A stretch of 64,000 nucleotides of DNA from Gracilinanus agilis. Its lineage: Eukaryota. How positions within the stretch are numbered: position 1 is the first letter of the stretch; each line of letters begins with the position of its first letter. Below are positions 1 to 64,000 of this stretch, piece after piece. The notes below the pieces were generated by a model. The model saw only the letters and a list, made by a program, of their open reading frames with translations, was not told the origin of the DNA and searched no databases. The position numbers and the translations under genes were made by a program. The stretch is taken from the NCBI RefSeq assembly GCF_016433145.1, contig NC_058133.1, positions 195,642,773 to 195,706,772 of the forward strand, in the 5' to 3' direction.

Positions 1-1252
1 ATCCTCATGCATTTATCAATAACTTATGCTACTCGCTCTATTTCCTAATGAACTCTTACTTACTTAATTCTTAATTAACAAATATCCTACTATAGCTGTC
101 CTCTCTTATACTACTGTCCTCCCCAAAGTCAAGCAAGATTAAAACATGGGGTCACTTTAGAATGACTCTACATTAGTGACTGATTTTACTTAATATTCCC
201 CCTTTGGTGTTAAAACTTATTCATGGTGCCTTACCACAATCAGATCTTTATTGTCCCTTTATTCTCAAATGCATCATCCTCTGCTCCTTGGGCCAAATCA
301 ATTTAAGTTGGTGTCAATTCCTATAAACTAGGGGACTGAAATTTTACAACAGAAAACAAGTGTACCGTGAACATGAATGCTACAAAAATCATAATTCCAT
401 ATTTCCTTCAATGTCATAAAAGTTAAACAAATTTAGTTAAGCAGAGATCTCATATATCCTTTCAGGAAACAAACCTTGCTAAATACATTCTAAGGTAAAC
501 TAACTCAGGTTACAGATTAAACAACTTAGAGACTCATCATGTGCTAATTTGAGAGGGGAGATTTACATGCAACCAAAGTCACCCAGAAAACTCAATAAAT
601 ATAAACACCAATAAACATAAATAAGCAAAAAAAAAAAGCTGAAATAATACAGTTATGGTCATCAATAGTAGATAGCACCATCTCAAAACAGTTTAGTACA
701 AACTCCTAAATCTGCTTTTCTGGTAATTAGTTGTTAAAAGCAAAATATGAGTTTGGCCATATAATTAATTTATTACAATTTATTGATAGGCAGAAAAGGG
801 AAAGGTAGATGGGAGAAAGAGAGAGGGGTGGGGCGTGGGGATAGAGAGAGAGAGACAGAGACACAACCAGACAGGGAAACAAGAAAAGAACTGAACCTCG
901 ACTAGAAGTGAAATTCCGGGGCGTGGCTTCTTCATAGGTGGTGAGGCAGCTGTCCAAAACAAGAAGGTCAATTTAGTCTGGAAAATTAAGTAGTCACTTC
1001 GGAAAGAGACCTGCCCTGGCAATATGAGGGGAGAGGACTCCCGAAGTCCTAACTGTCCCTCCTCTCCATGCAGTTCGGAGGACTCCTCCACACTCGGAGG
1101 AGCAGCAAGAGAAACAGTCGTCCACCTCGCTCTTCATTCCCCACAAATCTCGGGCAGGGGGTTCACTGAGACCTTCGATCGGTTATCCAAGGCTACAGTC
1201 ATTGGTAAGCAGGTGTCCTGACCGTCGCTCTTCCTCCCCACCTCCAACCCAG

Positions 1253-1764
1253 ATGGGTTCCGAGAACGTATCTGAATCTGTATAGATGGGCACCGACCGT
1301 CACCTGCGTAAGGAAGAAGGGTGAGTGAGGAGCAGGGCCATCCCGCGCCTCTTGTTCTTCCAGCCAACACCAGCCTTCTAGCTCAGTCTGCGGGCAAGAC
1401 CAAAGCTCAGAAACAAATTTTTCAATCTGGGGGCAGGGGGAAGTTAGGAACATTGTCCAAGAGGAAAGACCCAGTAAACAGGGTAAAACACTTCTCCACC
1501 TGTCCCTCCCTCCATCCCGAGGACTACTTGGAAAGCCCCGAGCCCTGTTCTCTCACCTCCTTGGGTGAGGCAGCCGGCTATCTCGGCACTGGAGACGCTG
1601 TGGGCCAGAGAGGTCCCCAACTCTTCCCCAGGGCTGGGGCCAATATGGCCAGCTCCTGCAGCCGATCACTTTCTCTGGAAAATTCAGAATGGTCCTCTGC
1701 AGCCATTCCTTATGGCTCAAGTTTTATAAGGAGGAGAAGAAACAATCGTGACCAAAAAAGGCCA
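1253..1764 (+). pseudogene. T-box copy 1 exon 1 (N-terminus and start of T-box)
   Basis: ATG at 1253 (MGSENVSESV*MGTD, TAG 1283-1285). Frame starting at 1671 reads FSGKFRMVLCSHSLWLKFYKEE; after a 1-nt deletion it reads ETIVTKKG CA|gtatgt (donor 1765). Compare TBX21 [32 protein letters not shown]. The 5' limit is approximate. Confidence 0.8.
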
Positions 1765-1899
1765 GTATGTGAGAGGCTGGGTCCTCGAAGCCCAGGAACG
1801 CAGGAACCCTAACGGGGTCTCTCTTTTTTTTAAGCCTCGATCAAGTACACTCGGAAACTGGGATTTAGTATGAAGCGCATGGCGGCTCCTTTTAGTGGG

Positions 1900-2440
1900 A
1901 AGTACGGGAAAAGGAGGGAAAAGGAGTGAAAAGACCTCTCGGCTACCAGATCCCCACTTTAAGAGTATATTGTCATGGAAAGACCTCCAGGAATTGATGC
2001 AGAGGGAAAGGAGCAGAGCCAGAAGAACATTGTACGCAGAGACTGATACACCGTGGTAAAATAGAATGTGGTAGACTTCTGTACTAGCAGCAATGCAATG
2101 ACCCAGGACAATTCTGAGGGATTTATGGTAAAGAACGCTACCCACATTCAGAGGAAGAACTGCAGGAGTGGAAACAGAAGAAAAACAACTGCTTGAACAT
2201 ATGGGTTGAGGCAGACATGATTGGGGATGTAGACTCCAAACTACCACACCAATGCAACTATCAATTTGGAAATAGGTCTTGATCAATGACACATGTTAAA
2301 ACCAGTGGAAATATGCATTAGCCATGGGGGATGGGTGGAGCTGGGGGGGGGGAGTGAAGGGGAAAGTAAGAGCATGAATTATGTAACTACGTTAACTTTT
2401 CTAAAAAATAAATATTAATAAATGTTTTTTTAAAAAAGAG
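1900..2440 (+). mobile_element. Marsupial L1 3' end fragment (in T-box copy 1 intron 1)
   Basis: Contains gacctccaggaattgatgcagag..gagcagagccagaagaacattgtac, shared with the other L1 3' fragments in the window; ends in an A/T-rich tail. Confidence 0.65.
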
Positions 2441-3785
2441 TATATGTTCAAAAAACGGGGGTGGGGGGTGGGGTAGGGGAAGACACAGTTAGGTGGGACT
2501 GTGTATATAGAGCCAGACCTGGAGTTGAGAGGACCTGAGTTAAAATTAAACTTCAGACTCTTTTTAGTTGTGTGACCCTGAGCAAGTCACTTAACTCCGT
2601 TGGGGTGGTGGTGGGAAGGACAGGGAGGGAAGGAGGGAGAGATAGAGACAGAGAGAGAGATGGAGAGAGAGTTAGTTAGTTTTGGAAAGGAAAAGATGGC
2701 TAAGGGAGTCAATGATGCTCTTCAGCCAGAAGGACAAGGGCAGATAGGTGAAATAAGCCCAAAGATCCAGGAACTTACAAAACCTATCTCACTTATTTTC
2801 TGGGACAATGTCTGAAGTATTATTAATTATCTCGAAATGCTCTATTCCCTTTCTCCTCTTGGAGAGAAATGGCAGTGAGTGGATGCTAACTACTAACTGC
2901 TGAGTGGGGCAGAGCATTTGAGGCTGACTATGCAGGTTCTAGTTAAGGGCCTCTAACAACCAGAAGAAAGTGAAACTTGCAACCTACTGGCAATTGGTTA
3001 GTGAAAAACTGTTGAGCACAGATTTTTGCCACTGTTATTTGACCCACTGGGCTATTTATTTTGGGAAACAAAAATTCAGGAATGGGGAAGTGAATAAGCA
3101 TTTATATAGCTCCTACTATGTGCCAAGCTATTACTTGGCACCACTACTAAAAAAGATACATTTTGTTTCATTTAATTCTCACAACAACCCTGTGAAGTGT
3201 AGAATGTTATTAATATCCCCATTTTACAGTTAAAGAAACTGAGGTAAACAGAGAGGTTAAGAGACTTGCCCAGAGTCACACAGCTAATAAATATGAGGCT
3301 GGATTTCAAATTGGTCTTCCTTATTCCAGGCACAGCCATTATACTCACTGTGCACAACCAGCAGCTGGTAGGATTAGATGTAATTAGATACACTGAATTG
3401 TTGATGATTCTGCACCTTTCTTTGTATGATCTTTAAGCTTTAATCAGCATCTGACCTGCCTGTTACCCAGGATATGAGATGAGGAAGACCACAAGGAGAC
3501 ATGACCTTGAGCAAATTACTTTCCTTCTATGAGTCTTCTGTTCCTCATCTATAACATGAGGGGAATAAGACAAGCTGATTTCTAAGGTGCTTTCTCTCTA
3601 ACATCCATACTTTCTCATCCCTTAAGTAATTGACATGGAGAATAGAAGAGGGTTTGATACTGCTGAGGGAGGCAAGAAATCACCAGACAGTTCTCATGAC
3701 CTCTATTTCCATAAGAAAAACTGTGCAATGAGGAAAGTTGGGGTAGAATCCAGTGCAGGTAGCTCCAATCTGCAGAATGATAGCA

Positions 3786-3949
3786 NNNNNNNNNNNNNNN
3801 NNNNNNNNNNNNNNNNNNNNNNNNNNNNNNNNNNNNNNNNNNNNNNNNNNNNNNNNNNNNNNNNNNNNNNNNNNNNNNNNNNNNNNNNNNNNNNNNNNNN
3901 NNNNNNNNNNNNNNNNNNNNNNNNNNNNNNNNNNNNNNNNNNNNNNNNN
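3786..3949. other. Assembly gap (N run) in T-box copy 1 intron 1
   Basis: 164 consecutive N. Confidence 0.99.
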
Positions 3950-4757
3950 AAGAGAAAGAGACAAAGATAATGAGAGAGAGATTAGGGGACAGCAGAGAGG
4001 GAGAGACAGAGAGACAGAGATAAACTTTGGATGTGGTCTTTGGGTAATTCACCCCACTTCCCTCCAGCAGCCACCCTCTAACACATAAAGATATACACTC
4101 AACTCTGCCCCACTAGAGCTCATTTGGGTTTACCTATCAGGACTATGAACTTCAACTGGCATTGGTCAGTAACTGAAAAGATTCACTCCTATCCATTTGC
4201 TCTTAAGTTTGTCCAAGTATGGTAGAGGAAGAAAAGGGCAGAAAGAAAGCTTTTCATGTCAATAGCTTCTGAATTTTAGTAGGTAGAACTGGAAAAAGGC
4301 TTCTCATAAACCAACTAATGAATTTCAATTGAAACCTGAGGAGACTATGGCCCAGAGAAGTGATTTGCTCAGGGTCACACAGGCAGGTAGTAAGTGGCAG
4401 AATTAAAAAAAAAATGCCATCGATCCAGGAAAATGGGCAGAAAGGGGTTTTGTCCTGTCCTTCTCCCATCCCCAAGCATGATGGATAATCCCAGGGAACT
4501 AGAAGGAAGTGGCAGTTGTATGGTACAATTTCATTCTCACTGGGAGGAGGGAAAAGGTCAGGGCCTACACAAGCCCTGCAGCCTGCTCTTTTACCAATAA
4601 ATGTTCAAGACCAGTCAAAGTAGCAAGTTGAAACTATTAAGGAATCCCAATTGGGGGAGGCTTAAAGACATCTAGAGGAAAACTGACCTTTATTACTGCC
4701 CATTCCATTCTCAATTTGCTGCAACTCTCCCAGATCACTCAAAACAAAACAAAACAG

Positions 4758-4945
4758 GGGGCAGCTGGGTAGCTCAGTGGAGTGAGAGTCAGGCCTAGAG
4801 ACAGGAGGTCCTAGGTTCAAACCCGGCCTCAGCCACTTCCCAGCTGTGTGACCCTGGGCAAGTCACTTGACCCCCATTGCCCACCCTTACCAATCTTCCA
4901 CCTATGAGACAATACATTAAAAGTACAAGGGTTAAAAAAAAAAAT
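4758..4945 (+). mobile_element. Marsupial tRNA-derived SINE (SINE1_MD-like)
   Basis: ggggcagctgggtagctcagtgg..ggaggtcctaggttcaaa..ctgtgtgaccctgggcaagtcac with A-tail. Confidence 0.85.
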
Positions 4946-6023
4946 ATATTCTAAAAAAAAAAAAATCCTTACCTTTTGTCTTAGAATCAGAACTGTGTAT
5001 TGGTTCCAAGGCAAAAGAGCAGTAAAAATTGGGCATTGGAGGGTTAAGTGACTTCCCAGATTCACAAAGCTAGGTAATATCAGGGATCAGATTTGAATCC
5101 AGGACTTCCCATCTCTAGACCTGGCTCTCAATTCATTCAGCCACCTAGCTGCCACACTTCTAGGTCATTTAAAAAATATTTCTCTTGGAGATGGAGAAAT
5201 ACTGACCAGCTCTTCCTTTTTGGAAATGAAGTTCATTTGGGAACCTGTTAACTGATACTGGAGACTGTATGTTTTATTTTTATGCCTTTATCTTCTGTCA
5301 TAGAATCAATATTAAATATTGATTCCAAGGCAGAAAAGTGTTAAGGGCTAGGACTTGTCCAGGATCACACAGCTAGGAAGTACCTGAAGTCAGATTTAAA
5401 TCCAGGTCCTCCCAACTCCCCATCTGGCTCTCTGTCCACTTAGCCATCTAATTGCTTCTCAGCAAAAAGTTTCTGACAAAGCTGGAATTTTTGACAAAGC
5501 TGAAAGAACCCTGCACCCACTCACCCTTCCACAGATCCTCCCAGGTACAGTCCCGGAAGAGGTGAAATTTCTGAGGTTTTAATATCAGAACTTCAATAAG
5601 CTTCTTGGGCATTTATCCCTTCCTCATGTCCATTTTGGACTCCTCTCCCTTCCTTTCTCTAGTTCACCTTGCTCATCCTGTCTCCTAGGAAGAACACCTT
5701 CATAGATTAGAGTCCAGATCCTCTGGCCCAGGACCTAGGACTCCTGCTTCCCCCCAAACAAGGAGATCTAGAAGTTAAAGCCCTGCTATTTGGAGAAAGA
5801 TGAGATAAGAGAAAACTATGTTGTCTAAGAATAATGTCTCTGGCTTAGCCTGTGGATGAGTGGAGTGAAATGGAGACAGTAAGTGATTATAATTATTTGT
5901 TTATTGATTGATGGGAAATCAACAACCATTTAATAGGAAAGATCAATCAACATACTTGTTACACTCCATATGTTCCTCTGCCAAATGCCAGAGATATAAA
6001 GAATAATTTAAAATAGTCTATAC

Positions 6024-6354
6024 CCGTGATGGTGAGCCTATGGTATGTGTGCCAAAGATGGCATGCTGAGACCTCTCCGTGGGCATGTGTACTATCCCTG
6101 GCAGAGTAAGTTACTGGAAAGACAGAGGGACTCCAGCAGAGCTGCTCCCTTTCACCTCTCCACCAAACCTCCGCACCCTTCTGTACTTCTTCCCTCCCCT
6201 GAGCAGAGCACTTGGGCCACTCCCCTTCCATTCTCCCTCCCCTGTCTGGATTGGAGGGGGACTGGGCTGGGGAACACTGCATGCCATCTTGGGGAGGGTG
6301 GCAGGTGGTCTCTAAAAGGACAGGTGGTCTTTAAAAAAAGGTTTACCACAACTG
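6024..6354. mobile_element. hAT-type MITE (family A)
   Basis: Imperfect TIRs ccgtgatggtgagcc / ggtttaccacaactg; 8-bp TSD gtctatac / gtttatac. Homologous to 19916-20334. Confidence 0.75.
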
Positions 6355-6472
6355 GTTTATACCTAGGGCAGAGCAGTGCCTAATCCAAACTACTCTGGAC
6401 ACCTGGAAGAAGGTGGGCTGAGCAAATTCTCTCCTACTTTCCCTTCTCTCTTTTTTTCCCCCTTCTTTATAG

Positions 6473-6630
6473 ACAAATGTTCCCATTCCTGGCTTACAAA
6501 ATTCATGGGTTGAGCCCCATTGCTAGTTATCATATGTTTGTGGAAACAGTACCAACTGATCACCATTACTTGTGTTTTCAGAATGGCGAATGGGTTCATT
6601 TCAATGGAAAGGAAGAGAACAATATTCTAG
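6473..6630 (+). pseudogene. T-box copy 1 exon 2 (open frame, intact splice sites)
   Basis: Acceptor ttttatag at 6472, donor gtaagg at 6631. Reads QMFPFLAYKIHGLSPIASYHMFVETVPTDHHYLCFQNGEWVHFNGKEENNILG, homologous to TBX21/EOMES RMFPFLSF..GL.PT.HY..FV.VV..D..HWR.Q.GKWV.CGKA. Same intron phases (2 and 1). Confidence 0.92.
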
Positions 6631-7083
6631 GTAAGGAAGTTTGGAAAGCTGGTGGGAGTGAGGGAAGGGGCAGGTACTTGAGTGGATCAGCTAATGGGAT
6701 ATTGTTTCATTTGTCACTGATGTTATGGTGCCCTCTGGTGGGGCCCCTAGCAAACTCAATCAACCTTTTTTCCTTGTCCTTCATCACTCCTCCATACTTA
6801 TTGGGTTCCTTTATTTCCCCTCTCCACTCCCCATCTTTCCCAGCCCAACGCCCTCATCCTACCTTTTTCCTTTCTTTCTCCAAATCCTAGGTTTTTCTTT
6901 TTTCTGCTTTTAAAGTCTTTTTTTCTTATCTCAGTGCCAAATGATTCTGTAGTCAAGCCTCAGAGAAATCATGGACACCTCCTCCTACCCCAGGATTCCC
7001 TGATGAACCTCTCCAAGGTCAGGAACCCTCAAGATTCTCTCCCTATGGACAGAGAGGCCTAATAGATATACTCTTTTCTACAG

Positions 7084-7197
7084 GGAACTTTCTGATAGTA
7101 GCAGGACAGAAAACGAGATCTTATAGCAGGTAACCAAGTAAGCCTGAAGTTTCCATTGCTCATACTTCCAGAAGTGGTGGAAGAAGTTGTAGAAGGA
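7084..7197 (+). pseudogene. T-box copy 1 exon 3-like remnant (highly degenerate)
   Basis: Acceptor ttttctacag, donor gtaagt at 7198, located between E2 and E4. Reads GNFLIV...*..KPEVSIA versus GNRLYV...RQEVSFG, with an internal TAA. Confidence 0.5.
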
Positions 7198-7448
7198 GTA
7201 AGTAGAATCTATTCTAAAAATGGGTCCTCTTATTTTCTATGGGGCTTCAGACGATAAGAGGTCAGTTAGGTGGCACAATGGATAGAGTGATGGTTCTGGA
7301 GTCAGAAAGGCCTTAGTTCAAAACCTGGCATAGATACTTAATAGTCATGTGACCCTGGACAAGTCATTTAACCTCTGCTTGCCTCAGTTTCCTCAACTGT
7401 AAAGTGGAAATATAGATCATATCTCACTCCTTGTGGTTTCTATCATAG

Positions 7449-7603
7449 ATGATCATTTTAAGGTCCTGCCACAAATACCAGCCAAAGCTTCACATCTCAG
7501 AGGTGAAAGATGGAAAGCATAGACCCCAGGTTCCTCCTCCTCCTATATCTTCACCTTCCCGGAAGCAGAATTCATTGCTGTGACTAAATATCAAAACAGT
7601 GAG
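7449..7603 (+). pseudogene. T-box copy 1 exon 4 (frameshifted)
   Basis: ag|ATG ATC ATT... reads MIILRSCHKYQPKLHISEVKDGKHRPQVPPP, then a frameshift in a (cct)n run, then YIFTFPEAEFIAVTKYQNSE|gtgagg. Compare TBX21 [22 protein letters not shown]...HIFTFQETQFIAVTAYQNAE. Confidence 0.92.
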
Positions 7604-8716
7604 GTGAGGAGCAAACTATTGGAACACCAAGCCTAGGCTCTAGGGGGGAGGGTGGGTAGAGGAGAAAACAGGCAAACAGTCTTTTCTAAAGTATACAATG
7701 TGGGAGGCAGCTGGGTAGTTCAGTGGATTGAGACCCAGACCTAGAGATGGGAGGTCCTAGGTTCAAATCTGGCCTCAGATACTTCCTAACTCTGTGACCC
7801 TGAGCAAGCCATGTAACCCCCATTGCCTAACCCTTACTGCTCTTCTGCCTTAGAACCAATACACAGTATTAATTCTAAGATGGAAGGTAAAAGTTTTTAA
7901 AAAATAAAATGAAATGAAAATAAAGTACACCCTGTGTGCTAGGGGTACTCAACTTGAAGTCTATATTCTTGGGCAGCAGGTGGCTCAGTAGATAAAGTGT
8001 CAGACCTGGAGACAGGTGGTCCTGGGCTCAAATCTGACCTCAGATACTTCCTAGCTGCATGACTCTGGGCAAGTCACTTAACCCCAGTTTCCAAGCCCTT
8101 AGTGTTCTTCTGCCTTAGAACTGATACTTAGTAATATTGATTCTAGTGCAAAAGGTAGGTTTTTTTTTTTTAAAGTTTGTATTCTAACCAGGAAAGCAAC
8201 AAACATGAGGGAATAGGTTTTGAACAGGAAATGCTTGGTTCTAAGTTAAGGGTTCTTACCCATTGATGTCATGGATGTTTTAGGAAGTGAAGGCTATAGA
8301 CTCCTCTACAAAATGCTTTTTAAAAAAAATCAATATTTGAAGGAAAGGCACAATTTCTGTTAGAGATAAATGAAAATATAGTTGGAATTTTATTCCCATC
8401 CAAGTCTGCAGATCCTCTGAAGTCCAGGTTAAACTTCTGGTCTGGGCAGTCACAGGGAAAAGGCATTGGGGGGATGAAGGACATACAGTGTCAGAAACAA
8501 AGGCAAGAAGTCCCAAATGGGACATCTGATGGATGTCTTAGAATTGTTGAAGTATTCTTCTTCCCTTGTTTTACAGATGAATACCATGAGGTAACTTCCC
8601 CAAGGTCACCTAGTGCATCAGAACAAAGACTGAAGTTAGTTAGGTCTTTGGCTTTCTCTAGGTTTCTGAAGAGGAGGAGCCCCCTGCTCGATAGCTTCTA
8701 TTTCCTTTCTCTCTAG

Positions 8717-8788
8717 ATCCTTCAGCTAAAAATTCAGTACAATTCCTTTGCCAACAAATTTATTCAAAGGATACATCCAGGAGAAAAC
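8717..8788 (+). pseudogene. T-box exon 5 copy A
   Basis: Acceptor tctctag; reads ILQLKIQYNSFANKF, versus ITQLKIDNNPFAKGF. The donor is degraded. Confidence 0.82.
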
Positions 8789-9041
8789 TAAGTACTTGTG
8801 GGGCTCAGCTCCTTTTTCTGTCTTTACCTCTCTCCAAATATTCTAGGACAGGTAATGTCCAATCAATCCTCTCCTCTACCTTCTCCCAGAATTCTTTGTA
8901 TTGATATTATGAGTAGACCGGGAGGAAAATTAGTTAAATAAGAAGTAGGCTTGCAATTTTGGCACTGGTTGTAGGAGAGCTATTATAGAAGATTATATTG
9001 TCTTTAACCACATCCTTTCCCCCACCTTCTTTCCCTTCAAG

Positions 9042-9500
9042 GTGCCTTCCATCTGGTAGAATCCAGGGCAACTACTAAGACTTTCCTGAAAGTAATTCTG
9101 GTAGCTATTTATTAGATCTAGGAATGAGTGCTTACCAAGCCAAAGATTGTGTACCTCTGATCCCCTAGATCTTTGTTCAGGCCCCTTAAACCACCCTTAG
9201 ACTGCACTCAGAACAGCAGCACCTTACTTCCCTTGGGCATGAATGATATGAATTTGAACTTCTGTCTCTACCTTTGATGCCTTCCTGACCATAAATAGGA
9301 TACTGTAGTCCTTCTAGGAGATTGGCCAACTTCTTCCTTATGTAATTCCAAGGTAAATGGGGAAGGCTAACTCCAATTTGTACCCCAAATGTCTAGAGAC
9401 CCTGTCTTAGAGGAAGAGAAGAGCACTGAAGAAGAAATCTGGATGTATATCCAAAATCAGATAGACACGATTCATGACTGGGTGAAGGACATGTCTCGCA
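9042..9500 (+). pseudogene. TBX21 exon 6-like copy A (C-terminal region)
   Basis: Polypyrimidine acceptor cttcaag. Homologous to modules at 10695, 18331 and 20600. Contains LGEGH (ctgggtgaagga), versus TBX21 LGEGD. Multiple stops. Confidence 0.7.
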
Positions 9501-10365
9501 ATGATTCAAGCAAGGATGAAATGTCTTCAGTGTGTAAAGGAAGAGAGCTATGTGCCAAAAAGGAACTCATTGGGACAGTCTGGATGGATCAGCCATAGAA
9601 AGGTTTTTCACTTGGCTTTTAGTTTAGGGGTACCTTCTTTTCCAAGTCTAGAAAATCTAAGCAACTCCACTCATACAGTTCTTCTTCCCTCCTTGTCCTT
9701 CCTTATCCTTTATTCCTACTTCTTTCCAAATCTCATCTTGCATAGCCTATTCTTCTCTTCTTGTCTCTTTTCTCTGCCTGGACCTGTCCATATTTTCCTC
9801 TTATATCAATTTCAGAGAATCCAGTTGTCCAATCCCATAGAAACCAGAGAGAAGTCCTCCTCTCCCTTTATCCCTTGCTGGACCTCTCCAATGTCTACAA
9901 TCCAAGTTTATGGAGTGTCTGGAATTATGGAATGCCTGGTCTAGGGGCTTCAAGGTGGCTCAATGGATAGAGAGCTAGCCCTGGAAAAGGGTTCAAATCT
10001 AGCTTTAGACACTTTCTAGTGTCTGACCTTGGGCAAGTCACTTAATCTCAGTTGCCTTGCTCTTCCTGCTCTTCTACCTTAGATACTTAATATTGATTCT
10101 AAAACAGAAGAGGGAAAAAAATGTGCTCTAGGCTGTCATAGGGACAAAGTGGGTCAGGGTGATGACAAGATACTCCATCTGTATAAGCCCTTAGAATGAT
10201 CCAAGTATTCTCTTTGTCCCATTTTACAGAAAAGAAACCGAGGTGACTTCCCCAGTGCATCAGAGCAAAAACAAAAGCCCAGTCTTTGATCTTCCTAGAG
10301 GGTAGCTGTAGGCTTCCAAAAAGAATACCTTGAACTCACTGGTTCCTATTTCCTTTTGCTCTGAG

Positions 10366-10427
10366 GTCACACAGCTAAACATTCACTGTAATCCCTTTGC
10401 CAATGATTTTAAAGAAAGCTTGAATAA
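10366..10427 (+). pseudogene. T-box exon 5 copy B
   Basis: 62 nt, the length expected for TBX21 exon 5 (20 codons plus 2 nt). Reads VTQLNIHCNPFANDFKESLN. The donor gtaagt is mutated to ataagt at 10428. Confidence 0.88.
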
Positions 10428-10694
10428 ATAAGTGCTTATGGGGCTCAGCTCATTTTTATTTGTTTGTTTCCCCCTTCTTTGTCCACCAGGCTCGGAGTGT
10501 TCTCGGAGTAGTGCCTTCTCAGCCCTTTCTAATCCCCTCATCTCCTTTCTTCCATGTCTATGCTGAGGCTGTGGGTAAAGAGTCAACTGATTAGATAAGA
10601 AGCAGGACTGGAATTCTGATGCTGGGGGTAAGGGGATTAGGATTCTGGGAGATCCTATTACCTTTAATTACATGGCGTTTTGTTTTTTTCCAAG

Positions 10695-11190
10695 GTGACT
10701 TCCATCTGTAAAATCTAGCACCACACCGATATCTCCCCTGAAAGAGTTTCCACTAAGAAAGCCCTTGGGTTAGGTCAGGTGCTTGCCAGGCTAGGGAAGA
10801 AATATTTCTGACTCTGCCTCTTGATCCAGGACCCTCAGGTTTCTTTTGACTATAACTATGACACCCACTTTCAGTAGCAGCAACACCCTTCCCTTAGCAT
10901 GAATGACATGAAGCTAGAATTTCTATACTTTACCTGCCATGTCTAACCATTCCAGACAAAATGTTGTAGTTCCTCCTAAGAATTGGCTTATTTTCCTTTT
11001 GTGTAATTCAAGGCCAACAGTGAAAGCTTGACTCTAATCTGTACCCCCAATGCCCATGGACCCATCCCTGTTGGCCTAGAAGAGAAGAAGTCTAAAGAAC
11101 TTTGAATCTCTATCTCCAAATTAGATTCTAATTATTCAGGAATGAGTGAGACTCAGAGGAGATGCCTCTCACAATGATTCAGTGGCATTA
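10695..11190 (+). pseudogene. TBX21 exon 6-like copy B
   Basis: Acceptor ttccaag. Nucleotide homology to copy A. Contains MPMDP (versus LPMEP) and SGMSETQRR (versus SGLGEGDSKRRR). Stops present. Confidence 0.68.
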
Positions 11191-14099
11191 TGGATGAACC
11201 CTGCTAAATTTTTTTGTGTGTGTGCCTTTGTATGTGAGTTTTGAAGGGAGGAGAGCTGGAAAAAGTAGACTTTCTTATTTGTTAGGACACTTGGCTCATT
11301 TTATGCTTTTCTTTTTTAAAAATGTGGTAAAAAAAATAAATTAAATTAAAAGTGTGGTCAGCTGACCTGCCTTGGAAAGGAATCCCAGATGTCTCTAAAG
11401 TGGGTCTATTAGGTGCCTTCCTTCAGAGGGGGATGGATGGACATCCTGGAATAGTCAGAAATAAAAGTGATGGTGAAGAAGGTCTTACATTTTGTCTAGA
11501 TTTTAGGGGAGGGAAGGGGTCTATTTTTTAGAAGCTATTTATTGTCCACGATATAAGATGCCAATATCTTTGGTTCATTTACTTTTAGAAATAAACTTGG
11601 AAAAGTCTGCCTGTCTCAATGTGAAGGGGACAAAGGTAAGGTGGGTACAGGAGATGACAAAAGAATTTGAGCCTTCCTAGGGTCCCATGGAGAAAGTGAT
11701 GGATTTGACTCCCTTTGGGATTACAATACATGAGTATAGAGATCAGCTCTCTGGCTTCCCAAGCTTTCTCCCCTGTCCTGCTAACTTGTTTCATTTTTGA
11801 AAGGGCAGAAGAACCTGAGTAAACCACATGTTCCCTTCCCTGGCTTTCCTGTATAGTGCTCATGCTTGGATAAATGGGAACCAAGGCTGACATAAAGCAG
11901 AGCCATGATTTTGGTCTGCGTCTCTGTTAAACACCTGTTGAGGACATTGGTTCTACAACTAGAGGAGATAGTTGGAGATCCTGTGGTTATAGACTCATAA
12001 TAATAACAAAGAAGTCTGAAGTGGTCAAAGCCTTTTTACAACAACCCTTTGATGGCAAGTCCTGGGAGAAGGTATTATTATCCCCATTTTATAGATCAAG
12101 AAAATAAGGTTTGGATTTGTTAAATGATTTCCCTATTGGTCGCATAGTCTATGTCTGAGTAAGATACTAAAAAACAATAGATCGAGCTAGAAGATACCTT
12201 AGAAACCACCTACTAATCCTCACTGAACAACCAGGGAAACTGCCCAAGAGTGTGAAATGATTTGCCCAAGGGTCACTGGTGGTAGGCAGCAGACTAGGAA
12301 GGTAAGTTCAAAATCCTTGCTCTTTTTCCTTTGTTACATTCCCTCTGGTGGGGAGAGTCACACTCAGAGAGGAAGTGACTCTCCCCAGCTGATTCAAGCA
12401 GCTAGTGACAGCTGGGATATAAACCAAGATTCTCTATGTGTCCCATTCTGCCTCCCGTAGAGATGACTCCTCACCTATCAAGGGTCCCTAGGTCAGCAGC
12501 AATGTCCAGCAACCAAGAATGGATATGAGATTGAACTAACTCCAAAGGTCATAAACTTTAAATATGTAGCTGCAAAGGAGGCAGAAGACAGTTGAGGTCT
12601 GGGGTTAATTTTACTGGAACTTAGAAAGTCATAGAGATTCTCCTTAAACAAAGAAGGTGTGAAATGGAAGAGAGACCTGGAAGCAAAGGGTCCAGTCTTG
12701 AGGTGACTTGCCTCTGCCCAATCATATCCCCTCAAAAACATATACATGCAGGGGCAGCTAGGTGGCTTGGTTGACTGAGAGCCAGTCTTGGGTTCAAACC
12801 TGGCCTCAGCCATTTCCTAGCTATGTGACCCTGGGCAAGTCACTTAACTCCCATTTCATAGTCCTTACTGTCCTTCTGTCTTGGAACTGTTGTGAGGAAG
12901 ATTAGTTAGTAATAGTGTTGGACCTAGCAGGAAGGGCTGGAGGATTCCAAGTAGGAATGAAGGAGCAGGAAGTAGGGCTTGTGCTCTGAGAGAGACTCCA
13001 TTAGTGGTTGGCACAAACTGTTGCTAGCCCTGGGAGATCTCAGAGTTAAGGACACCCTGCATCCTGATTCCCGGGGATCCTGAGTGGTGGTGGCTTTCAG
13101 CAAGTGGACAAGACCTGCAGAGCTCCACCAAGTGGAGGAGGGATTTGGGATCTGGTGGACAGCATCTCAAGCACACTCTCTCTACTTGGGTATCTTGGAC
13201 CACCTTGGCTTTTGGCATCCTGTGATCATCTTTGGATTACCATGAGAACCCTCAAAGCCACCCTCAGGCCCTTTAGCTGTGCTGGTCAAACCTGGCTGGA
13301 ACCAGGTTTGAAACAGCCTCCCAGTGACTCCAGTACTGCTCCTTTGAGCCCTGCCTGGCCTAGGTCAATTAGAATTAGAGTAGACAAGTCCTCCCCTTGC
13401 CCCTGTGATTTGCCCTTTAGGTTTTTAAGTGCAGAATTCCCTATCCCACCTTTATTTAGTTAATCATAATTAAACAGTTAAAAACCTTTACCTTGCCTGC
13501 TGGTTCCAAAGACCCTGGTCTAGGGTGAGCAGGGTGACCATTGGGGCCAGCTGCCATTCTTGATTCTTGGTCTCCCTATCCTGGCTGGTCCTGTCTCTCC
13601 TTCAACCTAGTGTGTGTACCCACAAACCATTAGGTCACATTTTACATACCTGGTGCCCCACCTTTTTTACAGAACCAATATGTAATATTGATTCTAAAAT
13701 GGTAGGCAAAGGTTTAAAAAAAATACACATGTGAGGCACTAAGTAGTTTAGTGGATAGAAAACAAGGTCTTGAGAAAGGAGGTCCTGGGTTCAAATTTGA
13801 TCTCAGATACTTCTTAGCTGTGTGACCCTGGACAAGTCATTTAATCCCACTTGTCTAACTTCTACCACAATTCTGTCTTGGAACCTACCCATTTTAAGGC
13901 AGAATGTAAGGGTTTCAAAAAATATACACATGTTGTCTGAAAAACAACCCATAGAGAAAATGCCTACTTCTATTGCATTTGGCCCATTACAACTCATGGG
14001 GACTGAAGCTCCAGTATTTGTTGTAGAGTGGCAAGGAAGTGGGGGTGATAGGAAAGAGAAGAGGGAGTCAGTTTAGTGAATAGACTCTGCTCTTTCAAC

Positions 14100-14640
14100 A
14101 TGAACTTGCAGACCTATGAGCAAGGCAAGGAAAGAGGAAAGGACTAAAGAAAAAAGAAAAGGAGGAAGAAAAAAAAGGGTGAAGGGAGAAAGTAAGAAAA
14201 AGGGGAAAGGAGAGAGAGACAGAGAGACGGAGAGTGAATGTGAGTGTTGGAGACAGAGAAAGATAGAAACAGAGATAGAAAGAGATAGACAGGGATAAAG
14301 ACAGAGAGACAGAGAGAAAACATAAGACTAGGCCTTAAGAAGAGAGGAGGAGAGAGACAGACAGAGGCAGACAGACAGAGAGACAGAGAGTGAATGTAAG
14401 TGTTCGAGACAGAGAAAGATAGAAACAGAGATGAAGACAGAGGGACAGAAACAGAGACAAAGATAGACAGAGACAGAGACAGACAGGGATAGAGACAGAG
14501 AGAATATATAAGCCTGGGCCTTAAGAACAGAGGGGGGGAAAGATGACAGAGACAGAGACAGGGGAAGGAAGGGAGGAAGGAGAAAAGGAAGGGAGAAAGG
14601 GAGGAAGGGAGCAAAGGAGGAAGGGAGGGAGGAAAGAAAT
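14100..14640. repeat. Complex purine-rich (AG/AGAC) repeat with an internal ~190-nt tandem duplication
   Basis: gagagtgaatgt(g/a)agtgtt(g/c)gagacagagaaagatagaaacagagat...ggccttaagaa occurs twice (~14230-14340 and ~14385-14530). Confidence 0.8.
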
Positions 14641-15049
14641 AAATTCTCAGAAGAGGGAATTTACTGATAGGCTTTCTGTGTGGGTTTGGAGGCAGAGAGA
14701 GGCAGGTTTAAAATTGGGCCAGAGGCTGCCGAGAAAGATGAAGCCGATTCAATCTGCATAAAGAAGTTGATTGAGGGAACTATCTGTTATTGCCAGCACA
14801 GGGATAGAAGAACCCCAAAGGCCCAGCCGCCAGTCCTTCTCCTCCGCAAAGCCAGAAAGACTATGCCACTTTCAGCCAGTCGGAGGAGCAGCGAGAGAGA
14901 CAGCCGTCCCTCCTGCATTTCATTCTCCACTAACCCAGGTCGGGCGACTGTCGTGCAGTCATTTAAGGCTACAGCTGCTGGGAGGCAAATGCCCTGACAG
15001 TCAGAGGGGAAGCGGGAAGCTTCCAGGGCTTCCCACTCGGTTGCCCACT

Positions 15050-15528
15050 CCTTACCAGTTGGAGAGTCCGGAAGACTCGCTCTCAAGTCAGGTTGATGTA
15101 CCGCGGTGCCTAAGGACAAGAAGCCGGGAGCTGCGAGGAGCGCAGTGCAAGGCCGCTACGTCTACTAGCTCGAGCCGGGATCCCTGTTGGACGCCGGAGG
15201 AGCTGACAAAGACTGCAGAGGCGGCTACGACTGGGCACAGGACGTCGCCTACCCAGGATTCTCGATGGTGCTCGTGGGCACCCAGTCAGCCACCAGCCGG
15301 GGCCGCTTCCAGCCCGCCAGTGCCTATCCTGACACTGTAGACGTGGTGGGTGGAATGGATCACCAGGACTACCAGCTCTTTCCTAGTTCCAAAGCGAATC
15401 TGTCCTACGGATCCAGGAACACCAAATGATTTCTCTTGAAGACAGAGATCGCTTTCTCCGGAAAACCATTCCTTGTGGCTCAGGTTCTATAGGCAGCAGA
15501 ACGAAAAGATCCTTACCAAGTAAGGCAG
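15050..15528 (+). pseudogene. T-box copy 2 exon 1
   Basis: Reads QGRYVY*LEPG (versus TBX21 QHRYFYPEPG) ...IAFSGK, then a ~20-nt deletion, then HSLWLRFYRQQNEKILTK*GR|gtaagt (donor 15529). Stops at 15166, 15427 and 15521. The 5' limit is approximate. Confidence 0.85.
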
Positions 15529-15961
15529 GTAAGTGGATGGCTGTGGAGTGAGAGGTCTGAATCTTCCAGGAGCTCCAGACGGAATCTCCCTTTCTTAAGC
15601 GTTGCTCAAGCTCACTACTAGGAGCTGGGGTATGGCACTTCCACTTGGCTTCTCTTTTTAGCGTCTGTGATTTAGAAGAGGCTTGTCAAGTTCTAGATAC
15701 TCCTTTTAAGATCCTCTTCTCTCCTGGCCTGTCCTCTCTTCTCTCTTCTCTCTTCTCTCTTCTCTCTTTTCTCCTCTCCTCAGGCATCCTCTCCCTCCCA
15801 CCCACCACCCACCTCTCTCTTCCCTCTTTCTCTTTTTAGTGACAAATGGAAGTGAGTGGATACTAACACAATATTGGAAATAGCATTTACAGTAGACAGT
15901 GCTTCTTCCAATTAAGGGTTTCTATTGTGGGGAAAGAAAAAAAAGCCTTGCAACTTTTTTT

Positions 15962-16156
15962 TTTTAACCCTTATCTTCCTTCTTGGAGTCAATACTGTGT
16001 ATTGGCTCCAAGGCAGAAGAGTGGTAAGGGTGGGCAATGGGGGTCAAGTGACTTTCCCAGGGTCACACAGCTGGGAAGTGTCTGAGGCCAGATTTGAACC
16101 TAGGACCTCCCATCTCTAGGCCTGGCTCTCCATCCACTGAGCTATCCAGCTGCCGG
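15962..16156 (-). mobile_element. SINE1_MD-like SINE
   Basis: Reverse complement of the same SINE consensus, with T-tail. Confidence 0.85.
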
Positions 16157-16879
16157 CCCCCCCCCCCCCCCCCGCAACTTATTGATGATTGTTTAGTAAA
16201 AAAAAGTGTTTAGCACAAGTTTTTTTCCAGTGGATATTTGCTTTGAGAAAGCAGAATTCAGGAATGGTCTAAATGTCTAAGAAACTTTCCATTGTTTATT
16301 GGAAATTTTGAATCTTTCATTGTACAATCTTTATTGGGCCCTTAAAAACAAACAAACAAAAAAACAAAAAAACAACAACCCTTATCTTCCATCTTAGAAT
16401 CGATATCAGATCCAAGGCAGAAAAGCAGTAAAAGCTAGGCAATTGGGATTGTGACTTGCTCAAGAGTCACACAGCTAGGAAGTGTCTGAGGTCAGATTTT
16501 AACCGAGGACCTCATCATTTTAGGCCTGGCTCTCTATCCAGCTGCCCCTAGTAAACTTTAATCACCTTCATCAAAGTCAGGGAACAGGACTGACATTTCT
16601 TACCTCATCATCCAAGGTAGGAGATGGGGAAGACCATAGATCTGACACTAAGCAGACAAGTTACTTTCTCTCTATACATTATTGTTCATCTGCAATAAGG
16701 AGAAGACTTCTAAAATCTCTTCCAGTGATGAGATTCTGTAGGCCTTTAGGGAGTTTAGGTTTCTCTAGGATGGAAATATTTATTAAATTGAAAAAGCATC
16801 CTTTTATGTTTTGTAAGTCTTTATAAACAATTTGAATTATTATTTTTATTTTTTCAGATTACAAGTTGATACAATTTAT

Positions 16880-17935
16880 TTTTATTTTTATTTTTGTGTA
16901 AGTCTTTATTTAATTAATTAATTTAGAATATTTTTTCCATGGTTACATGATTCATGTTCTTTCCCTTCTCTCCTCCCTCCCCACTCCTGGAGTCGACCAG
17001 CAATTCCACTGGGTTTTACATGTGATACAATTTTTAATAATCATTTTCTGAACTGTTTGCAATCTATGTTCTTTCCCTCCTTCCCACCCCTGCCCCCTCC
17101 TGAGGAAGACAAGTAATATGCTATAGGTAGAGTATCATATAGCACTTATTTCCATGTTTATCCTGTCAGGAAAAAGGCATTTATTGTTTACACTAGAGAA
17201 AAGTTAATGGAGGAAATAAAGTGAAGAATGTTATGCTTCAATCTGCACTTGGACTCCATCTGTTCCTTCTGTGGCAGTAGATATCCTTTTTCATTATGAG
17301 TCCCTGGATGCTGTCTTGTTGACAATGATCCTTATCTTGTTGACAATAGTTAACTCAATCACAGTTATCATTATGCATTATTGTTGTTACTGTGTACAAC
17401 ATTCTCCTGGTTCTACTCACTTCACTTTGCATCTTTCCAGGATTTTTTTGTGATTGCCTTGTTTGTTATCTCTTATGGCACAATAGTATTCCATTGCGAT
17501 CATATACCATGACCTGTTCAGCTGTTCTCCAATCTCTTTTGGTTCCAGTTCTTTGCCACCACAAAAAGAACTGCTATAAATATTTTGGTACACATAGGTC
17601 TTTTTATTTAACCTACAGACCATAATAGTGGTATTGATAGGTTGAAGGGTATGCACAGTTTTATGGCTTTTTGAGCATAGTTCCAGATTGTCCTCCAGAA
17701 TGGTTGTATCAGTTTGTCATTCCACCAACAGTGTATTAGTGTCTGAACTTTTCCATATCCCCTCCAATATTTATCATTTTCCATTTTAGTCCTTTTAGCC
17801 AGTCTGATAGGTGTGAAGTAGTACTTCAAAGTTATTTAATTTGCATTTCTCAAATTAATAGTGATTTAGAGTATTTTCACATATGATTAGTTTTAATTTC
17901 TTCATCTGAGAATTGCCTATTCATTTCCTTCGACC
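16880..17935 (-). mobile_element. L1 fragment (ORF2 C-terminus and 3' UTR)
   Basis: ORF 17608-17829 MKYYFTPIRLAK..CWWNDKLIQPFWRTIW..IPFNLSIPLL matches the L1 ORF2 C-terminal region; the 3' UTR follows. Confidence 0.85.
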
Positions 17936-18330
17936 ATCTGTCAACTGGAGAATGCTTTGTAAAGAAGTGGGCAAAAACGTTTCCATTGACACATGCTCCC
18001 TTCCCCTGGGACATATGCTATTGGACCTCTTCTTCCCATTCACAGCTTCTCTCTCCCTCCACTTGGACTGCTCTTGGCCAAACCCCCATCACTAGTATCC
18101 ACAGACCTCTCTGTTTTTCTATGCCAACTTGGGCTTGAAAATTGATGCATTGTAATTTTTAAAATTTCCCAATTAGGATTTAGGTCTGGTACACTTTTTA
18201 GATTTATTTGGAGGAGTTTAAGGGAGGGGGCAGGGGTCTCTCTAGTGCTTCCTACTGCTCTTCCATCATAGCTCTACTTTTTAATGGTATGACCTATAAG
18301 ATGTCTTTCCCCCCCCTCCTCTCTCCTCAG

Positions 18331-18790
18331 GATGCCTTACAGCTGTAGAATTCAGTGCCAACACCTTCTCTGAACCAGCTCCTGATGACTAGATTTATCC
18401 CTTAGAACTAAAAGAGAGCTGACCAAGACAGAGACAAGGTGTTTTGGACTCCCTGGCATTTTATCCAGGTCCCTAACCCACCCTTGTAGGATGCCTATGA
18501 CTCTTCTCACAACAACAGCACTTTGACCTGGATGACATGAACTCTGGACTTCTGCCCTCCATTTCTATAGCTGCCATACTTCACGACTCCAGACCGGATG
18601 CTCTGGTCCCACTATGGAAGTGACCCACTTCCTTTTCATGGAACTCCATGGACAACAGTATGAACTGTCTCCAATCTATACCCTCAAAGGCCATAGACCC
18701 TATCACTGAAGCCAGGAAGAGAAAGGCTTCACAAAGAACTCTGACTTATGCCTGCACTGGGTGAAGGAGATCCTATGGATGCAAGGTGTT
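18331..18790 (+). pseudogene. TBX21 exon 6-like copy C
   Basis: Acceptor ctctcctcag. Reads FDLDDMNSGLLPSISIAAILHDSRPDALVPLWK and ALGEGD, versus TBX21 FRAVSMKPAFLPSAPGPTMSYYRGQEVLAPGAGW and GLGEGD. Many stops. Confidence 0.75.
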
Positions 18791-19617
18791 CAGTATGGAG
18801 AACCAGGGAACAAGAGAACAAGTAGGGATTTACTGGGTCACCTTGACTGATCAACCATAGAAATGTTTATCTCTTGGTTCTCAGGTTGAGGTGCCCTCTC
18901 TTGGGTGCCAAATTAACCCAATCAATCCCTTTCTCTCGGGCATCCCATCTCCCTCCTTCTTTATACCTTCTTTCTACTCCCTCTCCTCCCCACCTCCTAG
19001 CACCTTTCCCAACCTATTCCTCCCTTCTTATCTTTTCTCTTATTACAATTCCCCCGTCTTCTTTGCCTGGGCCTGTCCATATATTCTTCTGGCTCTAGTT
19101 CTAAATGATTCTGCTCCAAGCCTCATAGAAACCAGAGACATCTGCTTCTACCCGAAGTTCACATAATGAACCCCTTCAATAGGGAGAATCCAAGTTCATG
19201 GAGCCCCAGAAATCCCAGTTTAGATTTAAACACTTCTTAGTGCCTTAGTCACTTCTCTTCCTCCTTATATCTGCTTTTCTGGAAATTAATAAAAGGAATG
19301 GTGTCCCTTCATACTCCTCCCTGACCACAACCACCTTTCCCTGGTGCTGCTTCCAAGGTTGTACTTTGCTTATTTTGGATGCCTGTGTGTGGATGCTGAG
19401 GGGACATGAGCCCTAGGCAGATGGTAAGATAGGTAGGCCCTAGGAGAAGACTTGGAATAATTAAAATATTCTCCTGCTCTCACTTTTCAGCTGAAGTAAC
19501 TAAAGCGACTTCCTTAAGGTCACCCAATGTGCAAAAACTGGTCTGGTTTTCCCAGAGGAAAATTCTAGATTTCCAAAGAGAAGACTGTCCTGATCCTACT
19601 GGCTCCTTTTTCTCTGG

Positions 19618-19679
19618 ATCACACAGGTAAAAATCTACTACAATTCCTTTGTCAAAGGCCATAGAGAACACTTTCATTC
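19618..19679 (+). pseudogene. T-box exon 5 copy D
   Basis: Reads ITQVKIYYNSFVKGHREHFHS, versus ITQLKIDNNPFAKGFRENFES. The acceptor AG is mutated to GG and the donor is displaced. Confidence 0.88.
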
Positions 19680-19915
19680 TGGAGAAGGCTTTGGATGCAT
19701 AAGTACTGGTGGGACTCAGCTCCTGTTTTGTGTCTCTATTCCTTTATCCACCAGACTCCAAGTGTTTTGGATGGTACCATTCAGTCTTGCCAAGTCCTCT
19801 CTACATTCTCCCAGGACTTTGTGTGGTAAGGTTGTGGAGAGAGAGAAAAGAAATTGCTTAGATAAGGAGCAGGCTTGGAGCTCTGAAGCTAGAGTGCAGA
19901 GATTAGATTCTAGGG

Positions 19916-20334
19916 CAGTGATGGCAAACCAAAGATGGCACACAAGAGCACTCTCTCTGGGCATGCGTGCTGCTACACCCCCCTTCCCCAGAAAGGCAGA
20001 GGGACTTGGGCAGAGCTGCTCCCTTCTCCCTTTCCACTGGGCCTGATGACATTTTTTCACATCCTCTACTCCTCTGCCCAGCAGCCCAATGGGAGCACAC
20101 AGGGAGTAAAATGGGCAGTACAGAAGCAGCAGAGATGGAGGGGAGTTGAGCACTTGGGTCACTCCCTTCCCTCTCTCTACACTGGCAGAGGACATTCCTC
20201 ACTTCACCTGCCCCTCTGCCCAGCAGCCCAGTGAGAGCGCTTCCTCCCTCCCTTGTGTGAGGTAAGGGGGAGGGCAAGCCAGCACCTGGTGAGGGGGGCA
20301 TGGCACGTAGTCTCTAAAAGGTTCACCATCACTG
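19916..20334. mobile_element. hAT-type MITE (family A)
   Basis: TIRs cagtgatggcaaacc / ggttcaccatcactg; perfect 8-bp TSD ttctaggg on both sides. Confidence 0.85.
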
Positions 20335-20599
20335 TTCTAGGGTCAACAAGGTGGCTCAGTAGATAAAAAGCCAGGCCTGGAGACAGGAGGTCTTGGTTCA
20401 AATCTGGTCCCAGACACTTCCTAGCTATTTGACTGTGGGCAAGTTACTTAACCCTAATTGCCTACCCCTTATTGCTCTTTTGCCTTGAAACTGATACTTG
20501 GTGTTGATTTCAAAACAGAAGGTAAGGGTTTAAAAAAATTTCTATGAGGTTGGATGAATTCTAATTTCATTCCCCCTCCCCCCACTCCTCTCTCCTCAG

Positions 20600-21300
20600 G
20601 GTGACTTACAGATGTAGAATACAGTGCTTATACCTCCCCATAACCAGTGTCTGATGACTAGAACTACCCACTAAGTAAAGAGGATACCTGAGAAGACAAG
20701 GATAAGTTCTGGACTCCCTGATATTTTATCCAGATCCCCTGGCCACCTTTGGCAGATACCTATGACTCAACTCACAGCAGCGCCATTCTTCCCTTTAACT
20801 TGGATGGCATAAACCTTGGTCTTCTGCCCTCCACTTCTCCACCTGCCATGTCCTATGACCCCAGACAGAATGCTTTGGTCCCATTATGGAAGTGGTCCAC
20901 TACCCTTTCATGGAAGTCCAAGGGCAACAGTTTAGACCAGGGATTCCCAAAGTGGGTGACACCACCCCCTGGTGGGTGCTGCAGCGATCCAGAGGGGCAG
21001 TGATGGCCACAGGTGCATTTATCTTTTCTATTAACTGCTATTAAAATTTTAAAAATTTAATTTCCAGGGGGCTAAGTAACATTTTTTTCTGGAAAGGGGG
21101 CAGTAGGCCAAAAAAGTTTGGGAACCACTGGTGTAGACTATCTCCAGTCTGTACCCCCAAAACCCATGGACCCTGTCACTGAAACCCTGTAGGAGGAAAG
21201 ACTTCAAAAGAAGCTCTAGTCCTATACCTCTAAGTCTGATTCTTATGTCTTAGCTGTTTGAAAGAGATATCCCAAATTGAGAAAAGGAGTATTTACTTTG
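20600..21300 (+). pseudogene. TBX21 exon 6-like copy D, interrupted by a hAT MITE
   Basis: Acceptor ctctcctcag. ORF 20749 contains LLPSTSPPAMSYDPRQNALVPLWKW (versus FLPSAPGPTMSYYRGQEVLAPGAGW). KPMDP follows the insertion at 20938-21130. Confidence 0.78.
20938..21130. mobile_element. hAT/Charlie-type MITE inserted in exon 6 copy D
   Basis: TIRs cagggattcccaaa / tttgggaaccactg; 8-bp TSD gtttagac / gtgtagac. Confidence 0.85.
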
Positions 21301-23483
21301 ACTGTCAGTAGAGGGAATGAGGGATGAGTAGTGCTGACCCATGAGAGTAGATGGGCACATTCAAGCTAACTCTACTGTAATACTGTCTCTGCAAAGCAGA
21401 AGTCTCCGCCCCCCTTGGGAGAAGACTCAGGACAAGACCACCAAGAATATCTTTCTTCTTGTTCCTCATGTCTGCTCCCCTAGAAGTCAATAAAAGGAAT
21501 GGTGCCTGTGCACTTCATAAACCTCTCTGACCACAGTCATTTTTTCTTTGTTTTGACTCCCAAGACTGAACTTTGCTTATTTGGTATGTCTGTCATGTGG
21601 GTGCTATGGGGAATTGAAAGGGGAGGGTAAACTCTCATCTACTTCTTAAGTCACTTTGTTCATTTTTTTCCAGTCAGAGTAAGGGAAACATCCTGGGTTT
21701 CTTTGATAGCATCTGGGTGCCTTCCTGCCTAGGGGAATGGGCATTCTGGAATAATTGAGTAGAGGGGAGTGTCTTAGAGTGTTTAGTGTTTCACCTCTAG
21801 TTTTAGAAAAATGTATGTTGTTGTTTTTTTTGAGGTCGTTTATTGTTCCTGATATAAAATATCATTATCTTTGGTTTATTGTTTCTTTTAATAAACTTGG
21901 AAGAGGCTGTCTGCATTAGTATAAAGGGAATCGAGGATGAGATGGGAACAGGGGACTGATTATAGAATTTGAACTCTCCTAGGGTCCCATGGGGAAAGCC
22001 AAATCCAAAGAAAAGGTGTGACTCCCCTTGGGGCATGTGATACATAAGAGAAGGGATCAGGTCTCTGATTTCCCAATTCCCAGGCTCTCTCTTATTCTTG
22101 GTGGAACCTTCTATGCTGTCTCACCTCTGTTAGTGCACAGAGAACTAGGCCAGTTATGTCCTCTCTTCCCTGCCTCCCCCATTTGGCACTGGTACTTGAA
22201 TAATTGGGAGCCAAGGCTACTATAAAGCAAAGCTGTGATTTTTTTCTGGGAAGCAGCATGAGTTCTGGAAGGAAGGATGTCCTTGAGCTTTTCTCCCATC
22301 CTGTCTATGTCCCTGAAATCCAGGATGTAGTAGACCCATGGTATATACCTGTCCAGCTCATAGGTTCTAAAACTGGAGAGGATCTTTAGAGATCCTATAG
22401 TACTACTCTCATCATAATAGCTGATATTTGTAGAGAGGTCTGAGGTGGGCAAAGATAGGTGGCAAAGGAAATAAAGATCTGTGCCAGGAGGCAGGAAGAT
22501 CTGAATTCAAATCTGGCCTCAGACCCTGGACACAGGATTGCTTAACCTCTGTCACTTAATCTTCACTTAAGAGTCACTTAATCTCTGTCTGCTTACGGAT
22601 TATCAACTGTGATATGGGAGAAATAACACTCCTACCTCCCAAGGTGGTTGTTAGGATCTAATTACATAAATTGTAAACTCTTAGCACATCACCTGAAACA
22701 TAGCAGGCACTTAATCAATGTCCATTCCCTTCCTTTTACAACAACTTTTGAAGGTTAATCCTTCAGGGGATATTGTTATTCCCATTTTACAGATCTAGAA
22801 CTGAACTTTGGAATCCCTATGCGAGGCAAGATTCTCAGATGCAGGTCTCACACATGAGATGGAAAAGTACCTTGAAAGATCTAGTCCTCACTGAATAGAT
22901 GCAGAAAAGAGCCTAAAGAGGAAAAATTATTTACCCAAAGTCATAGTGGAGGGAAAGAAGCAGAAAAGATTTCAGGCTAGGTCCAAATTCAGTGGGATTT
23001 TTTCCCCTTTGCCACAATGTCTTGGTGCAAAAAAAGTCATCCCCAGAGAGGGAGAAGTGATTTGCCCAAGTTCCTAGGGCCAACAGTTAGCAGATCTGAG
23101 ATTTGAAGCAAGGTCTTCTATGTGTCCCATTATGTGCCACGAAGGGATAAGGGTCTCCCCATCTATTGAGATTTCCTATATAATAGGCACAGTATCCAGA
23201 AACCAAGAATGGGCATGAAGCTGGATTCTACATCCAAAGACCATGGGATTTAATTATGGATATGGAGAATGGTTGAAAAAAGACAACAGAGATCTGGGTC
23301 TGCCTTTATTGGAGCTCAGAAAGTCATGGTAATTCACCTTAAAACAAAGAGGGCCTGAAAAGAAATAGTTACCATGGAGGAGGGACCCAGGATCCCAGGA
23401 ATCATTCAAGAGGAAGTCTGCCTGCCTGCAAGCAGCTTCTCTACTCTTTTCTCAACCACATGCAAACACAGACACACACTGCT

Positions 23484-23487
<4 letters not shown>

Positions 23488-23538
<51 letters not shown>
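23488..23538. repeat. (TC)n microsatellite in OSBPL7 3' UTR
   Basis: Direct reading. Confidence 0.95.
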
Positions 23539-23541
<3 letters not shown>

Positions 23542-24290
23542 CACATACACACCCCAGCCCCACCTCTGACTCTCAGGCGCTGCTAAGCTTCAGTTCTCCT
23601 AGAATTCCTTGGATCTAATGCTCACTTCCCATTGATCCCATAGCTAACACATGATTGTCAGTGGTGGAGTCCAGGGACATCAAAAGCAGATCTAAAGGAG
23701 AAGCTAGTGTGATGGTTGAGGGCAGTGGGTAGGAAGAGGAAATGGTGGGGGGATGCTGACAACAAAGGAAAGGGCAGCAATGCAGAGGCTGAGATCAAGG
23801 ACTGACCCCCATCTCTGCCAAATCTGGAAGGATTTGGCGGTGGGGCAAAGGAGGTGGAGAGGGTCATGGGGGAGCAGGTCACAGTCACAGAGTCCCTCAT
23901 GTCCAAGGCACTGGATGAAAAAATAGCAGGTGGAAAGTTTGAGGTCTCCCTCCCATAAGCCAGTGTGGGAAAGCAAGATGGTATGGGGGCAAGGGGACAA
24001 AGACACATCTTGCATGCCTGTTGCTGGTGCAACAAGATTGGGGTAGAGGAGACACCACAGGCTTGTGACCCCCCCCCCTCAAAAAAAAAAACCCCACATG
24101 ATGGGATCCAGTTCCTCCGGGCCTGCAGAGGAAATGAGCCACAGGCTGGCCCATTTGTCTCCAGGGAAAGGAGATAAAAGTTCTGCCCCATTCCATGCAT
24201 CCATAGTGTTGCAAGGCAATAGGAGGGACAAGTGGTACATTGCCTTTGAGGAGCACTAAAGGTCTCTGCATCCCCCTCCTGGGGCCAAGG

Positions 24291-27200
24291 TTACCAAAGC
24301 ACAGCCCCATCCAGGTTCCCATAGCCAGGCTCAGCCCGAAGTCTCCAGTAGGTGTTATTAGTGACCCACCACTCCTTTCCATTGCCATCTGTCTGTCTCC
24401 TGCAGGGAGAAAAGGGGAGACATGGGGGATATTCAATGAAGCAGCCATGAGGTCCTACTTCTCACATCTTCACTACCCATTCTACTGGGTAGCTCCCTCT
24501 AACTCCAACTACAAGTATCCCCTGGTCTAGGTGGCCCAGAGGATCTGGAATGGAATTGGGGGGAGGAGAAAGACAACAGGACATGAAGATGGAAGAGGCC
24601 CAGGAGGAAAAGGACTTCTTTGGGCACCTGAAGAATCGGGCCTGGTGGGTGATGTTGTTCTCCTCCATCACTTTGCGGCGGTCTCGTTGGAGCTGTTCAA
24701 TTCTCCGTTTTTGGGATTCAGCAGCTTGAATGTTCCCCTCCTCTAGATACCTGAGTGACCAAAGCTCCATCAGTAACCCAAGACTGAAGTGCCCTTCCTC
24801 CCACCTCCTTGGTCTACCCTCAGCACCACTTGCAGAGAAATCCTAGCAGGTTCACTACCCAAGGGAAAGCTCCCTTCTCTGGGCAGGTATGGGGAAAGGT
24901 ACATGAGGGATCCTGCCCCATTTGCCTTCTATATCATTGAAGGGAGCAGCAGGGGCCTAAAACCAGGACAGGGATATTGGACAGGCAGTACACTTGGCCA
25001 GCCAGACACTTTAGAGCAGGGAAAGCAAACTGTCCAGGGATGCCTGACCTCTGGTCTGGCCGAAGCCGGGTATCAGTGGAAGGCAGAGAGCGCTTCAGCT
25101 CAGCTGTCAACTCATTCAACTCCAGGGCAAACTGTGTAAAGCCAAAGTTTCGCTCATGGTCTTGAGGCATCAAGTCTGGGAGTGAAAGGGGTTTGGGGGA
25201 GAAGTTGATTAGAGCTGGAAAAAGGATGGCAGATGGAGCAAAGACCTAAGCCTACATGTCTCCCCATTAGTCCCTCTGAACCTTCTCCAATCCCTTCAAT
25301 ACCCTTCCAGCCCTTTGGTGGTGGGCACCATTGAACAATGCCACAGATGGAGAAAAGTGTGGAGAAAAATCCATCCCAGGAAAATAGGCAGACTTTCTCC
25401 TTATCCAGAACCAAGTGGCCCTGATCTGGGAGGGATGAAAAAAAGTGGGCTGCAGAGAACCCTGCCTCCCACATCTCATTCTGCATGGCTACTTCTCTTA
25501 CTTGGTTTCCAGATGCACTGGCCACCAGGTGGGGGCCCCCGGTAGAGGCCCTCATGCCACTTGCCAAAGAGTCTGTGGATGACTCGCCCACTTTTACTGA
25601 ACACAGCTCCTTGCACTTCATGGACACTGGAGCTCCAATACTTTGCCTGGGAGTGGGGGTATTGGGAAAGGGAAGGAGGAGGTAGTCAGCCCCATGGGTA
25701 GACGCAATGTGACCTTATAGGATCGGAAGCAGTTCAGGCAAAGGCCTCCTACCTTACAGAAGGTGATCTTGCAATGGCAGGAGCTGTCCTGAGTGTTTCG
25801 GATTAGTACCTCCCCATAATGTTCAATCCAGCGCTGACCACTTAGGATGTTATGGATACAGGATGTTACTTTGTTCCACTCAAAGTGGTCCCCAAACCTG
25901 GTGGAAGAAGAGTGTGCAGACAGCTGGGATGGATCGATGGATAAGGTCCCAGTCAACAGCCAGCCTTCTAGTCCAGCTTCAAGCAATGGCCAAAGCTACT
26001 GACATAGAAACTTCCTTATGTCCAGGATTCATCAGTGTAGTCTCTCCTGTCAACCTCCATCCACTGACCCAGATCGTAGGCTTTTAATGTCTTAGCAAAC
26101 AGTCCTCAACAGCAAATTCATATCCCTGTGGCCAATCTGCTGATGAGAACCTCTGACCCTCACTAGGCTAGTCCTTGGACAACAAATCTAGATTCATTAC
26201 AGGCCTGGACTTGAAACCTTGCCAAAACCTATGTTCTGTTGGCTCATCTTCGGAGAGCCCAGAAGGAATAAAACGCCAATACAGGAATTTCATATCCTTT
26301 CACATTATAGCTCACCTTATTTAGCTATTTTCTACAAAGCCCTTTCCTTATAATGTCTCTGGGATTTAGATAATGAAAGTAATATGAATCCATTTTACAG
26401 ATGAGAAAAATGGAAACCAGAGACCTTAAGAAACTGGCCCAAGGAGGAAGATCTAGTAAGCTGGATATCTGAAATCCAGAATTTCTGACAAGTAGGTCTA
26501 AAACATTTTTAAAAAATAACTTTTACCTTCTTCTTAGAATCAATACTGAATGTCAGTTCTAAGGCAGAGGAGTGATAAGGGCTAGGCATTTGGGGTTAAG
26601 TGACTTAGTGTAGGGTCACACATCTAGGATGTGTCTGAGACCAGATTTGAACCCGGGACCTCCCATCTCTGCAACTGGCATTCAATCCATTTAGTCACCT
26701 AGCTGCCCCCAGCTCTAGGACTTTTGTCATTGCAATGACATCCCTGCATCACTCTGGCCATTTTGGTGTAAGTTAGGCATCTTCATCTGGATTTCCACTG
26801 TCTCCAGTTCCCTCAGGTTCCACCCCTTTCTCTGCACTAGTCCCCAAAGGCCTTGCCCCTCTCCTCCATGCTCCCATGAAATCCAGCCTGAAAAAATGCT
26901 TAGTTGGTCTTATCTTGGTTGACAGATTTGGGTAGGAAGCACTCACCGGGGAAGTCTGACATTCACAGTCCCCACTGGCACAATCTCCAGAGATTTCCCC
27001 CAGAACTTGTTCTTCCATTTCATATCTAGATTGGGAGATTGGGAGATTGGGAGAAAGGCAGAAGGGATATTGGAGAGAAATTTCTGTGAGCGCCTGAACT
27101 TTGCCATACAGCCTTCAATCTCATTTCACTCCTAAGAGTTCTCATCCCACCACTGCTCTCCTGTCCCCTGCCTCTCCTGCCCGTTCACATGCCCTCCTCC

Positions 27201-30200
27201 TCTCACCTTGCCAGAAGATGAAGTTATCTGACTCTGCATGACAAGCAGATATGGGTGGATGGTGGGAAACCTGAAGCAGAAGACAATGAGATTATTTCTG
27301 GGTTGCCCTTAAGGCTCTTCCTGCACCCCTTTTCCTCACCCACTCTCATCACCTGATCTCTACTTCTTTCCAGACTTGACTTCCCTTATTTTATAACATG
27401 AAAAATAACAATAGAGATTTAAGTTTAGTTGAGAAGCAACTCAGTATGATTGATAGAGGACTAGCCTTGGAATCAAGGATCACCTGGAATCAAGACCTGT
27501 GCACAGAGCAAGGCATTTAACCTCTTAGTGTCCCCAGAAAATTCTCTCAATCTGTACTGATGGAGTGAGTTCCCTTAATACTAATGAAATCCCAGGTCCA
27601 TTCACTCGCCCTCAGTTATGTCTATTTGCACACACTTGTTTACACTCCAATCTATATTGATGAAAGGGAGTGCCCCTCATTACTAAAGAAATAACAGGTC
27701 TGGCTCCTCTCCTAGCCTCCCCTCCCCACGCACAAAAAAGTTATGTTTGTCTACATAGGTACACTACAGGAATTTCCTCAACAAGTGTTCCCCACACCAG
27801 TGAAATGATACATCCCTGTGCACACATGTGCTTCATGGCAGTGTTCATTAAGACTTACACAATTCCAGGACCTCTGAATGAATGAATGAAGAAATGAATG
27901 CGTGCATGTGTGTGTGTTTGCAGACATGTGTCTACACATGCCCTGTTTGGGGGCGTATGTACGCAGATTGTGTACCTATGTATGGATATCACCTTCCTGG
28001 GTGGGCACACGCCCCTTTCCCTCCCCACTTTCGGCCCACACACCTGCTCGCTAATGAAGCGGAAGCCTCGATCTGGCCGCTCACACTCGTAGGTTTCCCC
28101 CAGAACAGGGTTGAAAGGTTTGCACCCGGCCCGATGATAGGTAGAGGAATAAGCAGAGACAGCAAAGGCTGCAATGTATAACTGAGAAGGGGAGGGGAGG
28201 AGCAGACTTGAAAGGCCCATCGGTCCTACTCGAGCAAGGTGTCTGCCAGAGAAGGGGATCCTCCTACCACCTCCTTCCCATCCCCCTCCCAGACTGAGAG
28301 CCACAAGAAGGGACGGGAAGGTCCCGAGTAGGGCAAAAGCAAACCGCGGATGCCAGCTCTGAGGCTCGGTTTGCTAGTCTAGAAAAGGAGGGGGTTGGTT
28401 TAGGAGTGCTAGTACACACGTTCTAGGATTCCTGGTAGAGGAGGAAAGTGGTGGGGTGGGGGCGGGGGCGGGGGCGGGGGCGGACGCAGCTCCCCGGCCC
28501 TCCAGGGAGCGGCGGGGGAGGCGAGGCTCGTACCATGCGCTCGCAGGGGTCCGGCGTGCGGCTCGCCTGGTCCAGCAGGTTGCTATACTCAAGCTCCTCA
28601 CAGAGCCGCTGAAGCGTGTTGAGGGGCTCGTTGAGCTGCACGGGCATGGATACTTTGGACAGGTCTTTGCCGATGTTGTTACGCAGAATGTTCCACAGGC
28701 TCACGTCGGTTCCGGGGCCGCTGGCTGCAGGGAGGCAGCGCCGCCGAGGGGGTACCCCAGCTCCTTCTGGAATACAGATGCCTGGCTCCCCCCAGCCCCA
28801 ACCCAGTCTCGTCAGCGCCCTGCTCCACGTCCAGGACCCTGCCTNGAAGGGAAGGGAAGGGAAGGGAAGGGAAGGGAATGAATGAAGAATGCTCTCTCTC
28901 TCCAGCCACATTCCCTTAAGGTCTGAGCCTTTTGCTACAGCTCGAGGGATCAACTTTCTAAAGTATCCTTGTCCCTCAGGGTGTGGATTTTGGCACCCAA
29001 ACTGAACTACTTGGCTTAGCCTTCAATCAACCTTTTAGCAAGTCACCCTTCGGTCCCCTAGGGCTTCTGACTTAGACTTTATCCTCTGTCACTAGCCCTT
29101 ATATAACCCTTCTTCCTTGAAACTGGTTATTTTCATAGCCTGTAATATTCTCCCCTACCTTCCTCTCCAACTCTAATAATAATATTTATAGAGTGCTCAC
29201 CATGTGCCAGGCACTGTGCTGAGTGCTTTGCAATTATCTCATCTGATGCTTATAACAACTCTTGGAGGAAGGGACTATTATTATGCCCATTTTACAGATG
29301 AAGAACCTGAGGTTAAGTGGCTTGCCCAGGGCCATACTACTATTACAATATGATCTCCGTTCTTCCTAACTTCAAGTCTAGGTATTCTATCCACTCTGCC
29401 ACCTAGCTTCTTCATCTGATCTTTCTTCTCCCTTTTTAATCCCTATTGGCCTCCTCCAAGAAGCCCAACTAGATTGACAAGGTTTTCCCCAGATCCCTCC
29501 TTTCTATTCCCTTCCATCCCCCAACACTAAAGTTCAGGCTTCACTGTGTTCACCTGACCTTGTCTTTCTCTCTTTGAGAGTCCTCTTTCCCCAACCATCA
29601 TGACCACAATTGTCAAACATTAACTGTGTGCCTCCTATATGTAGGGAAGGAAACATTAGTGCTGAGGTATGGGTCAGGGGTCACAAAGGCCATAAGGCAC
29701 AGTCCTTGCCCTCAAGCAGCTTAATCAATCAAGCAATGCACAACTATGTAGTTAGTGTGTACTATGTACCAGGCACTGTGCTAGATGCTGGGGATACAAA
29801 GGAGTGAGGCATTCCCTTAAGGGGATTACATGCTAATGCTACATATAAAGGGGAAAGGTGACTGGAGAAGGGCTCCCCTCGAGCATGTCCTATGGTTGCC
29901 CCATCAAACAGGGGCTTCTGTGAGGATAGGCACTCAGGAAGGTGCTGCTTTTAAAGGGAAGGAGACTTTGATTCTAGGGGCTCCCCTCACCATGGGAACA
30001 CCGATCTAGCCCCTCACTGTCTTTTAGCCAGGATGACACCTTGTCCCGAGAGCCAAGGGCAGGCACATTGTCTGTAGATGCCAGGTGGGCACTGGATGTC
30101 TGCAGGAATTAAAGCAAGAATCCAACTGGATGGGTGCAGTCTGAGCCTCAGCCATCCCTCTTCCACCCCAACACCATTTCTGCTCTAGGATTTACCTTCC

Positions 30201-31902
30201 GGTTGGTGCTACTCGCTGGGAGCTTTGGGCATCTGGCCATATCTGGGCGCTGTGCCATTCGGTGGGCACAGAGCCGGGCCACCCAGCTTTGGAACAGCTC
30301 CTGGGATTTGATCTACGGGAGAAGAGAGGGGGAGATAGAAAGACAGAAGACCTCTAGGTCTGCAAAGTGGGCTGATCTGAGACCCAGATCCTGGATAAAT
30401 AAGCATCAGTCCATTTTGAAGTCCCAGTCTTAATGAAGCTGAGCAGCCCTGTTACTTATCTCCCCAAAGTGCCTGAGCAGCTGTTTATTCACAAACGAGA
30501 GGGGAATGTCAGTATACTAGTTGATGTACGTGACAATTGCCCTCTCCTCCAGGCCCTGCCTCTTCCCTCCCACTGCTCCTGCCTCAGCAGGCTGGCTTCT
30601 ATCTCACCTTGAGGTGGTAAATGTTATCCTCGGTGTCAAGGTCAATTCGCTGAGCTTTCTTGTTGATTGACATGACGGAGGATCGGACGTCAATGGAGCC
30701 ATGGAGTTTCCCCTTGGCAATCTGGAGGAATTAGGAAAGAGGAGAGCTGGGGGGGGGGACTAGGGTCCAACCTCAGCCCCACAGAACCACCCTCACCCTG
30801 CCTTTGACCCTAGCCTCCTCTAAGTTTTCAAAGGAGGGTCTTTGAAATCTGGTTTTCCCATAACTCACGTTTCTAGAGGAATTAAAGCTTCCCCAAGTGC
30901 TCTCCCCACAACAATCCCCCAGGGTGAGCTGGACATGTATGATTATTTTCATTTTATGGATGGGAAATCTAAGGCCATGATAAGTTCAGCGACCTGCCTG
31001 AGGAGAGGTTCTGGGGCACCTCCCGGAGCTTCTAGAGCCTCCCCCTCTCTTCCTCCTTCCTAACTCCTTCTTCAAGACCACCATTGTTACTACTAAACCA
31101 CACTCATATCCCATCTCCAGGAGAAGACAAAGAATTCTCTTTCTTTTCCCACCTCCTTTCCAAACCTCTCCTCCAAGGAATGTGGAGTTGGAGACCATTC
31201 TCCCGGCCCCCCTCCACCACCACCACCATCCTGACTCCTTGACAAGGGCCCCAACTCACATCCTGCCTAGTGTTTGCATATCGAAGGATTCCATCCTCGA
31301 GGACAAAGTATCTCTGTGGAGCAGTCCAGGAGGTGCAGAGACCCAGAGAGAGAGAGAGAGGCAGAGGCAGGAAGGAAAATAACCATAGGTTCATCTTTGT
31401 AAATTCTTCTCTTTTTTTTGGACAAAAGTCTTTTGCTGGTGAGTGAGGAGCTCCTCCCCTTACCTTGTGCCAACCCTTCAGGGGCCACTTCCTCTTCTTG
31501 AGCAAATGACCTTCTTGCCTCTCTGGCTGGGTCCCCTCCGTCCCCAATCTTCCCTGAGGCTCCTCTACTAACTCCCATAGTTCCAATCCCTGGAGGCAAA
31601 GGAAGTCTTTTACTGGGGACACCTGCTTCTCAGAAGCTGTTATAGCCCAGCTCTTCCCCAGCCGGGACCCAGGGGCCTGCTCCCCAGTTCCTGCCTCTCC
31701 TGTATATCCCCTTCTCCCTCCCTTTGGAGTTATCCCCAAACCCTCATTGACATGCCTGGGTCTCCATCTACCCCTTCCCACTGCTAATAACACACCCTCC
31801 TCGGACCTGCTGGATGATGTACTTAGAAGGCTGGGTGCTGTCTGAGAGGGAGGGAGCAGCAGCCCGACGTGGGGAGCCAGGGTCCCTCTCCTGGCTATCC
31901 AT
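24291..31902 (-). CDS. OSBPL7: Oxysterol-binding protein-like 7 (ORP7); PH domain and ORD exons, central exons not found
   Basis: Coding exons (minus): 31807-31902, 31464-31589, 31260-31313, 30608-30721, 30196-30312, 29991-30099, [gap in model], ~28842-28534, 28044-28181, 27207-27270, 26947-27025, 25753-25897, 25502-25646, 25049-25175, 24628-24750, 24291-24399. Motifs: [17 protein letters not shown]|[37 protein letters not shown]|[10 protein letters not shown]-terminus [13 protein letters not shown]. Candidate polyA signal (tttatt) at 23305-23310. Confidence 0.95.
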
Positions 31903-32898
31903 TCAGGAGGGATGAGGAAGTGTCCAGTCAGAGTAGAGGGGAGGGGGAAATGTCACCTAGTGGTCTGGAGACTGTCCTGGAGGAAGAGAAAGATCACCTT
32001 GGATAAGTCACCTTTTTCATTCACCTCAAGCCAGTCCCAGACCCTCTAGGGAGATGGAAGATTGAGCGTCAGCCTGTTATTGCTAGAATCCAGCATCACC
32101 TTCGACCTGCCCATCACCTATGTCCCATTTTCCCAGGTCCCGGCCAACTCCTGACCCCGGGCTAGAGAATGGGAGTTGGGGATCTGTGGATAAGCTGATT
32201 CTAAGAAAGCCACGAGAGGTGTGGCCAGCCACACCCTGGGCACACACAATTGGGCTCTGGAAAACGCTCTTCTTTGGCAGAGACCTGGGGGCGGGGGAGG
32301 AAGAGGAAATAGTATGGAGAGGAATTTGGGGGCAGGATCTAGACAGAGGGGGTCTAAACAGCCAGAGATCAATCCGTCAACTACCATTTATTAAGAACCT
32401 TATATATGCGGTCAACTTTTCCCTTCGGAGTTCACTCCCCTCATTCCTGTACAAAATCCTTCCCACCTTCTCTTCCCTGCCCTTCCCCCCATAATGCCTA
32501 GTGGAGAAACTGAGGCCCGGAGCGGATGCATCTTTCTCCCTCTGCCCACCTGTTCCCCTCCTACTCTTCACCAACAATTCTCTGAGTTCTTCCACACCCC
32601 TGGAGCTTCTATTGCCTCCCCCTCCCTTCCTCCTTCTTAACACTCCTGGACCCAAGTCCCCGGGACACAAAAATAGAGGTGCTATCCATCTGCTAAAAGA
32701 ATAAGGATAGAAAGGAAATGGAGCTAGAGCTGGTGGGGAAGCTGTAGGTGGGGACCATTGGTGGACAAGAACAATTCAAGGTCTTCCCAGGTCCTGCAGC
32801 AGTGCCCACTGGTGCCCTTGGCACCCACACTGGCCATCCTGGCACCACAGCTTGATCAATAATGCATGAGCATGTGTGGTGGTGGAGGTGGTGATGGG

Positions 32899-32952
32899 GT
32901 GTGTGTGTGTGTGTGTGTGTGAGTGTGTGTGAGTGTGTGAGTGTGTGTGAGT
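32899..32952. repeat. (GT)n/(GAGTGTGT)n microsatellite
   Basis: Direct reading. Confidence 0.9.
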
Positions 32953-32999
32953 GAGGGGCTAAGGTGGAAAGGGAAGGTGTTAGCCTGAAGCCAGGGTTG

Positions 33000-33720
33000 T
33001 TGCTCAGGTGAGCCGGAGACACCAGGCACCTGAGGAACCGAGACCAGCTAGGTGCTAGCGATGTGGGCTGCCCCAGCGGCACAGGGTTGGGCAGAAGCCT
33101 GAGCCGTGGGGAGAAGCTCTGGGATCCAGCCTCGGAAACTTCCCCAAACTCTGCCTGTGGGTTGGAGGGGGGGATTTGGCCTTGACGTGGGTCCTGGCCT
33201 CACGGAGTCAAGGGAAATGGGGGATCTGTGCCTACCCGGAGCCAAGGGGGAGGGGAAAGTGGGATAAGGAACAAGGTGGACAGCTCCCTCCCTCCCTTCC
33301 TCCTCATGCCTAGGTAGGTAGGCAGAGACCGCCCACTTTCAGGCAGAGCTGGACCCCTTTCTCCTAGGAATGCCAGGTGATGCCAACGTGGCCCCCTTAC
33401 CGTAGTGCCCATGGACTGCCGGGTCTGCTTGCCTGCCTGCTCGCCTGCACTGCCTCTGAGTCACCGTCTCCCTTTCTGAGCTGAGCAGCGGCGGCAGCTA
33501 CTGCAGGAACCAGGAAGGAAGGAGACGTCGGAGCCTCCACTCGAGCCGGATCTCCCCACCTCCTCGGCCCCCCTCTATCCCCCCTCCCGCCAGGCCCTGG
33601 GCATCCGGGGCTCAGCTCTGCCCCCCGGCTCCCGGGAGGACTCAGGGCCGGGTAGGCATCCCAGAGGTGAGGTGGGGGTGGCAGTGAATGGACACCACCC
33701 TCTCCATCGGGAACGATTCC
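33000..33720 (-). promoter_or_regulatory. Probable OSBPL7 promoter / non-coding first exon
   Basis: GC- and CpG-enriched segment ~1.1-1.8 kb upstream of the OSBPL7 ATG. Possible minus-strand donor near 33460. Confidence 0.45.
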
Positions 33721-34299
33721 AGGAATGCCAGGAAAGGAGGGGAATGGTTAAAGGAGGGGCCTCAAGGCAGAGGAGGCCACCAGCTTCTTCAGCCTGCTGC
33801 TGCCTTGGCCCGGTTTGGCATCTGGCATTAACCTGACCCAAGCTGGTGCCTGGTGCTATTTTGACATCCGTACTCACCCCTTTCTTATTTAAGAACTGAA
33901 AAGGGACCAAAGATTTTTTTTGGAGCTTTGGTTGTCAGATGGGCAGTTGAAGAGAGAGGTGGCCTCAGGACCTGGGTCTCTGGGGCGGTGCTGGGACGGC
34001 TCCCTGGCACACTCTGCCACTCCCAGGGCAACTGTGCAGTCTAATGGTGAGAGCTAACCAGGAAGCAGAATGTCTAGGCTTCCCCCTATGAAACTGAAAC
34101 CTGTCCAAAATGGGGCGATACTGCATAAACCTGAGAGGAGACATAACGTGGATGGGGAAGGCATGTAGAAGAACACAACTACAGGACTGATCCCAGAGAA
34201 AAGTGCCCAGGACAAATGCCAGCCAGTCCTAGTTTTTCCCCTTAGGGGGAAGGAGGTAAAGGAATCCAATGTCCTTTGACCTCTCAATCATCGCTAATA

Positions 34300-35060
34300 T
34301 TTTTGTTGAAGTTTTATTATATATTTTTTAAATTTTAAAAATATTTTCCCATGGTTACATGATTCATTTTCTCCTCCTCCCTTCTTCCATTCCCCTTCCT
34401 GGAGCTGACAAGCAATCCTGCTGGCGTATGCATGTGTTATCACTCAATACCTATTTCCATATTATTCCTTTTTGCCACAGAGGAATCTTTTAAAACCAAA
34501 ATCCCAAATGATATATCCATATAAACAAGTGATAAATCATATGTTTTCTTCTGTATTTCTGCTCCCACAGTTCTTTCTCTCCATGTGGATGGTACATTCT
34601 TTCTTGTAAGTCCCTCAGAATGTCCTGGATCATTGCACTGCTGTTAGTAGCAAAGTTGATTACATTTGATCGTTCCACAGTTACTGTGTACAGTGTTCTC
34701 CCAATTCTGCTCATTTCACTCCAAATCAGTTGGTAGAAGTCTTTCCAATTTATATAGAAATCCTCCAGATGATCATTCCTTATAATAGTATTCCATCACC
34801 ATCAGATACCAGGATTTGTTCAGTCATTCCCCAATCCAGGGACACCCCCTCGTTTTTCCTACTTTTTACCACCGCAAAGAGTGCAGCTATATTTTTGTGC
34901 ATCACTAAATGTTTTGGGTGTGATTTGAAATTTTTTATTTAGTTAATTTAGAATATTTGTCCATGGTTACATGATTTATGTTCTTTCCCTCTCCTCCTCT
35001 CACCCCCCCCCTCCCATAAGCCAATGAGCAATTCCACTGGATTTTACATGCATCACTAAT
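34300..35060 (-). mobile_element. L1 3' UTR fragment(s)
   Basis: Reverse complement of the same L1 3' UTR motifs (ccatggttacatgattc; tcctggatcattgcactgctg). Confidence 0.7.
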
Positions 35061-35063
35061 TTT

Positions 35064-35264
35064 TTTTCTTTAAACCCTTACCTTTCGTCTTGGAGTCAAT
35101 ACTGTGTATTGGCTCCAAGGCAGAAGAGTGGTAAGGGCTAGGCAATGGGGGTCAAGTGACTTGCCCAGGGTCACACAGCTAGAAGTGTCTGAGGCCAGAT
35201 TTGAACCTAGGACCTCCCATCTCTAGGCCTGGCTCTCAATCCACTGAGACACCTAGCTGCCCCC
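35064..35264 (-). mobile_element. SINE1_MD-like SINE with TSD
   Basis: Flanked by the direct repeat catcactaatttt. Confidence 0.85.
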
Positions 35265-36854
35265 CATCACTAATTTTTAAGAAAGTATTTTATCAACAGT
35301 AAGATAGAATTCAGAGGCAGCTAGGTAGCACAGTGGATAGGAGTCTCAGGCATGAAGTTGAGAGAACCTGGGTTCAAATCTGACTCATCACACTGCTAGC
35401 TGTGATCTAGGCAAGTCACTTAACCCTTATTGCCTAGCCTTTGCCAATCTTCTGTCATAGAATTGATACTAATGCCAAAGGTAAGGATTTAAAACAGTTC
35501 TTTTTAGTTTAAAAGGTAGAATTCACTGGTAGCCAACAGTTCAAAGAGGCACCACTCAGATTTGTATTTCAATGCTTAAGCTAAAGCAGAGGCCTTTCTA
35601 GGGTGGAAATGGAGGTGCCTTTTAGGAGGTTTGCACTGTTTTGGTGGGGGAATGGGGATGGGGTCTCAAACCTGCAAAATAACACAGGTTGGGTACCCTC
35701 AATCTACCCCTTCGACAATAGACCATGAATTAAAAAAATCAAAATTTTTTGATAATTGTATTTCTACAGAATTGTTTTCATTTAATTCTCTACATTTTTT
35801 TATGCATTTATAAGCATTCTAAGAAGGGGTCCACAAACTTCACTGGACTGCCAAAGGGGGCCGTGACCCAAAAAAGGATGAGAACTGCCCTGGAGGTTAG
35901 CCTACTCAGATGTTTGGAGACTGGGGAGGCAGAGATGAGTAACAGTGCCAGCTGACACCCTGAGTACCTGCTGTGTCACCATGGCAGAAAATAGGTCTGA
36001 ATAAAGACAATCAACTCTTGGGAGACCACAAGATTTTAGTATGTCATTTCCAGACAGAGGGATTGACAGCTTTCCTGATATGAGAGGCCTGGGGCCATTC
36101 TAAGTCCGCTTCCACAATGACCGCGTGGCCAGGGATACAAGGTCCTTCACTGGGCACTGTGGGAAGCCGGCAGCTACTACTAGCTGGCAGGGCCGTGCTC
36201 ATCCACTGCTAAGGGAAACTGGGCATTGCTCCGGGCCTAGAATCATGTGCTGCTTTGTTTGCGCCTGCTCTCCTCTCCCATTCCCATTCTGCCTAGTCTA
36301 GGGGTCACTGTAATGATTTCTATTTGGGGATGCTCTCTTCTGCTCCTTGGATCAGGAGCTTCTACAAGGGTAGAAGGTGCCTCTAGACTCCCCAAAGGCA
36401 GAGAACTAAGTTTCCTTCTTACCCTCAGCACTCCGTATTCCTCCTTAGCTTCACCCTCCATCCTCCACTCGCTTCTTCCTTTCTCATCCCCTCTTTCATC
36501 TAGCAATGGTAGAAGGAGCAAATGACTCTTGAATACCCACGATGCCTCCCTTCCTCCACCTAGAAGCGAGGCGACTGGGCACAGCAAAGCGTGTGCCATT
36601 AGGAGGCCCTGGGTTTGAGTGACACACTGATGACTAGCAGTGATGGGCCTTACGTGATCACTAATCTCGCCAGGCCCAATTCCTCTCTTGTGAATGGGAG
36701 ACAATACTAGCGGTAGGTATATTCTCCCAGGGATGTTGTGAGTGACGTGATTCATAATTATCTAAGAGATATTATTAGTTTCAAGTCAGGAAGACAGGCG
36801 GCAGCAGTCAGGCCCCTGGTTTCCCAGCCTTGTTTTTGAACCAAGGAACTAGGC

Positions 36855-37059
36855 CAAGGATGGGCAAACTACAGCCCTCGGGCCAGATGCTGCCCCCTGA
36901 AATATTCTTTCTGGCCAAAGAGACATTATTCCTAATCTGACAAATACAATGAGTAGGATACAATACAATGAAACTTCCAAAGAGTTGCCTTAGAAACAGA
37001 CTGACAGATGAGCATTTCCTTTCCTTTGGCCCCCTCTTTAAAAAGTTTGCCCATCACTG
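36855..37059. mobile_element. hAT-type MITE
   Basis: TIRs caaggatgggcaaact / agtttgcccatcactg; TSD aactaggc / agctaggc. Confidence 0.75.
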
Positions 37060-37149
37060 AGCTAGGCAGTTGGGTCAAGGAGCTCCTCTCCTTCTCTGCT
37101 TTATCTTCATCTCCAACTCCAAATTCTTGACTATCCCATATAGATAACA

Positions 37150-37392
37150 GAGGCAGCTAGGTGGCTTAGTAGTTAGAGTGCTGGACCTAGAGTCAGGAAG
37201 ACCTGAGTTCAAATCCAGTTAGACAGTTCCTAGCTGAGGGACCCTGGACAAGTCACATAACCCGATTGCCTGATGAAAGGATCCACTGGAGAAGGAAATA
37301 GCAAACCTCTCCAGTATCTGCCCCAAAAATTCCATGGATAGGTCCATAGGGGTCACAAAAGTAGTAAACAACTGAACAATAAGACAACAAAC
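37150..37392 (+). mobile_element. MAR1-like SINE (CORE head, RTE/BovB-like tail)
   Basis: Tail ggagaaggaaatagcaaacctctccagtatc..gggtcacaaaag..actgaacaataagacaacaaa. Related copies at ~49170-49410 (+), ~42400-42630 (-) and ~51690-51900 (-). Confidence 0.7.
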
Positions 37393-37449
37393 ACATCAAA
37401 GGCTCTTTTGGGTCAAAGAATATTTATAGAGAGGGTGAGATATGCCCAG

Positions 37450-40400
37450 TTAAGTGTCTGTTACAGGGTCAAGGGAAGCTGGCTCTCCACTGCTGGGCAC
37501 TGTGCTGTCACCATCTTTTTGTTGCTGTCTGATATACTGATCCAACATGGCAGTCAGCTGAAGGGGCTGATGTTGTAGAAGGGAGTGGGTCTGAGATGTC
37601 AGGAGGGTCAGGCCCCCTACCAACTCCTCTTGAATCAAAGCTTGGGAGGGCAGTTTGGAATAGTTCAGGAAACCTTGAGAGCTGAGGATGGTGTCATCAA
37701 TGCAGCCACCTGGAAGAAAATGGGGAATATCATTCAATAAGTATTTTTTTTTTTAAACCCTTACCTCTCTATGTCCCTTGTGTGTAGCTAGTTATCTACA
37801 TACTGTCTTCCCTGTTAGAATGTATGATTCTTAAGGACAAGGATTGTTTTTTGTTTTTTTTCTCTCCTAATTTCCAGAGTATAGCTCAGTGCTTGGCACA
37901 TATAACTTCAAAAATGCCTCCCATTAAAGCAATAAATGTTGGAGGGGATTTGGCAAAATTGGGACACTAACACACCACTGCTGGGCTTGTAAGAGATAAT
38001 AAGGAAAAAGGCTTATACAAAAATATTTATAGCCTCACTCTTTGTGGTGGCAAAAAACTGGAAAATGAAGGGATGCTCATCAATTGGGGAATGGCTGAAC
38101 AAATGGTGATAACTGATGGTGATGGCATATTATTGTGCTGAAAGGAATAATGAACTGGAGGGATTCCATGTGAACTGGAATGACCTCCAGGAATTGATGC
38201 AGAGTGAAAGGAGCACAACCAGGAGAACATTGTACCCAGAGACTGATACACTATGGTACAGTTTAATGTAATGGACTTCTCTACTAGCAACAATGCAATG
38301 ATCCAGGACAATCCAGAGGAACTTATGAGAAAGAATGCTATCCATCCACATCCAGAGAAAGAACTGTGGAACCAGAAATGCATTAGAAAATATATGATTG
38401 ACTACGTAGTGCAATAGAGATGTGATTAGGGTTTTGATGTTAAAGAATCACTCTACTGCAAATGTGAATAACATGGAAATAGGTTTTGAACAATAATACA
38501 TGTATAACCCAGTGAAACTGCTTGTCATCTTTGGGAGAGGGGAGAAAAGAGTTGGGAGGGGGGTGGATCATGAATCATGTAATCATGAAAAAATATTCTA
38601 AGTAAAAATAAATAAAATTTAAAAAAAAATTAAAATGCCTCCCCTTTCTGGGCCAAACAACAGACATTTTTGAAATACATATGTGCCAAATGCTGGGCTA
38701 TACTCTGGAAAGGAAGAAAAGGGAAGCCAAAAGATGGAAGTGAGAAGGCAGAGCATTGTGGGCCTGGGGGATAGTCAATGCAAAAGCATGGAGATGGGAA
38801 ATGAAGTAGGCCGGCCCAGGGAGCTGTGAGTACATGGAGGTGAAGTAAGTTGTAAGAAGGCTGGAGAGCCAGAAAGGGTCAGATGATGAAAGGGTTTAGA
38901 TGTCAAACAAAGGACTTTACTGTGGGAATCTCAAAAGTTTTAGTGAATTTTTAAGTTTCCAAAGCTGAGGGGAAGATCAAAAGGAGTCACTGATTGGAGT
39001 GGGGAGAGATTTGATTTGGGAAGACCATGTAGAAGGCTATTGCAGGAGGCCAGGGGAGAGAGGAGGGCCTGAATTAGGGTGGTGGACTGTGGGAATGGGG
39101 AGAAGGGGATGTATACAAGAGATACTGTGCATATAGAAACACCAAGACATGGCAGAGGATGGGATATGAAGGTGAAGGTGAATGAGTGAGGATTGAGGAT
39201 GACACCTGAGGTTCTAAGCTTGGCAGGTCACAGGCCTCTTTACTGACCACCATCATTGAACTTCTTCTGGATTTGTCTACTGAACAAACACTTTTCACCC
39301 CTACCAAATAAAAGGAACTAATATTTATAGCTAGCATTTACATAGTGCAAAGCAATTTACAGATATTATCTCATTTGATCCTTACAACAAGCCTTCAAAG
39401 CAGATCCTATAATAATAGGACCCCATTTTATCCCTATTTTACAGATAAGGAAACCCAGGCAAGCAGAAGCCCAGTAATTCGCCGAAGGTCACACTGTTAG
39501 TGTCTGATGCCAAATTTAAACTCTGTTCTTCCTGACTCCTGGCTGGCTCTCTGTCCTCTCAGCCACCTGGCTGCCTCTATTTATATAGTGCTTCGGAAAA
39601 AAAAAAACCAAAAAACCAAAAAACACCATTACCTTCTGTCTTAGAATCAATATAAATATCAGAAACAGGAGGTCCTGGGTTCATATCAACTGAGGTTAAG
39701 TGACTGGTCTAGGGTCACACAGCTGGAAAATATCTGAAGCCAGACTTGAACCTATCTCCAGGCCTGATGCTCTATCCACTGAGTCACCTAGCCACCTCAT
39801 ATATTATGCTTTTAGGTTTGCAAAACACTGGACAAACATTCTTACTTCCTCTCAACAAGATTCTCCAGTTCTAGCAATATATTCCCCAAAGCCTCTTCTG
39901 CCTCCCAGCCTTTGATTGGGCAGTTTTAATGCCTTTAGAAGACAGTCTCTCTTCCATCCTCCACCCTCTCTAGCTAGTTCAGGAAGTCATGCATTATTAA
40001 TTCCATCTGGGCCTGATCAACCTATCACCTTAGTACTGAGATTAATGATTTGTCCTCCATTAACTGACATTTGTGCATTTATACATATAAAAGTATAAGT
40101 ACATATTTCAAATTTTCACTTATATCTGTCCCAAATCTCCATTATATACTTGACAGCAGGGTCCTGGGGACTATTATATACTCAATTATACTCAATCGAG
40201 TTATACTGAGAGGGATATCAAATCCAGAGTATTGAAGAAGACTGAGGTGGTCTGTATAATCTGACTAGGACATTCCCTACAGTTCTCTCTTGGACTTGAT
40301 GGACTTCCCTAGGTGTCCAATGCCTCACTTGCATGAGCTTGGCCAATATATCACGTGATGATGATGCCAACTCCATCCCCCTCCTCTGCCAGTCAAAGTT

Positions 40401-41099
40401 CTCACCAAGTAGTGGTAGGACTGGTACGCTCTTCAAGACTCGAAGCATCTCCTTGGCCTTGGGTTCTGAGCTCACCAGCAACATGTTATGCCCGACAAAG
40501 AGGGGTAGCAGGTTTTGATATTTGGATTCTGCCAGGTATGGCCTCAGGATCTAGGGTAGGGAGAGTATAATTGGCAGACAGGAACAGCACATCAAAAATA
40601 CTTACTGATTATTAATAGATGGCATACTCCTATTAATAAATTATATTATACTGGGGGGGGGGGGAGGAAATGTCAGTATGAGGATAAGAACTGGAAAGGG
40701 AACATGGAGCCACTATAGTCATCCCAAGCTTCTTTCAAGATTCCCAAGACAAGTGTTTGGGGAATGAGTAAAAGGAAATGGTCAATGGTGCTCTAAGAAA
40801 TTAGGAGAAGAAGTGATCCCAGATCCTTCCTTACTGAATTGGGGTAGACTTTCACAAAGATGTTGTGTTTTCGAAGCTGATGCTTGACAAGGAGCTTGTC
40901 CTCAGCACTCAGGGCCACATTCTGACAAACAGCAATCATTCGGTTTTTCCTGAAAACTTCTGTCACCTCTCTCAGAAGCAGTCGATTCAAGCCCGATTCC
41001 TAAAGATTCAGGAGAGAGGCAATATAAACCACAGGCATTGAGCTTTTGCTTGTCTCTTCCCCTTAATTAACACATACACACACAAACACACACACATAC

Positions 41100-41157
<58 letters not shown>

Positions 41158-43727
41158 CTCAGATGGGGCATGGCTGTTTCATTCAGCCCTATTTGGAGGC
41201 ACAAACAAAATGACTTCTGTAAGCCTTTTTTCTAATCTACAAGCTCTCAGAATCAATGAAACACTGAGTACATTTTTCAGTTTAAAGTATTAGGAGCTCT
41301 CCCAGAATAAACTGAGGCAATGATCTAAATGAATGGAGTTCTGACCAAGGAAGCAAAGTTAACTTGATCTCAGGCACTCCTCTAGTAACCTGTTCTTTTC
41401 CTTACCTGTGGGGGTGCCTCGGAAGGGGAAGGCAAGCAACTTGGGGGAATGGCAGGTTTGGGGGGGATATACTGGGTCAGTGCCATTAGTTTCTGCCGCT
41501 CAAAGTGCATAACTCGAAAATGTCGGGTGACAGCCTTGGAGCCATGGCGGACACTCTGTATGGTGGGTAGCTGGCCTGACAAGATAAAAGATAAAATAGG
41601 TAAGAAAGGGCCTAGCATGAATAAAAGACATGGAGTTAAAACACAGCCTCCTTCCCTCCCTTCCAGTAGAGAAAATTATAATTCTTAGCTTCAACACTCT
41701 GAAAATGATCAAAGCCTACCTCTTATTACTTGTTATGTGACCTTGAAGCAGTCACTTATTAACTATCTGACATTTCCTTTTGACAAGGATGGGGAATAAA
41801 GTATTTTAGACTCTTCTGGAAAAAATATCACAATGTCATAGTCATTATAAGAGGAAGCATGGAACAGTACAAAGAAAACTAGGATTGAAGTCAGGAATGG
41901 GCAATTTCTGGGGAAAATAAATTGAACAGAACTAGGAGAACAATTTATACAATGATACATTATAGAAAAACAACTCTGAAAGACTTTAGGATACTAATCA
42001 ATGAAATGAGAAATCATGTGTTCAAAAGAATGAAGATGAAGCATGTCATTCATCTCCTGGCAGAAAAATGATCAATTTAAAATGCAAAAAGATTTTGGGG
42101 ACGGGGAGCTAGATTATCAGCTATACATTGAAGACTATCCTTTTTTGTTGTTGTTGGAATGGGGAAGAGAATAATAGGGCCAATTAATTTTTTAAATGTT
42201 TGTTAACTGAAAGGATAAAATTTTTAATAAAAAATTTTAGAATGGATGCCTATTCCAAGTTGTGAGGATCAAATAAGATAATATATATGGAGTGTTTATA
42301 ACTGTAAGGTCTTGGAAGTTATATAAATAACATCTATTATTTCTTTAGTTACAAAATGAGAAGACAGAATTAGATCACAGAACCATAATTGCAAGTGTTT
42401 GTTCAGTTGTTTCCAATTCCTTATGATTCCATTTGGGGTTTTCTTGGCAAAGATATGTTAGTAGTATGCCATTTCCTTCCCTAGTTCATTTTGCAGATGA
42501 GGAAACTGAGGCAAATAAGGTTGAGCGACTTGCCTAGGGTCACACAGCTAGTAAGTGGTTGGATTTGAACTCAGATCCTCCTGACTCCAGGGCTGGTATT
42601 CTATCCACTGTACTATCTAGTTGCCCCTTAAATTTTAAGTAAGATCGGTTAAGAAACAACCTAAGAAGAAACTGAATTCCAGAGAGGGAAATAACTTGCC
42701 TAAGGTCATGGTAAGTAGAAGTGCTATGATATGAAATCCCATGCTTTATCCGTTACTCATTTTTAGGTTCCCTTAAGAGCTCTAAAATATTATTAAAGAC
42801 AAGTTCAGTCCCATTTAAATCTATAAACAGCTGCAGAGGCAGTAACTTTCCCAAAAGATTCAGAGTAAAGGTACTAAAACCCCTCCTATTATGGACACAG
42901 CAAAACCCACACACTTAAACATTCATTCAACAAGCACTTATTATGAGCCAACCATGTGCCAGGAACTGGGCTAGGTAATGAGAATATAAAAGAAAGAACA
43001 ATAGTTCTGGCCTTCAAAAAGCTTACATTCTGTTAGAAAAAACAACAGGGATCAAGAGATAGAAAATATATGCAAATACATGCAATGCACTACATGGTGG
43101 TGTAGTGCGACCCTAAACAATGGGGCCGGGGTGTGAGGGTGGAGTTGAATCAGGAAAGGTCTTGCTTAAGACGTGGGGTGTGAGTTACTTCTTGAAATTG
43201 GTTGGAGATTCTAAGAGGCTGCATTGAGGAGAGAAAGATTTCCAGCCAGTGGGAGCAGTCTGTAAAGGTGTGGAGGTGGGAGATAGAATTCACGTCCAAA
43301 GGTGCCAATCTGCCAAATGTGTCTGGAAAGGGAGGCTGGGGCCAGAATTGTGAAGGGTTTTTAATTTCATACAGGGATGTTTATGTTTGGTCCTAGGGTC
43401 AATTTGGGTCCACGAGAACTGCGGTTCCAACCTCCAACGCGCCCCATTATGGACGCACATTACTGGTCACTTGGCTTAGGAGCTGGATGACATTGACCGC
43501 TGGGGTCAGGGGTCACCGAGGCCGGCAGAAGGAGTAGAGAGCTGGCTAGGTGTAGAGATCGCCGAGTAGGGGGAGGGATCAGAGGTCGGCAAGGGCGCCA
43601 GGGCTCCGGGGTCCTTGTCTAGAGGGCTCTGGGCGTCTCCCCGACTGCTCCATGAGGACACTGCCCGCTCCTTACCCGATCGGGGCCGGAGCCGCCAACG
43701 AAGAAGCCCAAACACGGAGACCGCCAT
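37450..43727 (-). CDS. MRPL10: Mitochondrial ribosomal protein L10 (uL10m)
   Basis: Exons 43676-43727, 41406-41575, 40835-40999, 40406-40550, 37450-37709, all GT-AG and in frame (792 nt, 263 aa). Motifs [48 protein letters not shown]. Confidence 0.96.
38010..38630 (+). mobile_element. L1 3' end fragment in MRPL10 intron
   Basis: Contains tttgtggtggcaaaaaactggaaaatgaagggatg..gacctccaggaattgatgcagagtgaaagg; A-rich tail. Confidence 0.75.
41071..41154. repeat. (CA)n/(TC)n compound microsatellite in MRPL10 intron
   Basis: Direct reading. Confidence 0.95.
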
Positions 43728-43925
43728 CTTCGCCGGAGGTCCGTACGGGTCCCGGCTGGAGATGGAAGAAACAGAGGATTATGGGGGTTTCAGGCTTAGA
43801 AGCGGAAATCGTAGCACGGCTCGAGGGAGGAGCCCGCACCAACCTTCCGGTCTCCTTTCTTCTCCCTCCCCCTTCCGCCCCGCCTCCTAGAGATCACGTG
43901 AGCGCAGGCGCAGATCAAAGCGTCT
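43721..43925. promoter_or_regulatory. Bidirectional CpG promoter of MRPL10/LRRC46
   Basis: ATGs are head-to-head, ~200 nt apart. YY1-type ccgccatctt at 43721-43730 overlaps the MRPL10 ATG. ETS-type cttccgg at 43844-43850, E-box tcacgtga at 43894-43901, NRF1-like gcgcaggcgca at 43902-43912, and GC boxes. Confidence 0.8.
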
Positions 43926-46900
43926 ATGTCTCCTAGCAACGAGGTCCGGGGGTGCCCAGAACAGACCTTTCTTTGTGCCTGCAGGGTGCTGCAGCCCCAA
44001 CCCGCATTGCAGCGCCTCCCCCTGGCGGGCTCACAGATCGCTGCTCCCTGAGCTCTTCTTTAGATCTTTTACCCTCCATGCCCATTGCTTCACAACTCCT
44101 GGCACCCTTTCTCCTCCTCATTGCACCAAGGGTCACCCAACTCCTCCCTTGATACCTTTCTCCCAGATTTCAGAATTTCCCCTTCCCTCTCCTTCCCTCA
44201 CTCCTGACTCCAGTATCCCCAAGTGTTTCAAAGCTGCCCTCTCTGTCTTCTGTCCTCCTACCACTGAACTTTAGTCCCACCCACCCAAAGGAAGCCATGC
44301 ATGGAGGTAACTAGCTAGGTGTGCTGTAGGTTTTCCCTGCTTAACCAGACCTTTGAGGGTCATTGTCTCATTCATTTCCAGGAAGAGTATGACTGGGTTC
44401 TCTTTTCTTTTTTAGTTGTTCCTGCTCAGAGCCCTGTGGGAAGAGGAGGTATCTGCATTTCTGATGCCCTCATTGCCAAGAGAAACTTGGCCTTCACAAA
44501 TGAGACAGATCCTCCAGAGGTAATGTGAGTATCTAGTGGGTTGGAAGGTGTTTTAAACTCCTAAACTCTATTCTTTAACAGGTCCCTTCACCCACCATTC
44601 TCTTTCCACCAACACCCCCCCCCCCCACACACACACACACACATACACTCAAAACAAAACAAAAATTTGCTGAGGTTAGGGAAAGTCTTCTTTGGGCCAT
44701 TTAAAAAAGTTTAAAAAAAAAAGTGGGTATGGCAGGTTGCCTACTAAAATTATCTCCTGGTGTCTCAGGTAATCTGAGGATCTCATTTGTTTCTTTTTTT
44801 TAAACCTTTACCTTCTGTCTTAGAATCAAGACTGAGTATCAGTTCCAAGATAGAAGAGGGGTAAGGGTGGCAATTGAGATTAATTGACTTGCCCAGGGTC
44901 ACACAGCTAGGAAGTGTGTGAGGTCAGATTTAAATCCAGAACCTCCAATTCCCAGGCCTTGTTCTCTATCCACTGAGGAGCCACCTAGCTGCCTTTCATT
45001 TGTTTTTTGTTTTTTTTCTAAGAAAAAATTTAAAAAAAGAAAGAAATGAAAAACCCTTCAGAAACAATCTTCCTTTATTATCCTTTTCATCAAACTCACT
45101 GGAATTTCCCATTGCAATTTCTGCTGCTCCGGAGAACCTGTGTCCAGACAGTGCCAGATCTGACAATCCTTACTACATATATAAGGACATTCTAGTTGAA
45201 AGCTAATTGAAGTCTTTCAGCACTGTTGCCCTCCAGGGAATTGCTATTTCTGGCTTTGAAACACTGAAGACATGGGACTATCACTATAATATTTGCTTTC
45301 TTCCTAGGGCTCAGGCTCTTGCTACACTGCAGACTGTCCGCCTAGACCGAGAAGGTATAGGCTATATTGGGAATCTGGAGGGTCTCCAAGCCCTTCATAG
45401 TCTCTACCTTCAAGAGGTGAGTTTTCCCAACCACCCTAAGGGACTGTGGCCCCCTCAGTTTAGATGGGCCTAAAAAGGCCCCATTTGTATAGCAGCCTGA
45501 TTGTTCTATTGTTTCTTTTTTACTTCTCCTCACCTCCATGTTTCTTATTACAGAATGAGATTGAGCGAATTGAGAATTTGGACTGCCTCCCATCCCTGCG
45601 GTAGGTAATATAGTCTAGTCCTCTGGGTTGTGGGTGCTTTGGAATACCCACAAGAAAGTTATGGGCCCATTTTCAGAACAGGTGGCCTAGCTTTCTCTTC
45701 TTTTCCAATATCAATGCCCCCTGATTCCACTGTTTCCCAAATCATCTTATCCCTTTTCCTTTACTATTCTGATTAGCAATTTGTGTCTTTATTTCCCCTT
45801 TTCTCCAGCTATCTAACCCTAGCAGGAAACAAGATCCAACAGGTAGAAAACCTTCATGGTCTCCCACAACTGCAGCTCCTGGACTTGTCCCACAACCAAA
45901 TTGCAACATTGCAAGTAGGTAAGAGACCCCTTGTCCTGGCCCAGGGCACTGAGCCCCCATCCCTTTTCAATGCTTTCTCAATTCCTCAGAGGTTTCAGAA
46001 GAGCAGGGTTAGGTTAAGAGGAATGTCATAGGCGATTGCAAAAAAACTCTGCACTTGGCAAAGATGGGAGTGAGAAAGGAGATGTCTTACTTGGCTTCAT
46101 TTTCTCCCTTCTTCCTGTATAGCTGAACTTCCTCAGAATCTCCTAGTCCTTAGTCTTTCTGGGAATGGTTGTACCAAGCAGAATGGCTATAGGTAAGTAA
46201 ATGGGAGGGAGCCAGACCTATAGACTAAAAGAACCAAGCAAAATTCCATCTTTTCTGGCTTAGACTACTTCTGATTTGGGAAGTGGACAGGGAAAGTTCA
46301 GGGAAAACTAGCACCTCTACTATGAGGGCTCAGTGAGCTTTTACAAGGCTGCTTTCCTCCCTTGGTGTCCACCTTTTATCATCCATTCTCACCTATGACT
46401 TCCAAAAGCTGTAGCATGTGTAGCAGCCACACTCCAGTAAACCATCTTGGCAAGCTGGCTAAATCAGACTGAAGGTAACCAATAGGAGTTAGTGGGACAT
46501 CTACCCAGGTATGTGAAGTCTTCCCTCAGCAGAATGGGTAGATGAGGATGATTTGTTCCAATGGCCAAGGAGGCTGAAACAGGCACTGCGAAGCACATAG
46601 AGCTTGATTAGACACACTGAAGAAGCCAGGATCATCCACTTCATCCTGAGCCATTGAGTGTTGTCTTGTCTTTTGTCTTGCCACTGGACTTTAGTCTCTG
46701 GAAGAAAGAGTGAGGCTAAAGGCTTTATGCAACTTTGCCTCACTTAAGTCCAATTTGTTTGCAAGTCAAAAGACATCCTTAGCAATATCATGTTGCTCCT
46801 CTTCCAGTATGACAGATAATACCACCTCAGACTTTATTTTTGTATTTTTGTATGCTTTATTTCTGTAGCCCACAGCCAGGTCCCATATGATGATGGCTAG

Positions 46901-48485
46901 ATGAACTACAATATCTGGGGAACTCATACCCTTTTACCAGCCAGATTGTTGTCTTGAGGGCCAGAGCAAGGGGCTGTTTTTTCCTCTATCTTTTGTGTCT
47001 CCTTGCTACCTTGGAGAAGGGCCCTTGCACACACAGGATATATCTCTCCCACACAATGCTACCTTTTCTTTCTGTTAGGAAAATGGTGATAGAGTTCTTG
47101 CCTCAGCTTCTGGATCTCGATGGTGAGACAGTGCCCGGATGGGAAGACCCAAAGGAGGAAGACAAAGTGACTGACATCCAGGATGAGTTCCCTGAGTTGA
47201 GTGGCCCCTTCTGTACGGAACGAGGTAACTGTTTCCTCCCAAACACACATGTCTCCTAAACCATATATACCGCCAGGCAGATAATGGTGTGAGAAGGGAA
47301 TAGGAAAGTCAAGATGTCACTTAACAAAACATCCACAGGCAAGAGAGAGAAGGGACAGGGCAGTTTTTAGCAGGCTCAAGAATGAAAAACTATGACTGTA
47401 AAAAGTCTTTAGTCATAAAAGTATTTAGTGACATACTCTTGTACCAAACTTTCATGTGCCTAGCCTTGTATCTTCATCAATTTCATGGGGAGGGAAATTT
47501 ATATAGGAAGCTTAAATGTCTTCCCAGATGCTCATCACATAGAAACACCCCTCCCCCAGTAATCCACAACTTCCCCAGTAATCCAGAGCAGTTAACTAGG
47601 GCACATGGCAGTTGCTAGGCTTCATTCTGCCCAAGCTTGCCAAATTCAGAGGACACTGTCAGCACTTATATTCCTTCAAACAACAAAACTTGGCAAATAA
47701 GTTTCAAGTATAATTAATTTTTAAAGGATGTAGATCCAACAAATGCTTTGTATTTGAATCCTGAAGTCTCCAACTCACAGGAGAGTATCACAGTATTTAC
47801 TAGTGCTTCTTGCTTAAGACTGTCATGTGTGCTTGTGAGAACCATGTGCCAAGTCTTTTTTTTTTTTTCCTGTAGAGGAAATAAATACCTATCCCTACCT
47901 TAAAAATAAAATCAAATAATGGGATAGGATGCAGACTCCAGGCAAGTTCCTCTTTGGCCCTGCTCTTCAGCCCATGGTAGGTCCTCTAGCTGCATCTCAG
48001 GCTTTTGACCTAGAGATTGATTTGTGCAGCTTAATCCAAATGAACAACAGCTAGGTAGAGTTCTGGATCCAGCCTCCTCTTTCTGAATTCAAGGTCATGG
48101 GTCTGTGCTTCTTTCTCCCACAGGCTTTCTCGAGGAACTGGAACAGGAGCTAGCCAGTCATAGGGATAGGAGAATAAGGGAGGCCCTGATGGAACATCAG
48201 ATCAGAATGTCATGCAAACCTGTGCTCACTGACCTCTCATCGCTACCAGGGGCCCCTCTGTCCAAGAACCACAGCCCACCCCCAGTGCCTGGGAAAGACA
48301 CAGTTGGGACTAGCCCCACTGTCAGTTCCCCTGGGCAACCTTCTGCTGTCAGGAAACCCTGTGGCCTAAACAGCCAGGGGCAGAGCAACAGAGTCCAGAT
48401 GGAAAGAAAGGGAAAGCAGACCACCAGCCCCCAAGCCAAGACTCAACATGCTACCCGAACAACAACGATAAGAGCCAAGAAATGA
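43926..48485 (+). CDS. LRRC46: Leucine-rich repeat-containing protein 46
   Basis: Exons: probable 43926-43943, then 44430 (or 44416)-44524, 45308-45416, 45554-45600, 45809-45918, 46123-46192, 47079-47224, 48124-48485. LRR motifs LQTVRLDREGI..IGNLEGLQALHSLYLQ, LAGNKIQQVENL, DEFPELSGPFCTERGFL. First exon uncertain. PolyA AATAAA at 48592 and 48609. Confidence 0.92.
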
Positions 48486-48851
48486 ATGACCCCAGCCTCT
48501 TTAGAGCCCACCTTTTCTCTGCCAGCAAAGCTATGGGAGAGATAAAAGGGTAGGAAAGAAGAGTAGCCAGGTCTTTAAATTCCCATTTCCTAATAAAAGC
48601 TCATTCCTAATAAACAGCTTCTAGCATCCAGTTGCTCTTTTCACATTACTGGTAAATTAGATTGGGAACTCCAGTGACCTGCATGGCCACTCTTCCCATA
48701 TCAGAAGAAGGTTTAAAATTCAGGGATAAAGGAACAGAAAACAAGTTTATTGAATCAGCACTATTAGACCAGGGCAAAGTTCGGAATGAGGGAATAAAAT
48801 GCAACAACTCTCCTGCAGCCTGAACAAGGACATCTGGGCCCTAGTGAGAGG

Positions 48852-53250
<4,399 letters not shown>

Positions 53251-53429
53251 ATACCTAAGGAGGAGGGATGAGCCTTTACCAAGCACACTTCCATGCCTTC
53301 TCCCAGAGGATGCTGAGGCTGGAAGAAAGGCTTGGATTCAGAGGAGCAGCCGGGGAATTCAAGTTTCTGGCTATGCAGGGTGTTCCAAAAGTCTTAGTTT
53401 AGTTTTTAGCTACTGAAAACTTATTATAT

Positions 53430-54330
53430 AGCATTACTAGGTCTGTATCCCAAAGAGATTTTAAAAGGGTGTGGGGGGAACCTACTTATACAAAAACATT
53501 TATGGCTGCTCTTTTTGTGGTGGCAAAGAATTGAAAATTGAAAGGGTGTCCATTAATAAGGGAATGGATAACTAAATGGTGGCATGTGATGGTGACAGAA
53601 TAATATTGTGCTGTAAGGAATGATGAATAGGTTAAGTTCAGAAAGAGCTGGAAAAAAATACACAAATTGATGCAGAGTGAAATAAGCAGAACCAAGAGAA
53701 CATTGTACACAGTAACAGCAATAGTGTGGAATGATCAAGGATCAACTGTGATAGACTTCAATATTTTCAGCAATATAATAATCTGGGGCAATTTGGAGGG
53801 ATTTAAAACATAGAATGCTATCTACCTACAGATAAAGAACTGTTGGAGTTGGAATGCAGATCAAAGCATACAATTTTTTGCTTTTAATTTATTTTTTTGG
53901 TTTTTATTTTGGGGTTTTGGTTTTATATGATTATTCTCTTATAAAAATGAATAATATGGGGGCAGCTGGGTAGCTCAGTGGATTGAGAGTCAGGCCTAGA
54001 GACGGGAGGTCCTAGGTTCAAATCTGGCCTCAGACACTTCCCAGCTGTGTGACCCTGGGCAAGTCACTTGACCACCATTGCCCACCCTTACCACTCTTCC
54101 ACCAAGGAGCCATTACACAGAACTTAAGGGTTTAAAAAAAATGAATAATATGGAAATATGTTTTGCACAATAATACATGTATAACACAGATCAAATTGCT
54201 TGTCAGCTCCAAGAAGGGGGAGGAAAAGGAGGAAGGGAGACACTTTGGATCATATAACTTCAGAAAACTTTATGTGGAAATTTATTACATGTAATTAGCA
54301 AAATAAAATATCTTTATAATAAAAAGTATT
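53430..54330 (+). mobile_element. L1 3' end fragment interrupted by a SINE
   Basis: L1 3' motifs flank the SINE at ~53958-54140. Confidence 0.7.
53958..54140 (+). mobile_element. Young SINE1_MD-like SINE
   Basis: Near-consensus sequence; TSD aaaaatgaataatatgg on both sides. Confidence 0.88.
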
Positions 54331-56442
54331 AAACCATTATTTTTTCCTTTTAAGAACTGTAACATTTATCTCATGTTTTATTGGCATGACTATAATGTTC
54401 AATAAAAGGACCTTTTCATTAAAAAATAAAGTTTACAAAAAAAAAAAAAAACACCCCTTACTGGGCAGAAGAGGAGGGAGGTAGCTAGGTAATACAGTGG
54501 ATAGAGTGCTGGACCTGGAGTCAATAGAACCTGGGTTCAAATGTGGCCTCAAACACTTCCTGGCTGTGTTGCCCTGGGCAGGTCACTTAACCCCAATTGT
54601 CTAGCCCTTACTTCTCTTTTATCTTGGAATATTACATTCTAAGAAGATTTAAAAAAAAAACCACTTATTAAAGCTATCCTCAATAAAGAAAGGAAACCAG
54701 CATCCTAGGCACTTGATAAATGCCACGAACTTTATAAAAGATTGTCTGTCACATTTGGTCCTCACAACAACCTTGGGACATAGGTGCTATTATTATACCC
54801 ATTTTATAGTTGAAGGAATTGAATCAGAGAGAGAGAGTAGGTGATTTGCCCAGGATCACTCAGCTAATAAGTGTCCAAGGTTGGATTTGAACTCGGGACC
54901 TCATGACTCCAGACCCATACTCCATCTGCCTACAATACCAAGAGGAACTGTTTCATTTTTGTCGGTGAATATACCGAGCTTAGCATAGCACCTAGTATAT
55001 GCTTAATAAATGGTCACTGAAAAGAAAAGAGAAAGAAACAATGTTGTAATCATGACTAAGATGAGCCCTGAAAAAGAGATGACAAGTTGCTTCTCACTCC
55101 CTTCTTTGCATTGGTGGGGGACTATGGGTGTGGGACATTATAAACTCTGCCAAGTTAAGTGGATATGTTGATTAATTTCAATGAACTGCTTTGTTTTTAT
55201 TCTTTGCTACAAAGGATGACTCTGTGGGTAGGGAGGGGAAGGAAGGATATATGGAAATGGTGATGTGAATTTAAAAGATGTCAATAGAAATATTTTTAAA
55301 TGTTTGTTGAACTGCATCCTCAAACCATTTGGGGCCATTCATTTTAATAACAATTACAAGAAAAATAGTTTGCCTTTATAAAAATCCCAAGGTTTACAAA
55401 GCACTTTCCTCACCAGGCTGTGAAGTACATATTTTATTATCTCCTTTTTTCAAATGAGGAAACCGAGGCTCAGAAAGATAAAGCAACTTTCCCAGAGGCA
55501 CACAACTAGTCAAAAGTCAAAGATGGGATTTTTAATTCCCTCCCCTGTAATAAATTCATAGGCTCTGAGAGTTCAAAGAGACCTTGGCACTGACTTAGTC
55601 CAACTACATGTTTTATAATTGAGGAGACAGAAGCCTAGGCTGGGGCCTAGAGACAAGAGGTCCCGGGTTCAAATGTGATCTAAGACACTTCCTAGCTGTC
55701 AGACCCTAGATGAGTCACTTAACCCAACTGCCTAGCCCTTACCACTCTTCTGCCTTGGAATTCTAAGCCAGAAGGTAAGGGTGAAAAAAAAAAACCAACT
55801 AAACTAAATTGCCATGACTTCATATGTATAATGAGTATCATATTTTTTGCTTTCTCAGTGGAGGAGGGGAAGGAGAGAGATGTAGAAAATTTGGAACTGA
55901 AAATAAAAAAATTAAAATAAAATAAATTACCAATAGATTGGAGATAAAATTGCTGGAATTTTCATAGTGCTTTAAGGTTTGCAAAGCTCTTTACAAGTTC
56001 CTGTGATTAAACCTTTGTTAATACTTGTTTTTATGGAAAGTGACTATATTATATATAATTTTTAAAATTATCCTCTTATAAATATGCAGAAAAACCTTTG
56101 GCCTGAAAGTCAAGAGACCTGGTTTCTAATCCTAGCCTAACAGTAATATTACGACTCTCTGTCTCTGTCTGTCTGTCTCTAATGGGAAGTTTAGAATATG
56201 TGATTTCTAAGATCCTTCCAAGCTCCGATATTTAATGATTCTAAAGGAAAAAAAAATCTTCTAATCAGCCTTGGGTTGTTGCTTTTGGGGTTGATTTTTT
56301 TTTTTTTTTTTTGGTGGAGGGTTCTTATCCTAGGTGTCATACATCTAGAGCTAGAAGTAGGCCCTCAGAAGCCAGCAAGCCCAAACCCCTCATCATAGGG
56401 ATGAAGAAACTAAAACCCAAGGAGGTTAAGGTCATATAGGTA

Positions 56443-56640
56443 GGGGCAGCTGGGTAGCTCAGTGGACTGAGAGTCAGGCCTGGAGACGGGAGGTCCTAGG
56501 TTCAAATCCGGCCTCAGACACTTCCCAGCTGTGTGACCCTGGGCAAGTCACTTGACCCCCATTGCCCACCCTTACCACTCTTCCACCTAGGAGCCAATAC
56601 ACAGAAGTTAAAGGTTAAAAAAAAAATAAATGTAAAAAAA
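56443..56640 (+). mobile_element. Young SINE1_MD-like SINE
   Basis: Near-consensus sequence; TSD aaggtcatataggta on both sides. Confidence 0.88.
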
Positions 56641-58136
56641 AAGGTCATATAGGTAGTGTCAGGGGGATTATTTGAACCTGGGTAGTACTCTGACTGATTA
56701 AGTGTGCTTTAAAATTTTGGTTTATAGAAAGAAAACTATTTTGTTCTGCTTTTGTGTGGAGCTTTATCTGATTTTTATAAGTTGTCACAAATCAGTTGTT
56801 TCCCCATTCTTGGGCTAATACTAAAAGAAACACCCCACACCCTGCAGTCTTCTCCCCTCTCTTTATAAGCACTACTTGGATCATCCCTTAGGGCTTTTGG
56901 TTCTCTTCCCTCTGTAGTTCCCTAGTTGCCCTCTTGGAGGCAATAAAAAAAAACTAATTTAAAAGTTGGAAGGCATAGAAGAGCCAAATGACTCTCTGAA
57001 CTTTCTTTCTTTCGCTTTCTCACCCTTAAGATTTCACTGACCCTCCTCCCTGAAAGGGATTTCTTCTTCATATCCCAGCTGGGGTGTCTGCAGGCTAACA
57101 CAAAACTATGACAAGGACCCAGGTGTCATTATCCTTCCCTCTCCCCCACCCCTCCTCCAAGAATGTGGAGCAGGGTCTGTGGGGTCAGAGGTGGCCCAAG
57201 GCTTTGGTAGGGGGTGCTGAGCCAGCTGAGCCACATTGCTGCCGTCCCTGTGTCACCGGCCCCACCAAAGGCCCCCACTAAGAATGAAGGTCAGAGGGAG
57301 GAGCCAGAGAGGGACAGCCTCAGCCCTGCCCCAACAGGCCCAGCAGGCCCCACAGCTGCCCTCCTGCCTGTGGGGAAGGGGAAATAACAGGGAGGGGCTG
57401 CCTTCCTAGGGCCCCCCTCCACCCCCAGTTCTCCAAATGAGGGTACTTCCCCAGGAGCTGAGTGAGAGAGTGAACATCCTTGCCAATATTCACCCTCTGC
57501 ACCCACCAGTGCTCTTCTGGGGAAGACAAATACCTGGGTTGGAGAAGAGGATTAGGGTCGATTTCCCAATTCCCTCTGAAGGTCTTTCCCTTAGGCCCTG
57601 CATGCCCTCCTGGTTCCCAAGATAGCGATAAACCCTGGCAAACTCAGATCACACACAGAAGTCTCGGGAGCAACACTAGGTCTACCGGCCAGATCCAACT
57701 TTAGAAGAAAAGGGGTAAATGGGGGAAACCTGAGATCCTACAGGGACCATCTCGTCTTCATTTTGGAAAAAAAGAGAAAGAAACCAGTTAAGAGGGAACA
57801 TTTCCCCACAGGGTCAGGAGGAGATGGAGTCTCCCCACAATCCAAGAATCCTTCAAATAACTGGGTGTTTCGGCAGGGTGGTGAAGGGAAGAAAGGGTTC
57901 TTCAGAGAATTCCAGGGAATGAACAAGGATCTGTGTTACCTGTTTCTGTGAATATACCTAAGAATTTATTGTGTAACTGTGTCTCCCTTGGTTTCCAGCT
58001 GGGTGGGGGCCCATCAGATATTTCTGCCTGCCTTTCATCAGGCTTGTCCATGATAGGGATCAGCCCTGGTATAGCCAGGGTGAGGAAATTACTGTCAGTC
58101 ACTCCCATCTCACACACACACAGAAGGGGACACATA

Positions 58137-58171
<35 letters not shown>

Positions 58172-61124
58172 CTGGCCGGAAGGCAGGGGTGGAGCCACGT
58201 GGCACTGGGGGAGCCTAGGGTTTTTTCTAGGGGCAGAGAGTGGGAGCCACTTGCTTTCTCCAACCAAGTCCTCAAAACCTAAGAGAAAAGACTCCAACTC
58301 TACTCCCACCCACCCCAGATTCCCAAACCAGTAGCAGAACCAGAGCCAGACACCCTTCCCACCCTGGCTGTTAAAATGTGGATAAAAGCGACTTCTGGGG
58401 GGTGTCTAGGACAAGGAAAGACCCCACTGGAGGACTCACTCCAGTGTACTGCCTTTCCAGGCTCCCCAGACCTCACCAGGAATTCTGAGTCAACAAAACA
58501 AAACAAAATACAAATCCGGAGAACAAAAGAGGACCAAGGGGTCAACAACTTTATTATGGCATAAACACACACAGAAGCCATTTCCCCTCCTTCCTCCTCT
58601 CCTCTTCATTTGAGGGAAATGTGGGTTCACAGCAGTTAAAGAAAAAAATCCTACATATGTCCTCTAGGGGGGCTGCCTTGGAGAGGAAATGTCAGGCAGC
58701 CAAGCAACCTAGGTCTATAGGGGAGAGGGACCAGAGGAATCCCTCCCAAAGGATCTCTCACCCTATCCACCATGGACACCCTGTAGGGGAAGGAGGGCTA
58801 TGTCTCCCAGCTTAGAGTATCCTTCAGGCTACACCATACCAATCCTACATAAAGCAGCCATTCTGGTAGCAGAGGGATGAGGTGGTTGGTTTCAATAGGG
58901 AGACGAGGGGGAGCCCACACAGACTGGTGTCTTCTCTTTCTCCCCTTTACTCCATGTGGCTGACAGGATGAGCTCTCCTGACCAGGTCCCCTCTCAGCTG
59001 GGTAGGGGATGCTCAGAATGGGGGTGGGATTGGGGAAGAGAAGGAAGAAAGCATTAAATCTCAAAACTACCCCATGCCCCAGAAACAATCCCCCCCAAGA
59101 AGGGGGTATCTTGTCCTTCTTAAGAGGGAAAGGTCCCCCTTTTCTACACAAAAACATACACATACAACCCTCAACTATGTCCCACTTCCCCTTCTCTGGA
59201 GTTACCAATTCATGAAATGGATTCAACTCATGGGAGGGAAGGGGCAGAGGAAGATGCTACTGGAGACCCTAGGCCCTTAGAGCACCCACGGAAGATGGAA
59301 TCCTCCCTAAATGGAGACTCCAGGCTCAGCAAAGAACTACATATATGCACTCTCTTTCAAACACTCACATACACACACGTATACGCACACACACAAGCAC
59401 ATACACCCCTAAAATTAAATAAAATACCTTTTACTTATAACTTAAAAATCAAAACGCAGCTAAGTCTCACACAGGTTTGGGAGGCAGGAGGTGGGGGGAG
59501 AATCTTTGAAGAAGGAGCCTTTGTCAGACTTTCCTTTGTCCCTTTCCCAAGAGACCCTACTCAGATGGGAATCCAGGATCCTAGACATATCTGGGCTCAC
59601 TCTTCTCACATCCCTGTTCCCAGTGTCTGTCTCGACTAGACCTCTCCCCTTCCCTCTTTCCCAACATCACAATTCAGATTCATTTTTAAACATCTAAAGG
59701 GGAAGGGGAAAGGGACAGCTTTTTGGACGTCTCCCTTAAAGGGAAGCATCTTATACATTAGAGAACAACTACTTCATAGAGAGGGAGAGGGGAAAAGAAA
59801 AGACTAGAGTTTCCCCCCCAAAAGGAGAGAAGGGGCCCAGGTATCACCTTGGATAGGTTCCCATATTCCCATTCCCTCTTTAACAGAGAACCCATGATGG
59901 AGGGGGTGGGGATTCCGACTGAAAAGAAAGGTGAGAGAAATAAGCTCTCTTCAGGTGGAAGGGATGGAGAGATGGTTAGGTGAAGGGGTTGGCCCAGCTT
60001 CAACTCTCTCCAAACTAATTCTAATTAGTACCTAGGATAGAAGTAAGGGTGAGAGGCCACCATCCCCTCCATCTCACCTACTGCCTAGCTATACCTCCTA
60101 CACCCCTACAAAAGGGAAGCAGATGTTCAAGGAAGGGGGGGGAGAGAAGAGGGGATGGAAGAGAATTGAAGGTCAACATAAACCCTGGAAATCAGGCCCT
60201 AGGTTTAGAGGATTTGGGATACTGGATTTTTCTTCCTCAAAAATCATACTGTACTCATTCAGAGTTTAGGGTTCCAATCCCCTCCCTACACCCCCAAATC
60301 TGCTCTGACAGCTTCTGCTAGGAAAGCTCCCCCCAACGACCCCTTCCGCTAATTTGAGAAGGCTAAGGGCATCCTTCAGCCCAGCCCCCTCCTCCCAACC
60401 CCCACTTCACAGTCTCTAGCAGGGTGGTTCTAGAAGGGTTATGGAGATCAAAGGAGAGTTATTTCTCCCGCAACAATCTTGCTTTCCCTTCCTCCAACGC
60501 CCAGCCAAATGCAGACCCCGCCCCATGGGGACCTCCAGCCTCCCCCTCCGGAAACCCCAAGGACAGGAGGAGCCCTGTAAGCGGGATGAAAGGGGCCCGG
60601 GCCCGTAGGGAGGCTCCGGAGGCGCTTTCATGTCCCGGTTCCCAGGCACTAGGGACGTGTTCAGGCAGCTTCCCCCGCGCCCCGCGGCTCGGCCCCGCTC
60701 CTCTCCGCTCCCGGACGCGACGTCTCCTCTCTCTCCCTCTCTCTCTCTTCTGTAGGTGCCCAGGCTGGGGGATGGGGGTTGGGGTTGGGGGTGGGGGGTG
60801 CCAAAGACTCCTAGGGCCTGCATGTGTTGGTTGGGCTTAGGGCTGCGCTCAGAGGCGCATCCTACAGGGCCCCAGAGCTCCGCCCGGCTCACCAGGCTGG
60901 CCAGATCCCACTCCCTGCGGCTAAACAACCCAAGCGTCCTGTCTCCCAGTCCCCTCCTAGCCCCCACCAGTAACACGCTGATTCCGCCTCCAAATAAATA
61001 ACCACCTTTCCCCTCCCACCAAAGCCGCCCTCCAATCCCGGAGGAAAAGGGGGCACTCGTCTGAGACCCCAGAGTGGGAGAGGGAGGTGCACTGGAGCTG
61101 GTGGGGGCGTCCAACGAGGATGGC

Positions 61125-62270
61125 TCAGTTGGACAGTGCGGCGCCGCCCCCGCCGCCGCCCTCCGCTTCCCGCTTGCCTTTACCCCCGGGGGGTTCGGCA
61201 GCCGCTCCCGATTTCCCTTCGCACTGTGCTCCGGTTCCCGCTGCCTCCTCTTTGGAGCCCTCGTGGGTTTTCATGTGCTTGGCCAGGTGGTCGCTGCGCA
61301 TGAAGACGCGGCTGCAGACGGCGCAAGGGAATTTCTTGGTGCCTGTGTGGGTCTGGAGGTGGCGCTGGAGCTCGTCCGAGCGAGTGAAGCGTTTCCCGCA
61401 GAAAAGCCAGTTGCACACGAAGGGGCGGTCTCCGCTGTGCCAGCGCAGGTGCGCTTTGAGATGCGATGTCTTGGCGTACGCCTTCCCGCAGCCCGGGATG
61501 TGGCAGTTGTGGAGATGTTTCTTCTTGGCCCCGTCTGGCCCGCAGGGAGCCCCCAGCCGCTCCGCCTCCAGGCAGTTGGGGCAGCGGCACACAGCCTGGC
61601 CTGAGCTGCGAGGCACCGAACGCCGGGAGCCCTTGGGTCGGGCCGCCCCGTCCAGACTGGCATCCAGCCCGTGGGTCTCGGGAGCTGTAGCTTCCAGGGG
61701 CTTAGCGCCGTCTGGCGGCCCTAGTAGATGCTGTCCACTGGCAGCTGGGAGGAGATGATGTGGATGAGTGTGGGGCTGTGGCGCGCAAAGCTGATGATCC
61801 CCTACATAACCCCCGAGGCCGGCTTGCAGCGCCCCCGGGTGACCTGAAGAGGCCAGAGTGCCCTGGGTATGAGGAAGGTCCATCCAGCTGGTACCCGGGT
61901 GGATGTCCCACCAAGAACCGTCCTCCGGGCCTGGGTGGGATGGCCGGAACCAGGATTCGTAGTGATGAGACATGTCTGGCTGCAGAAGCTTGGAGAAAGG
62001 GCCCGGAGCCAAAGGGCTGTCGCTCTCCAGGTCCTCACAGGTTACCCGTGAGGAGCCCCCAGGCAGCTCATAGCCTTGTGAGAAGTCCACCTCAGGCCCC
62101 AACGGTAGGTTCTGCAGCTCTCCGGCCTGGAGTGGGGAGGGGTAGTCCCCTGTCTCTGGGCTTGTATGGCCCTGATATGTCTGAAGTGGCTGCAGATCGA
62201 GGCGCGGTGGGGAGGCACGGGGTGCTTCCGTGTGCTGGCTGCCCAGAGAGCCGCACACAGCGGTTAGCAT
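61125..62270 (-). CDS. SP6: Transcription factor Sp6 (epiprofin/KLF14-like); single coding exon
   Basis: 381-aa ORF starting [17 protein letters not shown], with buttonhead box CRCPNC and three C2H2 fingers ([10 protein letters not shown]..., [10 protein letters not shown]..., CAVCSRVF...). Splice acceptor at 62324. Long 3' UTR with candidate polyA tttatt at 58550-58555. Confidence 0.98.
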
Positions 62271-64000
62271 TGCCGGAATCCGGGGTGAGGAACAAGGCCT
62301 GTCAAGGTCGGCTCAGGTAGGACCTGGAAAAGAAAAAGGAGAAAGATAGGAAAAGTTAAGAGTTGGCAGGAAGACCTATTGCCCTTGCTCCATAATCTCC
62401 TGCCTATTTTACAAACCCTGGCTGGGGTAAATGGCCCCACTGAGAAATACTGAGGAAGGGCTAAGAAGATTTAAGGTCCCTCTTTATATTATAGGTTATT
62501 CCTTTCTCCACCCCAAAATAAGAAACAGGAGCTAACTAGGCTGGGGGTACCTGGAGCCCTAGATCAATGGTACCAAGCAGTCCAAGCCCAGAGTACTTTC
62601 CTCTTCAGAAAATTCCTCCCACAGGACCCGGCATATCCTACGGGTTGGGTAATTACAGGCTCCGAGACCAGGCTGTACAGCCCCAAGGCGGGAGAGAAGT
62701 CCTGCGGCAAAACTCACCGCCCGGGGCTTCTTCGACCAGCCAAGACTGGGGTTCCACGTCTCTTGCTTCCTGCCCCAATTGGGGGACCTGACGCCGTCCC
62801 TGGATTGCTCTGCCTCAACAACCTAACTAGACTGCCAAGAGCACCCCAAAGCTCAAAGTGATCCACTCTCTTGTCAAAGCTGAGCAGGTTCTGAGATTTA
62901 AGGACGCAGAGTAAACACTTCCTCCCCTGTGAGTAGAGGGCATTCCATCGGCTTAATCACCCCGCTTTCCATCTACTAGCCTGCCCCACCACTCTCCCCT
63001 CCCACACCTTGGCCCCCACCTTTTCCCCTAGGGCAGGGACTTCACCCTCCCTGGGGTGCAGAGGCAAGTAGAATTAGGAGGGGCAGAGTTTCTCACTTCA
63101 CTCACCCCACACACAAACTCCAGGAGAATCCCTTAACTTTTCCTAGGCAGGAACATTTCTTACATTGGCACCTAGTTTCACCCCCCCAGCTGGTCCTCTC
63201 CCTCAAGATGATGAAAACCGAGGTTGGAGGGAGAAGTTAGACACTCTGCTCTCCGCAGGAAAAGCAGTCGGTAGAGAAAGGCTTGTATACACCTCCTGGA
63301 AAATGCAAAGGAGGTGAGAGTGGTGTAGGGAAAAGTTCGAGACCCTGAGTCAGAGCAAGCAGCTGGAGTCATCGGCCGGTTGTCATACTATGGTCTAGAC
63401 TACCTGTTTCCCCATCTCCCCCACCTCCTCCTGTTTTGGCTCTCACAAAGTGCTAGGAAATTTGGTACCTTAGATGGCGTGTATGTGACTGCGGGGGGGG
63501 GGGGGTCTTCCTATCCAAAGTACTGTCAAGTTGCCTCCTGTTCCTGCAAACTTTGGAAAGAGAAGGATCGAGGGAAGTGCAGGTGGCGGCAGAGGCAACT
63601 GAGAAGGGTCCGGGGTAGGGATGGGTCCGTCCGTTGTCTATTATGCCTTCACAAGAAAGGAGAAAGGCGAAGCGGCAGGAACCGAGCTGGGGCCAGGGCG
63701 GGGCATTCTGGAGCGGGTGGTGGGCAAGGAAAGCCTAGGGGGCGGGGCAGGTCAAAGACCCCAGCCACATCCAGGAGCCTGGGAAAGCCCGGGGGAACCA
63801 AAGGGAACTGGAACGAAGTTTTGGGCCAGAGAACCCGACTAACAGCTGGAAAAACACGCCCTTCGGATCTTGTCTCCAGTCCCCAATTCAGGAGCAGAAA
63901 GGAGGCGCCTCGGCTCAGCCTTGGTACTCAATATCCTGCTTGCTCACTCGGGTCGCCCTAGAGAAGAACCCCCGGAGCTTCCCGGCCCGACTCCTCCAAA

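Follow-up and report, generated by a model that had tools for sequence, protein, structure and literature searches.

Two probable tandem TBX21-like pseudogenes next to an OSBP-family gene in Gracilinanus agilis, possibly of the source lineage of marsupial T-box retrogenes

Background

The genes closest to the DNA analysed here are the marsupial members of the TBX21 lineage. Real marsupial TBX21 has a dN of about 0 between orders, and its proteins from all marsupial orders share one 90%-identity cluster. Representatives are Monodelphis XP_001372361.3 (P0246, locus L008) and the Gracilinanus protein XP_044531706.1 (P0249), which is intact, has 575 AA and is encoded outside the stretch studied here, elsewhere on the same chromosome. 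In addition, a TBX21-like family (TBX21L) is annotated in RefSeq for at least ten species. Intact proteins named 'TBX21-like' or 'T-box domain-containing' are listed in RefSeq and UniProt for Monodelphis, Gracilinanus, Dromiciops, Trichosurus, koala, bilby, devil, dunnart and Antechinus. The ORFs of the intact members range from 474 to 1418 codons, and some contain two T-boxes or stand in tandem arrays.

The family falls into two clades. Clade A consists of intron-bearing genes of Australidelphia, namely Dromiciops XP_043859205.1 (P0020, L007), Trichosurus P0130 (L004), Macrotis XP_074077063.1, Antechinus XP_051852589.1 (P0006, L006) and genes of Sarcophilus and Sminthopsis; didelphids yielded no clade A gene. 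Clade B, which spans both didelphids and Australidelphia, consists of intronless retrocopies in koala (P0023, L003, three copies 5.2 kb apart), Monodelphis (XP_056677033.1, XP_056677032.1 and P0219) and Gracilinanus (XP_044539591.1), and probably in Antechinus, where one protein (XP_051829550.1) is nearest to them.

Results

The window, i.e. the whole 64,000-nucleotide stretch of Gracilinanus agilis DNA analysed, contains T-box remnants on the plus strand, followed by an OSBP-family gene and SP6, both on the minus strand. The OSBP-family gene (24465..28842), convergent with the T-box relics, consists of four stop-free pieces that match Pfam PF01237 in profile order; in the profile search, profile positions 1-348 are spread across 24.5-28.8 kb. 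By its position, this gene is OSBPL7. The ORF listing further contains an intact C2H2 zinc-finger ORF of 381 codons at 61128..62270 (minus strand), which we take to be SP6 from its protein and position.

DNA profiles of the individual T-box exons, built from eight TBX21-like family genes, were searched with nhmmer against window positions 1-23000. Exon 2 and exon 4 each gave a single match (6476-6631, E=1.6e-29, and 7453-7603, E=1.8e-31). The end of exon 1 was found twice (1672-1761, E=6e-16; 15433-15526, E=3e-15) and exon 5 three times (8723-8786, 10370-10420 and 19622-19691, E=8e-6 to 6e-11), while exon 3 had no match in this range (best E=1.3). A tblastn search with Gracilinanus TBX21 (P0249) detected exon 6 four times (about 9.0-9.5, 10.8-11.2, 18.4-18.8 and 20.6-21.3 kb); the window pieces are 36-77% identical to this protein. 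The sequence-only reading, which had spliced exons 1, 2, 4, 5 and 6 by hand, was thus correct about their places, and exon 3 is absent. Almost all of these pieces are broken, which that reading had left unmentioned. The TBX21-type motifs it had cited were also found (QGRYVY*LEPG, LLPSTSPPAMSY and PMPMDP), and the exons do hit the T-box profile PF00907, with exon 2 scoring 37.2 bits against a cut-off of 26 bits. Exon 4 reaches 21 bits in each of its two halves, which lie in different frames (E=2-3e-4, profile positions 115-136 and 145-164). Among solved structures, mouse T-bet (5t1j) is the closest to exons 2 and 4.

Copy 1 begins with a remnant of exon 1 (1492..1764, plus strand, as are all following pieces), which covers the N-terminal region and the T-box start in three frames with at least two frameshifts. 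P0249 matches it by tblastn in frame 1 at 1492-1647 and in frame 3 at 1671-1736, and 1739-1764 continues in frame 2 with ..ETIVTKKGQ, closing at a GTATGT donor. The splice phase to exon 2 fits (CA|A, giving ..TKKGQ-QMFPFL). Intron 1 contains an assembly gap (3786..3949), where no exon is expected and which is crossed by no reading frame. TBX21 intron-1 homology (3660-3773) ends 13 nt short of this gap and resumes behind it at 4674-4744 and 5162-5255 in unchanged order and orientation. Since the homology is colinear on both sides, the two sides are consistent with continuity; the true length of the gap may differ from its stated size.

Of all pieces, exon 2 (6473..6630) alone is intact; it has 52 codons, an AG acceptor and a GT donor. 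Its conserved DQHHWRY has become DHHYLCF, with the loss of a Trp that is kept in all other aligned family members. At the expected site of exon 3 (6991..7087) the exon is deleted: intron-2 homology stops at 6991, and intron-3 homology, from about 80-90 nt inside that intron, begins at 7085-7087 relative to L008, L004, L006 and L007. Exon 4 (7449..7603) runs in frame 3 at 7449-7529 and in frame 2 at 7532-7603, with the frameshift at a TCC run (7532-7543). The first exon-5 unit (8717..8790) has the longer form known from clade A genes and a donor changed from GT to CT, and the first exon-6 unit (9042..9550) changes frame near 9186 and contains at least three stops. An internal duplicate of both exons follows. 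The flanks of its exon 5 (10366..10428, donor GT to AT) are colinear with the Dromiciops gene in L007 at the second exon-5/6 unit of that gene, and the duplicate exon 6 (10695..11186) contains at least five stops. The 3' flank (11412..11917) is homologous to the 3' UTR and downstream DNA of TBX21 and TBX21-like genes; window 11436-11646 is 77.7% identical to L008 26745-26954, and L005, L004 and L007 match too.

Copy 2 starts at 14670..15529 with homology to the TBX21 upstream flank (14670-15102) and exon 1 (15103-15529), aligned with L008 9580-10588 and L005 9592-10688 at 71-82%. In the tblastn alignment, this exon 1 has three stops, one frameshift and a 33-codon gap. Profile and homology searches of 15530-18300 found exons 2-4 and the first exon 5 absent. 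This interval contains repeat copies that match other parts of the window. The third exon-6 unit (18331..18761) has two stops and one frame change. Behind it lie the third exon-5 unit (19618..19700), which has the longer form, an acceptor changed from AG to GG and a donor changed from GT to AT, and the fourth exon-6 unit (20600..21285), which has at least six stops, contains LLPSTSPPAMSY and PKPMDP, and is 75% identical in DNA to the third. The 3' UTR and downstream flank (21350..22378) are homologous to DNA downstream of TBX21, with 66-73% identity to Monodelphis L008 26277-27420 and Antechinus L005 25110-26250.

In the T-box tree, the window pieces fall into a marsupial clade of TBX21 and TBX21L (100/99) that is sister to eutherian TBX21 and nested in mammalian TBX21 (99/98), with EOMES/TBR1-like rows as outgroup. 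This supports the proposed origin from TBX21 rather than EOMES or TBR1. Copy 1 was placed inside TBX21L and apart from real TBX21 in three T-box tree runs (97/98, 94/95 and 97). Over 149 T-box columns, its identity to real marsupial TBX21 amounts to 63-64%, so with P0249 as the real gene the window holds duplicates and not the orthologue, as had been suggested. The idea of a marsupial-specific T-box family is likewise supported by the trees, while its supposed novelty is not: the family is already annotated in RefSeq and UniProt, though a full-text literature search found no paper describing it.

Within the family, the third and fourth exon-6 units, both of copy 2, group with koala and Monodelphis retrocopies in the exon-6 DNA tree (100/99), and copy 1 is weakly sister to clade B in the T-box tree (85/81). 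Both show clade-B states: copy 1 has VLC, SSSS and an acidic insertion, and copy 2 has QQNE..ILTK. Both window exon 1s lie outside clade A in the exon-1 tree (clade A support 98/94), where their placement is otherwise unsettled, as is that of the first two exon-6 units in the exon-6 tree. Two other positions of copy 1, grouped with clade A (p=0.32) or outside both clades (p=0.23), are not rejected by an AU test. Copy 1 has a long branch (0.41-0.43), which may have been attracted to the fast clade B. Given the grouping of copy 2 and, weakly, of copy 1, both look like decayed intron-bearing clade-B genes, and by sequence comparison they are possibly the source lineage of the clade-B retrogenes. 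Their architecture, with a short intron 3 and a second exon-5/6 unit, matches TBX21L and is colinear with L004, L006 and L007. The window intron 3 measures about 360 nt; this intron has 340-850 nt in TBX21L genes and about 6 kb in TBX21.

Discussion

With a probability of roughly 85%, the region of 1.1-22.4 kb represents two tandem, same-strand, intron-bearing pseudogenes of the marsupial-specific TBX21L, located between real TBX21 and the OSBP-family gene. Both copies keep the exon order and intron positions of TBX21, with one splice phase checked (exon 1 to exon 2), and each carries a repeated exon-5/exon-6 unit, as in intact TBX21L genes. In the TBX21 loci L008 and L005, introns, upstream flank and 3' UTR have colinear homologues with 66-82% identity. 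The retention of exon order, intron positions, splice phase and flanks indicates a duplication at the DNA level and not retroposition. The window exons are not joined as in a retrocopy; they lie 0.3-4.7 kb apart with TBX21 intron homology between them. Together with these parental introns and homologous non-coding flanks, multiple disabling mutations mark the copies as unprocessed pseudogenes. The lesions counted comprise about 20 in-frame stops and about six frame changes, besides the deletion of one exon, the loss of four splice sites and the absence of three to four exons. In both copies exon 1 is hit by frameshifts or stops, as are exon 4 and every exon-6 unit, and donors are lost in all three exon-5 units, one of which has lost its acceptor too. 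No complete T-box is left, as the loss of exon 3 removes roughly a fifth of it (about 40 of 195 residues) and exons 1 and 4 are frameshifted. The T-box DNA of the window most likely has no coding function today. An intact intron-bearing TBX21L copy may exist nearby, beyond the window.

It is unlikely that the copies never coded for a working protein, i.e. that they arose from TBX21 or TBX21L as segmental duplicates, partial or non-functional, and have drifted neutrally since their origin. Strict neutrality predicts a ratio of nonsynonymous to synonymous changes of about 1, whereas the changes specific to copy 1 in its T-box exons (64 at 344 nonsynonymous sites and 35 at 94 synonymous sites) give 0.50, a crude parsimony count over 146 codons without correction for transition bias. 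This value matches the 0.45-0.51 of intact clade-B genes, and a nonsynonymous rate of about half the synonymous one agrees with a gene that stayed functional over a long period and died later. The pairwise codon-position differences from real TBX21 (38/28/55) are more compatible with drift, being nearly flat once the estimated share of the TBX21 branch is subtracted (our own arithmetic). Conservation is also no better in the exons than in alignable non-coding flanks, with exon identity to TBX21 of 72-77% compared to 66-80% for alignable introns and UTRs. Nevertheless, exon 2 is still open despite a nucleotide divergence of roughly 25-30%, and copy 1 retains all exons but exon 3 as well as one correct splice phase. 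Copy 2 lacks exons 2-4 altogether, which would suit a partial duplicate, but its exon 6 groups firmly with retrocopies that can only derive from a transcribed and spliced gene. The position of copy 1, left unfixed by the AU test, is compatible with this explanation as well.

The hidden working paralogues of the sequence-only reading did not hold up, since each copy is an unprocessed pseudogene that carries many lesions. That they are fast-evolving, functional genes whose exons are merely hard to see is very improbable: the open exon 2 with its good splice sites and the intact fast-evolving relatives in other marsupials and elsewhere in the Gracilinanus genome would fit, but the stops, frame changes, exon deletion, lost splice sites and missing exons counted above do not, and no annotated Gracilinanus protein matches the window exons (best library match to exon 2, 53% identity). 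The notion that the window holds the only TBX21 of the species, seemingly broken through poor assembly, draws on the position adjoining OSBPL7 and on the TBX21 homology of the upstream flank, exon 1 and 3' UTR of copy 2, but is refuted by the intact P0249, to which the window pieces are too dissimilar, and by flanks only about 70% identical to Monodelphis TBX21, where roughly 90% is assumed for didelphid orthologues.

For the two pseudogenes, a history can tentatively be proposed from the sequences, in which the window may be the decayed intron-bearing source locus of pan-marsupial, T-bet-derived retrogenes (clade B), the intact ones of which would be working, fast-evolving transcription factors. 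This history would start with a duplication of TBX21 on the marsupial stem, once the eutherian lineage had split off. In the duplicate, introns would have been shortened and the exon-5/6 unit repeated before a second duplication gave rise to clades A and B. A spliced clade-B transcript would then have been retroposed, followed by amplification of its intronless copies in koala, Monodelphis, Gracilinanus and probably Antechinus. The decay of the intron-bearing clade-B genes next to OSBPL7 would be a later event in the Gracilinanus lineage. If true, this would be a private marsupial expansion of the lineage of the Th1/NK master regulator, and in didelphids the original genes would have been replaced by their own retrocopies.

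Compared to marsupial TBX21, the window copies share the exon order, the intron positions, the exon 1/2 phase, N- and C-terminal motifs, homologous flanks, introns and 3' UTR and the side of OSBPL7 on which they lie. They differ from it in the short intron 3, the repeated exon-5/6 unit, the missing exon 3 and the many stops and frameshifts. With clade A genes they have in common a compact six-exon layout with short introns, a second exon-5/6 unit, tandem copies behind and, in the first and third exon-5 units, the longer exon form. However, clade A genes are open reading frames and the window copies are not, and the latter lie outside clade A in the exon-1 tree and, for copy 2, also in the exon-6 tree. 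The clade B retrocopies are intronless (L001, L002 and L003) and open where their DNA was read (koala and Monodelphis), and they are located on other chromosomes in Monodelphis, Gracilinanus and Antechinus, often in tandem arrays, whereas the window copies retain introns, occupy the ancestral locus and are dead. Unprocessed pseudogenes in general likewise keep introns and flanks, gather disabling mutations and stand in tandem with the parent locus. Among these, the window copies are nothing unusual; they are ordinary relics of an under-described family, and it is their membership in this family that is the point of interest.

Exon content of the window

Exons of the two tandem plus-strand T-box relics, copy 1 and copy 2, were searched with one DNA profile per T-box exon, built from eight family genes and run over window positions 1-23000. 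This search returned a single exon 2 (E=1.6e-29), a single exon 4 (E=1.8e-31), two exon-1 ends (E about 1e-15) and three copies of exon 5 (E=8e-6 to 6e-11), and the exon-3 profile found no exon 3 over the same range (best E=1.3). Four exon-6 units, two in each copy, were recovered by tblastn with the TBX21 of Gracilinanus itself as the query. Sensitive tblastn and nhmmer searches detected neither exon 3 of copy 1 nor exons 2-4 of copy 2. The exon inventory and coordinates proposed for 900-21600 by the sequence-only reading proved accurate in both the profile and the tblastn searches, and its assignment to the T-box family is supported by Pfam T-box matches to exon 2 (6473-6630; 37.2 bits) and to each half of exon 4 (21 bits each). 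For exon 2 and the first half of exon 4, mouse T-bet (5t1j) outranks Brachyury, TBX5, TBX1 and TBX3.

A weak, lone match to the TBX21 C-terminal tail (GEGDSKRRRVSPYDSGRDDSSP) lies at 12352-12488, spread over two frames with one stop (E about 0.01), and a 28-nt match of 93 % to Antechinus TBX21 exon 6 is also present. This stretch may represent a fifth exon-6 fragment.

Lesions in both copies

Judged by their sequence, both window copies are dead. Exon 1 of copy 1 requires three reading frames, its exon 4 is shifted at a TCC run, both of its fifth exons have lost the conserved GT donor (now CT and AT), and its exon-6 units contain at least three and at least five stops. Exon 3 has been deleted: homology to intron 2 extends up to 6991 and homology to intron 3 starts at 7085-7087, a point 80-90 nt within intron 3 of TBX21 and three TBX21-like genes. 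Exon 2 has stayed intact, its AG and GT splice sites included. Exon 1 of copy 2 contains three stops, one frameshift and a 33-codon gap. This copy lacks a first exon 5 as well as exons 2-4, the acceptor and the donor of its remaining exon 5 are gone, and its exon-6 units carry at least two and at least six stops. Intron 1 of copy 1 includes an assembly gap (3786-3949) that nothing coding spans; homology to TBX21 intron 1 ends 13 nt short of the gap and picks up again, in colinear order, at 4674 and at 5162. The lesion load in both copies is far more than assembly error could yield. Taken alone, the relics are ordinary duplicated pseudogenes.

Genomic neighborhood

Along the window, the plus-strand T-box pieces are followed by an OSBP-family gene and a zinc-finger ORF, both on the minus strand. 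The OSBP-family gene consists of four stop-free pieces at 24.5-28.8 kb, which match the oxysterol-binding-protein profile in profile order; a single N is located at 28845 within its exon-like ORF at 28423-28953 (minus strand). The C2H2-type ORF at 61128-62270 (minus strand, 381 codons) is one that we take to be SP6. This is the human order, TBX21-OSBPL7-...-SP6. Immediately upstream of the promoter-like region of copy 2, a low-complexity, purine-rich stretch (14116-14614) translates into SLSL or RERE runs and includes an internal direct repeat (14213-14378 versus 14369-14561).

Phylogenetic placement and identity

In the T-box tree, based on 195 columns, marsupial TBX21 and all TBX21-like rows form one clade (100/99) that is sister to eutherian TBX21, which places the duplication after the marsupial-eutherian split. 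Within it, the TBX21-like rows including copy 1 form one family (97/98, 94/95), with clade A (intron-bearing genes) supported at 95-100 and clade B (intronless retrocopies) at 98-99. The long branch of copy 1 joins clade B as its sister (85/81), and alternative placements were not rejected by AU tests. In the exon-6 DNA tree, both units of copy 2 join the koala and Monodelphis retrocopies (100/99), and the units of copy 1 have no supported position. In the exon-1 DNA tree, both window exons fall outside clade A (98/94), copy 1 otherwise being without a supported position. Discrete character states agree with a clade B affinity of the window copies: copy 1 has VLC, SSSS and an acidic insertion, and copy 2 has QQNE..ILTK.

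Several other identities were considered. Descent from retrocopies is impossible since the window copies retain introns and TBX21-homologous flanks; their upstream flank, introns and 3' UTR match TBX21 at 66-82 %. Orthology to the downstream pseudogenes of Trichosurus and Dromiciops was ruled out, as these sit in clade A (95/82; 98/94). The possibility that the window holds the sole TBX21 orthologue, or an artefact of its assembly, was dismissed because Gracilinanus has an intact TBX21 (XP_044531706.1) and because the lesions are too numerous and diverse. The real marsupial TBX21 proteins of Monodelphis, Gracilinanus, Antechinus, devil, dunnart, bilby, Dromiciops, Trichosurus, glider, koala, wombat and wallaby form one cluster at 90 % identity and measure 575-576 aa, except for the annotated dunnart model (479 aa); the window pieces share 36-77 % identity with the Gracilinanus protein. 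TBX21 expression has been seen in opossum MAIT cells (PMC10733631). An origin from EOMES or TBR1 was ruled out by the trees.

A TBX21 origin, as first read from the sequence, and marsupial-specific duplication next to OSBPL7 are upheld. That reading was half right, however, as stops, frameshifts and missing exons show the duplicates to be dead.

TBX21-like genes in marsupials

In an exhaustive phmmer search, no protein exceeded 53 % identity to exon 2, and the best matches were marsupial proteins labelled 'TBX21-like', 'uncharacterized LOC130458091' or 'T-box domain-containing'. The suggestion that the family is undescribed appears to hold for the literature, since no description was found in full-text papers on TBX21/T-bet and marsupials, but not for the databases, where it is already annotated as 'TBX21-like'; it is apparently described in no paper. 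PMC3296468 deals with the loss of Tbx6L and does not have this family as its subject.

Genes of clade A have retained introns and are compact, measuring 5-10 kb, with a second exon-5/6 unit (Dromiciops, Trichosurus, Antechinus). The Antechinus gene is inverted and located 48 kb downstream of TBX21. A degenerate exon-1-like T-box relic occupies the opposite strand about 6 kb upstream of this gene (minus strand of the Antechinus locus, L006:3557-3727), which indicates more dead copies in that interval too. Behind the clade A gene of Trichosurus and that of Dromiciops there is a second TBX21-like copy, which is dead (Trichosurus locus, L004:19788-19961; Dromiciops locus, L007:26346-26549). In both species the codon for the Q of DQHH is a stop in this copy, so the pseudogene probably predates the split of the two orders.

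Clade B genes are intronless where their structure was read, in koala and Monodelphis. The koala has three head-to-tail genes of 727, 735 and 737 aa at 5.2-kb spacing (koala locus, L003:4760-17469; NW_027555625.1, about 367.77 Mb), each with two C-terminal, exon-6-like domains; the C-terminal cores of the trio are 99 % identical to each other. Monodelphis has a single-exon gene of 474 aa and LOC130458091 (L001:10001-15389; CM051225.1, about 209.1 Mb), both on a chromosome other than that of TBX21. LOC130458091 is a 1418-aa prediction in which a single unbroken ORF covers residues 1-1320 and contains two identical T-boxes in a tandem repeat of 583 aa; it is a retrocopy duplicated inside one open frame. 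The accession adjacent to its protein is another TBX21-like gene (XP_056677032.1). The Gracilinanus TBX21-like proteins were placed in clade B by the trees. In a quick tree, an Antechinus 'TBX21-like' protein from a different, 686-Mb chromosome (P0103) and an 849-aa protein from a sequencing-run assembly (P0058) were nearest to the koala retrocopies, so clade B may reach dasyurids as well.

Origin and possible past function of the window copies

In the simplest reading, the window copies would be what is left of intron-bearing clade-B genes, and they may represent the lineage of the retroposed spliced transcript or a close sister to it. Against the real TBX21, copy 1 has a pairwise dN/dS of 0.26, with only synonymous change coming from the TBX21 branch. 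Its lineage-unique changes comprise 64 nonsynonymous and 35 synonymous ones, a ratio of 0.50, compared with 0.45-0.51 for intact clade B genes and 0.30-0.37 for clade A genes. Relative to a crude neutral split of 3.66:1, uncorrected for transition bias, nonsynonymous changes are in deficit (chi-square about 11), but the codon-position counts are nearly flat. That copy 1 functioned for a long time and died later has moderate support.

Significance

The window relics matter as a marker for the origin of the TBX21-like family: they tie its genes, now scattered in marsupials, to a beginning as tandem TBX21 duplicates at the TBX21-OSBPL7 locus. As far as these data go, one branch of the family survives in koala and opossums solely as retrocopies. 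The relics also suggest that in didelphids the retrocopies outlasted their source genes. For annotators and immunologists, caution is needed, as marsupial 'TBX21-like' matches are a mixture in which the orthologue stands beside pseudogenes and paralogues of two clades. In eutherians, T-bet is a single-copy master regulator of type-1 immunity; the paralogue family found only in marsupials, with open genes across several orders, merits a description of its phylogeny, expression and DNA-binding specificity.

Follow-up and report, generated by a model that had tools for sequence, protein, structure and literature searches.

A broken, intron-bearing copy of TBX21 in Gracilinanus agilis that probably inherited a working, diverged T-box before it decayed

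Copy 1 is a broken, intron-bearing extra copy of TBX21 (T-bet) and a member of a marsupial T-bet-like family. It spans positions 1253-9550 on the + strand of the window, the 64,000-nt stretch of Gracilinanus agilis contig NC_058133.1 analysed here, and it is unable today to encode a T-box protein. We think it probable that copy 1 is a pseudogene of the marsupial TBX21-like lineage that inherited a working, already diverged T-box and decayed afterwards.

Identity and present state of copy 1

Copy 1 is a genuine T-box relic with the exon/intron layout of TBX21. Exon 2 alone matches the Pfam T-box profile PF00907 with 37.2 bits (cutoff 26, E = 3.5e-9), and the two reading frames of exon 4 each match it, with 19.9 and 23.9 bits. 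The closest solved structure to exon 2 is that of T-bet, 5t1j (E = 2e-9). The read-through ORF of exon 2 had no matches in a word-based protein search, which is a weak null owing to the length window of that search. The introns stand at TBX21 positions and retain homologous sequence, so copy 1 is not a retro-pseudogene. OSBPL7 and SP6 lie downstream, seen as Oxysterol_BP exons and SP6. Marsupial SP6 proteins all group in a single 90% cluster, and SINE similarity to Monodelphis agrees with a didelphid source. Sequence, gene structure, and synteny place copy 1 in the TBX21 group of the Tbr1 subfamily, with EOMES and TBR1 outside the tree.

True marsupial TBX21 (Monodelphis XP_001372361.3, Antechinus XP_051850646.1) is a Tbr1-subfamily T-box gene with the same six-exon layout, the same intron positions, and the same neighbourhood upstream of OSBPL7 and SP6; its promoter, introns, and 3′ UTR are homologous to those of copy 1. 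However, across 12 marsupials true TBX21 keeps an identity of at least 90%, whereas copy 1 is 57-58% identical to it in exon 2, lacks exon 3, and carries many stops. The position of copy 1 differs from that of true TBX21; the TBX21 locus of Monodelphis, taken together with 10 kb of flank, has zero overlap with the window, and no intact set of GRRMFP, HKYQP, and NPFAKGF was found anywhere in the window. The parts of copy 1, all on the + strand except for the unstranded gap, are as follows.

1253-1764, +: exon 1 relic; its ATG (1253) corresponds to the start codon of TBX21 in the alignment, and the donor GT (1765-1766) is retained
3786-3949, no strand: assembly gap (N) in intron 1, about 2.0 kb past the exon 1 donor and 2.5 kb ahead of the exon 2 acceptor
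6473-6630, +: exon 2; 52 open codons with one in-frame 3-nt insertion, and GQQMFP across the exon 1/2 junction
6926-7049, +: 3′ portion of intron 2, with homology to the corresponding TBX21 intron; a piece of it is repeated at 9793-9895 and 19097-19179
7050-7083, +: former place of exon 3; 34 nt stand here against about 235 nt in TBX21, without splice sites
7449-7603, +: exon 4; AG acceptor and GT donor retained, two reading frames
8717-8791, +: exon 5 (copy A, NSFANKF); 3′ extension common to all paralogues, with an in-frame TAA (8789-8791) immediately before GT
about 9007-9550, +: exon 6 (first C-terminal unit); at least five in-frame stops and at least one frameshift

The original prediction described exon 2 as fully open with both splice sites, and this is what is found: an acceptor with a polypyrimidine tract and AG (6471-6472) and a donor GT (6631-6632) enclose the 52 codons. 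A 1-nt deletion expected at about 1736 in exon 1 is present at about 1738, where it gives a TGA at 1749-1751. Exon 1 also has a TAG at 1283-1285, which is codon 11, and several deletions in the alignment whose lengths are not multiples of three. Exon 4 had been thought intact apart from a slip in a (cct)n run. It does have a single frame-breaking slip, within 7519-7545, but MAFFT resolves it as a 1-nt deletion near 7521, outside the cct run, together with a 3-nt deletion, and the precise site is ambiguous.

For copy 1 as a whole, the prediction of few indels or stops fails. Exon 3, which would hold the HPDSPNTGAHWM...KLKLTNN core, survives as a remnant of about 21 nt (7050-7070) with the rest deleted, and both adjoining introns, 2 and 3, still align to TBX21. 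We rejected the segments at 6926-7019, 9793-9895, and 19097-19179 as diverged exon 3 copies, as the TBX21 alignment identifies them as intron 2. With exon 3 gone and exons 1 and 4 frameshifted, there is no complete, foldable T-box domain, and since exons 1, 4, 5, and 6 are each interrupted by a stop, a frameshift, or both, no functional coding gene is left. No reading frame runs through the assembly gap. Sequence on either side of the gap is collinear with intron 1 of TBX21, with 3660-3773 resembling Monodelphis TBX21 and 5162-5255 resembling Antechinus TBX21.

Further relics lie downstream, all on the + strand.

9793-11646, +: internal partial repeat, part of the gene unit of copy 1, with an intron-2 piece, exon 5 copy B, a second exon-6 unit, and a 3′ UTR-like stretch
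10360-10428, +: exon 5 copy B (NPFANDF), within the internal partial repeat
10725-11171, +: second exon-6 unit, within the internal partial repeat
11412-11646, +: TBX21 3′ UTR-like stretch, within the internal partial repeat
14877-22800, +: copy 2, with exon 1, two exon-6 units, exon 5 copy D, and a 3′ UTR-like end; exons 2-5 are otherwise absent
15172-15529, +: exon 1 of copy 2, with stops
18354-18822 and 20605-21285, +: exon-6 units of copy 2
19618-19686, +: exon 5 copy D (NSFVKGH) of copy 2

The arrangement in Dromiciops matches the internal repeat, and the second exon-6 unit is coding there.

Place among marsupial TBX21-like genes

The best protein relatives of copy 1 are annotated marsupial TBX21-like proteins rather than TBX21, and in the tree it falls within a marsupial TBX21-like clade, apart from true marsupial TBX21, with support of 99.5/98. 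The clade contains intron-bearing genes adjoining TBX21 (L1), intronless retrogenes on another chromosome (L2), and dead copies, among them psi2. L1 is intact in Dromiciops, Trichosurus, Macrotis, and dasyurids, and L2 arrays are intact in koala and Monodelphis. These genes are named by automatic annotation only, and the literature that we searched gave no relevant paper on marsupial TBX21 paralogues. Per-exon alignments, either partitioned or with their site likelihoods pooled, underlay the tree and the codon analyses. The outgroups were eutherian (cattle DNA and orang-utan protein), with no human sequence in the comparisons.

L1 genes (Dromiciops XP_043859205.1, Trichosurus XP_036611521.1, Macrotis XP_074077063.1, Antechinus XP_051852589.1) share several derived characters with copy 1, namely the Lys in AYKIHG, the Pro in VPxD, the exon 5 extension, and two exon-6 units. 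They also share the tandem layout with a second, deader copy downstream. However, L1 genes are intact and have an intron 1 of 0.5-0.8 kb, whereas intron 1 of copy 1 is 4.7 kb and contains TBX21-like sequence. The shared residues were first read as showing that copy 1 is the orthologue of Australidelphian L1, but the AU test rejects both nesting within L1 and a sister position to L1 alone (0.019). It likewise rejects copy 1 as the sister of Monodelphis TBX21, and with that a recent derivation from the TBX21 of its own species (0.014).

In the best tree, copy 1 is sister to L2, with support of 74/73. The AU test admits copy 1 in three places: beside L2, beside L1 and psi2 together (0.25), and at the base. 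Copy 1 and L2 have six derived sites in common, vs two and three for the alternative placements, and L2 (koala XP_078005317.1 with two tandem twins; Monodelphis XP_056677032.1, LOC130458091) has the highest exon 2 identity to copy 1, 55%. L2 differs from copy 1 in the precise loss of every T-box intron, in its tandem amplification, and in its long open frames; in Monodelphis it is on a chromosome other than that of TBX21.

We tentatively raise the possibility, to which we would not commit, that copy 1 gave rise to the L2 retrogenes and is their now dead parent, with introns retained. A tandem paralogue in stem marsupials would have been retrocopied to another chromosome. The retrocopies would have multiplied there, with purifying selection maintaining them in both American and Australian marsupials, and the parent would have decayed at its original site. 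Copy 1 would then fit the pattern of orphan retrogenes, whose parental gene disappeared once the retrocopy had been made (PMC3548309, PMC4772013). Unlike in those cases, a relic of the parent would still be recognisable, and some orders retain other intron-bearing paralogues.

Selection and decay

Branch estimates of dN/dS (omega) are 0.04 for TBX21, 0.61 for L1 (p = 0.002 vs 1), and 0.38 for L2 (p < 1e-5 vs 1), while the dead control psi2 gives 0.94. The stem of the clade has omega = 0.22, with p = 0.01 vs 1 on the best tree and p = 0.02-0.04 on the other admissible trees. Because the clade stem and its intact members have been under purifying selection, copy 1 was not dead at the original duplication of TBX21; it decayed later. 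This bears out the original prediction, which held that copy 1 did not arise as a dead-on-arrival duplicate. The prediction of a coding phase under relaxed or positive selection holds in part, in that the clade stem was constrained; the copy 1 branch itself is not distinguishable from neutral, and nothing suggests positive selection, as no branch has a supported omega > 1. Identity of about 45% in exon 2 had been taken as a sign of fast evolution. The figure itself is close to that with mouse T-bet, 22/48 or 46%, but it overstates the speed because marsupial TBX21 has itself diverged from human TBX21.

On its private branch, copy 1 has an omega of about 0.70-0.74 (interval approximately 0.39-1.35, which includes 1; p = 0.27 vs 1), and it is also indistinguishable from the intact paralogues. 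Its exons have diverged about as much as its introns, approximately 0.36 vs 0.3 per site, and the four indel events in 457 nt of T-box exons are similar to the density in the flanking introns. None of nine ancestral CpGs is kept, and GC has fallen to 0.40, both matching known dead copies. All of this agrees with a reading in which copy 1 was duplicated from a diverged, working TBX21-like gene but was itself never functional, the whole private branch being neutral. Furthermore, since the basal placement passes the AU test, the tree has room for a basal copy 1 that was dead at its own birth.

We nevertheless judge that reading unlikely. The estimated omega lies below 1, compared with 0.94 in the control. 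Ten of the 48 residues (21%) that are invariant across nine intact genes are altered in copy 1, about two thirds of the rate in psi2, although the copy 1 branch is no shorter. No substitution-made stop occurs in the 152 codons of the T-box exons; the probability of this is about 0.015-0.03 if evolution was fully neutral and about 0.03 at the length of the private branch, although this argument reuses the very observation behind the hypothesis. When the path is taken in full, from the duplication down to copy 1, neutrality is rejected weakly (p = 0.044, marginal, with 150-190 codons and a custom codon-model script). The original prediction was to fall if dN/dS were about 1 over the whole branch and divergence matched that of introns; the first is thus weakly contradicted, yet exon divergence does resemble that of introns. 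A working phase of copy 1's own before its death is likely.

The history that we favour, with an inherited working T-box and later decay, would run as follows. A tandem duplication of TBX21 would have taken place no later than the marsupial common ancestor, and the duplicate, under purifying selection about five times weaker than that on TBX21, would have left several descendants, including L1, L2, and the dead copies. Copy 1 would have inherited a T-box that was already diverged and working, as is shown for the clade stem and is presumed for copy 1. It would then have lost its function and drifted for about half of its private branch, a share suggested because omega is 0.70, invariant sites have changed, and stops are absent from the T-box exons. 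To this phase we would assign the loss of exon 3, the stops and frameshifts in exons 1, 4, 5, and 6, the loss of all ancestral CpGs, and the change of the base-reading Arg of GRRMFP.

Motif changes and the meaning of copy 1

What do the altered DNA-binding motifs signify? All of the changes pointed out in the original prediction are in the sequence: GQQMFP, NSFANKF (8741), NPFANDF (10390), and NSFVKGH (19642). The further suggestion, that copy 1 was a neofunctionalised, positively selected T-box protein with altered or lost DNA binding, acting as a dominant negative or a co-factor, could appeal to two of them. GQQMFP lacks the Arg which in brachyury makes the sole base-specific side-chain contact (PMC11828899), and NSFANKF changes the minor-groove helix. 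However, the base-contacting Arg, the Pro of NPF, and both groove-inserting Phe residues are conserved in every one of the nine intact relatives. The changes in copy 1 are private and partly of CpG type; its Arg codons went from CGG to CAA, as expected from the decay that removed every ancestral CpG. Moreover, Pro to Ser and Arg to Ile strike universally invariant sites, as in the dead copies. The suggestion of such a protein thus finds no support, and we consider it very improbable. Because the intact relatives keep the key residues and the changes in copy 1 are private and partly CpG-type, the motif changes are best read, from sequence comparison, as decay rather than as a new binding mode. 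That copy 1 is a working gene with lesions due to assembly or consensus errors is scarcely credible. Deletions of 1 nt such as those in exons 1 and 4 are of a kind that some assemblies introduce, and intron 1 has a gap, but copy 1 has more than a dozen independent lesions, including an approximately 200-nt deletion of exon 3, substitution stops, and lost invariant residues.

T-bet is a master regulator of type-1 immunity. Taken alone, copy 1 is one more pseudogene, and its value is as a pointer to the marsupial T-bet paralogues, which are intact in several orders, evolve under constraint 10-15 times weaker than that on TBX21, and number among them retrogenes amplified in tandem. Copy 1 and the neighbouring relics help to order and date the TBX21-like duplications. 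If copy 1 were the parent of L2, it would offer a clean case of a retrocopy outliving its source gene, and the family would make up an undescribed marsupial-specific T-bet/Eomes branch whose 'fossil' parent still adjoins TBX21.

Organization of the T-box relics and their neighbours

The exon arrangement of copy 1, the first of two tandem TBX21-like relics, is that of TBX21, and its closest relative of known structure is T-bet. All of the motifs listed in the original prediction were found in the window. The locus is of the marsupial type, with Oxysterol_BP exons on the minus strand at 24.4-28.3 kb. The features are as follows.

Features of the T-box cluster and its flank
1253-1764, + strand: exon 1 of copy 1, ATG aligned with the TBX21 start, donor GT at 1765-1766
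3786-3949: N run in intron 1 of copy 1, the only long one in the feature under study
6473-6630, + strand: exon 2 of copy 1
7449-7603, + strand: exon 4 of copy 1
8717-8791, + strand: exon 5 of copy 1 (piece A)
about 9007-9550, + strand: exon 6 of copy 1
9793-11646: internal partial repeat of the gene unit of copy 1 (intron-2 piece, exon 5′, which is piece B, exon 6′ and 3′ UTR)
14877-22800: copy 2, the second tandem relic
24462-31800, − strand: OSBPL7-like exons (Oxysterol_BP, E 4e-20 and 9e-10)
61125-62270, − strand: intact SP6 gene, 381 aa, 97% identical to Antechinus Sp6
4757-4942, 15998-16154, 35105-35264, 51392-51551, 53958-54141, 56443-56642: young SINE copies

Exon 2 is open and has good splice signals at both ends, as had been predicted, and it matches the Pfam T-box (E 3.5e-9); exon 4 matches the T-box in both frames. 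The N run lies about 2.0 kb after the exon 1 donor and 2.5 kb ahead of the exon 2 acceptor. Its left flank (3660-3773) matches Monodelphis TBX21 intron 1, and its right flank (5162-5255) matches a later portion of Antechinus TBX21 intron 1, showing that the flanks are collinear and that the gap is outside any reading frame.

Copy 1 had been described as having few indels or stops, but it carries many lesions beyond the two then named. Exon 3 is lost, since the alignment to TBX21 intron 2 extends to 7049 and that to intron 3 begins again at 7084, with an exon remnant of about 21 nt. Exon 1 has a TAG at codon 11 (1283-1285), a 1-nt deletion at about 1738 that results in a TGA at 1749-1751, and several other deletions, not multiples of three, that its alignment requires. 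A 1-nt and a 3-nt deletion are present in exon 4, a TAA ends exon 5 (8789-8791), and exon 6 has no fewer than 5 stops together with one or more frameshifts.

The cluster structure explains the three exon-5-like pieces, A (NSFANKF), B (NPFANDF) and D (NSFVKGH). Piece A is exon 5 of copy 1, B belongs to the internal repeat, and D sits in the counterpart of that repeat in copy 2. Copy 2 has the promoter and exon 1, with stops by alignment at 15404-15406 and 15521-15523, lacks exons 2-5, and has two exon-6 units with the intron-2 piece and D between them. Piece B (10360-10440) keeps a TBX21-type donor region in which GT is now AT. Piece B branches below every other paralogue, and its positional counterpart D has the derived extension, pointing to either gene conversion or an independent partial duplication.

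The last T-box relic stops only about 1.6 kb short of the OSBPL7 3′ end, and the neighbours agree with the order TBX21-OSBPL7-SP6 of human 17q21. At 28845 an isolated N falls in a minus-strand ORF that carries OSBPL7 exon sequence. When the Monodelphis TBX21 locus was taken together with 10 kb of flanking sequence, it did not overlap the window. The young SINEs, of about 200 nt, are 88-91% alike among themselves, 90-97.5% alike to copies in two Monodelphis loci, and at most about 87% alike to Australidelphian loci across matches at least 80 nt long. On this SINE similarity, the genome is probably that of a didelphid.

Marsupial relatives and the position of copy 1

When exon 2 of copy 1 was used in an exhaustive profile search, the top-ranking proteins were not TBX21 but marsupial sequences that NCBI names "T-box transcription factor TBX21-like". 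The fetched loci fall into two kinds, L1 with introns and L2 without. Intact L1 genes occur in Dromiciops, Trichosurus, Macrotis, and Antechinus; the Antechinus gene is about 48 kb from true TBX21. Just downstream of L1 in Dromiciops (L001:24952-26492) and Trichosurus (L002:19221-22170) is a dead copy, psi2; both have the Gln of VDQHHW replaced by the same TAG, which places the death of psi2 no later than their common ancestor. The L2 genes are found in koala (L004:4760-17469), as a tandem array of three copies that are spaced 5.2 kb apart and share about 99.6% identity, with precise fusion at every T-box exon junction, and in Monodelphis (L007:1-11800), on a different chromosome from TBX21, with an inverted neighbour and one predicted protein with two T-boxes. 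The intron loss, precise fusion, and other chromosome are hallmarks of retrogenes. No description of this family was found in the literature searched, and it appears undescribed.

True TBX21 of 12 marsupials falls within one 90%-identity cluster, and the identity of copy 1 exon 2 to marsupial TBX21 is 57-58%. The figure of 45% against human TBX21, previously taken as a sign of fast evolution, thus partly reflects change on the path between human and marsupial TBX21.

The tree was built from per-exon nucleotide alignments as partitions (the T-box part of exon 1, and exons 2, 3, 4, and 5), with copy 1 represented without exon 3. All of the paralogues form one clade separate from marsupial TBX21 (support 99.5/98), within which L1 and psi2 are grouped (98.6/99), as are copy 1 and L2 (74/73). 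Strictly informative sites are divided 6 : 2 : 3, most being for copy 1 plus L2. The split Arg codon is AGG in copy 2, Australidelphian L1, and psi2, and the C is retained in copy 1, TBX21, and L2. The AU test rejected placement of copy 1 beside L1 alone (0.019), psi2 (0.024), Monodelphis L2 alone (0.042), or Monodelphis TBX21 (0.014). Positions as sister to L1 plus psi2 (0.25) and basal in the paralogue clade (0.33) passed. Copy 1 thus represents one of the old lineages within the paralogue clade, and it may be the parent of the L2 retrogenes.

DNA-binding motifs

By our count, R69 of brachyury is the first Arg of GRRMFP, and F213 and F217 are the two Phe of NPFAKAF. Of the brachyury side chains, only that of R69 forms a base-specific hydrogen bond, and the last helix inserts F213 and F217 into the minor groove (PMC11828899). 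All nine intact sequences retain the Arg at the R69 position, the NPF Pro and the two Phe; within GRRMFP, L2 varies only at the second Arg. Gln-Gln (CGG to CAA), Ser in place of Pro, and Ile replacing the Arg after GF occur only in copy 1, the last two at sites otherwise invariant in the family. These changes look like decay following inactivation. The suggestion of a dominant-negative protein finds no support, as the changes are private to copy 1 and two are at family-invariant sites.

Selection and decay

A GY94-F3x4 branch model (our own implementation) was fitted on a fixed tree to 192 codons, about 150 of them covering copy 1, with site likelihoods pooled by exon and no joined sequence. 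The analysis is short, and the psi2 and TBX21 controls gave the expected behaviour.

Omega (dN/dS) by branch, with the test against 1
True TBX21: 0.04
L1 (intact, introns): 0.61, p 0.002
L2 (intact retrogenes), T-box: 0.38, p below 1e-5
psi2 (known dead copy, control): 0.94, p 0.81
Paralogue clade stem: 0.22, p 0.01 (0.02-0.04 with two alternative trees)
Copy 1 private branch: 0.65-0.74, p 0.27

The constrained coding phase of the original prediction is seen on the clade stem, but the private branch of copy 1 does not depart significantly from neutrality. Its profile interval is about 0.39-1.35, and equality with L2 gives p = 0.10. For a neutral model applied to every branch between the duplication and copy 1, p = 0.044.

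The exons have diverged by about 0.36 per site in the lineage of copy 1, much as on its branch in alignable intron blocks (0.26-0.49), an agreement that the prediction had regarded as pointing away from constraint. The indel density of the T-box exons is also intron-like. None of nine ancestral CpGs is kept, six having turned into TG or CA, and the GC content is 0.40, similar to that of psi2, with intact paralogues at 0.42-0.53. Among the 48 residues invariant in the nine intact genes, 10 are changed in copy 1 (21%), compared with 31-32% in psi2 and 0-11% in intact genes. The T-box exons of copy 1 contain no substitution-made stops in 152 codons, an outcome with P of about 0.015-0.03 when neutral evolution was simulated, and this counts against a purely neutral history. 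The case for a working phase of copy 1's own is suggestive, not decisive. As judged from these sequence comparisons, the lineage was under constraint following the original duplication, and copy 1 would then have been a pseudogene for a substantial part, roughly half, of its private history.
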